Virus record (IMG/VR): IMGVR_UViG_3300032093_000026
Length of the DNA: 64,000 nt
Source of the DNA: an uncultured virus (IMG/VR IMGVR_UViG_3300032093_000026)
Taxonomy: Duplodnaviria; Heunggongvirae; Uroviricota; Caudoviricetes
Reading direction: 5' to 3' (one strand)
Position numbers and translations under genes: made by a program. Under the pieces are notes generated by a model. The model saw only the letters and a program-made list of their open reading frames with translations. It ran no database searches and had not been told where the DNA came from. This document shows positions 1-64,000 of this stretch, piece by piece. Every line of letters starts with the position of its first letter. Within the stretch, counting starts at the first letter, position 1.

Positions 1-693
1 AAAGCTAAAAAAATAGAAGTAAAACTATCAGTACTTGAATGGTGTAAACAACAAGTAAAAGATGGAAAAGAACTTGTAATCCACTGGGAAGGTGGTGGAG
101 ATTCAGGATGGGCACATTTTGAAATTGATGGAGAAACTGTAGATAATGAATATACAGATCATCTTGTAAATAGTATGTATCATGAACTTGATTATGGATC
201 ATGGGCAGGTGAATTTAATGCAACAGGTTCTGCAAAATTTGATCCAGCAGAAAATGCTTTTATAGGCATTGATGATTATCAAGAAGATGAAAGAATATCT
301 TATGACTGTGATATCTCTTTAAAAGTTCCTAACAGTTTATGGTATGATAGAATACATTATCGTATAGAATGTAGTCCTGATGAATCTGTATCAACTGAGA
401 TAAACTTTGCTATACAAAATGGATTTCTTACTGATGAGCATAAAGAAATGGAACGTGTTCTTCAAGATGTACTTGATGATGAAATACCAAAGCTTATAGA
501 AAAGTTTATTGAAGAAGGTAATGAATTTAGAGATATCTGGGAATCTGAAATGTTCTTAAAAACAGATGGTGAAGATAAAGGTGCTTATACTGAATTTAAA
601 ATAACAGAAATTGGTATAGGTACGTATACATCTCAAGAAAAAGATATAGTTCTTTATATTGAAGAAGATGAAATGCTTGAAGATAAAAATTAA
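1..693 (+). CDS. Hypothetical protein, 5'-truncated by the window edge; DUF6878-like motif
   Basis: Frame 1 is open from base 1 (KAKKIEVK...IHWEGGGDSGWAHFEIDG...LDYGSWAGEFNATG), so the ORF-track start at 175 is internal. The GGGDSG...GSW.G motif recalls DUF6878 (from memory). Confidence 0.6.
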   Translation, partial: KAKKIEVKLSVLEWCKQQVKDGKELVIHWEGGGDSGWAHFEIDGETVDNEYTDHLVNSMYHELDYGSWAGEFNATGSAKFDPAENAFIGIDDYQEDERISYDCDISLKVPNSLWYDRIHYRIECSPDESVSTEINFAIQNGFLTDEHKEMERVLQDVLDDEIPKLIEKFIEEGNEFRDIWESEMFLKTDGEDKGAYTEFKITEIGIGTYTSQEKDIVLYIEEDEMLEDKN

Positions 694-698
694 TTATT

Positions 699-1421
699 AT
701 GAGTTACGATCAACATGAATATACAGTAAATAATCGAGATGGTTTTTCATTGACAAATGCTTTACGTCTTTGGAAAACTAAATACACAGAGTTTAAAGAC
801 TTTAAAGAAGATGTAATTAAACATCCTAGTCTTAATGATTTTGGTGAATTTGTACAATCTTGTTGGAATAGTATTAAATCAGTTACAGTAAAAGATGCGT
901 TAAGTATAGAAAATACAGAAGAAAGACGCACTTATTTTGACTGTATTGGAGTAGAAAAACTATTTAAACAGCTTGGGCCAAAACTTAGAGATAGACAAGA
1001 AATCACCAAGAAAAGAGCTAATTGGGACGAGGATAATAAAGAAAATTTTCGTACCTTTAAGGATGTATATGAGCTCTATGAAATAGAAGGTACAAAGCTT
1101 TATGACAAAGATAGATGGGGTAGATCTCCAAACCCTGTATTTGCTGTAAGATGCTGGTGTACAACAACTGGTAGAGAATATTGGTTGTATGTAGACAATA
1201 AAGCAGCTACAGGAAATAGCTGGTGGTCAGAACAAGCAGATAATGAATACGATGCTATACGTGCAATTGCTTGGACTATACGTATAGATATCACTAACCC
1301 TGAAAGAATATATAGACAGGGTGATGTGATTATAGTTAAAAAGTCTGATAAAAGTGAAGATGTAAGATCTTATCATTTAGAAAAAGAACAGTATCTTGAT
1401 TTAATGTATTCAGAAACTTAA
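699..1421 (+). CDS. DUF6745-like protein with C-terminal RQGDV motif
   Basis: Motifs IENTEERRTYFDCIG, VRCWCTTTGREYWLYV and AIAWT, followed by IYRQGDVIIV. Confidence 0.55.
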   Translation: MSYDQHEYTVNNRDGFSLTNALRLWKTKYTEFKDFKEDVIKHPSLNDFGEFVQSCWNSIKSVTVKDALSIENTEERRTYFDCIGVEKLFKQLGPKLRDRQEITKKRANWDEDNKENFRTFKDVYELYEIEGTKLYDKDRWGRSPNPVFAVRCWCTTTGREYWLYVDNKAATGNSWWSEQADNEYDAIRAIAWTIRIDITNPERIYRQGDVIIVKKSDKSEDVRSYHLEKEQYLDLMYSET

Positions 1422-1424
1422 GTT

Positions 1425-1616
1425 ATGCCAAAAAGAATTATACAAAAGAACAAGAAAAAAGAATCTATTAGAGAGCTCTTAATAAATACAATTATTGAGA
1501 ATGCTTGTGATGAAATGGAGAATAACTCAGACTATATACAATTAGCTATTGAATCAAAAGAAGATTTAGTAAAAAGAGTTATTAATATTTTAGAATACTA
1601 TAAAAGTAGATATTAA
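1425..1616 (+). CDS. Small hypothetical protein
   Basis: 63-aa ORF tightly packed between neighbours on the same strand. Confidence 0.6.
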   Translation: MPKRIIQKNKKKESIRELLINTIIENACDEMENNSDYIQLAIESKEDLVKRVINILEYYKSRY

Positions 1617-2087
1617 ATGCAAGAAGAATTGATAGGTCATGTAGGAGTTGATTCAGGTCAACTCCTACTATGTGACCCATGTTATATAGAATCAGAATGG
1701 GAAAAAGAAGAATTTGCTGATATTAGAGTATATGAGCATAAAGTAACCAAAGATCGTTTGACATTTGGTAAAGATTTTCCACACTATGAATATCCCATTG
1801 ATAGGTATGATGGAAAAACAATGAACGAACTTATAGAAACACTTGAATGGATTGATATAGATAGACCAACATCTTTACATAGTTTTAGTTATAATGCGTG
1901 TGCTAATGCAACTTTATCTAGTGAAGGACATGGTCAACTAAACTATAAAATGGGGCATCCAGGTGTTGGTGTAGCATTTAGAACAGCATTTGGAGATGGT
2001 GTATACCCTGTATATGCTAAATATACAGATGATGGTACATTAAAAAGCGTTGAAGTAGTATTTTGGGAAGATGATGAAGAATTATAA
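1617..2087 (+). CDS. DUF4241-like protein
   Basis: Motifs GHVGVDSGQLLLCDPCY and FRTAFGDGVYPVYA. Confidence 0.55.
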   Translation: MQEELIGHVGVDSGQLLLCDPCYIESEWEKEEFADIRVYEHKVTKDRLTFGKDFPHYEYPIDRYDGKTMNELIETLEWIDIDRPTSLHSFSYNACANATLSSEGHGQLNYKMGHPGVGVAFRTAFGDGVYPVYAKYTDDGTLKSVEVVFWEDDEEL

Positions 2088-2098
2088 AAATATAAATT

Positions 2099-2326
2099 AT
2101 GGCAAAAAAAGAACAATATGATTTACATGAGCTTTATAGAAAGCTTTCAGATCTTGTAAATAGATTAGAAGATGCATCTGAAAAACTTATGGACATTAAA
2201 GATTATCAAGACATAACAGTTGCTGGAGCTGGCTTTAAAGCTGGTCAAGCATATGCTATTATTGATAAAGTTTATGAAGATTTAGATGAAATAACAGATG
2301 ATATAGATAGACATACAACTCTTTAA
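2099..2326 (+). CDS. Small helical hypothetical protein
   Basis: 75-aa ORF with A-rich leader, within the operon. Confidence 0.65.
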   Translation: MAKKEQYDLHELYRKLSDLVNRLEDASEKLMDIKDYQDITVAGAGFKAGQAYAIIDKVYEDLDEITDDIDRHTTL

Positions 2327-2336
2327 AATAAATATT

Positions 2337-2603
2337 ATGAAAAAAGAAACAACTAAGACTCTTGTCCTTGGAGAAGGTGAGGGTAGAGATGCCACTGGAG
2401 AAATTAAGAAACACGTTCTTAATTCTAAAAATGGTATTTCTTATAAACGTAATACAGAATCTATTGACTTTGAACTTAAAGCATTAGGTGTGCTAACACA
2501 TGATGAGCATGCTAAAATGATTTTTGAACAAGGTCAGTATAGATCATATAATCAGGTTGAATTTAATCCTTTTGATCAAACTGTACAAAGAGTGTTTGAC
2601 TAA
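2337..2603 (+). CDS. Small His-motif protein (DUF6745-partner-like)
   Basis: LGEGE...H...THDEH...GQY...QVEFNP...RVFD pattern. Confidence 0.6.
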   Translation: MKKETTKTLVLGEGEGRDATGEIKKHVLNSKNGISYKRNTESIDFELKALGVLTHDEHAKMIFEQGQYRSYNQVEFNPFDQTVQRVFD

Positions 2604-3688
2604 TGAATAAAAGAGAGCAAGTCCAGCAAGAAGCATTGAATATTGCACTTAAAAATAGAAGATGTGGTTTAGGAATATCAATGGGTGTTGGTAAAACTTT
2701 GATTGGTCTTAAATACATTGATCATTGGCAAAATAAAACAAATGTTAAAGCTCTTGTAGTAGCTCCTAAACTTTCAATATTTGAATCTTGGAAAGATGAT
2801 GCTCAAAAGTTTAACATTAATATTGACAATGTACAATTTACCACATATCTTTCTTTAAACAAATACAATCCATCTGAATTTAATTTAATAGTTTTAGATG
2901 AATGTCATAGTTTATTATATACACATGATGTTTTTCTAAAAATGTTTAATGGTAGAATATTGGGTTTAACTGGTACACCTCCAAGATATCATCGATCTGA
3001 AAAAGGTGAAATGGTTTATCAATATTGCCCTATAATGTATAATTATATTACAGATGATGCTGTAGATGATGATATTTTAAATGATTATAGAATTATTGTG
3101 CATAGAATGGCTCTTTCAAGTGAAAATAACATTCATGTACAATTTAAGAATAATAACTTTTATACGTCAGAAGTAAAAAACTATGCTTATCAAAGCAGAA
3201 GAATAATGGAAGCAGAAACTAAAAAGCAAGAACAAATTGCTTCTATTATGCGTATGAAGTCTATTATGGAATATAAAACCAAAGAAGTTTATGCTAGAGA
3301 GTTATTAAATCACATTAAAGAAAAATGTATAGTATTTTGTAACACTCAAGATCAAGCAGATAAACTTTGTAAATATTCTGTACATTCTAATAATTCTGAG
3401 TCAGAAGAAAATCTTCAAATGTTTAAAGATGGCACTATTAAAAAATTATCATGTGTAATGCAGCTAAATGAAGGTGTTAATATACCTAATTTAGAAGCTG
3501 GCATTATCATGCATTCATATGGTAATGAGCGTAAAGCAAGTCAAAGAATAGGTCGTCTTTTAAGACTTAACCCCACTCAAACAGCCACTGTACATATACT
3601 TTGTTATAAAGATACAGTTGATGAAAGATGGGTAAATGAAGCTCTTAAAGATTTAGATCAGTCTAAAATTAAGTATTTAGATGTATGA
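2603..3688 (+). CDS. Superfamily 2 (DExH) helicase
   Basis: Walker A GVGKT, DECH, motif III TGT, motif VI QRIGRLLR. Confidence 0.9.
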   Translation: MNKREQVQQEALNIALKNRRCGLGISMGVGKTLIGLKYIDHWQNKTNVKALVVAPKLSIFESWKDDAQKFNINIDNVQFTTYLSLNKYNPSEFNLIVLDECHSLLYTHDVFLKMFNGRILGLTGTPPRYHRSEKGEMVYQYCPIMYNYITDDAVDDDILNDYRIIVHRMALSSENNIHVQFKNNNFYTSEVKNYAYQSRRIMEAETKKQEQIASIMRMKSIMEYKTKEVYARELLNHIKEKCIVFCNTQDQADKLCKYSVHSNNSESEENLQMFKDGTIKKLSCVMQLNEGVNIPNLEAGIIMHSYGNERKASQRIGRLLRLNPTQTATVHILCYKDTVDERWVNEALKDLDQSKIKYLDV

Positions 3689-4086
3689 AAAAGAATTTAC
3701 ACTTTGTAGGTAAATATATTAAGAAGAATGGAAGGCTAGAATTTGCTAGCCTTTCTTCTTCTAAACAATATGAGTTGTTTGTTTCACATGTAGAAGAAGG
3801 ACAATTAGTAGAATGTTTTTTTGAAGCAACACATGATGATGGTACACTACCACAACTAGCTAAGCTTCATGTAATGATTAAACAATTAGCTACACATATA
3901 GGTGAAACAGTAGAAAATATGAAAATACTTGTAAAAGATAGAGCTGGGCTTTGTATAGCTAGAGAAGTGGCAGGTAAAGAGTATTTTCTTGCTAAATCAT
4001 TTGCAGAATGCTCTAGGGACGAATTGTCCCTAGCTATTCAGGCTGCGATTGAGATTGGTCATCAAATAGATTATCCTCTTCAATAA
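3685..4086 (+). CDS. NinB/Orf-like recombination protein (tentative)
   Basis: QLAKLHVMIKQLA...KSFAECSRDELS pattern resembles NinB/YbcN; ATGA overlap with the helicase stop. Confidence 0.45.
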   Translation: MKKNLHFVGKYIKKNGRLEFASLSSSKQYELFVSHVEEGQLVECFFEATHDDGTLPQLAKLHVMIKQLATHIGETVENMKILVKDRAGLCIAREVAGKEYFLAKSFAECSRDELSLAIQAAIEIGHQIDYPLQ

Positions 4087-4411
4087 GATTAAATAATGTA
4101 TCTTTTAAGTAGGATTCTTGTTCTATTTCATTAGTCATTCCTTGTTCTTTAGCATATGATTGTATATCATGCATTAGTAAACTTAAAGTTATAAAATGAC
4201 TCATCCACTCCTGTGTAAATTGTGTATCATTTTTAACAACATAAGCATGATGCTTAAGTTCTGCATTAAAGAGGTTAATTTGTTCATCTGAAAGTCCATT
4301 TACCATATATGCTTGTAATTGCTGTAGTCTTACAACCATACCAGAAGTAAATACTACATTTATTTTAGCATCTTTGCGTATTATATGTATTTTCTCTGTT
4401 TTTTTGCTCAT
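4034..4411 (-). CDS. Hypothetical protein (lone antisense gene)
   Basis: 125-aa ORF filling the gap between + genes, with its own upstream TAAATTTG element. Confidence 0.7.
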   Translation of the reverse strand: MSKKTEKIHIIRKDAKINVVFTSGMVVRLQQLQAYMVNGLSDEQINLFNAELKHHAYVVKNDTQFTQEWMSHFITLSLLMHDIQSYAKEQGMTNEIEQESYLKDTLFNLIEEDNLFDDQSQSQPE

Positions 4412-4412
4412 C

Positions 4413-4435
4413 TGTTATAATTTATAACAAATTTA
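4413..4435 (-). promoter_or_regulatory. Bacteroidota-type -7 promoter element adjoining a perfect palindrome
   Basis: Minus-strand TAAATTTG at 4428-4435 (TAnnTTTG consensus); TGTTATAA-T-TTATAACA palindrome at 4413-4429. Confidence 0.5.
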
Positions 4436-4445
4436 ATTAAAATAT

Positions 4446-5162
4446 ATGACTGAACAAGTAAATCTTGAAGAAGTTAAAACAAAACTTATTGAGAAGCTTA
4501 AACCTTCAGGTTGGGCTGGTAAACTAAAAGGATTTGTACAAAGTTCTGACTTTGATAAAATCTTAGAAGTGTTATATAAATTAAGAGAAGATGGTAAAAG
4601 ATTTACTCCTCCTCTTAAACATGTATTTAGGGCATTTGAAGAATGTCCAATAAATGATCTTAAAGTGGTAATGATTGGACAAGATCCATATCCACAATTT
4701 GGTGTAGCTGATGGTATATCTTTTTCTTGTAGTTTAACAGGTAAACCACAGCCAAGCTTAAGACATATATTTCAAGCTATTGAAACAACAGTTCATCAAG
4801 ACTTTCCAAGTCATCAAGATCCAGACCTTAAACGATGGGCTAATCAAGGTGTACTAATGCTAAACTCAGCTCTTACATGTGAAATAGATAAAATAGGTTC
4901 ACATGTACCTATATGGAAAGAGTTTACAGCTTATGTATTAGATATACTAAACTATACAAACTCAGGACTAATTTTTGTTTTGCTAGGTAAGCAAGCTCAA
5001 GAATTTGAAACAATGATTGGTCATCAACATCATATTATAAAAGTATCACATCCAGCCTCTGCAGCATACAATGGAGGTAAATGGGATTGTAATGATGTAT
5101 TTAATAAAATAAATGAAATTATTATAGGTCAAAATGGTAAAACTTTTGCTATTAACTGGTAA
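4446..5162 (+). CDS. ung: Uracil-DNA glycosylase (family 1)
   Basis: Motifs GQDPY, WANQGVLMLN and HPAS. Confidence 0.95.
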   Translation: MTEQVNLEEVKTKLIEKLKPSGWAGKLKGFVQSSDFDKILEVLYKLREDGKRFTPPLKHVFRAFEECPINDLKVVMIGQDPYPQFGVADGISFSCSLTGKPQPSLRHIFQAIETTVHQDFPSHQDPDLKRWANQGVLMLNSALTCEIDKIGSHVPIWKEFTAYVLDILNYTNSGLIFVLLGKQAQEFETMIGHQHHIIKVSHPASAAYNGGKWDCNDVFNKINEIIIGQNGKTFAINW

Positions 5163-5194
5163 TAACTGCTAATAACAACTAATAATCAATAATT

Positions 5195-5539
5195 ATGGCT
5201 ATCAACAAAGTAGATTTAACTGTATCACAATTATTAAATGACCTCAGTGAAGGTTTAACCTGGTTAAAGAAAGATGATCTTGGTTATGGATCAATCGAAA
5301 CAAAATATGGTGCTAATGAAAAACAAATCTTAGCTATTAGAAAACATCCAAAACTTAAAGATGCAGATACATCTCTAACTGTATTTAATATTATAGATGA
5401 TACCACCACCCAAGAATCAGAACCTTCCAGGACAAATACAGACGATCAGCAACCAACGCTTAATATGGTCAGTACACAAGAAAGAGTGGATAAGTTTGAG
5501 TCAGTATCTAACGCAGTCGACATCTTTGCACAACTCTAA
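5195..5539 (+). CDS. Hypothetical protein
   Basis: 114-aa ORF with AT-rich leader. Confidence 0.65.
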   Translation: MAINKVDLTVSQLLNDLSEGLTWLKKDDLGYGSIETKYGANEKQILAIRKHPKLKDADTSLTVFNIIDDTTTQESEPSRTNTDDQQPTLNMVSTQERVDKFESVSNAVDIFAQL

Positions 5540-5543
5540 TAAT

Positions 5544-6896
5544 ATGAGTAATAATAGAGCAAATAGACCAAGTCCATCTGTCAGCGCAACAGGTTATATA
5601 GATGGAAGTATATTAGAAGGAAATGATGGTAGATTTTGGATGGTACAGTCAAATGTATCAGGTGTAAAAAGATGGGTTCCTACCAGTCTTAAAGTACCTT
5701 CTGGTCAACAGACAACAGCACCAGTACAAACTACTAAACCAGAAACAGAACAACTTTTACAAAATTTTAAAAATAAAAACATGGGCAAAGTAAAAACTAT
5801 TACTAAGCGTACTACACAAGAAGTGAGACATATTGAGACATCTTTGATTAACAAAGAAGAAGTATTTAAGATGTTAGCTTTAGCAGAAGCTACAGGTTTA
5901 CCCTTATTGTTAGTAGGCGAACCTGGCGTTGCTAAAACTAAAACTATTATTGAATATGCTAAAGCATGGTTGAACAGAGATGGTAAAATGACACCACAAG
6001 ACTTTGCTAGCAAAATGTATATTCTAGAAACTGATGAGGGCACTAAAGCTTCTGAGATTAAAGGTATGCCAGATCTAGACACTTTGTTTACACAAAACAA
6101 GTATGAGCTTAATACACCTATTGCAGATGCAGACATTGTTATCATCAACGAGGTTGACAAAGCAAGCTCAGCTATTCGTAATGCAATGTTGGGTGTGATG
6201 AACGAGAAGTTTCTGTTCAATGGTAAACACAAAATTCCTTGTAAATGGAAATTGTTTATTGCCACTTGTAATGAAATTCCAAAAGATGAAGTAGATTCAC
6301 CTTTTTGGGATCGTTTTATGCTCAAAATGACTGTAAATCGTGTATCTCCTGGTGAAATGTCTAAATACTATTCTAAAGGTGCACGTACATATCGTGAGAA
6401 CTTTACAATTGGCATTCCAAATGCTACAGAAGTTGAAAGCGTAGAAATTCCTCTTAACAAGCTTGACAAATATCTAGAAGTAGGTTATACAGCTAGTTCT
6501 GATCGTACATTGACATTTGTGCCAAGACTGGCTAAAGCTGTATCTTATATCTGGGATATTAGTGTTGATAAAGCTCTTGTTAAAACTGCTCAGATTATGA
6601 TTAGTCAAACAGCAGCGAGCGAGCTTCAAAACAAGCTAATGAGTGCAGAAGTTAAAGCTGTAATGTCTAAAGTTGAGATGTTACATTCTCGTAATACAAA
6701 TGAGGAGCTTGAGCTGGCTGTAGCTGAAATTGAAAGTTTGGTAAATACTTATGCTTCAAGAGGTAATATGGATCAAACACAAGTAGAAGAAGTAGAGATT
6801 TCTATGGCTTATATTCTTGAGAATCATCCTGCTAGAAAAAACAAGCAGTTATCTCAGGAATTTGATGAGATTTTGACAGAGGAACTTCCTCTTTAA
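5544..6896 (+). CDS. MoxR/RavA-like AAA+ ATPase (likely start 5544 or 5781)
   Basis: Walker A GEPGVAKT, Walker B variant IIINEVDKA, plus ATCNEIP and FWDRF. The ORF-track start at 5397 overlaps the upstream gene. Confidence 0.85.
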   Translation: MSNNRANRPSPSVSATGYIDGSILEGNDGRFWMVQSNVSGVKRWVPTSLKVPSGQQTTAPVQTTKPETEQLLQNFKNKNMGKVKTITKRTTQEVRHIETSLINKEEVFKMLALAEATGLPLLLVGEPGVAKTKTIIEYAKAWLNRDGKMTPQDFASKMYILETDEGTKASEIKGMPDLDTLFTQNKYELNTPIADADIVIINEVDKASSAIRNAMLGVMNEKFLFNGKHKIPCKWKLFIATCNEIPKDEVDSPFWDRFMLKMTVNRVSPGEMSKYYSKGARTYRENFTIGIPNATEVESVEIPLNKLDKYLEVGYTASSDRTLTFVPRLAKAVSYIWDISVDKALVKTAQIMISQTAASELQNKLMSAEVKAVMSKVEMLHSRNTNEELELAVAEIESLVNTYASRGNMDQTQVEEVEISMAYILENHPARKNKQLSQEFDEILTEELPL

Positions 6897-6907
6897 TTTT
6901 TAATAAT

Positions 6908-6939
6908 AAAAGGGTACCAAAAAATGGTACCCTTTTTTT
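6908..6939 (+). terminator. Rho-independent terminator-like hairpin
   Basis: AAAAGGGTACCA-loop-TGGTACCCTTTT followed by a T run. Confidence 0.75.
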
Positions 6940-6950
6940 AATTTAAGCTT

Positions 6951-8453
6951 ATGGCTAAAGAATATAAAAATGTATACACTATTCTTGAGAAAGTAAAGAA
7001 AGGTGAAATTGATAGCTATTATAAAGACAGTGATGGTTTATTTGGAAAGATTAATTTCTACAAAAAACCAGACCTAGTTAAACCTTATTTACACTATATT
7101 GATGAAAATCGTTTGTACAATATAGTTAACACTCATGTAACAAACCCAGGAACAGCAGCTGAATTTTTTCAAAAGTTTTCTACTCATAGTGAATATAAAG
7201 CTTTAGGATCTAATGCACCAAAAGTAGAAGAGTTTGGTAAACTGTTTAGAGAAACCTATGAAGAGTTTCCAGAACATGTTTCAAATGATATATTCAAGAT
7301 GTATTACAACAAAATTGAGAAGCTTGATTTTGTTGATAGAGGTCCAGAAAACTATACAAAGTATAAGTTTCTAGAGAAAGCTAATAATCCTGTAGGTAAA
7401 GTGATGACTGAAAAATCTAATTTGAAATCAGCAATCTTCACTCGTAATATTGTTAGTTATCTTATAGCTAGATTAACCATGCTTAAATACACTGATCCTC
7501 AAGCTGCAGAAGATCTTGAAAATTGCATGAACAATGGTGATGAATTTAATAATCAAGGTGCAGATAATGCATTAGATAAAGCTCTTAACTCAAGAACTGG
7601 TAAATCTATGCTTGATTCTGCAATGCAACAAGCGCAAGATCTTTGTAAGCAAATGGATGGTGCTATGCCTGAAGACACGCAAGAAAGATTATTTGAAGCT
7701 TGTAGTAATAATAGTGGTGGAGATGGCGCAGCTAAACTTACACCAGACTATCTTAAGAATGTTGCAGCTAATTTAGAGAGCTTAAGTTTGTCTATGGGAT
7801 CTTTAAAAGATAGAATTAAGAAACTATTAGATAAATCTACTAGCTATTTTAGTGCAAAAGATAAAGTGAAATATGAAGACTTACTTAACTCAGATAATGT
7901 AGCTGGACTAGATGAATTTGAACTATTACATCCCAAGCTTCGTAAAATCTTTATTGAAGATATAAACATCAAAGACACTCAGAAAATGGGTAAGATTGAT
8001 ATTTATATTGATGTATCAGGTTCTATGGGTGAGAGTTGTGGTGTACAAAATTCAAAAGGTGATGTTATTGACAAAATGGATTTTGCTAAAAGCTTTGCAG
8101 CTAAGATGAAATCTATGGACATGTTAAACAACATCTACGAATTTGATACAAGAGTTCGTAAAGTTAAAGATAGCATACTTGATATAGCAATGATGGATTC
8201 TGGTGGTGGTACATGCATTGATAATGTTGTTAATAAAATAGAACAAAATGGCGTTAATGCACTTGTCATTACAGATGCAGAAGATAGCTGTCGTATTTAT
8301 TCTGATAAAGCTTTCTTTATAGGTATTAAAGGTGCGAGATTTCACCATTTTAATACAGAAGTAATTAAACAATACTCAGAGAAAGGTCAAGCAATTGTCT
8401 TCGATGGTAGTAGAATCTTTAAAGTGGATCAGGACGGTAAGATTAGTGGTTAA
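6951..8453 (+). CDS. VWA-domain protein (ViaA-like MoxR partner)
   Basis: MIDAS DVSGS, GGGT and VITDAED; lies directly after the MoxR gene. Confidence 0.85.
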   Translation: MAKEYKNVYTILEKVKKGEIDSYYKDSDGLFGKINFYKKPDLVKPYLHYIDENRLYNIVNTHVTNPGTAAEFFQKFSTHSEYKALGSNAPKVEEFGKLFRETYEEFPEHVSNDIFKMYYNKIEKLDFVDRGPENYTKYKFLEKANNPVGKVMTEKSNLKSAIFTRNIVSYLIARLTMLKYTDPQAAEDLENCMNNGDEFNNQGADNALDKALNSRTGKSMLDSAMQQAQDLCKQMDGAMPEDTQERLFEACSNNSGGDGAAKLTPDYLKNVAANLESLSLSMGSLKDRIKKLLDKSTSYFSAKDKVKYEDLLNSDNVAGLDEFELLHPKLRKIFIEDINIKDTQKMGKIDIYIDVSGSMGESCGVQNSKGDVIDKMDFAKSFAAKMKSMDMLNNIYEFDTRVRKVKDSILDIAMMDSGGGTCIDNVVNKIEQNGVNALVITDAEDSCRIYSDKAFFIGIKGARFHHFNTEVIKQYSEKGQAIVFDGSRIFKVDQDGKISG

Positions 8454-8492
8454 AAAAAAGAAAGCCCCTGTAAAAAGGGGCTTTTTACTTTT
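8454..8492. terminator. Bidirectional terminator at convergent block boundary
   Basis: AAAGCCCCT-GTAAAA-AGGGGCTTT stem with an A run before and a T run after. Confidence 0.8.
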
Positions 8493-8538
8493 GCTATTAG
8501 CAGGAAGGAGGAACTAATAGCTTATATATAAGAGAGGG

Positions 8539-8664
8539 TTAGCGTCCTTGCGCGCGATATTTAGACACAGATTTATCCTTGGGTCCACGTGATTTAGCAG
8601 CTTTGCCACCCTTGCGTTTACCAAATGTGATTTTTCTAGAGTCTGTAAGTTTACCTTTTGCCAT
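8539..8664 (-). CDS. Small basic protein (41 aa, ends KYRAQGR)
   Basis: MAKGKLTDSRKITFGKRKGG...KYRAQGR; its ATG overlaps the upstream stop (TAATG). Confidence 0.65.
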   Translation of the reverse strand: MAKGKLTDSRKITFGKRKGGKAAKSRGPKDKSVSKYRAQGR

Positions 8665-8906
8665 TATGGAGTAGTAGTGGTTGTAGTGGTTGAAGTAGTA
8701 GACGTTGTTGAAGTAGTCGTTGAGGTAGTTGTAGTTGGTGCTGGTCCAGGAGGAACAGTAGTAGTAGTTGTTAAACAACATAAGTCTGCTGGAACTTCAT
8801 ACCAAGTTGAAGATCCATTGGGAAATGATCCTGCTGTAAGAATTAAACTCCCAGGTACAATTTTTCCTTGTTTGCTGTACCTTACAAATGCGCGTTTCTT
8901 TGCCAT
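8664..8906 (-). CDS. Small protein with Thr-rich tail
   Basis: Globular-looking N-terminus, then CC, then Thr/Ser/Pro runs encoded by varied codons. Confidence 0.7.
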   Translation of the reverse strand: MAKKRAFVRYSKQGKIVPGSLILTAGSFPNGSSTWYEVPADLCCLTTTTTVPPGPAPTTTTSTTTSTTSTTSTTTTTTTP

Positions 8907-8929
8907 TTTAATTAATTTTTAAAAGTTAT

Positions 8930-9007
8930 TTAAGGTCTAGGTCTAGTAGGACGTGGTCTAGTAGGTTTACCACACCCACATCCATAATTTACGATATTTT
9001 TTACCAT
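8930..9007 (-). CDS. 25-aa micro-ORF MVKNIVNYGCGCGKPTRPRPTRPRP
   Basis: Translated by hand; fills the gap between co-oriented genes and has an A-rich leader. Too short for the ORF track. Confidence 0.55.
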   Translation of the reverse strand: MVKNIVNYGCGCGKPTRPRPTRPRP

Positions 9008-9018
9008 TTTCAAAATTT

Positions 9019-9975
9019 TTAATATCCAACAATATTTCTTATAAATAAACTATCATTTTGTATGTAATTACAACCACCCGATGTAGGTCCTATCCACCAA
9101 TATCCTGGTCTAGAATATGAATTACCCATTATAGGTGCTCTACCTGTTGTTGATGTTCCAAAACCTGCAAAATACTCTGCAAGAAAATTACAATTTGTAT
9201 CAAAATGGGATTGATGATATAATCCAAAAGTATGCCCTGCCTCATGTGAAGTGGCTTCCCAAATAGATTTTTGTCTATAACCTAATGCTTTACTAAATAC
9301 AAATGCTGGTACGTCTAATCCCCAAGTAATTGATTCTATAAAAGCAACACCTCCTGCACAAGCTGTAGGTCCACAATACCATTCATAATTTTCTGTAATT
9401 ATTACTTTTTGTCTACGAACAACAGAAGCGTTCTTATAAACATTAGAGTCTGTGGTAACATTAATGTTTTTAAACTGAACAAAATCAGCTGTTACAGAAT
9501 CTACAATATTTTTAATCTCTGTTGGACTTAGACCTGATGGTGTAGCATAAAATGGTAGTCCAGCGTTTTGAGGTATCCAATAACGACTATTTACATATTC
9601 ACCATCGAAGTTTAAAAATACCACCCAAGATCCTGTACCTACAATAGGAGGAAATGGTGTAGCATCACAAGCATCACCAGTACCATCTTTATCACTGTCT
9701 AACTGATCTGGATTAAATGTGACAGAGCAATTATCTTGTGAATCAAGAAAACCATCTTTATCTGTATCTCTAGTTTTTCCTCTTCTTGTCGCAATTATTT
9801 GCTCTTTTTGAGACATTCTTGCAACAACATTATACTTTCCTTGTAAGAAATCACAAGTAATTTTTTGGTCTTCTTTTAAAGAAACAATATCATTTTGTTT
9901 ATTACAAGAAACAATTATGATACTAGTTATTAACAATAACAATATTACAGCAATAATAACTATGTGTGATTTCAT
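9019..9975 (-). CDS. Lipoprotein with TSP3 Ca-binding repeats and metzincin Zn-metalloprotease domain
   Basis: Signal peptide ending IVSC; DTDKDG..DNC....NPDQLDSDKDGTGDACD; HEAGHTFGLYH; Met-turn APIMG. Confidence 0.85.
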   Translation of the reverse strand: MKSHIVIIAVILLLLITSIIIVSCNKQNDIVSLKEDQKITCDFLQGKYNVVARMSQKEQIIATRRGKTRDTDKDGFLDSQDNCSVTFNPDQLDSDKDGTGDACDATPFPPIVGTGSWVVFLNFDGEYVNSRYWIPQNAGLPFYATPSGLSPTEIKNIVDSVTADFVQFKNINVTTDSNVYKNASVVRRQKVIITENYEWYCGPTACAGGVAFIESITWGLDVPAFVFSKALGYRQKSIWEATSHEAGHTFGLYHQSHFDTNCNFLAEYFAGFGTSTTGRAPIMGNSYSRPGYWWIGPTSGGCNYIQNDSLFIRNIVGY

Positions 9976-9978
9976 ATA

Positions 9979-10614
9979 TCAAAACTGTTTAAAATATTTA
10001 AAAATAAATCTGTCATATTTATTACTTTCAATAACAACTTCAATTAAGTTTATTCCAGTTTCAAGATGGGGGTTAACATTACTTTGATAAGTTTTTTCCA
10101 CTATAACCCTATTTTCGTACAGTTTCTTTCCACTAAGACTAAATACTCTTAAAGTTTGTGTATAATTAGTATTTGTAAAAGAACTTTTAAATACTCCATT
10201 CTTAATAGATATCTCTAATTTATTTGGTCCTCTATTAATAAGTACATAATTACTCTCAATTAAAGGAAGTGTTACAAGAGAAGTATTTAATTCTAACCAT
10301 CCCATATCTGGTCTAGTTATACAAGCTGTTTCAGCTTTAACTCTAAACAATATATTTATATTAGTTGGTCGTGTAACATATACTGTTTCACACTCTAATG
10401 CTCTAACCATTATATCTATGGCAGAATCTTGATCAGCTTTTGTCCTGATTCTTGCTTCACAATCTTGTTTGTTACACACTATAAAAGTGTGCTGTTCATT
10501 AGAATATCCTAAATAGTTTATTCTAATTACATTATTTTCAAAGAACTGCCCTCCGTTTTGACTTTTACCAAAACAAAAAAGAAAACTAAATAGTATTAAA
10601 AATAACCATTTCAC
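9979..10614 (-). CDS. Secreted protein with T9SS C-terminal-domain-like tail
   Basis: Signal peptide followed by Q; TLPL linker; LRVFSLSGKKLY...LETGINLIEV...FKYFKQ. Confidence 0.55.
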   Translation of the reverse strand: MKWLFLILFSFLFCFGKSQNGGQFFENNVIRINYLGYSNEQHTFIVCNKQDCEARIRTKADQDSAIDIMVRALECETVYVTRPTNINILFRVKAETACITRPDMGWLELNTSLVTLPLIESNYVLINRGPNKLEISIKNGVFKSSFTNTNYTQTLRVFSLSGKKLYENRVIVEKTYQSNVNPHLETGINLIEVVIESNKYDRFIFKYFKQF

Positions 10615-10616
10615 AA

Positions 10617-11033
10617 TTAGATTTTAGAAAGTTGGAAATGCATCCCATCTTTTCTTTTCCATGTACCACCCCAGTCAAAACCAGCATCTGTAAAACATTT
10701 AACAAATCCTGCAGATAGTTTAGGAGTTTGGTTAAGTCCATTCTCAAAAGCATTCACATCTATTGCTATACCCCAAGAATGAAGAGACATTGAGGCAAGC
10801 CCTCTCTTTTTACGAATGTTAAAACAACCATCCCAGGTTTTAAGCTCAGACACATGTCCTCTAGAAATAAGATTTCTAAAAGCTTGTGTAAGAGGAGCTA
10901 CAATATCTCTATTACAATAGAGACGTTTAGGAATTACACCTATCTCTAAATCAGCAGGTACATCCCACATAGCCATAGCTCTTTGTAAATTGGGATCACC
11001 ATACTTCTGTAATGCTCTAGCAGATGTTACCAT
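10617..11033 (-). CDS. Endolysin, peptidase M15 family
   Basis: Motifs FNIRKKRG, SLHSWGIAIDVN and DGMHFQ. Confidence 0.9.
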   Translation of the reverse strand: MVTSARALQKYGDPNLQRAMAMWDVPADLEIGVIPKRLYCNRDIVAPLTQAFRNLISRGHVSELKTWDGCFNIRKKRGLASMSLHSWGIAIDVNAFENGLNQTPKLSAGFVKCFTDAGFDWGGTWKRKDGMHFQLSKI

Positions 11034-11653
11034 TATTTAAGTTTTATTTTCCAATAAATCTGTGCACCATATTGTATTTGACCATTGCGATCAATACCAA
11101 TAGTGGCACCATATATTTGATCTTTCTTTGTTTTAAATAATCCACCAACACTTATTTGACTAGGCATAACAGCAACATTACCTTGTAAAAGACCACCAAC
11201 ATATAGTTGATTACGCTTCTTTTCAGGAAGTATAATTGTTTCTTTAATAATAGGATACTTTAGATTATAGTAAGTGGATCTACCTATTAATAGGTTTCTA
11301 CTGACTGTATCTGTAATATGAACATATCCTATAGAATCTATTTTAACTGAGTCAGCATGAATATTAGAAGCTAAAAACTTTTCAGCTAGCTCAGTGTATT
11401 GTTTTACCAATTTACTATAATTAGTGTCTGGAAGATATTCTGTAGACCATTGCTCTATAGGTACCGTAATAGTCTTTACCACTTGTGGTTTGGAATATAC
11501 AGTGCTGTCTTTGATAATCCATGTGGTATCCCTAATTATAGTGGGACCTGTAACTTCTACAGATTGTTTTTTACAAGTTTGTAAGAGTATTACAGCAAGT
11601 AATACAACAACAACAATATTTACAAAATTCTTTTTAATAAATTCAGTATTCAT
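11033..11653 (-). CDS. Membrane-anchored spanin-like protein
   Basis: N-terminal TM segment with LQTC, C-terminal amphipathic beta strands, adjacent to the endolysin; ATG at 11653 preferred. Confidence 0.5.
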   Translation of the reverse strand: MNTEFIKKNFVNIVVVVLLAVILLQTCKKQSVEVTGPTIIRDTTWIIKDSTVYSKPQVVKTITVPIEQWSTEYLPDTNYSKLVKQYTELAEKFLASNIHADSVKIDSIGYVHITDTVSRNLLIGRSTYYNLKYPIIKETIILPEKKRNQLYVGGLLQGNVAVMPSQISVGGLFKTKKDQIYGATIGIDRNGQIQYGAQIYWKIKLK

Positions 11654-11654
11654 A

Positions 11655-11918
11655 TTAATCAGATTGAACTTCACCTTCCTGTATATGCACAGGTTCTTCA
11701 GAAAAAAAGTTTGACAGCACCTTGCCTACCACACCTATTACTATTGAAGCAATAGCTAGTCCTTTATGATCTGTAATCATAGAAGACATAGATGTAATAG
11801 AAAAGACACCTAATAGAGCATCGCCAATCTTCCTAGCTTTTTTAGGAGTGGGAGCCCAGTAAGACTTTACTGTAAACTTAGTTGTAGTAGTTGTCTTTTT
11901 AGTCTTTTTAGTTGTCAT
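11655..11918 (-). CDS. Holin-like small membrane protein
   Basis: Basic N-terminus and two hydrophobic segments, within the lysis cluster. Confidence 0.55.
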   Translation of the reverse strand: MTTKKTKKTTTTTKFTVKSYWAPTPKKARKIGDALLGVFSITSMSSMITDHKGLAIASIVIGVVGKVLSNFFSEEPVHIQEGEVQSD

Positions 11919-11935
11919 ATTACTACAATTTTATA

Positions 11936-12544
11936 TTACCCAACTTGATTTACTGTAATAATTACTGAAGGTATTGCTGGATGAATTGGATCAGCATTCT
12001 CTCTTTCAAGAATAATATTTGCATTATCAGTAGTCCAATATATTTGAAAATAATCTCCAGCATTTGCATTAACAAAATAATTCCAAGCAGCTACAACGTA
12101 AGGACTGTTTGTATTTACTGTAATTCTAGTATTACTATCAGGAATTGCTATTAAATTTTTAGCAAACCATATATTTACAACAGTTCCTGAACCACCACCA
12201 CCTGTATTGTGGAATTGAGCTGAAAATTGAATATTATACTTTCCTGCATTAAGAAAAGTAATTTCTGAACCATTAACAATAGATACACCACTAGCAAAGT
12301 CTACAACATTTACAGTCATTGGTAATGTACCATTTGCTATATTTATTTGATCTACAGTGCTATACCAAGATCCATATGCACCAAATCCACCAGGTGCACC
12401 ATCTTGACCATCTGCTCCATCTTGACCAGGAGGACCTGGAGGACCAGGAATACCATTTAAATCTTCAATCAATTTAAGTCTACAACAAATATTTTTTATT
12501 TGTTTTTTAATAAGCTGCAATGTTTCATACCATCCTAGTGCCAT
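11936..12544 (-). CDS. Collagen-repeat plus beta-sandwich (C1q/BclA-like) structural protein
   Basis: GIPGPPGPPGQDGADGQDGAPG followed by a beta-rich domain (GKYNIQFSAQF, GDYFQIYW). Confidence 0.7.
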   Translation of the reverse strand: MALGWYETLQLIKKQIKNICCRLKLIEDLNGIPGPPGPPGQDGADGQDGAPGGFGAYGSWYSTVDQINIANGTLPMTVNVVDFASGVSIVNGSEITFLNAGKYNIQFSAQFHNTGGGGSGTVVNIWFAKNLIAIPDSNTRITVNTNSPYVVAAWNYFVNANAGDYFQIYWTTDNANIILERENADPIHPAIPSVIITVNQVG

Positions 12545-12545
12545 T

Positions 12546-12860
12546 TTAATTGTTTTTAGTTAAGTATTTTGTTTCATCAAAAAACTCCTCATGTTTAAAA
12601 AATTTATCGTGATAAATCTCAGGTGTATACGTTGTATGTGTAGATTTTACTCCAAAAACTGACTGCTGTAAAAACCTAACTTCTTTTTCAAGCTGTTCAA
12701 TTTTTGTTTTATCTATACTAGATTGAGCTAAAAGAGCTTTAACATCTGATCTTAGTTCAGTAACATCACGCCAAATCATCATAGCTAAAATTGTAACAAG
12801 TGATGGAAATAGGTATAATTTAATACCACTTACCACGGAGTTTTTTGAGGTACTTGTCAT
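12546..12860 (-). CDS. Single-TM coiled-coil protein (holin/spanin-like)
   Basis: LYLFPSLVTILAMMIW followed by a heptad segment; ATG at 12860. Confidence 0.5.
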   Translation of the reverse strand: MTSTSKNSVVSGIKLYLFPSLVTILAMMIWRDVTELRSDVKALLAQSSIDKTKIEQLEKEVRFLQQSVFGVKSTHTTYTPEIYHDKFFKHEEFFDETKYLTKNN

Positions 12861-12899
12861 TTTCAAAAAAATTATACAAATAAAAATAGATACAGATAT

Positions 12900-12970
12900 A
12901 AAAAAATATATAAATTTGAGGTTTTCCCTCTAATATAATATAGCATTTTTCATTTAAAAAACCTAAAAAT
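12900..12970. promoter_or_regulatory. Divergent promoter region between lysis and replication blocks
   Basis: + strand TAAATTTG at 12911-12918; AT-rich CTCTAATATAATATAG at 12928-12943. Confidence 0.5.
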
Positions 12971-13432
12971 ATGACCCCAAATGAGTACAAAAGAAGGTTA
13001 GAAAATGAACTAATTAATGATTTTGTAAGAAAATTTACAGAAAAAGTAGGATATTCTCCTATAGTTATCACAGATAAAGGGTCTAGTGAGACAGATTATA
13101 ATCTTTTAACTCTATCTGAACTCGAAGAATGTTTTCAGCCATTTTTACCAGTAATTAGAGAAAGAGTTCAAAAACTAAAGCCAAAGTGTAGATATCGTGA
13201 AATTATGGAATTAAGACATATTTTTTGTTTTGTAGCAAAACTTATGAAACATACCTATACAGATATAGGTAGATATCTTAATAGAGATCATACAACTGTA
13301 ATAAACTCTATAAAGACTTTTCGTAATTTATATCAAACTGAAGAAGGTTTTAAAATGAAGTATTTAAGAATTATTAATCATATAAAAAAGAAATATGAGT
13401 CATCAGCTTTGGAAAACCTTGATAAAATATAG
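12971..13432 (+). CDS. Protein with DnaA C-terminal (domain IV)-like HTH
   Basis: RHIFCFVAK...YTDIGRYLNRDHTTVINSIK. Confidence 0.75.
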   Translation: MTPNEYKRRLENELINDFVRKFTEKVGYSPIVITDKGSSETDYNLLTLSELEECFQPFLPVIRERVQKLKPKCRYREIMELRHIFCFVAKLMKHTYTDIGRYLNRDHTTVINSIKTFRNLYQTEEGFKMKYLRIINHIKKKYESSALENLDKI

Positions 13433-13967
13433 AGTGAGTCCTAATCAGATTTACTTTTTAGATTGTTGTAGAGAAAAAATACAACCAAGCAACGATTTAA
13501 TAAACCAAACAGCTGAAAAGCATGTTGCTGAAGTAAAAGGTCTTATTACTGAAAAAGGTGTTTTAACACATAAAGCACTAAATATTTTAGATGAATTTGA
13601 AACATTATTAGTTAAAACTAAAAAAGTTGTAGCTACAGATGTATTGGGTGATGATTTTCAAAAAAATATTGATGAGTATAAACAATATTTTCCAAAGAAA
13701 TTATCTACTGGTCCTGGTAGGCAATCAGCTCGTGAATTAAAACAAAAGTTTGTATGGTTCTTTAAAAACTATCCAGAGTATAACTGGGAAATTGTGTTAG
13801 AAGCGGCAAATTATTATAGTTATGAATGTAGTCAAAAAAATAATCAATATATGACAAACAGTTCTAACTTTATTAAGAAAGATACAATGAGTAAAGAATC
13901 AATATCTAAACTTGCCGATTATTGTGAAATTGTAAAAGAAGAAATGGATGCAAATAAAGAGTTATGA
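13395..13967 (+). CDS. Hypothetical replication-associated protein
   Basis: 190-aa ORF between the DnaA-C gene and DnaB. Confidence 0.65.
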   Translation: MSHQLWKTLIKYRVSPNQIYFLDCCREKIQPSNDLINQTAEKHVAEVKGLITEKGVLTHKALNILDEFETLLVKTKKVVATDVLGDDFQKNIDEYKQYFPKKLSTGPGRQSARELKQKFVWFFKNYPEYNWEIVLEAANYYSYECSQKNNQYMTNSSNFIKKDTMSKESISKLADYCEIVKEEMDANKEL

Positions 13968-14142
13968 AAAGATAATACATAAGGTTTTATTATCTGCCTT
14001 ATTTAGTATTTTATGTTGGATAATTGTGACAAACTTCATTATTGAAATTAGTTTTTTTAGATATTTTTTAATCGAATTAATTTTGATATTGTCGATTAGA
14101 TTGCTTAAATTTACACTTATAAAATTAAAGATAGATGAGTGA
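13948..14142 (+). CDS. Small two-TM membrane protein
   Basis: Two hydrophobic stretches; overlaps both neighbours. Confidence 0.45.
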   Translation: MQIKSYEKIIHKVLLSALFSILCWIIVTNFIIEISFFRYFLIELILILSIRLLKFTLIKLKIDE

Positions 14143-15181
14143 GAAAAAGAATGAAGAAAGGCCTTTTGGTTTTAAACTTCATCATGAAGTGATTGAAAAA
14201 AGTATTAAAAATATAGATGATCGTAGAAAAGGTAGAATTAAATCATTTGTTACTCCTTGGCAAAATATAAATGATGCAACAGCAGGTGGTATTGAGTGGG
14301 GATCTGTAGTTACAATAGGTGCTAGACCAGGCGCAGGTAAAACTATGTTTGTTAGTAATCTTCTAAGAGAATGTAAAAATCTTAATCCAACACAAGATTT
14401 TAATATTTTAGAATTTCAACTTGAAATGACTAATGAACAATATGGTCAGCGTGAAATTGTTGCCGCTACTGGTTTAGATTACAATGAATTGCTTTCAACT
14501 AAACAGCAATTAGATGATTTTAAATTTAGACAAGCAGAAAAATACTTGGAAGATTGTAAAGCATTACATGCAAAAAAAGTATATCGCGGTCAGATTAACA
14601 AATCTATCACTGCTACTGAATTAGAAAAAGCTGTACATTATTATTATAACAAGTTAGGAGGTAAACCATTAATTGTAACCATTGATCACAGCTGGCTAAT
14701 TAAGAAAGATGCTAACGAAAAAGAAAAACTTAACACTTTATATAACACAGCTGATGTTCTTATACGATTAAAACAGGAGCTTCCTATAATTATTATTATG
14801 CTTACACAGCTCAATAGAAATATAGAAGATCCACTTAGAAAAACTCCAGGTAGCATACAAAACTATCCTACAAGTTCAGATATATTTGGTGGTGATGCTA
14901 TGATGCAAGCATCAGATGTTGTAATAGCATTATCAAGACCATATACATTTGATATTACAGCATATGGTCCTAAAAGCTATACTGTTACTGAAGATGGGAT
15001 ATTTGCACATTTATTAAAAGTAAGAAATGGTACAAATAACATTAAACTTATTTTTATGAAAGGTATATTTTCACAACAAAGAATAGTTGAAACTATATCA
15101 CCTGGTGTTAATATTCAACCTGGATATGTTCCAAGAAATGGTAGAAGAACTCCTTCTGCTGATATTGGAAGAGAATTATAA
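14135..15181 (+). CDS. dnaB: DnaB-like (SF4) replicative helicase
   Basis: GARPGAGKT, FQLEM, IDH, TQLNR and DIFGGDAMMQASD. Confidence 0.9.
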   Translation: MSEKKNEERPFGFKLHHEVIEKSIKNIDDRRKGRIKSFVTPWQNINDATAGGIEWGSVVTIGARPGAGKTMFVSNLLRECKNLNPTQDFNILEFQLEMTNEQYGQREIVAATGLDYNELLSTKQQLDDFKFRQAEKYLEDCKALHAKKVYRGQINKSITATELEKAVHYYYNKLGGKPLIVTIDHSWLIKKDANEKEKLNTLYNTADVLIRLKQELPIIIIMLTQLNRNIEDPLRKTPGSIQNYPTSSDIFGGDAMMQASDVVIALSRPYTFDITAYGPKSYTVTEDGIFAHLLKVRNGTNNIKLIFMKGIFSQQRIVETISPGVNIQPGYVPRNGRRTPSADIGREL

Positions 15182-15199
15182 ATTTTAAAATTAAAAATT

Positions 15200-15799
15200 A
15201 TGTCAGTATTAGAAAGTATGACAGACGCTGAAAAAGCAAAATATAGACAGCTTAAAAGAACAGAAATGTTAAATCATAATAGAGATTTTATAAAAGATAT
15301 TAAAATTGAAGATGGTGATTTTAACATGAAGTATCCATTTACAAAAAATGGTCAAATTGTTGTAAGTTGTTTTGTAAATGAATTTTTAAAACCTAAAGGT
15401 TATTATTTTGAATTAATTGATAATAACTTGAATCCTTCTGATCCAGAAAGAACTATTTATAGATTACCTCATACTGTTGACTTTAAAAATAAGTATGAGT
15501 ATGATACAGGAAGTAAAGATTATAATCCAAAGTATTTAGTTCCTCTTTCACAACTTCCTAAAGTGAATAGACAATCTGCAACAATATTAAAAGAAAATTA
15601 TATAAAGCAGTTTGATCACATGGATGAGTCAATATTAGATAGTTTTATTGCTTTTGAAGATGAAATTAATCAAGCAAAAAGTATCTTTGATGATGTAGAT
15701 GCTCCATGTAGTGATATGACCATAAGAGACTATATTGCTATTCATACAGGAAAACCTGTAAGCAAGAAAGAGTGGATTAATGATCTTGTAAAAAACTAA
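15200..15799 (+). CDS. Hypothetical protein
   Basis: 199-aa ORF ending with MTIRDYIAIH. Confidence 0.7.
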   Translation: MSVLESMTDAEKAKYRQLKRTEMLNHNRDFIKDIKIEDGDFNMKYPFTKNGQIVVSCFVNEFLKPKGYYFELIDNNLNPSDPERTIYRLPHTVDFKNKYEYDTGSKDYNPKYLVPLSQLPKVNRQSATILKENYIKQFDHMDESILDSFIAFEDEINQAKSIFDDVDAPCSDMTIRDYIAIHTGKPVSKKEWINDLVKN

Positions 15800-15806
15800 A
15801 ATACAT

Positions 15807-16490
15807 ATGGGACAAGGCGTACTAATTATCGCAGAATCAGGATCTGGTAAATCAACTAGTATTGAAACACTAGATCCAAAAGAAACATTTATTATTAATG
15901 TTGCAAACAAACCACTTCCATTTAAAGGTTGGAAGAAAAAGTACACACTATGGAGTAAAGATCACCCTTTAGGTAATATGTACGATCGTGCTGGTGTTCA
16001 AAACATTGAAGCGTGTATTAGATATGTAAGTGAAAAACGTCCTGAAATCAAAAACATTGTTGTTGATGATTTTCAGTATATGAGTTCATTTGAATTTTTT
16101 GATAGAGCAGATGAGAAAGGTTATGAAAAATTCACACAAATAGGTGCAGGTTTAGCAAGAATTGCTAGAATGCCAAAAGATATGCGTGATGATCTCACTG
16201 TATTTTTCTTAACACATGCTGAAGAAGGTTTGGATGTAGAAGGTAAACGTAAGTTCAAAGCCAAAACAATTGGTAGAATGGTTGATGAAAAACTTACATT
16301 GGAAGGATTATTTTCCATAGTTTTGTTTGGTAAAGTAAAAAAGAATAAAGAAGGAGCTATTAGATACATATTTGAAACCACTAATAATGGTGAGAATACT
16401 TGTAAAAGCCCAAGAGGTATGTTTAACAGCTTTGAAATACCAAATGATTTAGCATTAGTGAAACAAGCAATTATTGATTACGAAAATTAA
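15807..16490 (+). CDS. Sak4/AAA_24-like ATPase
   Basis: AESGSGKSTS, VVDDFQY and CKSPRGMF. Confidence 0.8.
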   Translation: MGQGVLIIAESGSGKSTSIETLDPKETFIINVANKPLPFKGWKKKYTLWSKDHPLGNMYDRAGVQNIEACIRYVSEKRPEIKNIVVDDFQYMSSFEFFDRADEKGYEKFTQIGAGLARIARMPKDMRDDLTVFFLTHAEEGLDVEGKRKFKAKTIGRMVDEKLTLEGLFSIVLFGKVKKNKEGAIRYIFETTNNGENTCKSPRGMFNSFEIPNDLALVKQAIIDYEN

Positions 16491-16516
16491 ACTTTAACTA
16501 TTAAAATTCAACTATT

Positions 16517-17137
16517 ATGTTCAGTACAAAAGGACAAGAAGTCAAAGGTGGTGGAGCATCTAAATCTCTCCAACCAGGCGTGGTTTATGCGCATATTGTT
16601 AGCGGTCAAGTGAGAACATCTAGCAAAGGTGACAAAAAGCAACTTGAATTGGTTCTTGAAGGACCAGCTTTGCCAAACTTTGAAGGATGGGCTATTGATA
16701 AAAATGACTTAGAAGGACCTAAGTTTAAAGGTCAATCTTCTAGAGTGAGTGCTACTATTTGGACAGATCAATTTAACACAGATGATATCAATAAAAATGA
16801 AATTCTTAACAAACTTATTGTTATTGGTAAAGAATTAGGAATTAGATCAAGTCTTGATAACATTTCTACAGAGTTTGAAATTAACTCTATTGAAGATTGG
16901 GTAGATCATGCTATTGATTTATTGAAAGGTAATGATCTTTATTGGTTTCTTAAAGGTACAGAAGAAGAATACAATGGTAAAACAATTGTAAAATTGTCTT
17001 TACCTAAGTTTAAATTCTGTAATGCATTAGAAACTAAATTAGATGTATTTGATAAAAATAATAAATATCATTATAAAGCATTGGAAAACAAGTCTGTTGA
17101 CAAGTTTGAACCAGCTAATGATGATTTTAACTTTTAG
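16517..17137 (+). CDS. Putative single-stranded DNA-binding protein
   Basis: Follows the Sak4-like gene; beta-rich with an acidic-aromatic tail (NDDFNF). Confidence 0.55.
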   Translation: MFSTKGQEVKGGGASKSLQPGVVYAHIVSGQVRTSSKGDKKQLELVLEGPALPNFEGWAIDKNDLEGPKFKGQSSRVSATIWTDQFNTDDINKNEILNKLIVIGKELGIRSSLDNISTEFEINSIEDWVDHAIDLLKGNDLYWFLKGTEEEYNGKTIVKLSLPKFKFCNALETKLDVFDKNNKYHYKALENKSVDKFEPANDDFNF

Positions 17138-17162
17138 TTCGATTTAAGATTAAGAATGACAA

Positions 17163-17195
17163 AGGGGGGTGTTTCTACACTCCCCTAATTTTTTT
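17163..17195 (+). terminator. Terminator hairpin
   Basis: AGGGGGGTGT-TTCT-ACACTCCCCT then AATTTTTTT. Confidence 0.7.
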
Positions 17196-17207
17196 AACTT
17201 TACCATT

Positions 17208-18194
17208 ATGTTTAGAACTAAAAACTTAGTACACGATATAAAAGATGTACCTGTTACATGGATATTTGAACATTATTGCAAACTAAACTATAAGTTAGAA
17301 GGACAAACTATAAAAATCAAATCTGTATTTAATGATGAACGCACACCTAGTATGTGTATTTATACCGATGAGCATAATACTTATAGGTATAAAGATTTTT
17401 CATCTGGTAAATCTGGATCTAGTATAGATTTAATAAAGGAGATGTTTGGTTTAAAATATCATCAAGCATGTATTAAGACTATTGAGGAATACAATGATTA
17501 TGTATTAAAAAATGGAAAAGAATATGAGTCTAAAGAAATAAAAAAATATGCTCGATTTAAAGTTACAGGATATACAAAAAGATCCTGGACTACTAAAGAT
17601 CAGTATTATTGGACTCAATTTAACATTGGCTCTAAGTTATTAGAAGAGCATTATGTTTTTCCACTTGAAAGATATATAATGGAAAAAGATATAGATTGCA
17701 TTGAAATTAAAGGAAGCTATATCTATGGATATTTTAAGAAAGATGGCACTTTATATAAAGTGTATCAACCAAAAACTTTAGACAAAAAGTTTATTAAAGT
17801 CAAAAGTTATATACAGGGAACTGAACAATGTAAACCTGGTAATAAAAATCTTCTTATTACATCTAGTCTTAAAGATGTAATGTCTATTAAGTCCTTAAAA
17901 CTTACTGGTTTAAATGTCATAGCTGCAGACTCTGAAAACACTATGATTTGTAGTAGTGAAATAGAGTGTTGGGAAAATGAGTATGAAAATATTATTGTAA
18001 TGTTTGATAATGACAATGCAGGTATAGATGCAATGCAAAAATATAAAGAGAAATATCCTTTTATTAAAGTGGCTTTATTACCTTTGAGCAAAGACATATC
18101 AGACAGTATTAAAGACCATGGGGCAAAGAAAGTTAGAGAACATCTTGTGCCTATATTAAATAAGAAAATAAATGAAACGCAAGAAGACATATAG
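17208..18194 (+). CDS. DNA primase (TOPRIM, crAss-type)
   Basis: Degenerate Zn-ribbon region (DERTPSM..YKDFSSG) and TOPRIM DxD motif MFDNDNAG; ATG at 17208. Confidence 0.8.
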   Translation: MFRTKNLVHDIKDVPVTWIFEHYCKLNYKLEGQTIKIKSVFNDERTPSMCIYTDEHNTYRYKDFSSGKSGSSIDLIKEMFGLKYHQACIKTIEEYNDYVLKNGKEYESKEIKKYARFKVTGYTKRSWTTKDQYYWTQFNIGSKLLEEHYVFPLERYIMEKDIDCIEIKGSYIYGYFKKDGTLYKVYQPKTLDKKFIKVKSYIQGTEQCKPGNKNLLITSSLKDVMSIKSLKLTGLNVIAADSENTMICSSEIECWENEYENIIVMFDNDNAGIDAMQKYKEKYPFIKVALLPLSKDISDSIKDHGAKKVREHLVPILNKKINETQEDI

Positions 18195-18579
18195 TAAACC
18201 CAGAAAACCAAAAAAACCTGCAGTTCCTAAACCAAGAAACTCAGGTACTATGACTGAATCAGCATTCTGGAGTTTTATTAGAAGCGCACTACGACAAAAA
18301 AGTAGGTTCTGGAAACCTATTATGGAATGTAAAAAGAAAGCACGTAAAGCATACCAAGGACCAAATAAGAGACAAAAGTTTGAATATCAGTGTAACGAAT
18401 GTAAAAGTTGGTTTGCTGAGAAAAATGTAAATGTTGATCATATTGTTCCTGCTGGTAGTCTTAATTGTGCTAATGATCTTCCACAGTTTGTAGAAAGGCT
18501 TTTTTGTGAAATTGACAATCTACAGGTGCTCTGCCAACATTGCCATGATAAAAAAACAGCAAATGAAAAATCTAAATGA
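18172..18579 (+). CDS. HNH endonuclease
   Basis: CNEC, VDHIVP and NLQVLCQHCHDKKT. Confidence 0.9.
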   Translation: MKRKKTYSKPRKPKKPAVPKPRNSGTMTESAFWSFIRSALRQKSRFWKPIMECKKKARKAYQGPNKRQKFEYQCNECKSWFAEKNVNVDHIVPAGSLNCANDLPQFVERLFCEIDNLQVLCQHCHDKKTANEKSK

Positions 18580-18793
18580 TCTAAAGAAAGCTATAGAGGA
18601 TAAAGTTCCTCTTGTATGGAATGATCCAGATCCTATATCTGGTAATGATTACACTATAACTTATATAGAACCATTGACAGAAGATATAGATGACTATAGT
18701 CCTATTCTTATACAGTATGGTGAAGGTTCTGAAGCACAAGTGTATTTACACGAAATATTAGTTAAAACTAAAAATGAAAAAGATGGAAGATAA
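18563..18793 (+). CDS. Small hypothetical protein
   Basis: In-frame ATG at 18563 (MKNLNDLKK). Confidence 0.6.
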   Translation: MKNLNDLKKAIEDKVPLVWNDPDPISGNDYTITYIEPLTEDIDDYSPILIQYGEGSEAQVYLHEILVKTKNEKDGR

Positions 18794-18971
18794 ACATATG
18801 CAGTTATACCAAGAGTTAATTGATGAAGTAATAGCTGAAATACATCTTGGTTTACAAGAAAGAGATTTAGAAGCTATAGAAGAGCTTCTTAGATTTTGTC
18901 CTACAGAAAATTTAATAGGATACTTACCAGAAAGATTACATCTTAACTTTAAACCTTTATTAAATGAATAA
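18774..18971 (+). CDS. Small hypothetical protein
   Basis: Part of a chain of overlapping small ORFs. Confidence 0.55.
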   Translation: MKKMEDKHMQLYQELIDEVIAEIHLGLQERDLEAIEELLRFCPTENLIGYLPERLHLNFKPLLNE

Positions 18972-19176
18972 TGAAAAAGTAGAAAAGCATAAAGAGCTTT
19001 TGTTACAAATGTTTAAACTAAATAATGACTTAATTGATATACAAGAAGAGAAGTTTAAAATTCTTACAGATTTTTTAGAATATGAAGAAGCCCTTACAAA
19101 AGACAAGGATACAGCATCCAGAATTAAAACACTATTAACAACTATAGGTATATGGCAGACTTCCACAACACAGTAA
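18964..19176 (+). CDS. Small hypothetical protein
   Basis: Part of a chain of overlapping small ORFs. Confidence 0.55.
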   Translation: MNNEKVEKHKELLLQMFKLNNDLIDIQEEKFKILTDFLEYEEALTKDKDTASRIKTLLTTIGIWQTSTTQ

Positions 19177-19364
19177 TGGGAAAGAAATTCTATCAACATG
19201 ATGTGCCTGAATTAATTCATCAGCTTACAAGAATAGCTGATGCTTTACAAGCAGGTAAAAAAGATCAAGAAGTGGGTTCAAGTTTTAGTGCAGTAAAAAC
19301 ATATATTCAAAACTTTCCTAATGATGCAGATTTAGGAAAACAAATTAGAGCAATATGGAGTTAG
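19152..19364 (+). CDS. Small hypothetical protein
   Basis: FHNTVMGKKFY...PNDADLGKQIR. Confidence 0.6.
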   Translation: MADFHNTVMGKKFYQHDVPELIHQLTRIADALQAGKKDQEVGSSFSAVKTYIQNFPNDADLGKQIRAIWS

Positions 19365-20386
19365 AAACATTGATGACTGAAGAAAATATTAAAAGTTTAG
19401 AAAATGATTTTTATTCTAAACCTTTTCAATTTTCTTATAGTAGTTTAAATAAGCTTATGTGGAATCCACAGGCTTTTTATCAAATGTATGTATTAGGAAA
19501 TAGAGAGGAGAAAACTGAATCTTATCTCGTTAATGGTAAGGTGATTCATTGTCTTCTTTTAGAACCAGCAAAGTTTGATGAGCAATTTATTGTAAGTCCT
19601 ACAACATTACCTACAGGTAATACAAAAACTGTAGTTGATGCTGTATTTAGACATGCTGTAGAACTTCAAAAACAAGGTGATCAAAGAACAGAGTTTGTAG
19701 ATTTTGCTGACGCTGTATTGGATGTATTAGCTGATATGAATTTACATCAAACACTTAAGACAGATCAACAGCGTATAGATAAAATATACACTAGTGACGC
19801 AATAAGTTATTGGGATTTTCTCAAATCGAAAGGTGCAAAAACACTTATTGATTATGATACACACCAGTTTTGCAAAACTGCAGTTGATCTTATTAAAACT
19901 GATAACAATATCTGTTCTTTAATTGGATGTAATGTTACAGAATTTGATGGTAAAGATGTTTATAATGAACTACCTTTGTCTGTAAATATAAATCACAGAG
20001 CTTTTGGTTTAAAAGGTATTATTGATAATGTAGTAGTTGATCATAATAGTAAAACTATTTTTGTTAATGATATTAAAACTTCAAGTAAAGATTTAAAAGA
20101 TTTTACAGAATCTGTTGATTTCTATAACTATTGGCTTCAAGCTGCAATTTATTCTAGTTTAATTGGAATTAAATTCTTAAATTTAATTGAAGGAGGATAC
20201 GAAGTGAAGTTTAACTTTATTGTTATTGATAGAAGTTTTCAAACGTATTCTTTTTATGTTACACCAGATACTATGAATAAATGGATTACAAAACTAGGAG
20301 AAACTTTACATAAAGCAGATTGGCATTATACTAATAAGAACTATACACTTCCATATGAATTTGCAATAGGTAAAGTGACTCTATAA
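19355..20386 (+). CDS. PD-(D/E)XK exonuclease (RecE/RecB-like)
   Basis: SYSSLNK, GKVIHCLLLEP, KGIID, DIKTS and YWLQAAIY. Confidence 0.85.
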   Translation: MELETLMTEENIKSLENDFYSKPFQFSYSSLNKLMWNPQAFYQMYVLGNREEKTESYLVNGKVIHCLLLEPAKFDEQFIVSPTTLPTGNTKTVVDAVFRHAVELQKQGDQRTEFVDFADAVLDVLADMNLHQTLKTDQQRIDKIYTSDAISYWDFLKSKGAKTLIDYDTHQFCKTAVDLIKTDNNICSLIGCNVTEFDGKDVYNELPLSVNINHRAFGLKGIIDNVVVDHNSKTIFVNDIKTSSKDLKDFTESVDFYNYWLQAAIYSSLIGIKFLNLIEGGYEVKFNFIVIDRSFQTYSFYVTPDTMNKWITKLGETLHKADWHYTNKNYTLPYEFAIGKVTL

Positions 20387-20396
20387 ATTAGAGAAC

Positions 20397-20966
20397 ATGA
20401 TTAAACGCATATACAGTAAATATTTTCAAAAATCAAAGTCTTTTTTGTATCCTATTCTTGGTATAAAAAAGAATGATAAATTTTCACCTGTAAGTACACA
20501 TCTTGCAATAGAAGGTATGTATGAACCAGGTGATGTAAAATTTATCTGTGTTTTTGATAATATTGATACAGAAGCATTTAAGTACTTTGAAACAAAAATG
20601 TTAATAGAAAACCCTCTGTTTCATGAAAAACTAACAGATGGTAGTCGTAACATATATGTGTTTGATTATGAAATATATGCAAATGACTGGTTTAATTTTA
20701 TTCTTGGTAAATACTCAAAACTATCAAATGTGGTCAAAAGAGCTATAAAAGCTTATTATGGTGATAAAACTCCAGAATTTCAATATATGGATAGTTATAT
20801 CAATCCTAATGAGTATTATAGTAAATATGCTGAATTATTGGATGTTAGTATTGATGATTTACGTGCTGGTGTTGAATTGTGCGATCCTTGTGATTTAGAA
20901 AGAGAAACTTTAAAATTAAATCGAGAAAGTTTAGACGAATTATCAAAAAACTATTTAAGTTTGTAA
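20397..20966 (+). CDS. Hypothetical protein
   Basis: 189-aa ORF (FLYPILG...GKYSKLS). Confidence 0.7.
   Translation: MIKRIYSKYFQKSKSFLYPILGIKKNDKFSPVSTHLAIEGMYEPGDVKFICVFDNIDTEAFKYFETKMLIENPLFHEKLTDGSRNIYVFDYEIYANDWFNFILGKYSKLSNVVKRAIKAYYGDKTPEFQYMDSYINPNEYYSKYAELLDVSIDDLRAGVELCDPCDLERETLKLNRESLDELSKNYLSL
20956..20963 (+). promoter_or_regulatory. Possible -7 promoter element TAAGTTTG
   Basis: Matches TAnnTTTG, 15 nt upstream of the ATG at 20979. Confidence 0.4.
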
Positions 20967-20978
20967 AAAATAAAACAT

Positions 20979-21389
20979 ATGTTAAATTCAATGCTTCTAA
21001 TTACAGCAAACTGGAACAATAGAAAAAGTTTCAGAATGATTCCTTTCAGCAATGATTGTATTTATAACGAATGTATATTCGATTTAGATACAAAAGTTCT
21101 TGCTGTTATTGGTAAAGAAAAAAAAGAAAGTTTTCACATGCTTCCTAAGCTCAATGAGTTTGGTGATTTGCAAAGAATGAAAATTGGTAAAAGAGAAAAT
21201 GGGAAAGATTATGCTGAAGAACGCAAATCTTTAGAAACATTTTACGAATATTACATTGAAGATATGAATGAAATTGAAGAATTTATCAAGTTAGTTGCAA
21301 GCAACTCAGATACATTTGATTTTAAAACATATCTTAATGCTGAACTTACTACTAGTACAGCTAGTGGTATTTTTGCACCAACTTTATAA
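20979..21389 (+). CDS. Hypothetical protein
   Basis: 136-aa ORF. Confidence 0.7.
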   Translation: MLNSMLLITANWNNRKSFRMIPFSNDCIYNECIFDLDTKVLAVIGKEKKESFHMLPKLNEFGDLQRMKIGKRENGKDYAEERKSLETFYEYYIEDMNEIEEFIKLVASNSDTFDFKTYLNAELTTSTASGIFAPTL

Positions 21390-21406
21390 ATAGATACTAT
21401 AATATT

Positions 21407-21435
21407 AAAAGCGCAGCTTTGTCTGCGCTTTTTTT
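21407..21435 (+). terminator. Terminator hairpin
   Basis: AAAAGCGCAG-CTTTGT-CTGCGCTTTTTTT. Confidence 0.8.
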
Positions 21436-21475
21436 ATCTTTAATGGGGAAACAGCTTAACTGAATACTATTTAAT

Positions 21476-23416
21476 ATGGCAGAAGAAATAAAAATAGGAA
21501 GACATTGGGTTATGGACTATGAAACTATTTGTAATTGTTTCATTGGTGTATTTACTCATTATAAAAAAGATGAAACAAAAGTGTTTGTTGTTTGCGAACA
21601 GCAAAATGACTTTCCTGAACTTGTTTCTTTTCTACAAGACTGTGTTAATAAAAATCAATGGCATATATCTTATAACGGTTTAAACTTTGATGCTCAGATA
21701 TCTCAATATATTCTTGATGTACATACTAAATTAGCTCAACTAGATGGTGAATCTATCGCAAAAGCTATATATAAATTTGCACAAGAAACTATAGAAAAAA
21801 CAGATAGAAATGAGTTTGCTACATATCCACCATCTAAACTAAAAATTAGACAAATTGATTTATTTAAAATGAATCACTGGGATAATAAAGCAAAGATGTC
21901 TAGCTTAAAGTGGATACAATACTCTATGGACTGGAACAATGTAGAAGAGATGCCACATCCACATAACAAAGCTGTGACAGATCTTCACACTTTGGATTCT
22001 GTAATTAAGTATTGTATTAATGATGTGAACTCTACTAAGCAAATTCTAGATCATTCTAAAGAACAAATACAATTGCGCCAAACACTCACTAAAGAGTATG
22101 GTATTGATTTGTATTCAGCGTCTGAGCCACGCATTTCTAAAGAATTATTTCTTCATTTTCTTAGTAAAAAGCTTAAGTGGAATAAGTCTGAGATTAAAGT
22201 ATTACGTACAAAACGACAAACTATTTCCTTAAGTGAATGTATTTTGCCTTATGTTAAATTTAGCACGCCTGAATTTAATAGTGTATTAGATTATTTTAGA
22301 ACAAAGATTATATCTTCTACAAAAGATGGTTTTAAACACACTATTAAATACAAAGGTGTAAAAACAGACTATGGTTTAGGTGGTATCCATGGTGCGATTG
22401 ATTCTGGAGTATATGAAGCTAAACCAGGATGGACAATAATGACATCTGACGTTACTAGTTTCTATCCTAATCTAGCTATTAAAAATGGATTTCATCCAGC
22501 ACACTTACCTCAAAGCGAGTTTTGTGAGCTGTATGAGTGGTTCTTTGAAGAGAGAAAGAAAATACCAAAGTCTGATCCTAAAAACTATGTATATAAGATT
22601 ATTCTTAACTCCACATATGGTTTGACTGGCGATGAAAATAGTTTTCTGTATGACCCAAAGATGACAATGCAGATCACTATAAATGGTCAGTTATTATTAA
22701 GCATGTTATATGAAATGTTGTGTGATAATATCCCAGAGGCTAAACCTTTAATGCAAAATACAGATGGTCTTGAGATGATGATTCCTGTAGAGAAAATACC
22801 TGTATACATGAAAGTGTGTGAGCAATGGGAAAAACTAACACAACTTAGCCTAGAGCATGATGAATATACCAAAATGATTATTGGTGATGTAAATAATTAC
22901 ATTGCTATACACAAAAATGGTAAAACAAAGTGCAAAGGTAGATTTGAATGGGATGACTTAGAAAAAAAGAAAGTGAGTGTGTTTCACAAGAATAAAAGCT
23001 TTCTAATTATTCCCAAGGCGATTTATGCTTATTTTACACAGGGGATTCTTCCTGAAGACTTTCTAGAGCAAAACCAAAATATCTATGATTATTGTGGTGC
23101 TGTAAAAGCAAAAGGTGGATGGCATTTTGAAGAAAGAAATATTATAGATGGTAACTTATCAAACAAAAGACTTCAGAAGATTGTTAGATATTATATATCT
23201 AATACAGGAGGAAAGCTAGTAAAATGCCATAATGATGGTAGAGAAATACAGGTTGAAGCTGGTCAGTGGCTTCAAACTACTATAAATCAAATGACTGACA
23301 AACCTTTTAATCAATATGATATAGATCTTAGTTACTATGTTGAGAGTATCTATAAAGAGATAACTCAAATAGAAAAAGTAAGACCTAAAGCATATTATCA
23401 ACTTTCACTTTTTTAA
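21476..23416 (+). CDS. polB: DNA polymerase family B with 3'-5' exonuclease domain
   Basis: Exonuclease motifs DYET, YNGLNFD and YCIND; polymerase motifs DVTSFYP, KIILNSTYG and NTDG. Confidence 0.93.
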   Translation: MAEEIKIGRHWVMDYETICNCFIGVFTHYKKDETKVFVVCEQQNDFPELVSFLQDCVNKNQWHISYNGLNFDAQISQYILDVHTKLAQLDGESIAKAIYKFAQETIEKTDRNEFATYPPSKLKIRQIDLFKMNHWDNKAKMSSLKWIQYSMDWNNVEEMPHPHNKAVTDLHTLDSVIKYCINDVNSTKQILDHSKEQIQLRQTLTKEYGIDLYSASEPRISKELFLHFLSKKLKWNKSEIKVLRTKRQTISLSECILPYVKFSTPEFNSVLDYFRTKIISSTKDGFKHTIKYKGVKTDYGLGGIHGAIDSGVYEAKPGWTIMTSDVTSFYPNLAIKNGFHPAHLPQSEFCELYEWFFEERKKIPKSDPKNYVYKIILNSTYGLTGDENSFLYDPKMTMQITINGQLLLSMLYEMLCDNIPEAKPLMQNTDGLEMMIPVEKIPVYMKVCEQWEKLTQLSLEHDEYTKMIIGDVNNYIAIHKNGKTKCKGRFEWDDLEKKKVSVFHKNKSFLIIPKAIYAYFTQGILPEDFLEQNQNIYDYCGAVKAKGGWHFEERNIIDGNLSNKRLQKIVRYYISNTGGKLVKCHNDGREIQVEAGQWLQTTINQMTDKPFNQYDIDLSYYVESIYKEITQIEKVRPKAYYQLSLF

Positions 23417-23426
23417 AAATTTAAAA

Positions 23427-24233
23427 ATGGCTGCAAATACTCAATTTGTAACAGAAGCAATTGTAAGAAATGCGACTCTACCTAACCATGGTGGGCGCTA
23501 TAGTGTTATACCTCACGGTTTTGTTATTGATCAAACTCGTAATCAATTATCAAGTCTTGGTATAGGTATAAAAAATGAATTATATAAGATTAATAAAGAT
23601 GGGCAAATTGCTCAAGGTATTTATCATTTGGATGTACAAAATGATCCAGAAATGGGTATGATGTTTGCTTGGTCTAACAGCTATAATAAAATGATGAAAT
23701 TTAAGTGTGCTGTTGGTGCTCAAGTGTTTATTTGTATGAATGGTATGGTTGCAGGTGATATGGCTAGCTATGCAAGAAAGCATGTAGGTCAAACTGCTAT
23801 GAACGATGCTATTCAAAATATCCAAACACAGCTTACTTCAGCTAATACATTTTATACAAGGTTAATAGAAGACAAAAATATGCTTAAAAACATATCTTTG
23901 TCTAGAAAAGAGCAGTCATCACTGGTAGGTAGACTCTTCTGTGACGAAGAAATTCTTACACCTACACAAACAAGTATAGTTAAAAAAGAAATCCACAATC
24001 CAAGTTTTAACTATAATTGTTCAAATGATTCTGCGTGGGCATTGTATAATCACGTAACTTTGGCATTGAAGGAGTCTCACCCAATTACGTATCTTTCTGA
24101 CCATCAGAAAGTGCATGATTTCTTTGTAAACGAATTTGGTCAATTGGTTACTCCACAAATTATGGATGAGCAGTTGATTGAGGAAGTTGCAAATGAAATT
24201 GAAGCAGACGTTCTTGGTGTAAATTTCTTATAA
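23427..24233 (+). CDS. DUF932-like protein
   Basis: NSYNK...GAQVFICMNGM...KH and SAWALYNHVT..K. Confidence 0.7.
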   Translation: MAANTQFVTEAIVRNATLPNHGGRYSVIPHGFVIDQTRNQLSSLGIGIKNELYKINKDGQIAQGIYHLDVQNDPEMGMMFAWSNSYNKMMKFKCAVGAQVFICMNGMVAGDMASYARKHVGQTAMNDAIQNIQTQLTSANTFYTRLIEDKNMLKNISLSRKEQSSLVGRLFCDEEILTPTQTSIVKKEIHNPSFNYNCSNDSAWALYNHVTLALKESHPITYLSDHQKVHDFFVNEFGQLVTPQIMDEQLIEEVANEIEADVLGVNFL

Positions 24234-24253
24234 GAAAAAAACCAACAAAAGAG

Positions 24254-24287
24254 AGGGGGTGTCAATTTTGGCACCCCTAATTTTTTG
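24254..24287 (+). terminator. Terminator hairpin
   Basis: GGGGTGTCA-ATTT-TGGCACCCC then TAATTTTTT. Confidence 0.7.
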
Positions 24288-24328
24288 TATTATTAAAACC
24301 TATTTGTAATTTTATAAAAATAAATTTT

Positions 24329-25048
24329 ATGGCATTAATAGGTATTAATGGATACGCAAATTCAGGCAAAGACGCTGTTGGAATTATAATTCAATATTTA
24401 AATTGCACTAATGTAGGTAATTTAACAATTGAAGATGTAATAGAAGACTATGAAGCTCATCAGTGGTGGTTAGAAGAACAATCTGAATGGGAAATTAAAA
24501 AGTACGCAGGTAAGCTTAAAGATATAGCTAGTCATTTAACTGGAATACCTATTGAAGATTTTGAAGATCAAGAATTTAAAAAACAAAATCTTGGACCACA
24601 ATGGACTATTCACGGAATGCCTATGACTGTTAGACAATTTTTACAAAGGCTTGGTACAGATGCATTAAGAGATGGTCTTCATACAAATGTATGGGTAAAT
24701 GCTTTGTTTGCTGATTATCTTCCTTTAGAAGAAGAAGAGAATGTATTTAACAATCAATCAAAAACTATATTTGATGATGTAATTAAAAAAGTTACCTACC
24801 CTAATTGGGTTATTACAGATGTAAGATTTATCAATGAGGCAAAAGCTATTAAAGATAGAGGAGGTATTATTATTAGAATAGATAGACCTGGTGTTACAGC
24901 AATAAACAATCATCCATCTGAAACTGATTTAGACAATTGGAAATTTGATTATAAAATTGTAAATAATTCTGATTTAATATCTTTAAAGTTTAATGTAAAA
25001 AACATATTAGAGCATGCTACATTATCAAAAAAAGAAAAAGTATTATAA
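24329..25048 (+). CDS. Deoxynucleoside monophosphate kinase
   Basis: GYANSGKD, RQFLQRLGTD, ITDVRFINE and HPSE. Confidence 0.9.
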   Translation: MALIGINGYANSGKDAVGIIIQYLNCTNVGNLTIEDVIEDYEAHQWWLEEQSEWEIKKYAGKLKDIASHLTGIPIEDFEDQEFKKQNLGPQWTIHGMPMTVRQFLQRLGTDALRDGLHTNVWVNALFADYLPLEEEENVFNNQSKTIFDDVIKKVTYPNWVITDVRFINEAKAIKDRGGIIIRIDRPGVTAINNHPSETDLDNWKFDYKIVNNSDLISLKFNVKNILEHATLSKKEKVL

Positions 25049-25432
25049 ATGGATTACAGATGTAAATGTCCTTTTTGTAAAAAACCAGATTGGATAAGTG
25101 TAGAAGATTATATTATTGAACTTTCTAAATTTTTAGGATATCCTAAATGCTGCACTAAACAATATTTAAAAGATAGATTAGAAAAAAAAGAATATTTTAA
25201 TTGTTTTAGAACAAAAGCTGCTTTACGAATAAACAAGCTTTGTTCTTTTGATGCAGGATTTGTTCCTTGTAATTATCATGCTAGTAAAATTCTTTTTGAA
25301 AAGAAAAACTATAAAAGAATTTTTCGAAATAGGATATGCAGCACAGCTTTTCCATATGCTAGTACAGAAGAATTAAAAAGATATCTAAAAAAAATTAAAA
25401 AGAACTATGCAAATAATAAAGCAAAAAACTAA
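25049..25432 (+). CDS. Cys-rich hypothetical protein
   Basis: CKCPFC, LGYPKCC and FVPCNYH. Confidence 0.65.
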   Translation: MDYRCKCPFCKKPDWISVEDYIIELSKFLGYPKCCTKQYLKDRLEKKEYFNCFRTKAALRINKLCSFDAGFVPCNYHASKILFEKKNYKRIFRNRICSTAFPYASTEELKRYLKKIKKNYANNKAKN

Positions 25433-26258
25433 AACTCTTACAACAAGAGATAATGGGAGAAGTTCAGATGCAATTTCTCCCAATTTTATCTATGGTTGTT
25501 TAGGAGGATGTATGAAATCTTATTGTTATGTAGGTAGATATAATAATGATAAAGTGTATATTAATGAAAACACAAATCATATTCTTCATTCCATGAAGAA
25601 CTGGATGGAAAAACAACCATGGCCCAAGGTTCCTAATCAAGTAGATGATAAATATTATACTATAGATATAGGTTGTAGTACAGATGTGGCTCTTATGAGT
25701 AAACATTATGACTGGCAAAAAGTATTTGATTTTTTTAATTTCTTTCCTAAAGTTAAAAGCACTTTTGCCACTAAGTATCCATCAATGTTTGATCCTACTA
25801 AATATAACCTAGACCCTTGGAAACATAGAATTAGAGTGAGTTTAATGCCTCAGAAGTATAGTAATGTACTAGAACCTAACACTGATCTTATATCTGATCG
25901 CATACAATCTATACCAAGACTGGAGAAATATATGGAAGTGCATATAAATTTCAGTCCTATTATCTTCCATGATGGGTGGTTATATGAATATGACGAATTG
26001 TTTAGAGAAATAGCATATTCAGGTATTGATGTAAAGTGTGAGTGTATTTTTCTTACGTATAACGATATACAACGTGAAAGAAATGAACCTATTGTAAATC
26101 ATTTATGTTGGAAGCCAGAAATACAAGAAAAGAAAGATTCACAATATGCGCCAGATAATATTAGATATAAATGGAATCTTAAAAGAGATATGATTGCAGA
26201 GTTTACAGGTTTATATTCTAGATACTTTGATCCAGCAAACATTAGATATATATTTTAA
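25407..26258 (+). CDS. Spore photoproduct lyase-like radical SAM protein
   Basis: RDNGRSSD..SP..YGCLGGCMKSYCYV, IGCSTD, FATK, RIRVSL and INFSPII. Confidence 0.8.
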   Translation: MQIIKQKTKTLTTRDNGRSSDAISPNFIYGCLGGCMKSYCYVGRYNNDKVYINENTNHILHSMKNWMEKQPWPKVPNQVDDKYYTIDIGCSTDVALMSKHYDWQKVFDFFNFFPKVKSTFATKYPSMFDPTKYNLDPWKHRIRVSLMPQKYSNVLEPNTDLISDRIQSIPRLEKYMEVHINFSPIIFHDGWLYEYDELFREIAYSGIDVKCECIFLTYNDIQRERNEPIVNHLCWKPEIQEKKDSQYAPDNIRYKWNLKRDMIAEFTGLYSRYFDPANIRYIF

Positions 26259-26260
26259 TT

Positions 26261-26602
26261 ATGAAACAAAAACCATTAACAAGAGATTTTCTATTAAGCA
26301 GAGGATTCTGTTGTAATAATGGTTGTAGAAATTGTCCTTATATGATAGCAAGTAAAACAGATACAGAGATTACAGAAGGTGAAGAAACATTCTGTATGTT
26401 TAAATTAGGAATGGAAGGTTCCTATATGACATCTTTAATAAATACAATATTTAAAGGTGATATGAATCATAGATTTAAATTAGCTAAAGGTTATCCTGAA
26501 TTAGTAGAAGTATGTAACAAATACAATAATGAGTCAGGATACTGGCAGGAGTTAGTAGAAAGATGGAACAAAAAATATCCAACGCATAAATTATATGCAT
26601 AA
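26261..26602 (+). CDS. Protein with N-terminal Cys-rich DUF5522-like domain
   Basis: LLSRGFCCNNGCRNCPY. Confidence 0.65.
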   Translation: MKQKPLTRDFLLSRGFCCNNGCRNCPYMIASKTDTEITEGEETFCMFKLGMEGSYMTSLINTIFKGDMNHRFKLAKGYPELVEVCNKYNNESGYWQELVERWNKKYPTHKLYA

Positions 26603-26612
26603 AATTTAAAAA

Positions 26613-26765
26613 ATGAGTATACAATTTGAAATTTTCTCTAGAGATAGAGCATTATTAGGATTTTCTTACAATAGAGGATCTGCAACTTCTAAAAATAAAC
26701 GGGTTATTTTTCATGAATTTGGCGTTGGTGTTTTAGTAATAAATTTTTATATAACATTCTTTTAA
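26613..26765 (+). CDS. 50-aa micro-ORF ending in Phe
   Basis: Hand translation MSIQFEIFSRDRALLGFSYNRG...FHEFGVGVLVINFYITFF; ends right at the terminator. Confidence 0.6.
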   Translation: MSIQFEIFSRDRALLGFSYNRGSATSKNKRVIFHEFGVGVLVINFYITFF

Positions 26766-26794
26766 AAAAAAGAGGAGATTTTCTCCTCTTTTTT
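26764..26794. terminator. Bidirectional terminator between replication and cargo blocks
   Basis: AAAAAAGAGGAGA-TTT-TCTCCTCTTTTTT. Confidence 0.85.
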
Positions 26795-29700
26795 AATATC
26801 CAGTTGCTTTTTTATAATACTCTATTCTATTTAGATTACTCAATATTGGTAATACTTTTGTTACTCTTAATAAAGTTCTTTCACCATCATATTCTATTTG
26901 ACCTTTATCATCTCGTGTCTCTAACATATAATTATACACAGCTTGTACAGCTTTCCCATAGTTTACTGCTGTTCTTATTATTGGAAAAACATTTGCTTGT
27001 AGTTCTGCTGCAGAACTTGGGCTCATGTAATATGTTAAATCTCTTCTTAAATCATGAAGCTGTCTTAATATAAGTAGATTGTATAACTTTTTGCTTTTAT
27101 CGTCATCTGGTACAGCTGCTTTTAATAAAAGATAAGCTGTCCATATTGTAATTATTATTTGAAATTCTTTAGCTGCTTTACGTATATTAGCTATTTCCAA
27201 CTGATCTTCTAAATCAAGCTTATCAGAGCCCATTAATGCTTTAGCCATTAATGGAACCATTTTAAATTTTTTATCTAATAATAATCTACCAAAAGTTCTG
27301 TAATAACCTTCTTCATCTCTTTGTAAAAGAGCATCTCTATGTCTTGGATCAAACCTCACACCAACTGTTTCTGGAAGCCATGATTTAAAAAGCATTAAAA
27401 CTCTTCCAACAGCATTACCCTTAGCTTTAATATGCACATCCTTACCTGTAGCCCCATGTAGTTTATTTGCAAGCTGTCTATATCTTAACAAACTATCTAA
27501 ATAATACTCTTCAAATGATTTATTACCATTTTTAGAAGCATCCCATTCACCATATTTTTGTACATCATATTCTCTATCTTCTGTAATTGCATCTATATAG
27601 GATACTTCTTTACCATCTTTTGTTTTTATTTTTTCAAATTTCATAGCTGACAAAAGTGTTTCAGCTTTAAAATGATAATCACCAGATGCTAACCAGGTAT
27701 AAGCTTTTGGTATCATTTCTCTAAACTTATCAACTGTTGTTTTTTTATTCACCATAGCTTTCAGATACATCCCATCCTCACCTTCTGCTAAACCTGCATC
27801 ACTTAATAAACCAAAAATTAATTTTGTCATTTTAGTTTGATAAGTACCCATAGAAAAATACTTACCCGAAGATTCTATAATAGTTTGATTAGCCCAAATA
27901 AGCTCTTTCATAGTATAGTCTCTTCTAGATGCAGCATGTATACGATTGTTAATCTTACCAACAAGTAAGTTTCTTATAGCTGAAAAAGGAGAAAAACCTA
28001 ATGCTATTAAACGTGTATTAGCAACAGCACTATCTAAGGTTTTTGTTACAGAAAAGTTTCTTCCACCTAAACTATAATATTCTCTTTCTTTTTCTTCAAC
28101 TTTCTGTTCTAGCTCTTCTCTTTCTTTTTCTGAAAGTTTATCATCATCTAGTTTTTTATTTAATTCTTTAATTTCATCTACAAGAATTTTAGCTTTTTTT
28201 GCAGTTTCATTTTTCCAACCACCAAAAGTTGCTAATTCTTTCCAATCATAAAAAAGCTTTTCAGATTTATATATCTCATCTTCTCCTTGAATACCATAAA
28301 AACTTTTCATAACTGTATAGTCAACTAATGACTTAATACTTGTTGCATCTTTATCTCTTTTTTCTAACTTTCCTAATTTTTTATTTTTGACATATGTTCC
28401 TTCTGTACCTTGTACAATATCAACCATTGTCTCAATTTCAGCTTTAACAGTATTTTTATGTTTATATGCTAAAGCCATATCACTAAACATTTTAGCAAGA
28501 AGCACCATATCTCGTGATCTTTCATTTATAGGAACACTTTCATTTATAAATCTTGCTTCAAAACCTCTACGTTCTTTTTTAGTATAAGCACCTAATTCTG
28601 GTTTTCTTTCAAAATTTGCAACTGTAAATGCTTTTGTAAACCAATCACCTAACCCTGCTACTGTTTCTTTCATATTTGTAAAAGCATATTCTTTTGCTAA
28701 CCTATCAGCAAGTACAGGAACAAAATTAGGACCTAAATCTTCAATTTCTTCTTGTGGTAGCCAATGTAAACTATCGTTAATAAACTTTACCCACCAGTTA
28801 TAAAAATTATGAAGCTTTGGGTTATTCATTATTCTGCTGAAATTTTCATCATAGTATTCAGTGGGCACACCTTTAATCATTTTAGCAGCAATCAAATATG
28901 AATATTTAGCACCACCATATGCTGTAACTTTTTCATTTTCAGTAAACTTTTGTTCCATATATTTCAATGGATTATTAAGGTCATCAAATTCTTTTAATTT
29001 CATATCAACATACTCTTCAAAAGTCATTGATTGTGGAACAACACTTGGATTCTTTACAGCTTCGTTTTCAATATCATATCTAAATTCTTCCATAGCTTCC
29101 TCAAATTTTTCAAATAATTTTTGAGATTCAGCTATAATTTGATCAATTTCTAATTTAGTAAAACCTAAATTTTTAAGTTTAGCTACTTCATCATTTCTTT
29201 GTGCATCAGTATATTCACCTGGCTTTAAAAAATATAAAGAATTAAAAGCAACTGTATTAGCTTCATTCCAAGCATTAAATCTTTGCCAAGCTTTTTTAAT
29301 AAGAGCTTTGTCACCGTTTGCTTTTTCAATGTCTTTACGAAGCATTGTATTATTAGACCTTCTAGCATCTATAAACTTTTTACTATATCTAGTTGCAAGG
29401 TTTAATGTATCATTACCATCTTTGTCCTTTTCCACTTTAAAAAAGATATTAAAGCCATTTTTCTTTATTTCTTCAATATCTTTTATTTTGTCGTATTCTA
29501 AATCTATTTCAACAAAATTCTTATTGTGTTCTATATTTATTTTGGTATTTACTTTCTTAATTGCATAAGCAATCTCATTAGGTAAAGCAATTCCAGATGT
29601 ACCAAGTTCACGAAACCATTCTGTTAATAAGTGAGTGTCTTTCATTTTAGTAATCTCATTCTCACTTAATCCTGTTGCAGCTTTTACAAGTTCAATAGCA

Positions 29701-30275
29701 ATTCTTCTAGATTGATCACTTAAATCATGAAATTTAGCGTCTACTTCTTGAACTTTTTTTCTTATTCTTTCACTCTTAATATCTGTAGAACTTTCAATAC
29801 CTAAAATTGAATATAGACTTGACCATGTTTCAACAATACTATTTGCAAATTGTAAGTCATTAAATGTAATTTGATCACTTTTGTACATTGCTTCAACAAG
29901 ATCAGCATCAATCATTGCGGTATCTAATATAAAATCTAATTGTTTATCTACATCGGCTTCATTAAGATCTGAGATGGTCTTAGAAATATCTTTCATTATT
30001 TTTCTATACTCAGTCTTCTTTTGATTTTTTTGTTCTTTAGTTAGTTTTGGATCATTTCTAACAGCATCCATTGAAGCTCTTGCATCTCTATATCGCTCTT
30101 TTAACATATTATTAGTTTCCATTAAAAGATCAGATACTTTTTTCTTTTTGGTAGTAGCAATAGATTTAAAAATATTATTTATCCCACCAAACTCTGTAAA
30201 ACTATTTTCTGAAAGAACTTTAATAAGCTCTTCTTTAGTATACATTCTACCATTATATTCATACTGACAAGCCAT
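26793..30275 (-). CDS. Large virion cargo/ejection protein (1160 aa)
   Basis: Helical, with a C-terminal hydrophobic segment; last gene after the vRNAP, as in crAss-like cargo operons. Confidence 0.7.
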   Translation of the reverse strand: MACQYEYNGRMYTKEELIKVLSENSFTEFGGINNIFKSIATTKKKKVSDLLMETNNMLKERYRDARASMDAVRNDPKLTKEQKNQKKTEYRKIMKDISKTISDLNEADVDKQLDFILDTAMIDADLVEAMYKSDQITFNDLQFANSIVETWSSLYSILGIESSTDIKSERIRKKVQEVDAKFHDLSDQSRRIAIELVKAATGLSENEITKMKDTHLLTEWFRELGTSGIALPNEIAYAIKKVNTKINIEHNKNFVEIDLEYDKIKDIEEIKKNGFNIFFKVEKDKDGNDTLNLATRYSKKFIDARRSNNTMLRKDIEKANGDKALIKKAWQRFNAWNEANTVAFNSLYFLKPGEYTDAQRNDEVAKLKNLGFTKLEIDQIIAESQKLFEKFEEAMEEFRYDIENEAVKNPSVVPQSMTFEEYVDMKLKEFDDLNNPLKYMEQKFTENEKVTAYGGAKYSYLIAAKMIKGVPTEYYDENFSRIMNNPKLHNFYNWWVKFINDSLHWLPQEEIEDLGPNFVPVLADRLAKEYAFTNMKETVAGLGDWFTKAFTVANFERKPELGAYTKKERRGFEARFINESVPINERSRDMVLLAKMFSDMALAYKHKNTVKAEIETMVDIVQGTEGTYVKNKKLGKLEKRDKDATSIKSLVDYTVMKSFYGIQGEDEIYKSEKLFYDWKELATFGGWKNETAKKAKILVDEIKELNKKLDDDKLSEKEREELEQKVEEKEREYYSLGGRNFSVTKTLDSAVANTRLIALGFSPFSAIRNLLVGKINNRIHAASRRDYTMKELIWANQTIIESSGKYFSMGTYQTKMTKLIFGLLSDAGLAEGEDGMYLKAMVNKKTTVDKFREMIPKAYTWLASGDYHFKAETLLSAMKFEKIKTKDGKEVSYIDAITEDREYDVQKYGEWDASKNGNKSFEEYYLDSLLRYRQLANKLHGATGKDVHIKAKGNAVGRVLMLFKSWLPETVGVRFDPRHRDALLQRDEEGYYRTFGRLLLDKKFKMVPLMAKALMGSDKLDLEDQLEIANIRKAAKEFQIIITIWTAYLLLKAAVPDDDKSKKLYNLLILRQLHDLRRDLTYYMSPSSAAELQANVFPIIRTAVNYGKAVQAVYNYMLETRDDKGQIEYDGERTLLRVTKVLPILSNLNRIEYYKKATGY

Positions 30276-30278
30276 AAT

Positions 30279-33200
30279 TTAGCATTTAATTTTAATTGAT
30301 AAAGCTTTTACAATGTCTGAAAGATTATCTGAAATATTTTTTTCTCTAATCTCTTTTGTAACAATTGATTTTTGTATTGAATTTTGATCTGTTTTATTAC
30401 GAGATTGAATAAGTCCTACAATTTTTGTTACACCTTCTTTAAGAACCGAGTCTTCTTTAATATTAATGTTAAGAAGTTTAAGAAGATCAGCAAGCATGTC
30501 CATGATTCTATCAAGAACACTTTTCTTACCATCATATGTAATGTTATTCATAAACTCTTGAAACCCTGAGTCTGTCATCAACATACTCACAAAATCATGA
30601 ATATTAGTTAATCCATAATACAATGATTTGTCTTTTGCTGACAGCATTCCATCTTCTCTATTCACTTGATCCATAGCTCTTTGTAAAGCAGGACCGTGAA
30701 CTGGATCTGATAAAAGTTTTTGTTGTACAGCTTTAAAAAGATCATTAAGATCTTCAACCCACTTTCTTTGTTCACTGCTTAAGGTTTCTGGTCTAGCCAT
30801 CAACAAATCAGCTGTTAAATGATGCATAAGCTCATGAACAATAACATCATGTAAACTTTTCACTGCACCGTCTAAATCAAATGAATTATTTTCTTGTAAA
30901 ATTAATTCAGGATTGATTGATATAGTTTTTGTAAAGCTATTGTATTCTCCAGGATTTTTCAAACTTCTGTTAATAACAATTTTAAAAGGTGTTACAATCC
31001 CTGTTTTACCAATCATCATTAACAAACTCTTATTAAAACTATTTGTTTGCTTATAGAGCCTGTTTAAAAAGTCTTTACTATTAGTTTCTGTATCCTTACC
31101 TTGGAATAAAGCAGTTATTGCGTTATCCATAGCATCATTCATTAATGAATTTAAATTCAATTCAGTAGGATCAACTATGTCACGAACAGATGTAGTTTCA
31201 CCAACAACAGGTGCTACAGATGTAGAAGCAGGTTTTACTGCATTATCAAGTTTAGTTTTAGATTTATTGTCGTCTCTAATTGCTCCTTGAAACACTTCTT
31301 GGTTATGAATTATTCTAGAACCGCGAGGTTTTATGACAATTAATGTACCACTAGTTCTTGTCAAAGAAACATACATAGAACTAAATATATCATCTTGATT
31401 AATTTGAGCATTTTGTCGAGCTTGTTTTACATTATAGTCACCTACAATAACATTTTTAATACTATTACCTTGTGCAGTGTGAGATGAACCTACATACGAA
31501 GGTGTAAATGGCATTTTTTTACTTGTAAGTCCTCTTAATTCTGCAGATATATTTTTAAACTCACGATAATGCATGCTAAAAGTTGCCAAAACATTTCCAG
31601 TTTTTGCATCTTTTATTTTTATATCTTCTTGTCTAGAAGTTTTAGAATTGTATTTACCCATTTCTACACTCAAACCAAGAGGTTTTCTATAACCACGTAT
31701 TTTATTCTGTCTATTGTATAATAAAATATTTTCTGTAGTAACATCAAAGTCAGGTAAATGTCTTCTTAAATCACTAGATACTACATCCTTAATTGATTCA
31801 ACATTACTAACAATATCTATTATTTTATAACGAGACCTAGGTTTTATTATACCTCCAGATACATTAAAAACTTCTCTATCTCGATTAAAAGGAACTTTTC
31901 TTTCCTTTAGTAATGCCTCTAGTTTTTCATCTGAAGTTTTATATTGAAACTCAGATCCTCTCATTTCTAATGCATCAGTAAACTCAACATAGTCTCCATT
32001 TGAAAAGTTTCTATGATCTACTTGTTCAATCTGTTTACCAATCTTTAAGAAATATAATTTTCTAATTTTATCAGCTAAATTTATTGTATTTGGATTTTCA
32101 ACTCTATTATAGTGCACCCAAAACATTCCATAAGGATTATTATTTTGAGATAGAAAATCTGTATAATCGTCTATAACACCAACTTCATTGTCAACAACAA
32201 GCATATTTTCTGTTGACTTATTTGTTAACGCATCATACTTATCAAATGAAAGTTGTCTAGGTTGTTTACCTTCTTTTGTTCTATTAATATTATCTATTAT
32301 CTCATTACCTACAGAGTCATAAATCTGATGTAATAATTTATCACCAGATCTCATTACCTGAGTAAGTTCTTTTGTTTTTTCTTTATTTAAAAGAAGGGTT
32401 GAAGATATAATACCTTTGTTAACAAATGCATTTTGTTGTTCACCAATTGGTCCCAGCTGACGATAGTCACCCATAAAAATAAATATAGGCATTTTAAAAC
32501 TATGTCCATTTTTTAAATCATATGCTGTTCTCTCAAGCATATCTTTAATGTCTTGTGTAGTTACCATTGATGATTCATCTACAATAATAACATCAGGTGA
32601 GCTAAATGCTGGTTTATATTTTAAACCAAGAGCATAGTCTTCCGTAGAAGCCATTACTAAGTTTCCATTTTGATCAATCTTGTTTCTTCTTACAGCTGAT
32701 GGTATTGTATTTACAGTGCCATCATTTGCTTTTTCAGAGTCAAGTCCAAGGGATTCTTGTAATACAGTTGCAGCTGTATGACTTGGTGTTAAATACATTA
32801 TACTAACACCTCTATATTTATTACCTGAATCTAAGCTATCCATAATAGCTCTAATAACTGTTGTTTTACCAACACCACCTCTACCAGCTAAACCAATCAT
32901 ATTATCCCACATAACTTTAGGAATAACACCACTAAACTTTATAGATAAAGGATCTAAGAAAGAAACTGTATTTTCTAATTCTTCAACACGAACTCTTTTT
33001 GAGTCTTTTAATATTTTTTCTACGTTTGCTTTAATAAAGTTGTAAGCTTCTTGCTGACCATCATTCATTAAGTATTTAGTGTTCTCATCCTCAAATATCA
33101 CCATATTGTTAGGATTAGAACCCTCTGGTACATTTATACGTTTACCAGTCTCAGGATCTAAAGATTTTTTAATTATTTCTTTAGAACTTTCTACTATTTC

Positions 33201-36200
33201 TGTATCATTCTCTAATCTACCAGCAAGAGCTTTGTTTACTCTATTATGTATGTCATCACTTGTAATTTGTGTGCCATATGTTGATTCTTGTAAAGAATAA
33301 ATTTCTCCTGCAATATCAACATAGTATTTAGGTTTTGTTGGCATATCTGTCAATGTAACAACATTTTCAGGATATGTCTCAACTTGGTAAGCTAATGTAA
33401 CTTTATTATAAAGCGACATGTCTTCAACTTCTTTTGTTTTTACACCATCTTTATCTGTGTAAAAAACTTTAAAACCTTCTTCAATACTTCCTTCAACAAT
33501 AAAGTTTGAATTTTTATATCCTATCAAAGTAGAAGGTTGTTCATCAATTTCTTCTTCAGATGTAACTATAGATTCACGACTTTTGTAAGGCTCGTTTGTT
33601 CTTACTTCAAAAGCTTTTGGTAATATAATATTATCAGGAATACCAAACTTATCATTCATTCTTCTAAACAAATCTTTCATTTGTTCTACACTTCTTCCTG
33701 CAAGTTTTGTTCCTATTTCTGTTACATAGTATTTATTATCAGGATTATTTAACGCCTCAATTCTTAAAGCATTTAAATCTTCAATAGTCATTTTATCCAT
33801 AGCTTTTTTATTCTCTTCTGTAAGCTTAGGATAAACAGTAAGTTTATCATCCTGGTACATTTTAGTTCTAATAGCAAATGATCTACCTTGTAAACCACTT
33901 GCTTGACCTGTAATAGCACCAAAATCGTCAACAGCTGCTTTAGCAGCACCTAATCCATGAACACCTTTATCATTAGATCCAAAGACAAAGTATCCATTTT
34001 CAGGTAGATTTTCTTTAGTAATTTTATCTAGTGTAGTTTCTCTTTTTAATTCTTCTTTTACAACTTCTTTAGTTTTACCAAGTGTATTATTATATACATC
34101 TCTAATAGCTTGTTTAGCTGCTTCTTCAATTTCAGGTCCTTTGTATTGCTGTCTTTGCTCCCATTGACCTGTTTCTTTATTTTTAACATTATAAGCTTCA
34201 ATATCTCTACTACCAACACCAGCAAAATTTCTAGTTAATTTAGGTGTTTCAGTTTGAACAAACTGTTTACCATCATATTTAAACCATGCACGGTTGTTTA
34301 AATCCCATACATAAACAGGTTTATTTAATTTTATACCTAATTGTACAGCAACATTTGTCCCACCTTTAACTTTATCAAACTTATATGATTTAATAGACTT
34401 AGTAGGATCAGTTAAATTATCTGGTTTTGATTTATCTATAGATGAATCTAACTCAGCAATAGCATACACAGCATCTGCATTAGCTACTTGATAATAGTTT
34501 CTCACTTTAAGATTACCTTCTGTTGTATCTGGATAATCTTCACCAAGAAGTCTTTTAACCTCAGCTCGTGCTTTATCCATTTCTTGTTTTGATAAAACAG
34601 TTGCTTGAACATTACTATCTCTTAATTTTTTAGAAAGTCCTTTATTACTTTCTTCTCTATAGTGTTTATGATTTTGTACGCCAAATTCTCTACCTATTAC
34701 GTCCCAGAATGTATCAGCACCATAAGCGCCTCCAGAATGATTTACATAAACTGCAGGGTTACTTAAATCAAATGCTTCTACTTCTAAACCTTGTACCAAT
34801 TCTCTAAGATCACTTTCTTCTTTTGCAAAATCAGCTGCACTTACATCAACTTGATTATTCTTAATAGATGATTCAAGTCTAAGATTGTTAAAATCATATT
34901 CTTTAACACTTTTATATCCAAGAATATTAATTCTTTCATACTCAGCAATACCATTCTCAGGTATTGCCTCACTTACTCTTTTATATAAGTAATTAACTGA
35001 CCAGTCATTTTGAGGAAAGAAATCACTTGTATAACTATCATTAATTAGTATATAAGCAGGATATTTAAAGTCTACATTTCTTTCAGCAGCTATTTTTCTT
35101 TCTTTGTCATTTAACTTTTCAATTTTCAATGATTTAACAATAGACTGTGTTTTTTCATTAACTTGAAAATCCCCCACTTTAATTTTAAAATTTTTGACAT
35201 CTTTTAATGTCGCTGCATTATTTATTAAAGGTTTAAGAGATTGTTTAAACGCATTGTCTTTATCATTATTAGTTGAATAATTAAATTTAACACTATACTC
35301 TTCAGGATTATTCTGAACAATTTGATCTTTTAAAATATTAACACCAAATTGATTACCTAGAGTAAAGTTAAATTCATTATCAAAATCAGCAATTGAAGTT
35401 TGAAAATCTATATCTCTCATGTAATAATCAACAGGTATAAATCTTTGAATGTTACCAGCATCTCCTGTAGCATATGGATATAATGCAAGTTCTCTTGCAA
35501 TCTCTCTAACTATTTCATTTTCTGAAGTGGCTAGTTCATAAAAACCAGAAAGTATTTCTTTCTCGTTCATGTCTGTACCAAATGGTGCTTTAAAAGATAT
35601 TAAATAAGCATCACCTTTATATTGAGGTTCAACTTCAATATATTTTAAAAAGCCATTTGTAATAAATTCAGGATTTTGCTGAAGCTCTAATATACTTTTA
35701 CCTAAAGATGTATCACCATTTAAAAGCCTACTTCTGTCTGTTTTTAAGTCGCCAAATAACTCTAAGTTAGGCATTGTGTACATATATGCTTTTATAGCAT
35801 TAAAGGCGGTTTCATAAGCACGAATGTATCTTTCTCTTCCCAAGTCTTCTTTGTCAAGTCCCATGTCGTTTAATAAACTAACAACTATATTTTCAAGTGT
35901 TCTACCTGTACTAACAGGAAACAACTCTTGATATATAGACTGAGCTTTTATAAGAGAATATAAAATTGAATGCCCAATTTCACCTTTTGGAACAATTGAA
36001 ATAAGACCACTATCAGAATCTTTATTTACTGCGCCTGCAACATTTGTAATATCTATAAATACAGATGATTTAGATAGTTTATTTAACTGATTTATCTTCT
36101 GTAGTGTTGTAAATACATCTGCACCTATACCTTTAGTATATGTATAAACAGATCCAAGTATAGTCATAAACTCTTTACCAATCTCATCTAATCTTGAGAA

Positions 36201-39200
36201 TAATTCCAATGAGTCATACTGAGTTACATAATAATCAAGCAATAAATCTTTAACTGATTTATATCCTAAATCTTTTGAAAGTGTTAAAAGTTTTTCTTCT
36301 TGTACATCTCTAATGTTTTCACCTTTTGCTAAAGCATCTTCTTGAATTAATGCTCCAAAAACTGCTTGATTATTTGATGATAAAAGTTTACCAACAATCC
36401 ACATATTTTCTAATTTCTCAACACTAAGTGGATCTTGTTTTTTCCTTTTTGAATCAGAAAGATATGCTACTAAAGATTCTTCATCTTTAAATTTATCTAG
36501 ACCACCTATTTTTCCAGTTATTTCACTTGCTATTTCTTGTACACTATTAACAAAAGCATTAGATTCAAATCCTTCAAATGAATCTTGTTTCTTATTAATA
36601 CGTCTAAATAAATCGTATATAACCTCTTGTGATGTTAAGTCCATTGAGAACTCAATTGGCAAAGCCACTTTATCTTCTGTTGTTAGCATATTTAAAATAC
36701 CAACAGAACTCATTGCTTTTTTATCCCAGTTAAACTCTCTAAGATTAAGATTTTTAGCATTATCTACAGATTCACCAAATGGAATATTTATGTTTTCACC
36801 TACAGTGTAAGTATTCCCAGCTTGTGATTTAGATTTACCATTTTGACCAATAAAAACAAACTCTTCAACTTTACCATTTACTTTTATATAAATGGGAAGT
36901 TTCACTGCTTCAAATCCTTTACCATCTTCTTTTTCAGTCATATAACCAAGCGTCAAAGGTTTATCTTGAAAGTCAGCTTGTGCAGAAATATAGTTTGCAA
37001 AAACAGATACACCATCTTTACCTGATCTATTATCTTCATGTCTTTTAATACTTGTGTTAAAATCAAGAGGTAAAACAACAGAAGGATCAGTAGATATATT
37101 ATATTTCTCAAGAAGTTTACTTCTTTTATCAATTTTTACCTTTACTTCTGGAGAATCGATAGATTTTGTAATTTTTTCAAAAGCATCAGGATTTGTTAAA
37201 ACAGTCCAATGAATATCTTTATACAACTCTTTTAACTGATCTTCATCTAAACTATCAATATCTTCAACTTTAGTTAGTTTATAAGGAATAGATTTATAAC
37301 CAATAATATTTCCTTTTGAATCTTTTTGTGCAATTGATTTTGACTTGTACGCATAAAGTTTGTCAATATCAAAGTCAGAACCCATCTGACCAGTAATACC
37401 ATCAGGAACTATTATAGTATCTTCCATATATTCTGGGAGAAAACCTACCACTTCAACAGGTAATGTTGAAGGAAGACTTTGGTTAGGAATACGTGATGCA
37501 ACAAGTCTTAATAATTTAGGATCAAGTTTAGACGTATCAAGTATTTTAACCTTATTTTCCTCTTTGATAAACTGTTTTAGGTCTATAAGTTTACCATTTT
37601 CATCTTTAATGTATTGTGATACAATTATTTGTGCTGGTTTAACTTCCCCATCTTTTTTTGAAATATAAGCAAGAGATGCTTTTCCATCTTTAAAAGTAGA
37701 CGCATATGTATCAGTCCATATAATATCTGATTTAATAGATTCACTTAATGTACCAAACGTAAACTTAGAACCAACACCACTAACTTGAATAAAGCTTGAT
37801 CCATTCATTTTTAACATTACATTCTTGTTAATCATTGAATTTATCAAACCTTGAAGTTTCTTTGCTTTAGGATTTAATTCAATTGGAAAAGCAATTTTCT
37901 TTGTTAAAGAATCTAACTGAATTGCTCTTAAATCGTTTTCACCATAACTTCCACTTGTATCTTCTAGTATTGTTTTTCTTAATAGCTTGTAGAGACCTAT
38001 ATGATTTGCTTTTAAATTACCTAATTCTTGATCAAGCTCTTCTGATTTTAGTTTAAATAATCTAGTACGAACTCTTTCTTTTAAATTTTTTAATTCAAGT
38101 CCAGTTACATCACCCAGACCTTCCATTTTAAATACAGAATCAAGCAAACCATCAAAAAGAGTACGATTCATTTGTGTAATGAAAGGTATTTCATCTTTTT
38201 GATGAGGAATCTCTTGTTGAGTTCTTAAACCATCTCTACTTAAAATTTGCGTTGCTTTTTCTGTATCTTCTTTTGAAGGTTCTACAAAGTTTCCATTTTT
38301 ATCAAATAAAACTACAGACACTGTAGGTCTTCCAAGTTTTTTACCTGAAGCAAAATTTACACTATTAATATCATTTTGCTCCATCCATATTCTTAGCTTA
38401 TCTCTTTCACTACCTGCTTCATGTTGTGGTAACAAAGGATATCTAGATGACTTTACATAGTCAATTCTATTTAAACCAGTGTCTCCTTCGTTTTGATCAC
38501 TAACCTGTACTGGTTTTAAAGGAGTAAATATAACTTTAACTTCAAGATCACTTAGTGTATAATAACCACCTTTACCTGCTTTTCTGATTTTATTTGTAAT
38601 TGACTCCCATACATCTAAATCTATTTTACCTTCACTTGCTAAAAAGTCAATATGTTCTTGAACTGTTGTAAATTCTTGAGCATCTGTAGTATCATTTTTA
38701 ACTTTATTTACAACTATTGTTAGATCATCAGCTGTTACAGCTTTATAATCTTTACTAAAATATCTTTCACCTTTAGATGTAACCCAAGACCAGTTACCTT
38801 GTGATCCAGGTGCAATTAAAGCTGCGGCACGCTTTGAAAATTCATCCCATGTGGTAAGAGCAATTTTAACTTTTTCGCCACCTGTATACTCATTAAAAGC
38901 TTTTTTAGTTAAACCTTTTGGCATTTTAAAAGCTACCATTGGATCAAACCTTAAAAACTGAAGTGTTTTAACTTGAGCATTCATATAGTTAAGCTTCATA
39001 TCCATAACCATTGCCCTTGCTAAATCACGTCCTTTTAAGTCAGTACTTTTAAATCTAAATAAATAATCGTTTGCTTTACCAGATTTAAATGATGGAAAAG
39101 AAAATACTCCTTTATCAACTTTAAAAATACCATCAGCAACATAGTTGTTTATATCATCTTCAACAGACTGTTTAAACTCATTTAATACAACATTGCTTAT

Positions 39201-41948
39201 AATCGATCCATGATTTTGCTTTAATTGTTCAATTGTATAATTACCAGAATATAAATCTTTTCTAAAGTTTTCTAAAAATGGGCTACTATTTAATATAGGT
39301 AGAATATAAAATAACTTCGAAGATGTATCAAAATTCTCAAGATTTACTTTGTCAGCATACTTTTGTGCAGCAAGTATTCTACTGATTTCAGGTTCAACAA
39401 AATTGTTATATATCTTATCTTTTAAGAAATCTGTATATACGATTTCATTGTTTTGAATTTTAAAATCAGTCCCTTTACCAACTGCAACCATTTCATTATC
39501 TACAAAAAACTCTTTTGTCATTTTTACTTCCATAGAAGTTGTCTTATCAGACAAAGTAAACAAGACATATGTACCAGTTCTCATGTTTTCTTGATGTTTC
39601 ATGAACATAGCACGTGTCTGTTCGTTATTTGTAAGATTCTTTCGTGTCTTACCATCTTTGCCAGCTTCTTGTTCTCTCACTCCATTAAAATAATCAAGAG
39701 AAAAAGTAATAGCTTCATTTTTAACCTTAGTCCAAAATTCTTTATTTGGTTGAGCAAAAGGACTATTTAATAAATAACTTGTTTCACCTAGAGCCCATTG
39801 ACGTTTTTTAATTTCAACAAAGTTTGTATTTATATTAGAGTACTTTGACTTACCTGCAGCATCTTTACCAGATGGTACATTAATCATACCAGGGTTTGCT
39901 TCGTAATAAAGTCTAGCTAACTTATTTAAATTTTTTCTTTCATTTTGAATACCGTAGTTACTTAAAAAAGGAGTTTTTAAGTTTTTTGAATAACCTTGAT
40001 ATATATTATCTAACATACCATTAGGTGTAAAAACTATACTAAGTGATTTTCCTTTTTTAATTTTATCACCAAGTCTTTCACCAAAATAATTAATTTGTTT
40101 ATCTGTAAACTTTATACCCAATACATCAAAGAACTCTTTAAGTTTAGTTTTTTGTACTTCAGGTGTTCCAGCTCTACCCTCTTCAATTATTTTATTAAGT
40201 CTTTCAACTTTAGCTTTGTTTGGAAATAAATCTCCATTAGCGGTCCTGTCAAAAAAATCTGAGTTTAATTGTTGTGCAAACCAACCTTTAGCGACTTGCT
40301 CTTCAACACTTTCTCTATTAATAGCTACAACTTTTACTTCTTTTACACCTTTAACCTCTTTACCAACCTTATTAAGTTTGTATAATACAAGAGTTTCATT
40401 TGCAAAGGCTTTACTAGCAAATGTTAAAACCTGATTAATTGTAGACCATTGATTGTTTTTTCTAAAGTTTTCAAGTTTGTTTATAAACTCAGCTAAATAA
40501 GGTCTGGCTTCTACTAGTGATTGTAAACTAGTTACAAATGCTTTATACTTATCAAAGTCTTCTGTGTAACCACTAAGTTTCATATCAACGCCTGCACTTA
40601 GTATATCTTGAAATACATCAGCAGGGTTAGCATATAGAGGAATGCCCAGTTCATATTTACCAGGTATTTGGATATTATTAACTAAAGATTTTACAGTGGC
40701 ACTGGCTGTATGTAATGGGTTAACTTCATTAATACCTTTATCAAATCTTTCACCAATTTCATTTTGTGCTAAAAGATATTCTTCAGTTTTATCTTCTTCT
40801 TCATTTGTTACATCTTCAGAATTTACTTCCTGAATTTTCCCATTCACTTCACGAATACCCATCTTTAATAACTCTGCTTTCACAAAGTCTTTATACTTAT
40901 CAAACTCATTGACTATTGATGAATACTGGTCTTGAGCTTTGATAACATCACTATAGTTTTTAACTCCCTGTAAATTAAAATTTTCTAATAAAGCATTAAG
41001 TTTAGCCTCATCTTTTTCTTTTAACAAATCATATACTTGTTCTGATTTAACAGTGTTAAGAAAATCATTAACATTTCTTAAAGATGCAACAAACTTATAT
41101 TTTGCTTTATTAAAAGCTGATTCAAAACTTGTATTTAAAATTTTACCTGGACTAATTTCACCAACAGCATCTAAAAATAATGATTGAATATAGCTTGTAT
41201 ATTTAATTTCTTTTTGACTAATCATCAATCTTCTATCAATATCTTCAGCTATTTCTTCTGTAGTTTTAGCACGTATTGATCTAAAAACACCAGCTGATTC
41301 TACAAACTTTTTAAATCCTTCTATATCTTGTTTAGAACCTAATATGAGAGCTTGACTTGGTTCAAATATTACAATTTGTTTTTCTAACCAAACTGTTTCA
41401 GCAGATTTAGTAGCATTATATTCTTCAACTTTTTCTGCAATTATAGCATCATAATTTGTTCCAAATACAGTATCACCTTTATATATTTTTACTTGTGTAT
41501 CTAAATCCTCATAATCAATTGGTTTAGTAATTGTTTTAGGATTTTTTATATTTAATAATATAGAATATAATACAGCATTATCTTTATTTTGAAGTTGTCT
41601 TTGAGCATGTTGTAATGCTTCATTTGGATTAACTGCAAAATAATTTCCAGATACTCTAGTAGATTTTTCAAATTTCTGTTTATTATCATAAATACTTCCA
41701 TGATAAACAATATCCTTCACTTTACTATCAGGAAATATAGTATCAAGATATTGAGAGTATTGTTCTGCTGTTCCTATAGAAGCTAATTCAGGATTCAAAT
41801 TAAATACTTCTTGCACTCCTGGTTTTAAAGTTACTTCAGTAACAGGTACCACCTCACCATACTTAAAAAAAGTACGCCAAGCTTCTACTTCACCAACTTC
41901 TTTAACTAAACTATTCCATTCAGGGCTGTTAATATTAGGACAATGCAT
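30279..41948 (-). CDS. Virion RNA polymerase, polyvalent (3889 aa)
   Basis: RIPNQ...GSDFDIDK (DFDID at 37362-37376) matches the crAss-like vRNAP catalytic motif. ART-like, SLOG, macro-like, RecD-like and HExxH domains are fused. Confidence 0.9.
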   Translation of the reverse strand: MHCPNINSPEWNSLVKEVGEVEAWRTFFKYGEVVPVTEVTLKPGVQEVFNLNPELASIGTAEQYSQYLDTIFPDSKVKDIVYHGSIYDNKQKFEKSTRVSGNYFAVNPNEALQHAQRQLQNKDNAVLYSILLNIKNPKTITKPIDYEDLDTQVKIYKGDTVFGTNYDAIIAEKVEEYNATKSAETVWLEKQIVIFEPSQALILGSKQDIEGFKKFVESAGVFRSIRAKTTEEIAEDIDRRLMISQKEIKYTSYIQSLFLDAVGEISPGKILNTSFESAFNKAKYKFVASLRNVNDFLNTVKSEQVYDLLKEKDEAKLNALLENFNLQGVKNYSDVIKAQDQYSSIVNEFDKYKDFVKAELLKMGIREVNGKIQEVNSEDVTNEEEDKTEEYLLAQNEIGERFDKGINEVNPLHTASATVKSLVNNIQIPGKYELGIPLYANPADVFQDILSAGVDMKLSGYTEDFDKYKAFVTSLQSLVEARPYLAEFINKLENFRKNNQWSTINQVLTFASKAFANETLVLYKLNKVGKEVKGVKEVKVVAINRESVEEQVAKGWFAQQLNSDFFDRTANGDLFPNKAKVERLNKIIEEGRAGTPEVQKTKLKEFFDVLGIKFTDKQINYFGERLGDKIKKGKSLSIVFTPNGMLDNIYQGYSKNLKTPFLSNYGIQNERKNLNKLARLYYEANPGMINVPSGKDAAGKSKYSNINTNFVEIKKRQWALGETSYLLNSPFAQPNKEFWTKVKNEAITFSLDYFNGVREQEAGKDGKTRKNLTNNEQTRAMFMKHQENMRTGTYVLFTLSDKTTSMEVKMTKEFFVDNEMVAVGKGTDFKIQNNEIVYTDFLKDKIYNNFVEPEISRILAAQKYADKVNLENFDTSSKLFYILPILNSSPFLENFRKDLYSGNYTIEQLKQNHGSIISNVVLNEFKQSVEDDINNYVADGIFKVDKGVFSFPSFKSGKANDYLFRFKSTDLKGRDLARAMVMDMKLNYMNAQVKTLQFLRFDPMVAFKMPKGLTKKAFNEYTGGEKVKIALTTWDEFSKRAAALIAPGSQGNWSWVTSKGERYFSKDYKAVTADDLTIVVNKVKNDTTDAQEFTTVQEHIDFLASEGKIDLDVWESITNKIRKAGKGGYYTLSDLEVKVIFTPLKPVQVSDQNEGDTGLNRIDYVKSSRYPLLPQHEAGSERDKLRIWMEQNDINSVNFASGKKLGRPTVSVVLFDKNGNFVEPSKEDTEKATQILSRDGLRTQQEIPHQKDEIPFITQMNRTLFDGLLDSVFKMEGLGDVTGLELKNLKERVRTRLFKLKSEELDQELGNLKANHIGLYKLLRKTILEDTSGSYGENDLRAIQLDSLTKKIAFPIELNPKAKKLQGLINSMINKNVMLKMNGSSFIQVSGVGSKFTFGTLSESIKSDIIWTDTYASTFKDGKASLAYISKKDGEVKPAQIIVSQYIKDENGKLIDLKQFIKEENKVKILDTSKLDPKLLRLVASRIPNQSLPSTLPVEVVGFLPEYMEDTIIVPDGITGQMGSDFDIDKLYAYKSKSIAQKDSKGNIIGYKSIPYKLTKVEDIDSLDEDQLKELYKDIHWTVLTNPDAFEKITKSIDSPEVKVKIDKRSKLLEKYNISTDPSVVLPLDFNTSIKRHEDNRSGKDGVSVFANYISAQADFQDKPLTLGYMTEKEDGKGFEAVKLPIYIKVNGKVEEFVFIGQNGKSKSQAGNTYTVGENINIPFGESVDNAKNLNLREFNWDKKAMSSVGILNMLTTEDKVALPIEFSMDLTSQEVIYDLFRRINKKQDSFEGFESNAFVNSVQEIASEITGKIGGLDKFKDEESLVAYLSDSKRKKQDPLSVEKLENMWIVGKLLSSNNQAVFGALIQEDALAKGENIRDVQEEKLLTLSKDLGYKSVKDLLLDYYVTQYDSLELFSRLDEIGKEFMTILGSVYTYTKGIGADVFTTLQKINQLNKLSKSSVFIDITNVAGAVNKDSDSGLISIVPKGEIGHSILYSLIKAQSIYQELFPVSTGRTLENIVVSLLNDMGLDKEDLGRERYIRAYETAFNAIKAYMYTMPNLELFGDLKTDRSRLLNGDTSLGKSILELQQNPEFITNGFLKYIEVEPQYKGDAYLISFKAPFGTDMNEKEILSGFYELATSENEIVREIARELALYPYATGDAGNIQRFIPVDYYMRDIDFQTSIADFDNEFNFTLGNQFGVNILKDQIVQNNPEEYSVKFNYSTNNDKDNAFKQSLKPLINNAATLKDVKNFKIKVGDFQVNEKTQSIVKSLKIEKLNDKERKIAAERNVDFKYPAYILINDSYTSDFFPQNDWSVNYLYKRVSEAIPENGIAEYERINILGYKSVKEYDFNNLRLESSIKNNQVDVSAADFAKEESDLRELVQGLEVEAFDLSNPAVYVNHSGGAYGADTFWDVIGREFGVQNHKHYREESNKGLSKKLRDSNVQATVLSKQEMDKARAEVKRLLGEDYPDTTEGNLKVRNYYQVANADAVYAIAELDSSIDKSKPDNLTDPTKSIKSYKFDKVKGGTNVAVQLGIKLNKPVYVWDLNNRAWFKYDGKQFVQTETPKLTRNFAGVGSRDIEAYNVKNKETGQWEQRQQYKGPEIEEAAKQAIRDVYNNTLGKTKEVVKEELKRETTLDKITKENLPENGYFVFGSNDKGVHGLGAAKAAVDDFGAITGQASGLQGRSFAIRTKMYQDDKLTVYPKLTEENKKAMDKMTIEDLNALRIEALNNPDNKYYVTEIGTKLAGRSVEQMKDLFRRMNDKFGIPDNIILPKAFEVRTNEPYKSRESIVTSEEEIDEQPSTLIGYKNSNFIVEGSIEEGFKVFYTDKDGVKTKEVEDMSLYNKVTLAYQVETYPENVVTLTDMPTKPKYYVDIAGEIYSLQESTYGTQITSDDIHNRVNKALAGRLENDTEIVESSKEIIKKSLDPETGKRINVPEGSNPNNMVIFEDENTKYLMNDGQQEAYNFIKANVEKILKDSKRVRVEELENTVSFLDPLSIKFSGVIPKVMWDNMIGLAGRGGVGKTTVIRAIMDSLDSGNKYRGVSIMYLTPSHTAATVLQESLGLDSEKANDGTVNTIPSAVRRNKIDQNGNLVMASTEDYALGLKYKPAFSSPDVIIVDESSMVTTQDIKDMLERTAYDLKNGHSFKMPIFIFMGDYRQLGPIGEQQNAFVNKGIISSTLLLNKEKTKELTQVMRSGDKLLHQIYDSVGNEIIDNINRTKEGKQPRQLSFDKYDALTNKSTENMLVVDNEVGVIDDYTDFLSQNNNPYGMFWVHYNRVENPNTINLADKIRKLYFLKIGKQIEQVDHRNFSNGDYVEFTDALEMRGSEFQYKTSDEKLEALLKERKVPFNRDREVFNVSGGIIKPRSRYKIIDIVSNVESIKDVVSSDLRRHLPDFDVTTENILLYNRQNKIRGYRKPLGLSVEMGKYNSKTSRQEDIKIKDAKTGNVLATFSMHYREFKNISAELRGLTSKKMPFTPSYVGSSHTAQGNSIKNVIVGDYNVKQARQNAQINQDDIFSSMYVSLTRTSGTLIVIKPRGSRIIHNQEVFQGAIRDDNKSKTKLDNAVKPASTSVAPVVGETTSVRDIVDPTELNLNSLMNDAMDNAITALFQGKDTETNSKDFLNRLYKQTNSFNKSLLMMIGKTGIVTPFKIVINRSLKNPGEYNSFTKTISINPELILQENNSFDLDGAVKSLHDVIVHELMHHLTADLLMARPETLSSEQRKWVEDLNDLFKAVQQKLLSDPVHGPALQRAMDQVNREDGMLSAKDKSLYYGLTNIHDFVSMLMTDSGFQEFMNNITYDGKKSVLDRIMDMLADLLKLLNINIKEDSVLKEGVTKIVGLIQSRNKTDQNSIQKSIVTKEIREKNISDNLSDIVKALSIKIKC

Positions 41949-41954
41949 TCTTAT

Positions 41955-44900
41955 TTATTTTTTAGATTTTGGCTTTGTATTACATTTATCTTTTTCTTTC
42001 TCTACTTGTTCATCAGTCATTTGATTTGCAATTGCTATACGATCTAGTTGTGCAAAAATATCATCTGGATTTACAGCTGCTTGTTCACTAGAAACTTCTG
42101 GTTTTTCATAATAAAGATCTTCCATTGCAAATGGGTTATCATATGGACCCACTGTTTTTGGATTAATTACTCCTTGTTCTACATCATTTTTTTTATATTC
42201 TAAACTTCTTCCGTATTTATCTTTTTTAGAAATAACTTCATATTTATTTCCTTTTTCATCATACAATACATCTCCCACCTTTGCAAATCTTAATTGTGTT
42301 TTTGCAGATTTCTTTGTTTGTTTAACGGTAGGTTTTACTTCTGCAGCTGCTAATTCTGCATCAACACTAGCTTTAATTTCACTAGTAAGTATTGTAGAAT
42401 CATTAAGTATTTCTTGTTCTTCTTTAGAAAAGCTAGTGATTATTTTACCAGCTTTTAGTTCTTTGTAAAGTTCTCTAGCTAGTTCTGCATCATATTGAGC
42501 ATTAATTCTTCTTTTTTGCTTTCCATAATCATCATCATACATACCTCCTTCATCGTCATATTTTTTAAGTGCTGCTTTTCTTCTTTCTTCTATATTAGCT
42601 TTTACATTAGAAACCGAAGCTGTAGCAGGTTTAGCTCCTTCTAAAGCAGCTAGTTCTTTTTCTAGTTTTGCTTCAATAGCTCTATGACGTTTACCATCTT
42701 CTGTTTCTGGTGCAGCCCAACTTCCTGTAAAAGAATTTTGCCATTCTGTTATAAGATTTCTTACTGACTCAGGTACATATTTATTGTATAATTTAACTTT
42801 TTGCTCCTGTGATGCTTGTTCACTTTCACCAGGTCTATAAGTAAATGTACCATCTCCCCAATCTTTCTTTTCAGAAAAAAGCTCAACTCTACCTTTACTA
42901 TTTCTATCAATAACTAGTAAAAACTCTTTACCACTGTCACCAATTACCTCTACGCTTACTTGTGTACCCTGTTCTCTAATCCCTGCAGCTACAATAGCTT
43001 TCTTATCAGAAACTACAGGAGCTATTGGTTGTGTTAAAGCAGCTAGTTCAGCATCGTATATTTTATCAATTTCTTTTTCTAAAAGTTCTTTAGTTTCAAA
43101 ATCAGTTAACTTGTATTGTTTAAAAGTATTAGTATTTTCTTTTTTATGAACTCTTATCACAGTTCCCCATCGCTGACCTTTAGTTCCTAATACAGAAACA
43201 ACAATATCTTCTTTTGCATCAGTTCTAAAATCTTCAATTTCTTTTCTTCTTTTTTCTATATCAGAAACAGGAGCTGTAGGAGCTGGTGTTACAACAGGTG
43301 GTTTTTCAAATGTATCACCTACAACAACTTCTTCTTCTTTTGGTTTTACAACAATAGCGTCTGTATTGGATGACATTTTAATCACAGGGTTAGCAAAATA
43401 CACCCAATCACCATCTTTGTTTTTAGAAGGAATACCTTCTTCTACATATGTCATTGCATTCTGCATGATGTATTCATTATACGTCATGGGTGTAATTTTC
43501 ACTTCATTGTTTTGTATTGTAACAAAAGGTACTTTTTTAGTGTTATTGATACCAACAAGATTAGGATTTCTTGGATCAGTAAATTTAACTGTTGTTAAAA
43601 GATTTTGCATCAAAGAAATAACATTACCAGGAAGTTCACTAGATAAAACAATTGGTTTACCATCGTTATTGAACCATTCACCATCTGCAGTTTTTACTTG
43701 CAAATATAAATGTCCTTGTGCTGTAATATTAAGTCTTGCTAATCCATTAGCTACATCACTACCGTTACCAATTTCAGAAAGCTGTTCCTTTTTAAGACGT
43801 GTAATAAATTGATCAACATATCTTTGTAACACTCCAATATCAGGTTTACCTTCTGACATTTCCATACCTAAAGCTTTGTAAATTCCTTCAACAAGCTTAG
43901 GATTCATTGTTTCACCTACAAATGCTTTCCAAGCTTCAATTATAAGCTTAGCTTTATTCTCACTCACCTTTGGAAGTTTAACATATGTAGGAAAAAATGT
44001 ACCACGAGGTGTTGGTAATAACAAAACAGATACACCACTTTGGTTATCTATTTCTTCTGTAAATGATTTTGTATTTTCAACTTTATCAATAACTACACCT
44101 GCATCTACTTGTAGCTCACCATTTTTTACAATAGCAAACATTCCATGGCGATTGTCAGTTCCACCATCTGCTATTTTTGGATTAACTCTATCTTTAATTA
44201 CACCAGGATCTGTTGTATTTCTTAAGATACCTATTGACTTTCCTTCAACTATTCCATTCATTTCAAAACTTGGATCATTGTTAAAATTATCCAGTATAAA
44301 TTTACGAAATTTTTGATTCTTTGCAACTTCTTCTTTTACCACGGTCGGCAAGTCCATATCTAACTGATCTTCAGGAACAACAATATTTACATACTTGTTA
44401 AATATTTTATGGTTAATCCACTGTGGTTCATGGAATGTTCCAATAAGTTTTTCTTTACCTTCTATTGTAGCATATACACCAATTGGAGCATAGTCATACA
44501 TTTCAGGATTAACTTTTCCATCTGGACCAAAAATGTTTCCAGCATCATAAACATCCCCAGTTATTCTATTTGTTACAGTTGGGAAATCTTTTGTCATCAC
44601 TCTATAAGTCAGTGACGAACCTTCAGGAAAGTTTCCTGTCGCAATATCAAAAACATAGTTTGTATTTACACCAGTTCTAACTTGCGTAACTACATCACCA
44701 GTAACTCTAAATTCAGCTATATCAGTTGTATTAGCTAATGAGTTACTTGGAGCAGTTTGTCTTCTTCCTTCTTGATAAGTTACATTAGCTGTATTATTAT
44801 CAGACCTTGATGATTGTAATCCTGTTGTATCAAAACGATTATTCTGAACAAAGTCTCTAACCGCAGATGGATCATCTTCAATAAACTCAGAATATCTAAT

Positions 44901-47900
44901 TTTATATGTACCGTTTTCAAGTTTTCCTAAAAAGTCATCAATCAAAGCTTTATCAAAACTAGTTTCACCTGCATTATTAGTAACAATGTAGTTTACTGCT
45001 TTACCAGGAATAACAGATGCTATTTTGTATATATTACCTTGATCATCTGTAAACTCATTATTTACTTGTATTTGATCAAAATAATTAATTTCAACATCAG
45101 GTTTTGGTTCTGCTTTCTTTAAACTACTTGCTTCTACAAATCTTTTAACACCATCAGATGCAACTAGTGGATTACCTTCTAAATCTTTTAAATGATAAAC
45201 CACTCTACCATCTTGTGTTTTAGTTATTTCAGCTACGGTATATTCTTTATCTTCAAAAACAACATTGTCATCTATTTTATATTCTTCTGTTTTTGGTTTT
45301 GGACCACCTTTTAATCTTTCATATCGCTGTCTTTCAAATTTACCGCTTGTTTTTTCCCATATTTCATAAGGCGGTGTTTCTCTATCTGCAGCATCATTTG
45401 ACGCTTTAACCTTATTATATTGTTGTTGTAAATATTCTTCAACAGTATTAGGTATTTCTTGTCCTTCAACGTCTTTTGCACGTTTAAGTTTACCTGTTTT
45501 TAAATTATCTAAAAATTCTTCTTCAGTAAATCCAATATTATCATCAGTTCCATCTAACGCATTTAATAAAATTAAATCACCTAATGGAGCTATATCATAT
45601 TTTTTACCATTAAAAATATAATTTTCTGTAAAATCAATTCCTGAAGTTTCTGTTTGTTGCTGCTGTTGACCTTGTTGACCTTGCTGTTGTTGACTTTCTA
45701 ACTCTTTTCTTCTTTTTTCTTCTTCTTCTTTTTTCTTTTCTTGTTCAATTTCTTCTAAAAACTTTGCTCTCATTACAACAAGATCATCAGTTATTAATTT
45801 TTCATTAATAGCCATATCAATAATCTCGCGCTTAGAGTAATTTTCAATTTCTTCTTCTGTTAATCCATTTTCTTTTAAAAGTCTAGCAGCAGATGTATAA
45901 ATGTTATCACTTAGATATTCATCCACTTTATAAAATATATCATCTAAAACAGATGGTTTAAGCTCAAGATTAAATACTCTTTTAAAGAAATCACTAAGTG
46001 CATCTACAAATTCAACCCAAAGTGATTTTTTTCCTGTTAATCCAGGTACTGATGTTAGCTCTTTCTGAAACTCTGGATTAGAATAAGCCTCAGCTAAAAA
46101 TTCTTGAATGTTTGTAAAACCATAATAACTAGTATCAATACCTCTATCTTCTAAGGTTTTCTTAGCGTAGTTGTAAAGTTTTTCTATATCTCTTGTAAAC
46201 TTGCTGTTATAAGCAAGCTCATCACTAGTTAAAAGGTGAATAATCTCATGAAGCATAACGCCCTCAAATGACATTTTACCTTCATGTAAATCAGGATCAA
46301 TCGTTATTGTATTACTACCTAATGTGTAAAAAGCTGGAGCTATAGTTTGATTTCTATCAAATTTTACTTTTGCGTCATCTTTTATACTATCATACAAGCG
46401 AGCTAAAGCCATTCTTAGATAAGGATCTATATATGGATTTGCTGCCATTTTTTGTATCATCGGTTTAAGAGCAACAGTCTCGCCATCTTGTACATCATAG
46501 TATTCCATTATATCTTCTGCAATCCTATCATCATCTTTCATTCTATACAAGAAAGTGGCGTTTGTTCCTTTTTTTACCCAAGATGTACCTTCTTCATATT
46601 TTTTACCTTTTCTTTCTTCTCTTCTTTTTTTTCTTTCTTCATCTGTAAACCTTTGACTCTTACCTCTTTCTGCACGATCAGCTATTTCATTAAAAGGTTT
46701 TACAATTACATTATCAATATATTCTTTAAAGTTAGCAGCACCGTTTTTAGTATCAGCATACTTTGCCCATTCTAATCCAAGTTGTCTAATTTGATTTTGT
46801 AACTGACTTGATCTTTGTTGTCTACTATATAATTTGTTCCTTAAAATAACATTTTGTACTTGATTTCTATTTGCTTTTTCATACTGATACAAACCATCTG
46901 GACCTTTTTTAATTGTCTTTAATGCTTCTGGATTATCTTTCTTTAAGGTGTCTAATTCTTTTTGAAGTTCGTTTAATACTGTTTTAGCTAAAGCTTTTTC
47001 AATAGGTTTTTTATCACTAATCTCCATTCCTTCAATATAATCCTTTTGAGAATCAATTCTTAATTGTAAATCATTTAATTGATCTGCAAGATCATCTGAT
47101 AAACCTATATCTTCTTTAGCTATTTGATTAAGCATTTCATTTTTAAACTCATTATTATCAGCTGTTGTTTCATTTACAAGATTTCTATATATTGCAAGTC
47201 TAGTTGCAAGCTCAGTCATTTTGTTTTTTCTAGCCTCTTCTTCAGGAAGCATTCTTCCACGCCAGTCTTTTTTAAATATAATATCATCGTTCAAAATTTT
47301 ATTTTGAGCGATCATTTGTTTAGTTAAATTTTTATATTTTTCAATTTGTTGTGGTGTAGTTTCATCAGGAGTAAAACCTAATTTAGCAAGCTCACCTGCA
47401 TCAGTTCTTCCAACAGCATCAAGTTTACCAAGTAGTGTATTTTCTAAACCTAATTGAATATGTGCATTTACAAATTGAGCAAAGGCACTATCTCTTAATA
47501 AATCTCTATGAAATTTATTTTCTACAGTGTTTGCAGCTTCAATAGCGCTATTTACATTATTAAAATTGTTAGCAACATTAAAAAGCTTACTTTGATTAAT
47601 TGTTGGTTTACCTTTTTCGTCCAAAATAATTTGCTCTTCTGATACCTCATTACCATCTTTGTCTTTAGTTGTTACCATTTTTGTTTCAAAAATGTTACCA
47701 AACTTTAACCAGTTTTGTTGGGCTTCATTATAAAACTTTACAGCTGCTTTAGTAAACTCATCATTTCTTTTTGCTTGTTTAAGTTCACTATAAACACTCA
47801 TCCCTCCACCTAAAATACCACCTAAACCAATACTTATAGATGCTTCAGGATCTTTACCTGTAACAGCATTTAATGTTTGATTCCAGTATTGATTAGCTAA

Positions 47901-49283
47901 AGATTTAACATCTTTAAGTTCAGCCATCTTACCTTCAACGCCAAATTTTTCATTAACTCTTTGAATAGCTAACTGAGCATTTTCTTCTACAAAACCTTCC
48001 ATCAAAGTACCTTTACCTAAAGCAGTAAGAAAAATTCCTGGTTTACTATTTAAAAGTTTACCTATACCTGTATTAGATAATTCATATGCTAATTCATCAC
48101 CTAACCTAGTACCTCCCATTAAACCTTTTGAAATAGGTTTAGTAGCAGCTTTACCCCACATGCTATTCAGCAACTTTAATTCCCATAAATTTGTCGCAGA
48201 TAGTATAGCCGCATTTGCCATGAATGTTTCTTTCATGTGACTAGCAGCTATTAACTTTTTTTCTTCTTTTGTATAAGGTAATCCAGTGTTTGGGTTAATT
48301 CTTAAAAAACCTCTTTCATCTGTAGTTAAACCTTTTTCAATATTTTTACCTACTTCAGTGGTTTCAAACATAGATTCACCACCTACAGAAAGAGCCCATT
48401 GTGAAACTCTATCTAAACGATTAGCCCAAATAGATTGTGCCTTTGTTAAATAATTTTGTACAGACGCTGCTCCTTCAATTGCATTATTAGCTGCACCTGC
48501 CCCTAATTTATAACCTGATAAACCTCTTGCTATTTTTTCTCCAACACCTAATCTAGAAAATGCCATACCAGGAGCAAAAGCTGACACCATAAAAGCAACA
48601 CCATCTGTAAAATCATTTGTCCAAAAATTTAAATCATGTGTTGCTCTCCACCAAAAGCCTGCACCTTGTGCTTCAGCTTTTTCATACACAGGAAGCCAAT
48701 CATTTTTTAGTTGTTCATCTAAATGACCAAAAACTTGAGCCATTGCATTTTGAGATGCATTTTGGATGTAATTATCTCCCCAGTTAGTTGGGTCTATCAG
48801 CCCTAAAAGAAAACCTGTATTTTGACCTATTTTAAATCCAGTAGACAAAGGAAGTCTAAGTAAACCTTTACCTAAATTAGCCCATACACTTTCATTTTGA
48901 GCCATCCAATCTTCATTATTTCTATCATATTGAAAGTTAGGACCTATTCTTTTACCTGGCTCAAAACCACTATCATCATATCTACGTACTTCTGATAATG
49001 GTGTTTTAAAAGGTTCTGTACTAATACCAGATCTTGCAAATTGATCTGTGCGTTCTACGTATTGTCTTGCAGCAACAAAAGCAGCACTCATATTAATAGT
49101 GGTACTATCTGTAGTGAGATCAGGAATTTTACCAAACTTACTCTCACTAGTTAATGCTTCAAGATTTAGTATTCTTTTAGAAGAATCATCAAATTTGTCT
49201 AAATTTGATAAATCGTCAAGTGTTAAATCAAGATTTAAATCTTTAACCGATGTATTTGATACATAGTCGTTAAATGCTGACAT
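41955..49283 (-). CDS. Giant cargo protein (2442 aa) with hydrophobic segments, zincin domain and helical repeats
   Basis: Gly-rich hydrophobic N-terminal segments; HEIIH...QEFLAEAYSNPEFQ; DAELAA repeats. Confidence 0.75.
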   Translation of the reverse strand: MSAFNDYVSNTSVKDLNLDLTLDDLSNLDKFDDSSKRILNLEALTSESKFGKIPDLTTDSTTINMSAAFVAARQYVERTDQFARSGISTEPFKTPLSEVRRYDDSGFEPGKRIGPNFQYDRNNEDWMAQNESVWANLGKGLLRLPLSTGFKIGQNTGFLLGLIDPTNWGDNYIQNASQNAMAQVFGHLDEQLKNDWLPVYEKAEAQGAGFWWRATHDLNFWTNDFTDGVAFMVSAFAPGMAFSRLGVGEKIARGLSGYKLGAGAANNAIEGAASVQNYLTKAQSIWANRLDRVSQWALSVGGESMFETTEVGKNIEKGLTTDERGFLRINPNTGLPYTKEEKKLIAASHMKETFMANAAILSATNLWELKLLNSMWGKAATKPISKGLMGGTRLGDELAYELSNTGIGKLLNSKPGIFLTALGKGTLMEGFVEENAQLAIQRVNEKFGVEGKMAELKDVKSLANQYWNQTLNAVTGKDPEASISIGLGGILGGGMSVYSELKQAKRNDEFTKAAVKFYNEAQQNWLKFGNIFETKMVTTKDKDGNEVSEEQIILDEKGKPTINQSKLFNVANNFNNVNSAIEAANTVENKFHRDLLRDSAFAQFVNAHIQLGLENTLLGKLDAVGRTDAGELAKLGFTPDETTPQQIEKYKNLTKQMIAQNKILNDDIIFKKDWRGRMLPEEEARKNKMTELATRLAIYRNLVNETTADNNEFKNEMLNQIAKEDIGLSDDLADQLNDLQLRIDSQKDYIEGMEISDKKPIEKALAKTVLNELQKELDTLKKDNPEALKTIKKGPDGLYQYEKANRNQVQNVILRNKLYSRQQRSSQLQNQIRQLGLEWAKYADTKNGAANFKEYIDNVIVKPFNEIADRAERGKSQRFTDEERKKRREERKGKKYEEGTSWVKKGTNATFLYRMKDDDRIAEDIMEYYDVQDGETVALKPMIQKMAANPYIDPYLRMALARLYDSIKDDAKVKFDRNQTIAPAFYTLGSNTITIDPDLHEGKMSFEGVMLHEIIHLLTSDELAYNSKFTRDIEKLYNYAKKTLEDRGIDTSYYGFTNIQEFLAEAYSNPEFQKELTSVPGLTGKKSLWVEFVDALSDFFKRVFNLELKPSVLDDIFYKVDEYLSDNIYTSAARLLKENGLTEEEIENYSKREIIDMAINEKLITDDLVVMRAKFLEEIEQEKKKEEEEKRRKELESQQQQGQQGQQQQQTETSGIDFTENYIFNGKKYDIAPLGDLILLNALDGTDDNIGFTEEEFLDNLKTGKLKRAKDVEGQEIPNTVEEYLQQQYNKVKASNDAADRETPPYEIWEKTSGKFERQRYERLKGGPKPKTEEYKIDDNVVFEDKEYTVAEITKTQDGRVVYHLKDLEGNPLVASDGVKRFVEASSLKKAEPKPDVEINYFDQIQVNNEFTDDQGNIYKIASVIPGKAVNYIVTNNAGETSFDKALIDDFLGKLENGTYKIRYSEFIEDDPSAVRDFVQNNRFDTTGLQSSRSDNNTANVTYQEGRRQTAPSNSLANTTDIAEFRVTGDVVTQVRTGVNTNYVFDIATGNFPEGSSLTYRVMTKDFPTVTNRITGDVYDAGNIFGPDGKVNPEMYDYAPIGVYATIEGKEKLIGTFHEPQWINHKIFNKYVNIVVPEDQLDMDLPTVVKEEVAKNQKFRKFILDNFNNDPSFEMNGIVEGKSIGILRNTTDPGVIKDRVNPKIADGGTDNRHGMFAIVKNGELQVDAGVVIDKVENTKSFTEEIDNQSGVSVLLLPTPRGTFFPTYVKLPKVSENKAKLIIEAWKAFVGETMNPKLVEGIYKALGMEMSEGKPDIGVLQRYVDQFITRLKKEQLSEIGNGSDVANGLARLNITAQGHLYLQVKTADGEWFNNDGKPIVLSSELPGNVISLMQNLLTTVKFTDPRNPNLVGINNTKKVPFVTIQNNEVKITPMTYNEYIMQNAMTYVEEGIPSKNKDGDWVYFANPVIKMSSNTDAIVVKPKEEEVVVGDTFEKPPVVTPAPTAPVSDIEKRRKEIEDFRTDAKEDIVVSVLGTKGQRWGTVIRVHKKENTNTFKQYKLTDFETKELLEKEIDKIYDAELAALTQPIAPVVSDKKAIVAAGIREQGTQVSVEVIGDSGKEFLLVIDRNSKGRVELFSEKKDWGDGTFTYRPGESEQASQEQKVKLYNKYVPESVRNLITEWQNSFTGSWAAPETEDGKRHRAIEAKLEKELAALEGAKPATASVSNVKANIEERRKAALKKYDDEGGMYDDDYGKQKRRINAQYDAELARELYKELKAGKIITSFSKEEQEILNDSTILTSEIKASVDAELAAAEVKPTVKQTKKSAKTQLRFAKVGDVLYDEKGNKYEVISKKDKYGRSLEYKKNDVEQGVINPKTVGPYDNPFAMEDLYYEKPEVSSEQAAVNPDDIFAQLDRIAIANQMTDEQVEKEKDKCNTKPKSKK

Positions 49284-49320
49284 TAGTTTTGCAATTTATT
49301 AGTATTTTAATTTACAGTTT

Positions 49321-51573
49321 TTATTTTTGTACTGGTGGATTCATTAATACTTGAAGTTCTTTAAAGGTGTAATTTTCACAAAGAAATTTAACAGTGCGAC
49401 CAAAGTCTTCAACTGACTTAAGTGGTTCAAACCCAGGACCACCTGATGTTATCATCTCTCCTTTATTATTTTTTAAATAGTATAAGTTTTCACCAGCTTT
49501 AACACCACTGAATTTTATATTATAACCATCTTTTGTTCTATCAAGGTATAAAAATTCTTCAGGTTGACCTTTATATACTTTAGATCCAATTCTATGTAGC
49601 AGTCTTCTTTGATCATAATCAAATCCATAAAAAGGATCAAACTTCTGTAAAGACTGAGCACCTGCGTTAAGAATTTTTACCTCACCTGTTTTATCATTAT
49701 ATTGATAATTACCTTTACCAACTCTAGCCTCAAGAGAAGCTTTTAATTGTGTTACACTAATTGTTGATTTGTTTGGATCTAATTGAACATTGAATGAAAC
49801 ATCTACACCGTTAGCTGTTGGACTAAAAATAAGCCCTCCTCCAATTTGTGAAGCATCAATACCACTCATAGTTGCAGCAGCACTAACTGCTTCAGCATAT
49901 CTTTTATCTGCTGGGTTCAAACCATACGATTGATATGTTGTCGCAACTTTTGTATAATTTGGATCTTGATATTTACCTAAATATGTATTATATGCAGTAT
50001 TAAGTTGATTATATAGTTGTGTTTCCTGATCAGTTAATTTCATCCCTTTATTAAGTCTTGTTTGTAAAATTGTCAATGCGTCAAATTGTTTACGACCCAT
50101 ATTATTTACAATAAAACTTTGAGCGTTTGTTTTAAAATTTTTCAAATTTTCTACACTTACATTATATAACGCTGATTTTTTTGTAAATTTTAAAACAAGC
50201 TCATCTTGTGGATGTTCTCTTACATATTTAGAAAATGCTTTTTGTGTTAAAACAGTTCCTGCAGGTAGTGATAATTTTATATGATTTTCTAATTCAGTTT
50301 GAGCAGTTGTTACCTCATTTACCATTCGATAAACATCATTTTTAGCACCTTGAAAGTTATTAAGTTCAGGTGTAGATGACCCACCTTTTATAGGTATATA
50401 TGGTAAACTACCTTCATTATTTTTAAGACCCAGTTTATATAATTCATGCTCCCAGTCTTCCTTACGATCTTCTAATTCCCAATTTCTTTTGGTGTACATT
50501 CTACTAGTTTCCTGTGCTTCTCTATAAAACATCATAGCAACTTGGTTAAAATCAACATCTTGTTCAACATCAAAATGAGCATAACCTTTAGCTAATCTTT
50601 GTATTTCTTCATTATAAAAAATACCAAAAGATAAATTTTCTGCATTTCTTCTTACAAACGTCATATCACCAGTTCCAGAAAAATTATTATCCATCTGGGT
50701 TTTCTGGTTAGCATAAGCATCTCTTTCTTTAATAAGCTGATCTTTTTTTGTAGGATCTTTTTCATTACGAATATCTACATCAAGTTCAAGTATTTTCATC
50801 TGTAAAGGTGCTTGAACAGGAGCTAATGCATCTGAATAAGCTTTACCTAATACATCTAAGTTATTACCATATTTTACAGCACCATCAATTCTCATTTGTG
50901 TTTTAGCCTGATCAGAAAGAACAGCATCTAAATAATTTGAGATTTCTCCTGGCAAATAACTTTTATCATCCACCTTTTCTACATAAAAACCATTTATTTT
51001 AACTGTTTTTGTATGAGACGGTTTAAATTCTTTCATACGTTCTGCCACCTCTTTCTTGTAATCATAATAAGGTGTATAGGATCTCTTCATACCATAATAT
51101 TCTTTCCAAGACTCTGGACCATCATTAGCAAAATAATTCTTTTGTTGATTTATATAATCAATATTATTTTGATGAAAAAATTTACCTCCCTCCTGTAGAC
51201 GGTAACTATTACCAATAGAGACCTGTCTGTTCCAATGCTCAGTTAATGACTGATCACCAACAACATCAAAGTTGTTGTAAAATGGAGCAAATACATTTTT
51301 AGCAGCATTAACATTTTGAACTTGAGACAAATCCATTTTAGACAAGTTCTTAAGATTATCTTTTGCTTGCTTTAAAAATTGCTCTTTTACTTTTGCATTA
51401 TATGGGTTAGTTGTTTCCCTATTAACAAAATTGTAAGTGGAGTTTATTTGTGCAAAGCCCTGGTCATACAATGCTTTTCTTCTCTGAAGCATTTTGTCCA
51501 TGAACGAAAAGTCAGGCGTAAATAACGCTGGTTCAGGAAAGACGTCAGTGACATTTGGTAAATAAGTAGCCAT
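49321..51573 (-). CDS. Virion cargo/structural protein (750 aa)
   Basis: Long ORF in the cargo operon, starting MATYLP...FTPDFS. Confidence 0.65.
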   Translation of the reverse strand: MATYLPNVTDVFPEPALFTPDFSFMDKMLQRRKALYDQGFAQINSTYNFVNRETTNPYNAKVKEQFLKQAKDNLKNLSKMDLSQVQNVNAAKNVFAPFYNNFDVVGDQSLTEHWNRQVSIGNSYRLQEGGKFFHQNNIDYINQQKNYFANDGPESWKEYYGMKRSYTPYYDYKKEVAERMKEFKPSHTKTVKINGFYVEKVDDKSYLPGEISNYLDAVLSDQAKTQMRIDGAVKYGNNLDVLGKAYSDALAPVQAPLQMKILELDVDIRNEKDPTKKDQLIKERDAYANQKTQMDNNFSGTGDMTFVRRNAENLSFGIFYNEEIQRLAKGYAHFDVEQDVDFNQVAMMFYREAQETSRMYTKRNWELEDRKEDWEHELYKLGLKNNEGSLPYIPIKGGSSTPELNNFQGAKNDVYRMVNEVTTAQTELENHIKLSLPAGTVLTQKAFSKYVREHPQDELVLKFTKKSALYNVSVENLKNFKTNAQSFIVNNMGRKQFDALTILQTRLNKGMKLTDQETQLYNQLNTAYNTYLGKYQDPNYTKVATTYQSYGLNPADKRYAEAVSAAATMSGIDASQIGGGLIFSPTANGVDVSFNVQLDPNKSTISVTQLKASLEARVGKGNYQYNDKTGEVKILNAGAQSLQKFDPFYGFDYDQRRLLHRIGSKVYKGQPEEFLYLDRTKDGYNIKFSGVKAGENLYYLKNNKGEMITSGGPGFEPLKSVEDFGRTVKFLCENYTFKELQVLMNPPVQK

Positions 51574-51603
51574 ATTATATATATAAGATAATTAAAAATA
51601 TTT

Positions 51604-51633
51604 AAAGTTTAAAATTAAACTTTTAAAGTTTAA
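51604..51633. repeat. Triple alternating inverted repeat
   Basis: AAAGTTTAA (51604), TTAAACTTT (51615), AAAGTTTAA (51625). Confidence 0.7.
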
Positions 51634-54600
51634 CCCATTAGACCTTGGTAATCTGATAGTATTTGTCTCCTTCTTGAATCTTTATCTTTTTTATCAGAAT
51701 TATTAATCATATTCCAAGCTTCTTCTTCAGCTTTTTTATCAGAAAGACCTCTTTCCATTAAGTCTCCTTTTAATTTAGAAAAACCTTCTAAAGTATAACT
51801 ACCTGAACTCGCACCAAAATCATCCCAATCTTGACCAGCATACTCATTGTAGTAGGATCTTCCTGTTAAAGGATCTACAGGATACATTTGGTTTACATTA
51901 TTTAGTAAGCCAAGATACATTCTATTTTTCCAAGCTTGTCCAAACGCTTTTGCATTTGTATTTAAATAAGCACGTCTTGCATTATCGTAGTTTTGATTTA
52001 ACAAGACATTCTTATCCCAAAGCTCTTGTGATCTTCCTATATTAGCTGCTGTATTTCTTTCTCTTCTTTGAGCTTCATTTTGAGCAAATTCTTTTGCAAT
52101 AGCAACATTTTTTGAATCTATTTCTGCAATATCACTAACTACACCTTCTGCTTGCTGAGCTTGCAAGTTAGCTAAATTTGCGCCAACAGCTGAACTTGGA
52201 GAATATGTATTTAATATTTCCCACATCTTATTCATTTGACTTTGTCTTTGATGGGCTCTTGCTTTCCAATCTTCTAAAACAAGATCAGCAGGTTCAAATG
52301 GTAATTGCTGAGACCATGGGAAATATTTTCTTGGTGGTACAGCAGCAGCTGCAGCCATTGTTACTAAATCAGGTGTCATATACTGAAATGGCATTTGAAT
52401 ATTTTTGCCATCAAATGTACCTGCTCCTTTATAACAAGCTTTCTGTGCTTCAGCATAAGATGAATATACAGTTAGACCTGTATGTGTTGCTGCATTATAA
52501 ACAGCAGGTCCTTGATCAGTACATACATATTGTTTTGCTTGAGTGTTTGTAGTGATAGCAGGAGGTTGATATTTAAATTGATCAAGATGTTCAAGACCAA
52601 TTTTCTTATCATCTTTCATTTCTTTTCTATAATCACTTGCTTCAAATGTTTTAGCAAAAGCAGGATAGAATACATTATTAAAAAAGTCAGGATCTGTATA
52701 TAGCTTTTTAACATCTTTTAATTGTTCATCTGTATATTTAGTATGATCAATTAAAAGATTCTTAAAGAATATTCTTCTTTTTTGAATATCACTCATACCC
52801 TTTAATGTATTTGGATCAGGATAGAGTGCTCTTAACACTTTATTCTCAAACATTTGTGGAGTTACACCACCAAAAAATCCAACTTTCTCATCTTGACCTT
52901 TTGCATCTTTTTGAACCCATGTAAGACCTTCTGTAGAGTTTTGCGTAATTTGATAACCTTTGATTGGTGTACCTTTATCATCTGTTTCATCATCATGTTG
53001 TAAACCAAAATAAGTAATTAACGCTGCTAATTCATTTGCTTCATCTTCTGTAAGATTTGATACATAATATTTACCACCTTCAGCTTTTGCTTTTTTAGCA
53101 AGAAGTTCTTGCATTTTTGCATATTTAGGATCTTTTAAGCTTGCTTTTTTATCAGGTGTTTTTGATTGATCATAGTAACCAGGAGCTTGTGTTGTAGTTG
53201 GATCAACAACAGTTAGACCACCTCTTATATACATACCCAATCTAGAAACAGATCCACCTCTACGCATTGGAGGTTCTTGACCCATTTGTTGTTCTTGAGA
53301 AGGTGCCATAGGTGCTTGTTGATTATCTTCTTGATTAACAACTTCTTTTGAAGGTCCTTCCATTTCTGCAAGTTCAGGCATAATGTTTTTAACAACATCA
53401 GGTATACCTTGTGGGAAACCTTTCATTTGTTCTTGTATCAAAGCAAGCTGAGCAAGTTTCTTTTGATATGTTTTAACCATTAATTGAGCTGTAGATTTTT
53501 TAAGCTCATCTGCATTTTTATCTTCAATTACTGCTTTATATTTATTTATATCATACTTTTTAGCAATCTCAGCTGGTGTGTATCCTTTTTTACTAGGAGG
53601 CATTCCAAACATCTTAAGAATCTTTTCATCTTTGATTCTTAATTTTTCTGTATCAGAAAATATAAAACTACCTTCTGGAACATTTAATGGTGTACCACCT
53701 TCAGTGTGTCTTTTACCACCAATAAGCATATGTTCCAAAGCACCATCACCATCTACATCACCAAAAATTGTTTCATCTTTTTCAGCTTCAATATTGGCTT
53801 TTGATCTAGGTACAGGTTTTAAAGTTTTAGACAATGTCTCGGATTTCTCAGGTGGCATGTCTGTATAAATTCTTTTTTGACCAAGATTCAATCCATAACC
53901 TAGCTGCCCACTGTACGTCATAGGTTGACCACCTGTAGCAAAAAACCAACCTTGTTTTTTATTACCAGGCTGTTGGGTCATACCATATGGATTATATTTT
54001 TTTCTATAATAATCCTCAAACATACCATACCCAGGTTTATTTATATTTCTCATTAAATCATATGCATTTAATAAATTTGTTCTAAGTCCTTCGTTAGGAT
54101 CTCTTGGTCTAAATTGTTCTAAATTTTTATTATACTCTTCTAATTGAGAAATATCATCTACGGAATTAATACCACCAAAATTCATTTGGTTTAAACCATC
54201 ATCAATAATTCTAATTTTTATTTTTTTCATATTACTAGTTATAGGTGTACCACCATGTTTAACTACATTACTTGGTTGAAAAATAGGATTTGTATACATA
54301 CCTTTACTTTTAAAACCTCGTTTGTCTGGTTTATATTCTCCTGTTAATCCAAAAACATCTCCTTTATCTGGCTCTTTAGCAGTTAAAGAATTATCAAGCA
54401 ATTTAGTTTCGGCCCACCATTTGTTAAATTTTTTTTGTTGCTTTCTATCTGTAAAATAATCTATAATAGGTTGTGCAATAAGTGCAGTACCTAATATATT
54501 TTTAGATGTTCTTTCCATCCATGTACCTGGCTTATCTTTTTTTTGCTTTTTTTGTTTAGGTTGTATATCTTGACATTCTCCTGTAACTAGATTTTTTTCT

Positions 54601-55007
54601 TTACCATCAGGGCAACCACCTATTGCTTGTTTAAAATCAGAGCCTGGTTTAGGAATTGTAAAGTTTCCATCAGCTTGTAAATTACCATCTACAAGTTTAG
54701 TTTTTGGAAGAGTTATTGTTTTATCTGGATCTGGAACACATTTACCTAATATAAAGTCATATTTATATGTAGGATCATCACATTGTGTTTGAGCAAAAAA
54801 TCCATTTTTATTTATACCAAATGGATTTTTGTTCTCTCCAGTTATTGTAAAAGGATCTTTTTTATTATATAATGAATAATCATTCTCTGGTAAACTAATT
54901 TTATCAGGAATACATTTATCACCAACAGGTATATAACCTGGATCACAATTAGGAGGGGTACCCCCTATAACCATTTTAGGCAAACCTGTTATTCTAATTC
55001 TAGGCAT
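51630..55007 (-). CDS. Virion cargo protein (1125 aa) with xxGG motifs
   Basis: NIEAEKDE...GKRHTEGGTPL..PEGSFIFSD domain, Cys-pair repeats and several [FMY]xxGG motifs. Confidence 0.7.
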   Translation of the reverse strand: MPRIRITGLPKMVIGGTPPNCDPGYIPVGDKCIPDKISLPENDYSLYNKKDPFTITGENKNPFGINKNGFFAQTQCDDPTYKYDFILGKCVPDPDKTITLPKTKLVDGNLQADGNFTIPKPGSDFKQAIGGCPDGKEKNLVTGECQDIQPKQKKQKKDKPGTWMERTSKNILGTALIAQPIIDYFTDRKQQKKFNKWWAETKLLDNSLTAKEPDKGDVFGLTGEYKPDKRGFKSKGMYTNPIFQPSNVVKHGGTPITSNMKKIKIRIIDDGLNQMNFGGINSVDDISQLEEYNKNLEQFRPRDPNEGLRTNLLNAYDLMRNINKPGYGMFEDYYRKKYNPYGMTQQPGNKKQGWFFATGGQPMTYSGQLGYGLNLGQKRIYTDMPPEKSETLSKTLKPVPRSKANIEAEKDETIFGDVDGDGALEHMLIGGKRHTEGGTPLNVPEGSFIFSDTEKLRIKDEKILKMFGMPPSKKGYTPAEIAKKYDINKYKAVIEDKNADELKKSTAQLMVKTYQKKLAQLALIQEQMKGFPQGIPDVVKNIMPELAEMEGPSKEVVNQEDNQQAPMAPSQEQQMGQEPPMRRGGSVSRLGMYIRGGLTVVDPTTTQAPGYYDQSKTPDKKASLKDPKYAKMQELLAKKAKAEGGKYYVSNLTEDEANELAALITYFGLQHDDETDDKGTPIKGYQITQNSTEGLTWVQKDAKGQDEKVGFFGGVTPQMFENKVLRALYPDPNTLKGMSDIQKRRIFFKNLLIDHTKYTDEQLKDVKKLYTDPDFFNNVFYPAFAKTFEASDYRKEMKDDKKIGLEHLDQFKYQPPAITTNTQAKQYVCTDQGPAVYNAATHTGLTVYSSYAEAQKACYKGAGTFDGKNIQMPFQYMTPDLVTMAAAAAVPPRKYFPWSQQLPFEPADLVLEDWKARAHQRQSQMNKMWEILNTYSPSSAVGANLANLQAQQAEGVVSDIAEIDSKNVAIAKEFAQNEAQRRERNTAANIGRSQELWDKNVLLNQNYDNARRAYLNTNAKAFGQAWKNRMYLGLLNNVNQMYPVDPLTGRSYYNEYAGQDWDDFGASSGSYTLEGFSKLKGDLMERGLSDKKAEEEAWNMINNSDKKDKDSRRRQILSDYQGLMG

Positions 55008-55017
55008 AATGTATAAT

Positions 55018-58000
55018 TTAAATTATTTCAAATTTAATTCCTTTTCTTCTAAGTTCTTTTAATTCTTCTTCTGTAACTTCCATTTCTTGACCAACCATTC
55101 CACCTTGAGCATACATGCCCCCACCATACATACCCATTGGCATTTGTTGAGGTGGAGCTTGTTGTTGAGGTTGTGCAGGTCCAGCACCTTGTTGTGATGC
55201 TTGTATCTGTTGCATAACCATTTCAACAGCTTGTTGTGCAAGTTCTTCAGGAACACCTTGTTGAACTAAGTTTTGCATAATTTGTTCAGGAGGCATTTGT
55301 TGTTGCATCATTTGTATAACCATTTGAACAACTTGTTGCATTTGTTCTTCAGATATTTGTGAAGCTTGTTCACCTTGTTGTGGTGGCATTCCTTGTTCAG
55401 GTGCTGCTGCACCTTGTTGTTGCATCATCATAGCTTCTTCAGGTGTCATACCACCTTCAGCATATACAAATCTACTTAATGGATTTACTGGTTGAAAAGG
55501 ATTATAAAATCCACCATCTTCAAAACCTTGATTACCATTCCATGTACCTGTATATGCACCACCATCTTCACTCATAGTCATTTCTGAATTTTCATAACAA
55601 TTACCCCCCCAACAGTCACCTTGACGCTTTATACCTCTTTGTATTTGTCTATCCATTTTTCTTTGCATGCGATTAAGTTTTCTATTACTTGGAAAGGGAT
55701 CATCACTTCTTCTTTCTTTTTTAGGTATTGGTTTAACATATTGATCAGGATACCAAGTATGTTCTCTTCCAAAAATATTATAAGTGTAAGGAGTTTGACC
55801 ATAAGGGTTTTGATTACTATATGCAACATCTTCAGGTATATTATGTCTTTTTCTAAACCATACTTCAGGATGTGCTAATGTAGCACCAACAGATCCTGCT
55901 AATGCTCTAAAAGGACTAACGGTTCCATCAGATCTTACACCTTTATTTACATACCCAAATAAATCATTATAAAAAGGTGTCATATGTTCTGTATAACCTT
56001 GACTAACTAAATCAGCTGCAGCTTTTTCTCTACCTTTTCTAACATTATATCCTGGAGGACATTTACAATCATATTCTGGGCAAAGACAATTATCTACCTG
56101 ACCTGCTGTTTCATAAACATCTCCACCATAAGCATAATTTACAGAATAATCAGAACCAAGTCCATATTTAGGTAAGTTAGCACCATAAGATATATCACCA
56201 TATTGTGGTATAAATGGTCCAGCTTCACCACCTTCTTCTTTTCTACGACCTTTTTTACCTTTATTTTTACCAGCTTGCTGTCTTTTTTGATAGTTAGCTG
56301 CATTCTCTCTTCTTTTCTGATCTTTCTTTTCTTGCTCTATTTGTTCTTTAGTTTTATTTTCAGTAGCTTGTTTTTCATTTTCTGCTCTTACTCTTTCTTC
56401 TTCTATTCTTTGTGCCTCTTGTTGATTATTAAAAACTTCAAACTGACCTGTAGCACCTTTTTGTTTTGCTTCAGCTATTAATTCAGCTACTGTTTTTTGA
56501 TTTTGAGCAACAGGTCCTTTACTTTTTTCTTTCGGTGTTGTTTCTGTAGATCCAGTTGTCTCAGTACCTGTTGTCTCTGCACCTGCTGTTTCTGCACCAC
56601 CTGTTTGTGTACTTGTTCCTGCGTCTGAAGTAAATAATGAAAGTCTATCTTTTCTGTCTTTAATAGCTCTTTCAACTATTTTTTGATTATTTTTGTTTAA
56701 GTTAGCACGTCTTTCATTTTCTGGAGTATTGTCCCATTTATCCCATATTTCTTTACGTTCTTTCATTTCCTCTTCAGTGAGAGGTATTTCATACTGATCA
56801 TTGTCAATTTCAAATTTTAGAGCATTAGTATCCCAGTTTGTAGTAAAATAATAGTTTTTGCCTGCATCACTCTCTAAAAAAGACAATTGTTTTTCTAATG
56901 TTTCTTTGTCTTTAGGTAATCTTAAGTTTTCCTGTTCTGCAGATGTAGAAGATGTTGGTGTTTCTGTACTTGTTGAAGAAGTAGGTGTTCCTTCGTTAAT
57001 AGGTACAATTTCAAAGTCTGATTCTGATTCATTAGTTGATGAAGATGATGCAGGACGTCTTCTTGTTTTATTCATTTCTTGCCATCTTTCTTTAGTAGGT
57101 ATATCCTTTAACATTTCTTTTGCTTCTTCAAGTGTAGCACCATTTTCCAAAAGACGATTGATATCATATTTACCACGTGTATAACCTCTAGCAAGCACTT
57201 CATTCATATATGCTGTCTGACTTGCTTTAAAATTTTTTAATTCAGCTTCAGATAATTTAGATCTATCTATTTCTCCAACATTACCCCATCTTCTTTGTAT
57301 AGGTACTTTAGACTTATTGTATCCATATCCTATTGCTTTGTTTCCTAGATATGCACCAAGTAGATATCCAGGACCTGTAACATACCATGGATAATCTGTT
57401 TTGTTTTGATCATTTAATATTATTTGTTCACCCTGATTAATTTGATTATCTGTAGGTATACCTATACTATCTTTTGTACCTTGAGTAGGCATTGGTATGT
57501 CTAAAGTATCTGAAAAAGGATTAACAATTACAGCATTACCCTGTTTAATTACTTTATTTGTCTCTTCATTACCAGCACCTGCAGTTGTATCAGGTTCAGC
57601 AATAACTTGATCCATTAACTGCTCCATACTCATTGTAGTAGTGTTTGTCAAAACAGAATTTAAATAATTATCATAACTCTGTTTAAATGCATCATAACTA
57701 GGATAGTTTTCTACATTAGGCAATGTTTCTAAACTTCCAGTACCAAACATTGGTACTTGCATACCAAGATCAGCTCTTGGCACTCTACCACCCCAAGCCA
57801 TCATACCTTGTTGCATTCCTGGCTGTTGCATACCTTGTTGTTGCATACCAGCTGGCTTCTTCATTTGCATTTGTCTCTGAAGCTGATTGTTAAATGCTGT
57901 AACAATACCAGGTGCTTGGTCATCAGGTATACCCATACCAATTAACTCTTCAACAATTTGAACATCAGTGAAACCTTGTTGTTTCATCTGCATCATAAAC

Positions 58001-58098
58001 TGAAGAATTTGTTGTTGAGATGTTTCAGAATCTTGAGATGGTTGGTCCATTTCCATTCCATACATTGCTTTACGTAAATTGTAGTTGTTGTAATACAT
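55018..58098 (-). CDS. Low-complexity virion protein (1026 aa) with Q/M-rich ends and xxGG motifs
   Basis: Q/M-rich N- and C-terminal domains; YAEGG, FEDGG, YAQGG and similar motifs. Confidence 0.7.
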   Translation of the reverse strand: MYYNNYNLRKAMYGMEMDQPSQDSETSQQQILQFMMQMKQQGFTDVQIVEELIGMGIPDDQAPGIVTAFNNQLQRQMQMKKPAGMQQQGMQQPGMQQGMMAWGGRVPRADLGMQVPMFGTGSLETLPNVENYPSYDAFKQSYDNYLNSVLTNTTTMSMEQLMDQVIAEPDTTAGAGNEETNKVIKQGNAVIVNPFSDTLDIPMPTQGTKDSIGIPTDNQINQGEQIILNDQNKTDYPWYVTGPGYLLGAYLGNKAIGYGYNKSKVPIQRRWGNVGEIDRSKLSEAELKNFKASQTAYMNEVLARGYTRGKYDINRLLENGATLEEAKEMLKDIPTKERWQEMNKTRRRPASSSSTNESESDFEIVPINEGTPTSSTSTETPTSSTSAEQENLRLPKDKETLEKQLSFLESDAGKNYYFTTNWDTNALKFEIDNDQYEIPLTEEEMKERKEIWDKWDNTPENERRANLNKNNQKIVERAIKDRKDRLSLFTSDAGTSTQTGGAETAGAETTGTETTGSTETTPKEKSKGPVAQNQKTVAELIAEAKQKGATGQFEVFNNQQEAQRIEEERVRAENEKQATENKTKEQIEQEKKDQKRRENAANYQKRQQAGKNKGKKGRRKEEGGEAGPFIPQYGDISYGANLPKYGLGSDYSVNYAYGGDVYETAGQVDNCLCPEYDCKCPPGYNVRKGREKAAADLVSQGYTEHMTPFYNDLFGYVNKGVRSDGTVSPFRALAGSVGATLAHPEVWFRKRHNIPEDVAYSNQNPYGQTPYTYNIFGREHTWYPDQYVKPIPKKERRSDDPFPSNRKLNRMQRKMDRQIQRGIKRQGDCWGGNCYENSEMTMSEDGGAYTGTWNGNQGFEDGGFYNPFQPVNPLSRFVYAEGGMTPEEAMMMQQQGAAAPEQGMPPQQGEQASQISEEQMQQVVQMVIQMMQQQMPPEQIMQNLVQQGVPEELAQQAVEMVMQQIQASQQGAGPAQPQQQAPPQQMPMGMYGGGMYAQGGMVGQEMEVTEEELKELRRKGIKFEII

Positions 58099-58108
58099 AT
58101 AATTTTAT

Positions 58109-61100
58109 TTATTGTTTCTTTGAACTATTTAAAATTTGTTCTAAAATACTTTGATATTCTGGATTTGTTTTTAAAACAAAAGCATTATTTTTAAAATCGT
58201 ATAATTGTCTATTTTTTTTGTTTAAGTTAAAATCACTTTTTAAATAATCATCAACTAATTTTCCATCAGAAGTTCTTGTATCAATAGTAAATATTTTACC
58301 ATTAAGATTAAGATTATAACTAGTATCTCTACCCTGCGCATACGCAGTTGGAAATTCTATTTTCTTTGGAACTACAACAGGTTTATATTCTGGAGTTGAT
58401 TTTGTTTCTGTACTTGTTGTATTGGCTCCTGTACCTGTAGTACTTATTGTACTTGTATTAGTTGGCGTAACTGTAGTTGGTTTAGTAGATGGTGATCTAT
58501 GTATACTTGGATCATAAAATTTTTCACTTATAGGATCCCACATAAATTCAAAAGGAGCTGTTCCAGTTGCTTCCTGCCAACCATAATCACCTATTCTAAA
58601 AGCAGGTGCACCTGATCTACCAAAACCTGTCATTGCTGTAGCTGGTCCCCAATAAGCGTTATGTACAAATCTAACAGGTGTACCTGCGAATGTCATACCT
58701 TTACCCAAGAGATTTTTTCCACTATAATTTCCTAGAATATCTCTACTAGCATTTATAATTGATGTTCCAGGTGCTTTAGCAAATTGTCTAATACCAGCTG
58801 TTGAACCAACACCTCCCACTGGTGTACTCAAAAATCCTTGAAACCCTACGTTAGCTGCATTTAAAAAAACATTACCAGCTCCATATAAACTAGGATCTTT
58901 ATAAAAATTTTTTCCAGAAGTTACAAGATCTCTGCCTGCTTGTTCTACAACTGGTAAATTTTGAAATCCTAAAAGACCTGGATTTTGTTTTCTATCACTT
59001 CTCTCATACATCATCGCCTCCTGTGAATTTATATCTTCACCATAATTATTATAAACAGGATTAGGTTCTCCAACTTTATTTGCAAGATATCTAGTTCCTT
59101 TTGCAACATCCATTAGTGTACCTGTTGCAATATCACCTACAAAATTTGTTACAGGTGAATACCAGGCATTTGATTTACCTGCTCCAGTAGCATTTCTATA
59201 ATTATTTCCAAACTCACTTGTATTAAAGAAATTTTTTACAAAGTCATTACTATTATATAGCTTTTGTAAATTTGGTGCATATTGTTTCCAATCTTGTTCT
59301 GATGTATAACCTGCACTTCTTTGTGTAATACCTTGAACAGCATTTCTTAATCTGTCATCTGTCCAGTCACTATATTGACCTGGTTTAATTAACCAACCAT
59401 CACCATAACCAGTCGCACGCAATCCGTTTTTATGAATATATTGCAAAGTTTCATTTAACTTTTGTTCTACTGGATCTCCTGTTTCTGGATTAGTTTGACT
59501 ATACATTCCATATCCACGACTTGGATCGCTTTCAGGACGTTTTTTCTCAAGATCTACATTTTTATAATATGGACTATTTTTATAAAACTCTTCAGCACCC
59601 TGTGGAATAACTACACTTGGACCAACAACTAACGGCAATTTATTTTTATCTGCAAAATTACCAGCCATTCTTTTAGAATCTGTAGTGAAAGCACCTTTTT
59701 TATTTGTTTGAAAAACATTTACATCTAATTCATCATAGTATACACAGTTTCCATCTACATTAATTCTTAATCTACCGTTTTCATCTGGAGGACATTGAAA
59801 CTCTTTTTCTTTTCTATTATACTTAGGTAATTCATCTTTACCACCATACATATATACTTCATCAAAATATTTCCCAAGTTCTTCTTCTGTTGGTTGAACA
59901 TATTCAATTTCAACACCTTGTGGCGTATACTTAGGTTTACCTGTAGGAGCCATTGGATCTTCAAAATTCCATTCAAGATTACTTGGTGTTTGATAAAACG
60001 AAGGCCACGGTTTATTCATGCGCTGCTTTATCCACAATGCTTTTCTTTCTTCATAAGGAAGGTCATCAGCAGAAATAACAATTTCTTGTAATTGTTTAAT
60101 GTCTTTATAATCTGGAGGTAATGTAGTTGTTGAAGTTAATTCAAAGCCATTAAATGCTTTTGGTAAAAACTTTTTTAACTGCCCACCTTGTTTCTTTTGT
60201 TCTATTGCTCCTGCTGTTTTCATTCCCAATCCTAATGTTGTTGCACCAAGCCCTATTTGATTTAAAGATTTTATTAATGCAGGCATATTAAAATCTTTTA
60301 CATTAACTCCAAAAAGATAACTATGACCTTCTTTTATCATATCTTGTAATCCTTTTTCAATTTCTGGAATATCTTTTTCTGTATAAACTCTATCTCCTTT
60401 AATATCTTTTAATTTATCAATTCTTAGTTCATTTTGTACAGCAAATACTTCTTCTTCTGGCATTCCAAAATTATTCTTTTTTATCATTGGGCTCCAAGCT
60501 TCACCAGCAATTTCTTTTTCAGCATCTGTAGCTTCAAGTCTAATAGATCTACTGTGGGTTGTTTCATGCAGAGCATCTGTGTATGCAGATGTTGAAGGAA
60601 TATTACTAGTATATGGTGCATTTTTATTTACTAGTACAACATCATTTAAATCTCCATAACCTCTTGCTCCATATTGACCAGGTTGTTCTCCTAAATACTG
60701 TTCTATTGAAAGACTTGGATTATGTTTTAATCTATAAGCTTCATATAATTTAAGTGCTTCTGGATCATCAATAAATCTTGCTTGTTGATTAGTTACTGAA
60801 AAATCTGGAAGTTTTACAGCTCCTACTTGTCTAGGTCTAAACGCTTCAAGTTTTGCTCTATTTGCTGGAGACTGAGAAAAAATTGTAGCATCTTGATTTG
60901 CTCTAGCAATATCTGCATCTAGTAAAGCATTTGATTCTATTTTAATAGGTTTAAATGTTGAAGGATTAAACTTATAAGCATTTTTTACAGCCCCTTGTGT
61001 AAGATATTCACCTACTCTTGGAGCAGCTTTTGCAATACCTTTAATTCCTGCACTAATAGCGGCTTCTAATAATGTACCTACCTCAATAGCTTTTAAAATT

Positions 61101-63934
61101 TTATCAGCTTCTGCTCTTTTCTTATCTATGTATTCTTGACTGTGTCCAGCACCCTCCATAAACCCTAAATCCTTTCTACGTTTGTTTACTTGTTCTGTGA
61201 ACTCTCTAGCTTTTTGTTTTTCTTTTTCTGTTCTTGTATCTGGACCAATTGTTGTTCTTGTTCTTGCTGCTTGTTCCTTTTTTTGTTTTAATCTAGCAGC
61301 ACCAACTATTTCAGCCATTATTCGCTCATTACTCTTAATACCTGTTTGTTGAGCAATATCACCCTGACGCATGGCTTTTTCTTGAGCAGCAATAGACATT
61401 TTTAGATCAGCAAGAGTGCCACATTGACCATTAGGTAGCTGAATTTGTGGTTCACCATTTGGACCAGGAGGACATTTGACTTCACCTCTTGTTTGAAACT
61501 TAGGTAGTGACCCACCTTTATCATATATATTACCACCAAAAGCTTTATTTTGTTTTTCATTAATATATTGACCAACTTGTGCAGGTGTTATTTCATAATC
61601 AGATTGTATATCATAATCACTTGGCGCATATTCAGTTCTTAGTCTTCCACCAGCTGACGTATATTTGTCGTATTGATCGCTTCTTATTAATTGATTTGTT
61701 CCAGGTATACGCTTATAATAAATTCTTCCTTCTATTTCAAATGGTTTATTAAATTTATCAGCTATATCACCAACTACAACATTTTTATCCATAGCTTTTA
61801 AAATATTTTCACCAACATGCTTATTATTTATTTTAAAATCTTTAATCTTTTGGTAATTTTTTGGAGACATGTGCTTAAATGCAAATTCATTTGCATTTAA
61901 TTTATAAGTATCTAAATCCCAAATATCATTATACTGAAAATACTGACCTTTATCATCTTCTCCTTTTGTTACAGTGTGCTTACCCATGATCAAGTCTCCA
62001 AAAGGCTTAATAAAACTTTCTTCACCACCAACATGTTTTTCTTTTTCATCTTCAGGTTCAGGTGCTCCATATATTTTTACAAGTTCATCAAAATCTTCTT
62101 GTGTTATGATTATAGGAAATGCTTCTTTATAATCATTTATTTCAAAAGCACCTTTTTTATATCTAGAAGGACTAAAAGAATTACGTGTTTGAGGTAATCC
62201 TAAATAAAGTCTAAAAGCATCATGTTCTGCAGTAGCAACTCTATCATCATAATCATTAAAAATTATTTTACCATTTTCTTTACTATCTTTTCCAGTTAAA
62301 GCAAGCGATGCAACTCGCACTGGATCAATAGCATACCCAGCAGTTGTATTTAATTTTCCTAAGTTCAATCTTGTTTCATTAGGATTATAAACACGTTGAT
62401 CGCTAGTTATACCATATTGTTGCATTTCTTGAGCATCAGTTCCACCCCATCCTGTTGTGTATCTTTTATTACCCCACATAAATTCTTTTTCACCTGCTCT
62501 CTTAGCTCTTTCATAAGCTCCTTCAAACGTATATTTTGAATAGTCATCAACACCCCAGTTAAAAGGATTTACATAACTAAGCCAATTTCTATCTTGTCGT
62601 TTTGGTCCTGTAACAACTACATCTTCTTCATTTTTTACAAAATCATCACCCATCTTTTCATAGTTCCCTTGCTGAAGTTGACTTTCTGTAGGAACATAGT
62701 ATTGACTTGGACTAATTGTTGTTGTTTGTGTTGTTTGAAAACCAGTATATCCACCTGGTGCAAATTTTTGTTTTTGACCTCCTTTTTCTTTAAAGAAGTC
62801 AAATATATTAGATGCTTGAGGATTATTTTGTTGTTCTTGTAATTTTTCAATTTCTTTTTTAGATAAAACAAAATTCATCCTAAACATGTCGTTCTTAGTA
62901 GGATCACCTTCAGGATTAGCTACTTCAGTTGATCTAACTTTATTTCTTAAATTTTGATATAAATTATCACCTTTAAAGTTTTTTTCACCTGTATTCCAAT
63001 CGTATACATCTGTATAATAAACATCACCTGTTTGTGGATCTGTCCAGTATCTTCCTCTACCAATCGTACTTGCTAATGTAAAACCTGGATTAGACAAACT
63101 TTTCCAAACTAATTCACCTTTACCGATTTTTCCTTTATTAAACCAATTTGTAAAATCATCTGCTGAACCATATCCTAATCCACCATAATCTGTATATTCT
63201 GTACCTGAATTATCTAAACCAGTTCTTTTTTTAGAGTTTTGAATAACATTCCAAAGAATTAATTTTTGCTCATCTGTCAAAGATTCATTGTTCATTCTAG
63301 CATCACCAAATACTTGTTTAGCTAACATTTGAGAAACATTCGCTGGTACAGGCATCAAATTTCTAAATGTATTTGCGCCACTTGCATCTACGTTTGTATA
63401 AGTATTATCTTTAAAACTTACTCTTTTATTTTTTGATTTAGTTTGTTTTTTATTTAGTCCTGCAGAATTTTGAATTTGTGTATTTGTAAGTACAACAGGT
63501 TTTTGAATATTTGGTCTTGTACTTTCTGCAACAATTCTACTTTCTGGAAACTTCTTTCTTTTTTCTTCTTCTCTTTTTCGCATTTCCATTAAAATAGAAG
63601 AAGCTGTTTGAGGTTTCATTGTGGTTGTAAATGTTGTTTTAAAACCACCTGGTTCAAAATTAGTTAATACATCTTTCTTGTAATTTCTCTTACCATATAT
63701 ACCAGCAAAGGATTCGCCACCTTGTTTAGCAGGCATTAAAAAACCACCATTAAAAAATCTAAGTTTAGGATCTACACGCTGTTCAGGTTCAGAACTTTCA
63801 AAAATTCTTTTACGAAAAGCATATCCATTATCACCACCTAATTCTAAATTTGGCAATAAACTTCTTTCAGCTGTTTTTTGTTTTGTTAGCTTCTGATGAT
63901 AATAGTTAGATAATATTGAATCATTTTTTTTCAT
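58109..63934 (-). CDS. Large multi-module virion protein (1941 aa) with xxGG motifs and zincin-like domain
   Basis: About 10 xxGG motifs; LHETTH at 60554-60568; FEGAYERAKRAGEKEFMWGNKRYTT motif. Confidence 0.7.
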   Translation of the reverse strand: MKKNDSILSNYYHQKLTKQKTAERSLLPNLELGGDNGYAFRKRIFESSEPEQRVDPKLRFFNGGFLMPAKQGGESFAGIYGKRNYKKDVLTNFEPGGFKTTFTTTMKPQTASSILMEMRKREEEKRKKFPESRIVAESTRPNIQKPVVLTNTQIQNSAGLNKKQTKSKNKRVSFKDNTYTNVDASGANTFRNLMPVPANVSQMLAKQVFGDARMNNESLTDEQKLILWNVIQNSKKRTGLDNSGTEYTDYGGLGYGSADDFTNWFNKGKIGKGELVWKSLSNPGFTLASTIGRGRYWTDPQTGDVYYTDVYDWNTGEKNFKGDNLYQNLRNKVRSTEVANPEGDPTKNDMFRMNFVLSKKEIEKLQEQQNNPQASNIFDFFKEKGGQKQKFAPGGYTGFQTTQTTTISPSQYYVPTESQLQQGNYEKMGDDFVKNEEDVVVTGPKRQDRNWLSYVNPFNWGVDDYSKYTFEGAYERAKRAGEKEFMWGNKRYTTGWGGTDAQEMQQYGITSDQRVYNPNETRLNLGKLNTTAGYAIDPVRVASLALTGKDSKENGKIIFNDYDDRVATAEHDAFRLYLGLPQTRNSFSPSRYKKGAFEINDYKEAFPIIITQEDFDELVKIYGAPEPEDEKEKHVGGEESFIKPFGDLIMGKHTVTKGEDDKGQYFQYNDIWDLDTYKLNANEFAFKHMSPKNYQKIKDFKINNKHVGENILKAMDKNVVVGDIADKFNKPFEIEGRIYYKRIPGTNQLIRSDQYDKYTSAGGRLRTEYAPSDYDIQSDYEITPAQVGQYINEKQNKAFGGNIYDKGGSLPKFQTRGEVKCPPGPNGEPQIQLPNGQCGTLADLKMSIAAQEKAMRQGDIAQQTGIKSNERIMAEIVGAARLKQKKEQAARTRTTIGPDTRTEKEKQKAREFTEQVNKRRKDLGFMEGAGHSQEYIDKKRAEADKILKAIEVGTLLEAAISAGIKGIAKAAPRVGEYLTQGAVKNAYKFNPSTFKPIKIESNALLDADIARANQDATIFSQSPANRAKLEAFRPRQVGAVKLPDFSVTNQQARFIDDPEALKLYEAYRLKHNPSLSIEQYLGEQPGQYGARGYGDLNDVVLVNKNAPYTSNIPSTSAYTDALHETTHSRSIRLEATDAEKEIAGEAWSPMIKKNNFGMPEEEVFAVQNELRIDKLKDIKGDRVYTEKDIPEIEKGLQDMIKEGHSYLFGVNVKDFNMPALIKSLNQIGLGATTLGLGMKTAGAIEQKKQGGQLKKFLPKAFNGFELTSTTTLPPDYKDIKQLQEIVISADDLPYEERKALWIKQRMNKPWPSFYQTPSNLEWNFEDPMAPTGKPKYTPQGVEIEYVQPTEEELGKYFDEVYMYGGKDELPKYNRKEKEFQCPPDENGRLRINVDGNCVYYDELDVNVFQTNKKGAFTTDSKRMAGNFADKNKLPLVVGPSVVIPQGAEEFYKNSPYYKNVDLEKKRPESDPSRGYGMYSQTNPETGDPVEQKLNETLQYIHKNGLRATGYGDGWLIKPGQYSDWTDDRLRNAVQGITQRSAGYTSEQDWKQYAPNLQKLYNSNDFVKNFFNTSEFGNNYRNATGAGKSNAWYSPVTNFVGDIATGTLMDVAKGTRYLANKVGEPNPVYNNYGEDINSQEAMMYERSDRKQNPGLLGFQNLPVVEQAGRDLVTSGKNFYKDPSLYGAGNVFLNAANVGFQGFLSTPVGGVGSTAGIRQFAKAPGTSIINASRDILGNYSGKNLLGKGMTFAGTPVRFVHNAYWGPATAMTGFGRSGAPAFRIGDYGWQEATGTAPFEFMWDPISEKFYDPSIHRSPSTKPTTVTPTNTSTISTTGTGANTTSTETKSTPEYKPVVVPKKIEFPTAYAQGRDTSYNLNLNGKIFTIDTRTSDGKLVDDYLKSDFNLNKKNRQLYDFKNNAFVLKTNPEYQSILEQILNSSKKQ

Positions 63935-63999
63935 TACCTTGGAGATTTCAAAAGTTTTTGATTCGATAACTTTAATATATATTTTACATCGCCACTATT
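63934..63999 (-). CDS. C-terminus of upstream gene (partial; ...LSNQKLLKSPR*)
   Basis: Open frame from the window end; stop overlaps the next ATG (TAATG). Possibly a tail protein. Confidence 0.55.
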   Translation of the reverse strand, partial: NSGDVKYILKLSNQKLLKSPR

Positions 64000-64000
64000 A

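What the first reader, a model, noticed from the sequence alone, without database searches (positions are those of the whole stretch)
26793..49283. Head-to-tail terminal cysteines in otherwise Cys-free giant cargo proteins: a possible disulfide-linked ejection chain
By eye, about 7500 aa across three adjacent proteins contain only four Cys. The 2442-aa protein has one near its C-terminus (KDKCNTKPKSKK). The 3889-aa vRNAP has Cys3 (MHCP) and a final Cys (KIKC). The 1160-aa protein has Cys3 (MACQ). The two outer ends have none, exactly as expected for a linear A-B-C chain in gene order. Cys avoidance in ejected proteins is known from N4 vRNAP. Inference: terminal disulfides or metal bridges link the cargo for ordered packaging and threading through the tail, then release in the reducing cytoplasm.
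Basis: partly seen in the sequence, partly recalled or inferred. Interest (0 to 1): 0.82.

Follow-up and report, generated by a model that had tools for sequence, protein, structure and literature searches.

The report
Cysteine-tipped chain of crAss cargo proteins
Three giant proteins that this crAss-like phage packs into its particle, with its RNA polymerase in the middle, have no cysteine except one at each end that faces the next protein, and relatives keep this rule where the genes are separate and drop it where they are fused, which points to untested end-to-end disulfide links.

Summary
The three ORFs (2442, 3889 and 1160 aa) hold 4 Cys in 7491 residues, at A-2434 (9th from the end), B-3, B-3889 (last residue) and C-3. 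Other ORFs of the window have 0.98% Cys.

B is a crAss-type virion RNA polymerase giant: DFDID motif, and a match to PDB 6VR4 at E 9e-22.

The rule holds widely:
- 44 of 44 A homologs have a C-terminal Cys and none an N-terminal one.
- 70 of 73 polymerase proteins not fused to C end in Cys, against 0 of 65 fused ones.
- 58 of 65 complete stand-alone C proteins have Cys at position 2-5.
- 24 of the 30 fusions without an N-terminal Cys, which are the longest (up to 6244 aa), have no Cys at all.
- phi14:2, crAss001 and eight other annotated phages fit.

One such bond has been seen. In cyanophage A4, cryo-EM shows gp27 Cys1715 bonded to gp26 Cys5 (PMC12002296), and I found each to be its protein's only Cys.

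Best reading: head-to-tail disulfides make the split genes act as one thread. The bond and its role in ejection are untested. My literature searches found no description of this for crassviruses. This scan had already noted the pattern in at least 16 other genomes.

The parts
41955..49283 (-). Protein A, 2442 aa. First link of the chain. Sole Cys at residue 2434, none near the N-terminus. Homolog of phi14:2 gp078 (GenBank numbering).
   Evidence: BLASTP to phi14:2 gp078 at E 1e-20. 44 of 44 homologs have a Cys within the last 15 residues, 0 of 44 within the first 10, and 40 of 44 have exactly one Cys.
41982..41984 (-). TGT codon of A Cys2434 (..EKDKCNTKPKSKK*), ninth residue from the end.
   Evidence: In 4 of 4 fetched relatives the A homolog has its only Cys 7-15 residues from the end.
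30279..41948 (-). Protein B, 3889 aa. Virion RNA polymerase giant with added domains. Cys only at residue 3 and at the last residue, 3889.
   Evidence: Of 76 homologs, 54 have both terminal Cys, 14 only the C-terminal one (polymerase region starts late, so A is probably fused), 2 only the N-terminal one (C domain fused), and 6 neither or irregular.
41940..41942 (-). TGT codon of B Cys3 (MHCPNINSPEWN). The motif C-P-N follows the Cys.
   Evidence: B homologs begin M-x-C-P-N in most cases. CPN follows the N-terminal Cys in 59 of 180 proteins that have one.
37344..39731 (-). Two-barrel RNA polymerase region of B (residues 740-1535), with DFDID at 1525.
   Evidence: phmmer to PDB 6VR4 (phi14:2 polymerase), E 9.4e-22. 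DFDID found. tblastn finds 126 phage records, Crassvirales and Flavobacterium phages.
32259..32900 (-). AAA_30 / PIF1-like helicase domain of B (residues 3017-3230).
   Evidence: Pfam PF13604 E 9e-15, PF05970 E 4e-7.
30822..30836 (-). HELMH (HExxH zincin-type) motif of B, residues 3705-3709, in the last folded domain before the Cys-tipped tail.
   Evidence: This region is homologous to residues 144-381 of phi14:2 gp076 (E 1e-8). The preprint 10.1101/2020.03.07.982082 says that protein carries a zincin-like protease domain.
30282..30284 (-). TGC codon of B Cys3889, the last residue (..LSIKIKC*).
   Evidence: 11 of 11 related loci that show both gene ends have a Cys in the last 3 residues of the upstream ORF. 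The AF2 model puts it on a low-confidence tail after a helix.
26793..30275 (-). Protein C, 1160 aa. Last link of the chain. Sole Cys at residue 3, none near the C-terminus.
   Evidence: 31 of 32 near homologs have Cys3; the other is an 828-aa truncated form. 58 of 65 complete stand-alone representatives have Cys in the first 8 residues.
30267..30269 (-). TGT codon of C Cys3 (MACQYEYNG). It lies 12 nt downstream of the last base of the B Cys3889 codon.
   Evidence: C3 is an invariant column of alignment A1.

Best explanation
A, B and C are the RNA-polymerase cargo block of a crAss-like phage. They are proteins packed in the capsid and injected with the DNA. They are kept free of internal cysteine.

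The single Cys near the C-end of A pairs with Cys3 of B, and the last residue of B (Cys3889) pairs with Cys3 of C. After the particle leaves the reducing cytoplasm, these pairs oxidise to two head-to-tail disulfides.

The three gene products then behave as the one 5000-6200-residue polypeptide that some relatives encode as a single gene. Because each Cys sits within a few residues of a chain end, the joined product stays nearly linear. It could therefore leave N-end first through the tail as one thread, and it would fall apart into three proteins when the host cytoplasm reduces the bonds.

Shown here: the Cys pattern, its conservation, and its loss on gene fusion. Shown by others in an unrelated phage: one such bond. 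Inferred: the bond in crassviruses, its timing, and its role in ejection order and release.
For: 1. The pattern in the window is exact and far from chance.

2. Every gene break has a facing pair.
- A/B: 4 of 4 fetched relatives.
- B/C: 11 of 11 loci that show both ends.
- All 10 annotated phages examined fit: FpV4, phi14:2, crAss001, cr116_1, LMMB, crAss002 (with its start re-read), cr109_1, cr60_1, cr114_1 and cr4_1.

3. The number of terminal Cys tracks the number of breaks.
- Among 138 polymerase-bearing proteins, 70 of 73 without a fused C domain end in Cys, against 0 of 65 with one (Fisher 3e-36, not corrected for relatedness).
- An N-terminal Cys is present in 87 of 94 proteins whose polymerase region starts by residue 1650, and in 1 of 44 where it starts later.
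- 24 of the 30 fused proteins without an N-terminal Cys have no Cys at all, up to 6244 aa.

4. Outer ends never carry Cys: 0 of 44 A N-ends and 0 of 63 C-ends of fused forms.

5. On a tree of the C domain, split and fused states change at least 20 times. Among 15 independent pairs the Cys goes the same way in about 8, the other way in about 1, and does not differ in about 6 (median sign-test p 0.039).

6. In crAss001 the A homolog gp47 lies on the opposite strand from gp50/gp49 and still has its sole Cys at 2339 of 2341. The signal is therefore in the protein, not in junction DNA.

7. There is a direct precedent. The cyanophage A4 cryo-EM structure shows a disulfide between gp27 Cys1715 and gp26 Cys5 (PMC12002296, passages). 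On KF356198, gp27 is 1717 aa with Cys1715 as its only Cys, and gp26 is 1114 aa with Cys5 as its only Cys.

8. Disulfides do form in crassvirus particles, in the tail and in gp57 of crAss001 (PMC10172136, passages).

9. K/R make up 40% of the residues within 3 of the C-terminal Cys, against 13% overall. By inference this lowers the thiol pKa.
Against: - No bond has been observed in any crassvirus. The crAss001 atlas lists disulfides only in the tail and gp57, and the cargo was not resolved.
- The independent-pair test is only modest (p about 0.04), with about 6 of 15 pairs uninformative and about 1 contrary.
- 7 of 65 apparently complete stand-alone C proteins lack the N-terminal Cys. Their first 400 residues align inside fused giants, so they may be pieces of fused genes, but I could not see their DNA.
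- 6 of 65 fused B-C proteins hold some Cys between the polymerase region and the C domain.
- cr4_1's fused A-B protein has Cys2180 close to where gp47's terminal Cys would align.
- One B homolog (P0206) lacks the N-terminal Cys and remains unexplained.
- 'A fused' is inferred from a late polymerase start and two BLAST matches. My A profile found no hit among the stored proteins.
- Gut crassviruses are less Cys-poor: LMMB's fusion has 7 internal Cys and cr116_1's B has 8.
- The particle forms in a reducing cytoplasm and many hosts are anaerobes, so the time and place of oxidation are unknown.
Confidence: 0.65

Rival explanations
1. The same head-to-tail bonds exist, but their job is static. They lock a folded cargo or pre-ejectosome core in the capsid and fix 1:1:1 stoichiometry, as proposed for A4 gp27-gp26. 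The proteins leave separately, or after the bonds break.
For: In A4 the bond sits in a folded pentameric ring, where the C-terminal helix of gp27 inserts into a cleft of gp26. The AF2 model of B's last 300 residues ends in a helix followed by a short tail. [quoted passage not shown]
Against: This does not explain why the Cys must lie within 1-15 residues of a chain end, nor why all internal Cys are purged. Fused relatives make one continuous chain, which must leave as one thread.
Confidence: 0.17
2. The facing Cys are joined by something other than a disulfide, such as a shared metal ion or another thiol-based covalent link made by a phage enzyme.
For: Conserved motifs follow the N-terminal Cys (C-P-N in 59 of 180 proteins), which could be a recognition site. 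A zincin-type HELMH domain lies just before B's tail.
Against: Only one Cys per end is conserved, and no conserved His or second Cys lies nearby. phi14:2 and crAss001 lack the CPN motif but keep the Cys. The one solved case is a plain disulfide.
Confidence: 0.07
3. Each terminal Cys binds a different partner: another copy of the same protein, or the portal, capsid or tail. It does not bind the neighbouring cargo protein.
For: Other small cargo-block proteins also end in a lone Cys with no evident partner: LMMB 861 aa Cys860, crAss002 gp30 Cys550, and the cr116_1 833-aa protein whose last residue is Cys. Several copies of each cargo protein are thought to be present.
Against: The count of terminal Cys is always two per gene break, at facing ends, and the outer ends have none: 0 of 44 A N-ends and 0 of 63 fused C-ends. 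Homotypic or structural anchoring would not predict that asymmetry.
Confidence: 0.06
4. There is no link at all. The terminal Cys act after injection, as a redox switch or catalytic thiol, or are simply tolerated at chain ends where they cannot hinder unfolding.
For: Cys avoidance in ejected proteins is known without any link, for N4 gp50 and DEV gp71-73. The phi14:2 polymerase is thought to need activation.
Against: Mere tolerance would not give invariant columns (C3 in A1; 44 of 44 in A), nor the facing-ends-only rule. Schitoviridae ejection proteins have no terminal Cys either.
Confidence: 0.04
5. The TGY codons belong to a nucleotide signal at the tight gene junctions, such as translational coupling, and the Cys are a by-product.
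For: The junctions are very short: 6 nt between A and B, and 3 nt between B and C.
Against: crAss001 gp47 is not next to gp50 and lies on the other strand, yet keeps its terminal Cys. The C-terminal Cys lies 1 to 15 residues from the stop codon. A 358-nt gap separates the pair in L021.
Confidence: 0.01

Closest known systems
Cyanopodophage A4 (Anabaena phage A-4L, KF356198) pre-ejectosome pair gp27-gp26, PNAS 2025, PMC12002296
   Same: The upstream ejection protein has its only Cys three residues from the C-end (1715 of 1717). The product of the next gene has its only Cys at position 5. Cryo-EM shows these two joined by a disulfide (passages read).
   Different: It is one pair, not a three-protein chain, and has no RNA polymerase. 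There is no detectable sequence similarity to A, B or C (BLASTP E above 0.1; the C-family HMM finds nothing). The authors read the bond as stabilising a folded ring. The passages I read do not link it to cysteine avoidance or to gene fusion.
Crassvirales polymerase cargo block: phi14:2 gp67-gp66-gp65 (GenBank gp078-077-076; gp66 is PDB 6VR4) and crAss001 gp47/gp50/gp49
   Same: The proteins are homologous: B to 6VR4 at E 9e-22, A to gp078 at E 1e-20, and C to gp076 and gp49 at E 4e-5. All are virion proteins, and some phages fuse them into one polyprotein (preprint 10.1101/2020.03.07.982082, passages; PMC10172136). They show the same terminal-Cys pattern.
   Different: The texts I could read do not mention the pattern. 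The word 'cysteine' occurs 0 times in the preprint (listing) and 0 times in the atlas. The Nature version of the phi14:2 paper is not held. The window's B is much larger (3889 against 2180 aa) and carries helicase, DprA-like and zincin domains.
Cysteine-free ejection proteins of Schitoviridae (N4 gp50; DEV gp71, gp72, gp73)
   Same: These are giant virion RNA polymerases and companion proteins with Cys almost purged: 0.00075% against 0.865% in the proteomes (PMC11445570, passage). N4 vRNAP is described as beads on a string that leaves unfolded or loosely folded (PMC13434306, passages).
   Different: The polymerase fold is different (T7-like). It is one chain rather than three, and no terminal Cys are kept. 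In that reading Cys is only avoided, never used.
Single-gene fused forms of the same block (metagenomic proteins of 4700-6244 aa)
   Same: The polymerase region and the C domain occur in the same order. These are the covalent equivalent of the proposed chain.
   Different: The join is a peptide bond, not a thiol link. 24 of the 30 without an N-terminal Cys have no Cys at all.

Membership tests
Crassvirales-type virion RNA polymerase (phi14:2 gp66 family) | Sequence homology to the solved two-barrel polymerase | tested here: met
   phmmer of B against PDB chains finds 6vr4_A at E 9.4e-22, B residues 740-1535.
Crassvirales-type virion RNA polymerase (phi14:2 gp66 family) | DFDxD catalytic motif (named in the abstract of 10.1101/2020.03.07.982082) | tested here: met
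   DFDID at B residue 1525, the only such motif in B.
Crassvirales polymerase cargo block (three adjacent virion proteins) | Polymerase gene flanked by homologs of the two partner proteins | tested here: met
   win_A to phi14:2 gp078 at E 1e-20. win_C to phi14:2 gp076 and crAss001 gp49 at E 4e-5, and to cr4_1 and cr109_1 C proteins.
Crassvirales polymerase cargo block (three adjacent virion proteins) | The proteins are present in the virion and are ejected | not testable with these tools
   Known only for phi14:2 and crAss001, by mass spectrometry. Inferred here by homology.
Cysteine-suppressed ejection proteins (as defined for Schitoviridae in PMC11445570) | Cys frequency far below that of the phage proteome | tested here: met
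   4 of 7491 (0.053%) against 111 of 11,353 (0.98%) in other ORFs. Families: 27 internal Cys in 406,630 aa.
Cysteine-suppressed ejection proteins (as defined for Schitoviridae in PMC11445570) | Rare Cys lie in unconserved places or reflect annotation errors | tested here: not met
   The four Cys are conserved: invariant C3 in A1, 44 of 44 A homologs, and 70 of 73 unfused B homologs.
A4-type disulfide between consecutive ejection proteins | Upstream protein with a lone Cys a few residues from its C-end, and the next gene's protein with a lone Cys at position 3-5 | tested here: met
   A 2434 of 2442 with B 3, and B 3889 of 3889 with C 3. A4: 1715 of 1717 with Cys5.
A4-type disulfide between consecutive ejection proteins | The disulfide is physically present in the particle | not testable with these tools
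   This needs non-reducing gels, cross-link mass spectrometry or cryo-EM of virions.
A4-type disulfide between consecutive ejection proteins | Homology to A4 gp27 and gp26 | tested here: not met
   Best BLASTP E values are 0.12 and 0.71, and the C-family HMM has no hit. It is an analog, not a family member.
Polyvalent proteins of phages (multi-domain injected giants; family name recalled, not from a call) | Several unrelated enzymatic domains in one giant virion protein, including ART-PolyVal | tested here: inconclusive
   Helicase PF13604 and PF05970 pass their cut-offs. ART-PolyVal PF18760 scores 25 bits against a cut-off of 31.2. DprA-like PHROG 768 at E 3e-7. HELMH motif present.

The most novel reading that the evidence does not exclude
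Crassviruses, and by convergence other podophages such as A4, inject one pseudo-polyprotein thread of 5000-7500 residues whose segments are joined by reducible end-to-end disulfides. The rule 'two Cys per gene break, none elsewhere' would then be a readable code for the order of ejection, running A, then polymerase, then C, N-end first. The host's reducing cytoplasm would be the switch that cuts the thread and frees, and perhaps activates, the virion RNA polymerase. Gene fission and fusion of the block would be selectively neutral because a disulfide and a peptide bond are interchangeable.
Probability: 0.4. Interest if true: 0.85.

Novelty: new variant of a known kind. Interest (0 to 1): 0.75.

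Why it matters
How a podovirus-like particle passes megadaltons of protein through a narrow tail, and in what order, is open for crassviruses. These include the most abundant viruses of the human gut. [quoted passage not shown] The 2026 N4 paper calls the relation of the three crassvirus polymerase-associated proteins to the one-chain N4 vRNAP an open matter.

A conserved two-Cys-per-break rule gives a concrete, cheap test of both questions: gels with and without reductant, a re-search of existing mass spectra, or Cys-to-Ser mutants in phi14:2 or crAss001.

It also turns the known cysteine avoidance of ejected proteins into a positive design rule. It helps annotation too. It predicts true start codons, as for crAss002 gp33, and it tells whole genes from fragments in metagenomes.

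Tried and rejected
- **Single-protein locus scan.** The search for related loci with protein C alone found no relatives. An alignment query was needed.
- **Complex prediction.** Complex prediction of B's last 300 residues (alignment A2) with C's first 300 (A1) scored 0.27 and 0.16 against a mark of 0.32. The tool's verdict was 'no answer', and the controls were not run. I draw nothing from it.
- **A-family profile.** An HMM built from 5 A sequences, plus phmmer with phi14:2 gp078 and crAss001 gp47, found no hit among the 256 stored proteins P0001-P0256. 'A fused to B' therefore rests on the late start of the polymerase region and on two BLAST matches of gp47's C-terminal part to the cr4_1 and cr109_1 giants.
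- **Pfam, PHROGs and PDB sequence searches** gave nothing for A, apart from one weak hit to a PHROG of unknown function (E 1.6e-4), and nothing for C.
- **Junction-DNA signal** considered and rejected.
- **A fourth link through the upstream 750-aa protein** (Cys732) considered and rejected. Its homologs have 0, 0, 0 and 2 Cys, none of them within the last 25 residues.
- **Intein-like or ligation chemistry** was considered only as a thought. Nothing tested supports it.
- **Literature.** Searches found no paper that describes terminal cysteines of crassvirus cargo proteins. The Nature version of the phi14:2 paper is not held. Extended Data Table 2 of the crAss001 atlas, its list of disulfides, was not seen.
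Full report
**What is in the window.**
Only 6 nt separate A from B, and 3 nt separate B from C. An exact count gives four Cys in 7491 residues:
- A-2434, ninth residue from the end (..KDKCNTKPKSKK*)
- B-3 (MHCP)
- B-3889, the last residue (..KIKC*)
- C-3 (MACQ)

The N-end of A and the C-end of C have none.

**Is it more than chance?**
27 other ORFs of at least 150 aa in the window hold 111 Cys in 11,353 aa (0.98%). At that rate the chance of four or fewer Cys in 7491 aa is about 2e-26. The chance that four Cys fall one each into the four 9-residue facing-end windows is about 5e-11. Base composition does not explain the depletion: the two other reading frames of the same DNA hold 85 and 460 TGT/TGC triplets, against 4 in frame.

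**What the proteins are.**
B matches the solved virion RNA polymerase of the crAss-like phage phi14:2 (PDB 6VR4, E 9.4e-22, residues 740-1535). It carries the DFDxD motif as DFDID at residue 1525. It also has:
- a PIF1/AAA_30 helicase at 3017-3230
- a DprA-like region at 2401-2566
- a weak ART-PolyVal match at 80-199, below Pfam's cut-off
- an HELMH zincin motif at 3705

A is homologous to phi14:2 gp078. C is homologous to phi14:2 gp076 and crAss001 gp49.

This is therefore the polymerase cargo block of Crassvirales. According to the phi14:2 preprint (passages) and the crAss001 atlas (passages), its three proteins are in the virion and in some phages are fused into one polyprotein. The polymerase region finds 126 phage records by tblastn, all crassviruses, uncultured or unclassified phage records, or Flavobacterium/Cellulophaga phages.

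**Close and middle-distance relatives.**
- *C homologs.* Of 32 found by the word-indexed search, 31 begin M-[ASGP]-C. In 22 of these it is the only Cys. The one exception is an 828-aa truncated protein.
- *IMG/VR loci.* Of 20 loci, 11 show both the end of the upstream ORF and the start of the C gene. All 11 have a Cys in the last three residues of the upstream ORF (..IKTKC*, ..KCK*, ..NQCKS*, ..RPCKL*) and a Cys at position 3 or 5 of the C gene.
- Of the other nine loci: in two the C gene is cut at its 5' end; in three the upstream partner was not listed; in one (L021) a 745-aa ORF ending ..IINCI is followed 358 nt later by an ORF beginning MKNKC; and in three (L016, L018, L019) the C domain is part of a longer ORF of at least 1251, 2830 and 4190 aa with no Cys at all.
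- *A/B junction.* I fetched it in four relatives. In 4 of 4 the A homolog has its only Cys 7-15 residues from the end, and the B homolog begins M-[IL]-C-P-N.

**Cultured and annotated phages.**

| Phage | A | B | C | Note |
|---|---|---|---|---|
| phi14:2 | gp078, 1797 aa, only Cys is the last residue | gp077 (polymerase), 2180 aa, Cys3 and Cys2179 only | gp076, 1421 aa, Cys3 only | |
| crAss001 | gp47, 2341 aa, only Cys at 2339 | gp50, 2412 aa, Cys5, 1334, 2404 | gp49, 1349 aa, Cys5 only | gp47 lies on the opposite strand from gp50/gp49 |
| cr116_1 | 2556 aa, only Cys at 2555 | 2507 aa, Cys3 and the last residue, plus 8 internal | 1281 aa, Cys6 | |
| FpV4 | | gp32, 4287 aa, only Cys at 4286 | gp33 begins MAC | |
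| LMMB | 1957 aa, Cys1956 plus 2 internal | B-C fusion, 4070 aa, begins MSC, no C-terminal Cys | (fused) | |
| crAss002 | gp32, 2020 aa, only Cys at 2019 | gp33 fusion; annotated N-end has no Cys | (fused) | residues 33-35 of gp33 read MSC, so the true start is probably there |
| cr109_1, cr60_1, cr114_1, cr4_1 (Suoliviridae) | no separate A; probably fused into the giant | giant of 4272-4494 aa, Cys 3-4 residues from the end, none at the N-end | next protein has Cys at 3-5 | in-frame TAG read through |

The crAss001 case excludes a nucleotide signal at the junction. All ten records fit the rule. In gut phages, however, internal Cys are fewer than normal rather than absent.

**Wide sampling.**

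*C family.* A profile of the C family, run against 1.84 billion representatives, found 2534 proteins at E ≤ 0.001. I analysed the best 150. They hold 122 Cys in 406,630 residues, and 95 of those lie in the first eight residues.
- Of 65 complete stand-alone forms (Met start, 1000-1700 aa, no polymerase region), 58 have a Cys in the first eight residues, at position 2-5, mostly 3. In 50 it is the only Cys.
- The 7 without it have 0-1 Cys, and their first 400 residues align inside fused giants. They may be pieces of fused genes. I could not see their DNA.
- 11 short or non-Met fragments were set aside.
- Of 63 proteins with both a polymerase region and a C domain, none has a C-terminal Cys.
- 33 of those 63 have an N-terminal Cys (median length 3892 aa; polymerase starts at a median of residue 986).
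- The other 30 do not (median length 5155 aa; polymerase starts at a median of 2161; Mann-Whitney p = 3e-8). 24 of these 30 have no Cys at all, up to 6244 aa.

*B family* (76 proteins).

| Terminal Cys | Count | Comment |
|---|---|---|
| Both ends | 54 | |
| C-terminal only | 14 | polymerase starts at 2032-2796 |
| N-terminal only | 2 | both have a fused C domain |
| Neither | 3 | giants of 5291-6493 aa |
| N-terminal missing | 2 | P0201 is a start called 93 residues too late; P0206 is unexplained |
| Neither | 1 | weak hit, 10 internal Cys |

Pooled over 138 polymerase-bearing proteins, 70 of 73 without a fused C domain end in Cys, against 0 of 65 with one (Fisher 3e-36, uncorrected for relatedness).

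*A family* (44 proteins). 44 of 44 have a Cys in the last 15 residues, 0 of 44 in the first 10, and 40 of 44 have exactly one Cys. That is 48 Cys in 118,240 residues.

**Correcting for relatedness.**
I built a FastTree tree of the C domain with 146 rows. Fourteen rows had an ambiguous state and were left unlabelled. On this tree the split and fused states change at least 20 times.

Among 15 independent pairs on supported branches, the presence of a Cys upstream of the C domain goes with the split state in about 8, against it in about 1, and does not differ in about 6. The median sign-test p is 0.039, with a range of 0.02-0.18.

So the association survives correction, but only modestly. 6 of 65 fused forms hold some Cys between the polymerase region and the C domain. 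cr4_1's fused giant has Cys2180 near the place where gp47's terminal Cys would align.

**Precedent.**
A note from this scan pointed me to the 2025 cryo-EM paper on cyanopodophage A4. I read the relevant passages. [quoted passage not shown]

On the genome record (KF356198), gp27 is 1717 aa and Cys1715 is its only Cys. The next gene's product, gp26, is 1114 aa and Cys5 is its only Cys. Neither resembles A, B or C in sequence.

The kind of bond proposed here is therefore real in one unrelated phage. Disulfides are also seen in the crAss001 particle, though only in the tail and gp57. Cysteine avoidance in ejected proteins is documented for N4 and its relatives, which keep no terminal Cys.

**How it most likely works.**
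The simplest account of 'two Cys per gene break, at facing ends, none elsewhere, none in full fusions' is that the facing thiols are joined. The split products then form the same continuous chain that fused relatives make by peptide bonds.

Placing the Cys within 1-15 residues of the ends keeps the joined chain nearly linear. Purging internal Cys prevents cross-links that would block unfolding.

The crAss001 atlas expects ejection N-end first, with partial unfolding. The 2026 N4 paper describes that polymerase as beads on a string. A tied A-B-C thread would be the crassvirus counterpart.

Lys and Arg are enriched next to the C-terminal Cys (40% against 13%), which by inference would favour a reactive thiolate. 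The AF2 model of B's last 300 residues (mean pLDDT 67) shows a zincin-like folded part, then about 60 low-confidence residues with one helix and a 7-residue tail that ends in the Cys.

Three steps are inferred and not shown: oxidation after release from the cell, ordered exit as one thread, and reduction in the new host.

**Novelty.**
My seven literature searches found no description of this pattern for crassviruses. 'Cysteine' occurs 0 times in the phi14:2 preprint (listing) and 0 times in the crAss001 atlas. The Nature version of the former and Extended Data Table 2 of the latter were not seen.

The kind is known: cysteine avoidance, and one observed head-to-tail disulfide. What is new is the three-link chain around the virion polymerase, its spread over Crassvirales and the FpV4-like phages, and its exchange with gene fusion. 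This scan had already noted the same pattern in at least 16 other genomes. This window is one more clean instance.

**Verdict.**
Observation confirmed. Interpretation partly supported: the link is strongly indicated, but its chemistry and role are untested. Confidence in a covalent head-to-tail link is about 0.65.

Noticed in passing
L036 (Bacteroides phage crAss002, MN917146) 16809-16915: The annotated start of gp33, the polymerase fusion protein, gives MVLDYS... with its first Cys at 35. Residues 33-35 read M-S-C, like LMMB's MSCG start. The true start is probably 32 codons downstream of the annotated one.
   Followed up: partly
window 30822-30836 (B residues 3705-3709), and window A residues 971-1103: An HELMH zincin-type motif lies in B's last folded domain. 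This region is homologous to the N-terminal part of phi14:2 gp076 (the C protein there), and a related stretch occurs in the window's A (BLASTP). The same domain therefore sits in different members of the trio in different phages, as expected if break points move along one ancestral polyprotein.
   Followed up: partly
window 49321-51573 (-), 750-aa ORF: The single Cys lies at 732, 19 residues from the end, and looks like a fourth link. It is not conserved: the four homologs have 0, 0, 0 and 2 Cys, none of them within the last 25 residues.
   Followed up: yes
L035 5780-8365 (LMMB, 861 aa); L036 6114-7787 (crAss002 gp30); L040 21597-24098 (cr116_1, 833 aa); L001 4013-5809 (FpV4 gp30): Smaller proteins of the cargo block also carry a lone terminal Cys with no evident partner: ..KQSCR, ..FRCGGKKKIA, ..KKLC as the last residue, and MKKKC at the N-end. 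They may be further links, or links to something else.
   Followed up: no
N-termini of B and C homologs (proteins P0033-P0256; window 41931-41942): The N-terminal Cys is followed by P-N in 59 of 180 proteins that have one (C-P-N-x-N, in both B-type and C-type N-ends). B-C fusions often begin M..CNF.APN. Residue 2 is mostly Ala or Ser when the Cys is at 3 (88 of 141), so by inference the initiator Met is probably removed.
   Followed up: partly
L037, L038, L039, L041 (Suoliviridae giants): The giant ORFs hold 38-70 in-frame TAG codons and no in-frame TAA or TGA. This is the TAG reassignment already described for some crassviruses (recalled). The terminal-Cys rule holds under that reading.
   Followed up: partly
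window 26793-49283 (coding strand): Lys and Arg make up 40% of the residues within 3 of the C-terminal Cys across the families, against 13% overall. There is no such enrichment at the N-terminal Cys (10%).
   Followed up: partly

Follow-up and report, generated by a model that had tools for sequence, protein, structure and literature searches.

The window, the whole 64,000-nucleotide stretch of DNA from an uncultured virus of the Caudoviricetes (IMG/VR IMGVR_UViG_3300032093_000026), carries three adjacent large ORFs on its minus strand. ORF A (58109–63934; 1,941 amino acids) is mosaic, with four or more shuffled modules and a C-terminal part. ORF B (55018–58098; 1,026 amino acids) is rich in Q, M and G and contains six [FYWM]xxGG sites, and ORF C (51630–55007; 1,125 amino acids) has a conserved domain between an N-terminal extension that varies and a C-terminal part that is helical. 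For genes beyond the window we used G001, a near-identical record that is 74% complete, in which the gene of a 1,647-amino-acid muzzle-like protein directly precedes A. This protein matches virion-structural PHROGs and, in relatives, has a KKFR-type C terminus like that of crAss001 gp44. A, B and C are encoded between this muzzle-like tail gene and a set of giant proteins, including neighbour F (30279–41948), which has ART-PolyVal and PIF1-like helicase domains. In relatives, the proteins encoded at this position contain SLT, lysozyme and PG-binding modules.

Searches of A, B and C against PHROGs, Pfam and PDB sequences assigned them to no family (B gave only a sub-threshold match to DUF7626), and B and C had no tblastn match among 50,697 phage records. 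No B homologue was detectable in 16 related loci; the family of C comprises 1,519 database proteins. Gene order and analogy with crAss001, in which cargo protein gp45 is likewise encoded between the muzzle gene and the genes of giant proteins, indicate that A, B and C are probably virion proteins located inside the particle.

All 24 GG-ending pentapeptides that an earlier note had listed in these proteins, together with four ‘degenerate forms’, occur at their reported places in A, B and C. The motif had been defined too loosely, and 7 of the 24 strings lack F, Y or M at −3. Bare GG is not enriched, because glycine content explains it: A–C contain 37 GG sites, compared with 29.6 in whole-protein shuffles (421 of 5,000 shuffles reach 37) and approximately 34–35 when 15–40-amino-acid blocks are shuffled. 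The ordered form [FYWM]xxGG is enriched, with 17 copies in 4,092 amino acids versus 3.7 expected (0 of 5,000 shuffles reach 17) and versus 4.8–5.7 expected from the 15–40-amino-acid block shuffles (0 of 3,000). F, Y, W or M occupies −3 in 17 of the 37 GG sites, against a background of 0.126 (binomial p = 7e-7). Proteins D, E, F and G (8,241 amino acids) contain one [FYWM]xxGG where 3.3 are expected, have F, Y, W or M at −3 in 1 of 24 GG sites and, in the case of F, lack the motif throughout 3,889 amino acids.

The motif takes the form [F/Y/M]-[Q/K/A]-x-G-G and is often preceded by L-P-K. Motif pairs had been placed in linkers between modules, and the sites do lie at module edges or in troughs of homologue coverage along A. 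Paired sites form the two halves of one cassette of about 25 amino acids, for example GGQKQKFAPGGYTGFQTTQTTT and GGQLKKFLPKAFNGFELTSTTT, which at internal junctions reads xxGG, a spacer, LPK-aromatic-xxG(G) and, behind these, either a run rich in T or a small Cys knuckle. All of the following features are on the minus strand. An N-terminal cluster in A (residues 26–110; 63605–63859; homologue coverage 1–2) contains LLPNLELGG, FFNGG, AKQGG and FEPGG, with a T-rich run after FEPGG. The cassette KEKGG-QKQK-FAPGG-YTGFQTTQTTT (residues 375–412; 62699–62812) sits at the junction of modules 1 and 2, and KAFGG, YDKGG and LPKFQTRG, followed by a C-P-P-G...C knuckle, come after module 2 (residues 790–840; 61415–61567). 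Further along A are EQKKQGG-QLKKF-LPKAFNG-FELTSTTT (residues 1244–1275; 60110–60205) and YMYGG-KDE-LPKYNRKE with a C-P-P...C knuckle behind it (residues 1355–1400; 59735–59872).

In B, KEEGG ... LPKYGLG ... YAYGG precedes the Cys-rich knuckle CPEYDCKCPPG (residues 615–690; 56029–56256), and SEDGG, FEDGG and YAEGG form a cluster (residues 843–883; 55450–55572). ORF C has a FATGG(Q) site (residues 356–360; 53928–53942) upstream of its conserved folded domain (ANIEAE ... IGGKRH..GGTPL ... SFIFSD; residues 393–546; 53370–53831; pLDDT 75–91), and the pair MRRGG ... MYIRGG lies beyond that domain in a predicted disordered linker (residues 581–597; 53217–53267; pLDDT approximately 25). FATGG, MRRGG, YIRGG and KKQGG all fall in predicted disorder, at pLDDT values below 35. 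A 789-residue model of C matched nothing in Foldseek at E values up to 0.001, and a VIA wide search returned only long-helix look-alikes (Z up to 7.9), a result that says nothing about the conserved domain.

Homologue coverage along A delimits modules at residues ~176–375, 451–740 and 1001–1250; a further module spans residues ~856–996. Modules of A turn up in 397 library proteins, and their place in the protein differs from one to another. Across 156 proteins and 164 HSPs, motif density is 5.05 per 1,000 amino acids beside module ends and 0.61 per 1,000 inside modules. ESM Atlas scores for modules 1 and 2 of A (0.77–0.78) were within the range of shuffled proteins; module 2 drew a colicin M-like label, a lead only given a score in that range. 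The available text of Iyer et al. 2017 (PMC5512222) describes polyvalent proteins as giant phage proteins of shuffled effector modules that are packaged and injected, some with a zincin-like MPTase domain for which a role in processing was proposed. The proteins of the window resemble these in having many unrelated modules per polypeptide, shuffled among phage proteins, and in the ART-PolyVal and PIF1-like helicase domains of F. They differ in that the zincin-like module of A has no Pfam match and the motif is missing from F, and we found no linker motif in the available text of that study.

The motif is conserved well beyond the window. Motifs were counted in 14 related contigs, none of them duplicates. 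The 41 proteins of at least 300 amino acids that are encoded there upstream of the D homologue (C homologue included, proteins with a muzzle-like end excluded) contain 163 motifs versus 30.6 expected (0 of 1,000 shuffles); the counts are 10 versus 9.2 in the muzzle-like proteins and 12 versus 19.4 in the proteins encoded downstream. BLAST of A and B against the proteins of these relatives gave no match, and the motif is therefore kept while the rest diverges. GG sites in the relatives have M, F or Y at −3 in 159 of 413 cases, Q, K or A at −2 and P at −5, a pattern absent from the 183 GG sites downstream, and in alignments of the relatives the motif columns hold register despite indel-rich flanks. 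Among 114 homologues, 113 have an x-x-[T/Y/F]-G-G-Q site 25–55 amino acids before the anchor of the C domain. In G001, the motif also occurs in small basic proteins encoded next to the MCP gene (KKYEDGG, LKRGG, KLKKGG-IVKTKKKK and VKLRTGG). The conserved motif ‘code’ at module junctions and termini is real and family-wide.

One alternative account of the motif is that it has no specific partner and is a preferred flexible, protease-resistant linker (a Gly-Gly hinge with a bulky residue nearby) in proteins that must be stored unfolded, spreading with the linkers as modules are shuffled. The sites do lie in low-pLDDT linkers, modules and linkers are shuffled among hundreds of proteins, and the information content outside GG is modest, at about 0.3–0.5 bit per position. 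We nevertheless regard this account as distinctly unlikely: what is enriched is order rather than composition (local block shuffles give 5, not 17), position upstream of the C domain is conserved almost without exception, longer conserved cassettes (LPK, a K-I-R-I strand, the tail) surround the sites, and the same motif recurs in small basic proteins that are unrelated and are encoded next to the capsid gene.

Two longer elements, a leader and a tail, are conserved at genuine protein termini. ORF C starts with the leader MPRIRITGLPKMVIGG, followed by a C-x-P-G-Y...C knuckle (residues 1–35; 54903–55007), and has a second, internal leader copy, MKKIKIRIIDDGLNQMNFGG, after VKHGG (residues 245–280; 54168–54275). 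The leader consensus, M-x-(K/R)-I-(K/R)-I-x-G-x-LPK-x-x-x-G(G), spans about 16 amino acids, one form being MPRIRITG-LPK-x-x-x-G(G). ORF B ends in the tail MYGGGMYAQGG-MVGQEMEV-TEEELKELRRKGIKFEII (residues 985–1026; 55021–55146), for which the consensus is GG...L-(S/T)-x-E-E-I-x-x-I-x-x-G-G-x-V-E-F-L-D, and in all 10 aligned relatives the protein immediately preceding the C homologue has this type of tail at its C terminus. Several C-family proteins also terminate at, or next to, G or GG. A predicted complex of the B tail with the C leader scored 0.14 against a mark of 0.32, which speaks neither for nor against binding.

In phage T4, the internal proteins, which travel in the head and are injected, have a capsid targeting sequence that is cut by the gp21 prohead protease at sites ending in Glu. 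The leader described here is likewise short, N-terminal and common to otherwise unrelated proteins: it is present at C residues 1–16, in 67 of 114 anchored members of the C family, in 10 of 11 aligned N termini and, in a related form, at the N terminus of a 137-amino-acid basic protein encoded next to the MCP gene of G001. It differs from that of T4 in ending in G or GG and in having internal and C-terminal copies, and the S78 prohead protease family was matched in none of five records. A leader of about 16 amino acids that ends in GG would also suit a cleaved capsid-targeting propeptide.

The internal leader copies could instead be relics or signals of separate translation units, with only the terminal copies functional; genes would fuse and split frequently, and the Met of an internal leader would be a former, or still-used, start. 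Consistent with this, a Met occurs within 6 amino acids before 66 of 68 internal leader strands, fused and split arrangements coexist, and in relatives with split genes the C homologue begins with the leader element that is repeated inside C of the window. This explanation accounts neither for motif sites without a leader nor for the 8-fold enrichment at module ends across 156 diverse proteins, and we give it only a slight chance of being correct.

A less likely alternative is cleavage at the motif, and the earlier note had pointed to proteases that act at glycine pairs. The adenovirus protease and ASFV pS273R carry out maturation at GG-X, with small basic core proteins and large precursors in the capsid, and the glycine pair, small basic proteins and large proteins of these phages are similar. 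The adenovirus protease consensus has M, I or L at P4 before G-G. Here the clan CE consensus is not found, as the position −2 (P4) is enriched in Q, K and A and the hydrophobic M, F or Y is at P5 (−3); the setting also differs, in being a tailed phage of a bacterial host without a match to the clan CE family C48.

The earlier note had suggested searching the rest of the genome for a protease. In five related or near-identical records, Peptidase_C48, Peptidase_C39 and Peptidase_S78 were each matched in 0 of 5, with positive controls for all three (in seven genomes for C39), although searches by family detect novel proteases poorly and one of the records, G001, is incomplete. The C39 peptidase partner of double-glycine leader peptides was therefore matched in none of the five. 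Peptidase_S77 and Peptidase_C5 were also matched in 0 of 5 records, but are uninformative because no control genome matched either.

A candidate enzyme within the window is a zincin-like module of A (residues 1000–1245; 60200–60937, minus strand), a candidate metallopeptidase. All 12 aligned sequences share its HETTH (HExxH), S-R-S and EEAFAVQNELR without variation, and a Glu-rich helix lies downstream of the HExxH. The K-x-G-G that follows the module is likewise unchanged in all 12 of its homologues and has a pLDDT of approximately 33. The closest structural match of the module’s model was PPEP-2 (root mean square deviation 4.0 over 141 aligned residues), with a Z of 6.7 that is below the tool’s caution mark of 8, followed by PPEP-3, PepO, M36 and thermolysin. 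The module matched no Pfam family, and Foldseek returned nothing for its model at E values up to 0.001. Single-sequence tblastn (E up to 0.01) located the module in 0 of 5 records of motif-bearing relatives, three of which are at least 96% complete.

If the motif were a protease site, either the leader would be a capsid-targeting propeptide cut after GG, or the multi-module proteins would be cut at cassettes, in the head or after ejection, by the zincin-like module of A or by some other enzyme of the phage or its host. The G- or GG-ending leaders of the C family and of the small basic protein beside the MCP gene, the C-family proteins that end at or beside G or GG, and a module that has invariant zincin residues, zinc peptidases as its best structural matches and an invariant K-x-G-G behind it are all in keeping with cutting. 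The available text of Iyer et al. (PMC5512222) supplies arguments on both sides: it puts forward zincin domains as processors of polyvalent proteins and describes cleavage of P1 DdrB ahead of packaging, whereas N4 vRNAP, which has the same kind of peptidase domain, is packaged unprocessed. Further against cutting are the missing match to the zincin module in all five relatives’ records, its structural score below the caution mark, the lack of C48, C39 and S78 matches, and two observations in crAss001: the cryo-EM model has an intact chain at AFGG (residues 425–428 of gp45), and large cargo proteins migrate near their full size. We consider a protease site rather unlikely. Of the earlier proposal of polyproteins cut into small proteins or a capsid-loading tag, the packaging or junction tag fits the conserved junction and terminus code, and the cut polyprotein gained no direct support.

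The available text on crAss001 gives the virion bands as 150, 270 and >300 kDa (PMC6235969), and that of Bayfield et al. 2023 (PMC10172136) describes gp45 (cargo protein C1) as a single extended chain threading the portal, resolved at residues 214–245 in the tail barrel and at 425–552 on the portal. The NAFGG of gp45 (424–428) has residues 425–428 inside the continuously modelled segment 425–552. This evidence comes from a distant phage and from a single site, whose aromatic residue occupies −1 instead of −3. Aromatic-GG sites bracket both resolved segments, and the gp45 leader, MAKKKIKRRGKMPPNIFDTGGQ, is similar to the leader here in being K-rich and strand-like and in ending in F-x-T-G-G-Q. 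A regular expression for the leader plus TGGQ found only the gp45 N terminus in the 77 kb of crAss001 (0.000 expected), with a pattern that was derived from gp45 and is not independent. crAss001 differs in having one such protein with three strict motif sites, as opposed to three proteins with 17. Comparisons of C with gp45 gave no match by phmmer and profile searches against PDB chains, an hhalign probability of 0.2 and a BLASTP E value of 2.3, and C and D showed no significant similarity to gp45 and gp46 (hhalign and BLASTP). The motif is not described in the available text of Bayfield et al. (PMC10172136), and a non-exhaustive literature search found neither a described motif nor cargo processing in crAss-like phages.

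We tentatively favour, with not quite even confidence, a reading in which ejected cargo proteins of crAss-like podoviruses are not cut at the motifs, which act as junction, hinge or docking signals. A, B and C would be cargo or ejection proteins, each a string of independently shuffled modules joined by disordered linkers with one conserved short linear motif, and this motif belongs to three related cassettes: the N-terminal leader, the internal junction cassette and the C-terminal tail. The cassettes would stay uncut and serve as hinge-and-anchor points that mark where a module ends or starts. Such hinges could let the chain be stored in an extended form and extruded module by module through the portal and tail, and the motifs may dock the proteins at loading to a putative shared partner, such as the portal, the tail barrel, the capsid interior or a neighbouring cargo protein.

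A bolder possibility, which we think unlikely, is that a ‘junction code’ of leader, [F/Y/M]xxGG cassettes and tail operates throughout the Crassvirales, targeting cargo and stringing it head to tail in the order of ejection, with a virion-borne zincin cutting it after delivery in some lineages. If so, the cassettes would be loading-and-processing signals with a role like that of the T4 capsid targeting sequence, in the most abundant order of human-gut phages and their environmental relatives, and cutting at them would free effector modules in the host, among them cell-wall-degrading ones.

The crAss001 structure raised the question of how several megadaltons of protein are loaded into the head and tail of crAss-like phages and then fed in order through a narrow channel. 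A motif at termini and module boundaries offers a concrete handle on this question, through mutation, tagging of foreign cargo and searches of cryo-EM maps. It could also flag cargo proteins in uncultured crAss-like genomes, in which divergence defeats homology searches, and the zincin-like module of A can be tested as a candidate virion-borne peptidase.

The plus strand of the window carries a replication module (DnaB-like helicase, primase, family B polymerase, UDG, Sak4-like ATPase, PD-(D/E)XK nuclease and dNMP kinase), and on the minus strand seven very large ORFs follow one another: A (58109-63934, 1941 aa), B (55018-58098, 1026 aa), C (51630-55007, 1125 aa), D (49321-51573, 750 aa), E (41955-49283, 2442 aa), F (30279-41948, 3889 aa) and G (26793-30275, 1160 aa). 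The sequence of G001, a near-identical virus record with 75% of sampled words in common with the window and 100% identity over the tested stretch, runs past the window's end. Upstream of A it encodes a 1647-aa protein that matches virion-structural PHROGs and ends in ...SPR, and beyond this, going upstream, come genes for tail and fibres, for three small basic proteins and for major capsid protein, portal and large terminase. In the Bacteroides phage crAss001, the muzzle gene (gp44) is followed by the cargo genes (gp45 and gp46), and these by genes for giant RNA-polymerase-associated proteins (excerpted text of PMC10172136). Comparison of the two orders puts A, B and C where a crAss-like phage has its cargo genes, and from gene order we infer that they are virion proteins; none matched a PHROG, an above-threshold Pfam family or a PDB chain.

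The muzzle-like proteins (1255-6195 of locus L019, equal to 45251-50194 of G001; loci L001-L016) have a conserved C-terminal tail, KKFR(H/M)Y...SPR, and the gene after the muzzle-like ORF begins on an overlapping ATGA; crAss001 gp44 has KKFRIWR close to its C terminus. F is a polyvalent-type giant protein with a PIF1/AAA_30 helicase (residues 3017-3230), an ART-PolyVal ADP-ribosyltransferase match near its N terminus (E 3.7e-5, below the cut-off) and zero [FYWM]xxGG sites.

An earlier note had listed 24 pentapeptides ending in GG and four degenerate forms in A, B and C as a candidate polyprotein-processing or packaging code. All are present where it put them, and the analysis both confirms the observation and narrows it: the ordered form [F/Y/W/M]xxGG is enriched, whereas GG by itself is unremarkable. 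The three proteins hold 37 GG sites; whole-protein shuffles give 29.6, with 421 of 5000 reaching 37, and local shuffles within blocks of 15-40 aa give 34-35. The ordered motif occurs 17 times against 3.7 expected, a count reached in 0 of 5000 shuffles, and against 4.8-5.7 in block shuffles (0 of 3000). Position -3 before GG is F, Y, W or M at 17 of the 37 sites (background 0.126, p 7e-7), compared with 1 of 24 in D-G (Fisher p 4e-4), where 8241 aa hold one motif against 3.3 expected. Because only the ordered form is enriched, the original list mixed 16 motif sites with eight other GG sites; it lacked the 17th motif site, MLIGG, which lies in the folded domain of C.

Residues 1-1200 of A, compared with 1.84 billion representatives, matched 397 proteins, and match coverage delimits modules at about residues 176-375, 451-740, 856-996 and 1001-1250 that reappear in different places within proteins 92 to 3390 aa long. 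The listed sites in A fall at module edges or in coverage troughs; its non-motif GGs (TDYGG, TGWGG and KHVGG) lie inside modules. Across 156 proteins (164 HSPs), the aligned modules held 20 motifs in 32,773 aa (0.61 per 1000 aa), and the stretches within 45 aa outside module ends held 71 in 14,049 aa (5.05 per 1000 aa). In AlphaFold models, FATGG, MRRGG and YIRGG of C and KKQGG of A sit in segments of pLDDT <35, and the conserved domain of C (residues 393-546) has pLDDT 75-91. The density at module ends and the low pLDDT around sites confirm that the motifs occupy linkers between unrelated modules, as had been proposed. The nearest ESM Atlas neighbours of module 2 of A (residues 431-770; window 61625-62644) are colicin M-like, lipid II-degrading clusters, at a score (0.78) often reached by shuffled proteins, which makes this a lead only.

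A homologue of C occurs at 40-53% identity in 16 viral contigs (scan confirmed by tblastn). A and B had no BLAST match (E below 1e-4) among the proteins of these loci, yet the relatives' proteins in the A/B position are motif-rich, one 400-aa protein having 10 motifs. We counted motifs family-wide in ORFs of at least 300 aa, leaving out the near-duplicate loci L003 and L012. The upstream class (41 proteins upstream of the D homologue without a muzzle-like end, C homologue included) holds 163 motifs against 30.6 expected (0 of 1000 shuffles), the muzzle-like proteins (n = 10) hold 10 against 9.2, and downstream proteins (n = 29) hold 12 against 19.4 (55 of 1000 shuffles as low). Among 413 upstream-class GG sites, 159 have M, F or Y at -3, and P (-5), Q/K/A (-2) and Y/D/Q/E (-1) are enriched as well; no such preferences are seen at the 183 downstream GG sites. 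When eight upstream proteins of moderate divergence are aligned, the motif columns keep register amid indel-rich flanks. The linker positions would suit a motif that is a passive linker, which seems improbable to us. Literature searches, which were not exhaustive, turned up no account of the motif.

The motif is part of longer cassettes: an N-terminal leader, an internal junction cassette and a C-terminal tail. C begins MPRIRITGLPKMVIGG. Of 114 anchored family members, 67 open with the same strand and an LPKA-like element, and in split-gene relatives the start reads M-x-(K/R)-(R/K)-V-K-I-K-x-L-P-x-K-K-D-G-G. A second, internal copy of the leader occupies residues 260-279 of C. Relative to the domain anchor, an internal strand lies 30-75 aa upstream in 68 of 114 C homologues, with a Met shortly before it in 66 of these, and x-x-(T/Y/F)-G-G-Q lies 25-55 aa upstream in 113 of 114. 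Met 260 of C (window 54228-54230; homologues P0028-P0063) stands shortly before the internal K-I-R-I strand, and in split-gene relatives the protein N terminus is the element found internally after Met 260 in C; this conserved Met may be an internal start that gives a shorter isoform. That the motif itself is a relic of gene fusion or internal starts, with which the Met positions and split-gene starts would agree, is the least probable reading.

The internal junction cassette consists of xxGG, a spacer, LPK-aromatic-x-x-G(G) and then a T-rich run or a small C-P-x-G...C knuckle, and the motif pairs seen earlier are its two halves. The relatives' protein directly upstream of the C homologue ends in GG...L-(S/T)-x-E-E-I-x-x-I-I-x-x-G-G-x-V-E-(F/Y)-L-D, B ends in ...YAQGGMVGQEMEVTEEELKELRRKGIKFEII, and the leader-like strand itself forms the C terminus of some upstream proteins (GGSVRKVKIKSLPRKNQ). 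In several C homologues the last residues fall on or beside a G or GG. A predicted complex of the C-terminal tail of B with the N-terminal leader of C scored 0.14 against a mark of 0.32, a value that argues neither way about binding. Motif-like endings in the C family (window 51633-51650; loci L006, L009, L011 and L013) are YQGLMG, SQGG, YGGGQ, YDQG and SQNG.

Small Cys knuckles, C-(P/D)-x-G-(Y/F)...C or C-P-P-G...C, repeat after leader or junction cassettes: in C at residues 18-35, 75-93 and 130-147 (54903-54956, 54729-54785 and 54567-54620, respectively), in A at 818-840 and 1380-1400, and in B at 672-690. Many C homologues also have one after the leader, for example GGTPPNCDPGY and NGPCQSGYIK. 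At residues 34-54 (window 57937-57999) and about 900-985, B has Q/M-rich low-complexity stretches and repeated short helices (S/T)-D/E-x-Q-I-x-E-L-I-x-M-G-x-P like the helix of the C-terminal tail, and a sub-threshold DUF7626 match.

A role in cleavage, with a capsid-targeting leader removed or cassettes processed by the zincin of A or another enzyme, is a less likely reading of the motif. Residues about 1000-1245 of A form a module common to 12 other giant proteins, in which HExxH, S-R-S, an EEAFAVQNELR helix and then K-x-G-G are invariant. Zinc peptidases make up nearly all of the best structural matches to its model (mean pLDDT 70, pTM 0.70): PPEP-2 (Z 6.7, rmsd 4.0, 141 aligned), PPEP-3 (Z 6.0), PepO, an M36 protease, Zmp1 and thermolysin. 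Their Z values fall short of 8, below which the tool advises caution. Foldseek gave no match at E up to 0.001 and Pfam no family, and we regard the module as a zincin-like candidate peptidase. In single-sequence searches it was present in G001 and in none of five records of motif-bearing relatives, three of them at least 96% complete, and is no general partner of the motif. Peptidase_C48, C39 and S78 matched none of five records, with working controls, whereas the Peptidase_S77 and Peptidase_C5 searches were uninformative because no control matched. A domain search of 16 relatives' proteins from the A/B/C position found SLT, lysozyme, PG-binding and DUF5872 domains and no peptidase.

Tentatively, we think it most likely that the motifs stay uncut and serve ejected cargo proteins as junction, hinge and docking signals. 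The crAss001 cargo protein C1 (gp45) begins MAKKKIKRRGKMPPNIFDTGGQ and has FSAYGG (209), FAEGG (263), KAFGG (332), NAFGG (427) and FAYGG (562). The comparison with crAss001 should not be pressed far: C and D have no significant similarity to gp45 and gp46, strict motif sites number only three in gp45 and four in gp47, and the leader regex, whose one hit in 77 kb of crAss001 is the gp45 N terminus, was written after gp45 was seen. According to excerpts of the cryo-EM report, two segments are resolved, one (214-245) inside the tail barrel and the other (425-552) on the portal, peptides 275-300 and 307-320 were detected, and the authors modelled gp45 as one chain threading the portal (PMC10172136). 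Both resolved segments are flanked by motif sites, and residues 425-428 lie within the continuous model, which means that particles carry this AFGG site uncut. Virion bands of 150, 270 and over 300 kDa (excerpted text of PMC6235969) imply that the giant cargo proteins of crAss001 are not chopped small.

In G001, related elements occur in the three small basic proteins encoded next to the capsid gene, with KKYEDGG near one N terminus and LKRGG-TVGKSRKK, KLKKGG-IVKTKKKK, VKLRTGG and KMKMGG near C termini. In the window, a short basic reading frame (MAKGKLTDSRKITFGKRKGGKAAKSRG...; 8539-8664, minus strand) inside a listed 80-aa ORF has a K-R-K-G-G element like theirs. A lysis-type cassette (8539-12866, minus strand) includes small membrane proteins, a 138-aa M15/VanY-like peptidase (10617-11033), a collagen-repeat protein (11936-12544) and a lipoprotein (9019-9975) with a signal peptide, TSP3 repeats and a HEAGH zinc-peptidase motif.
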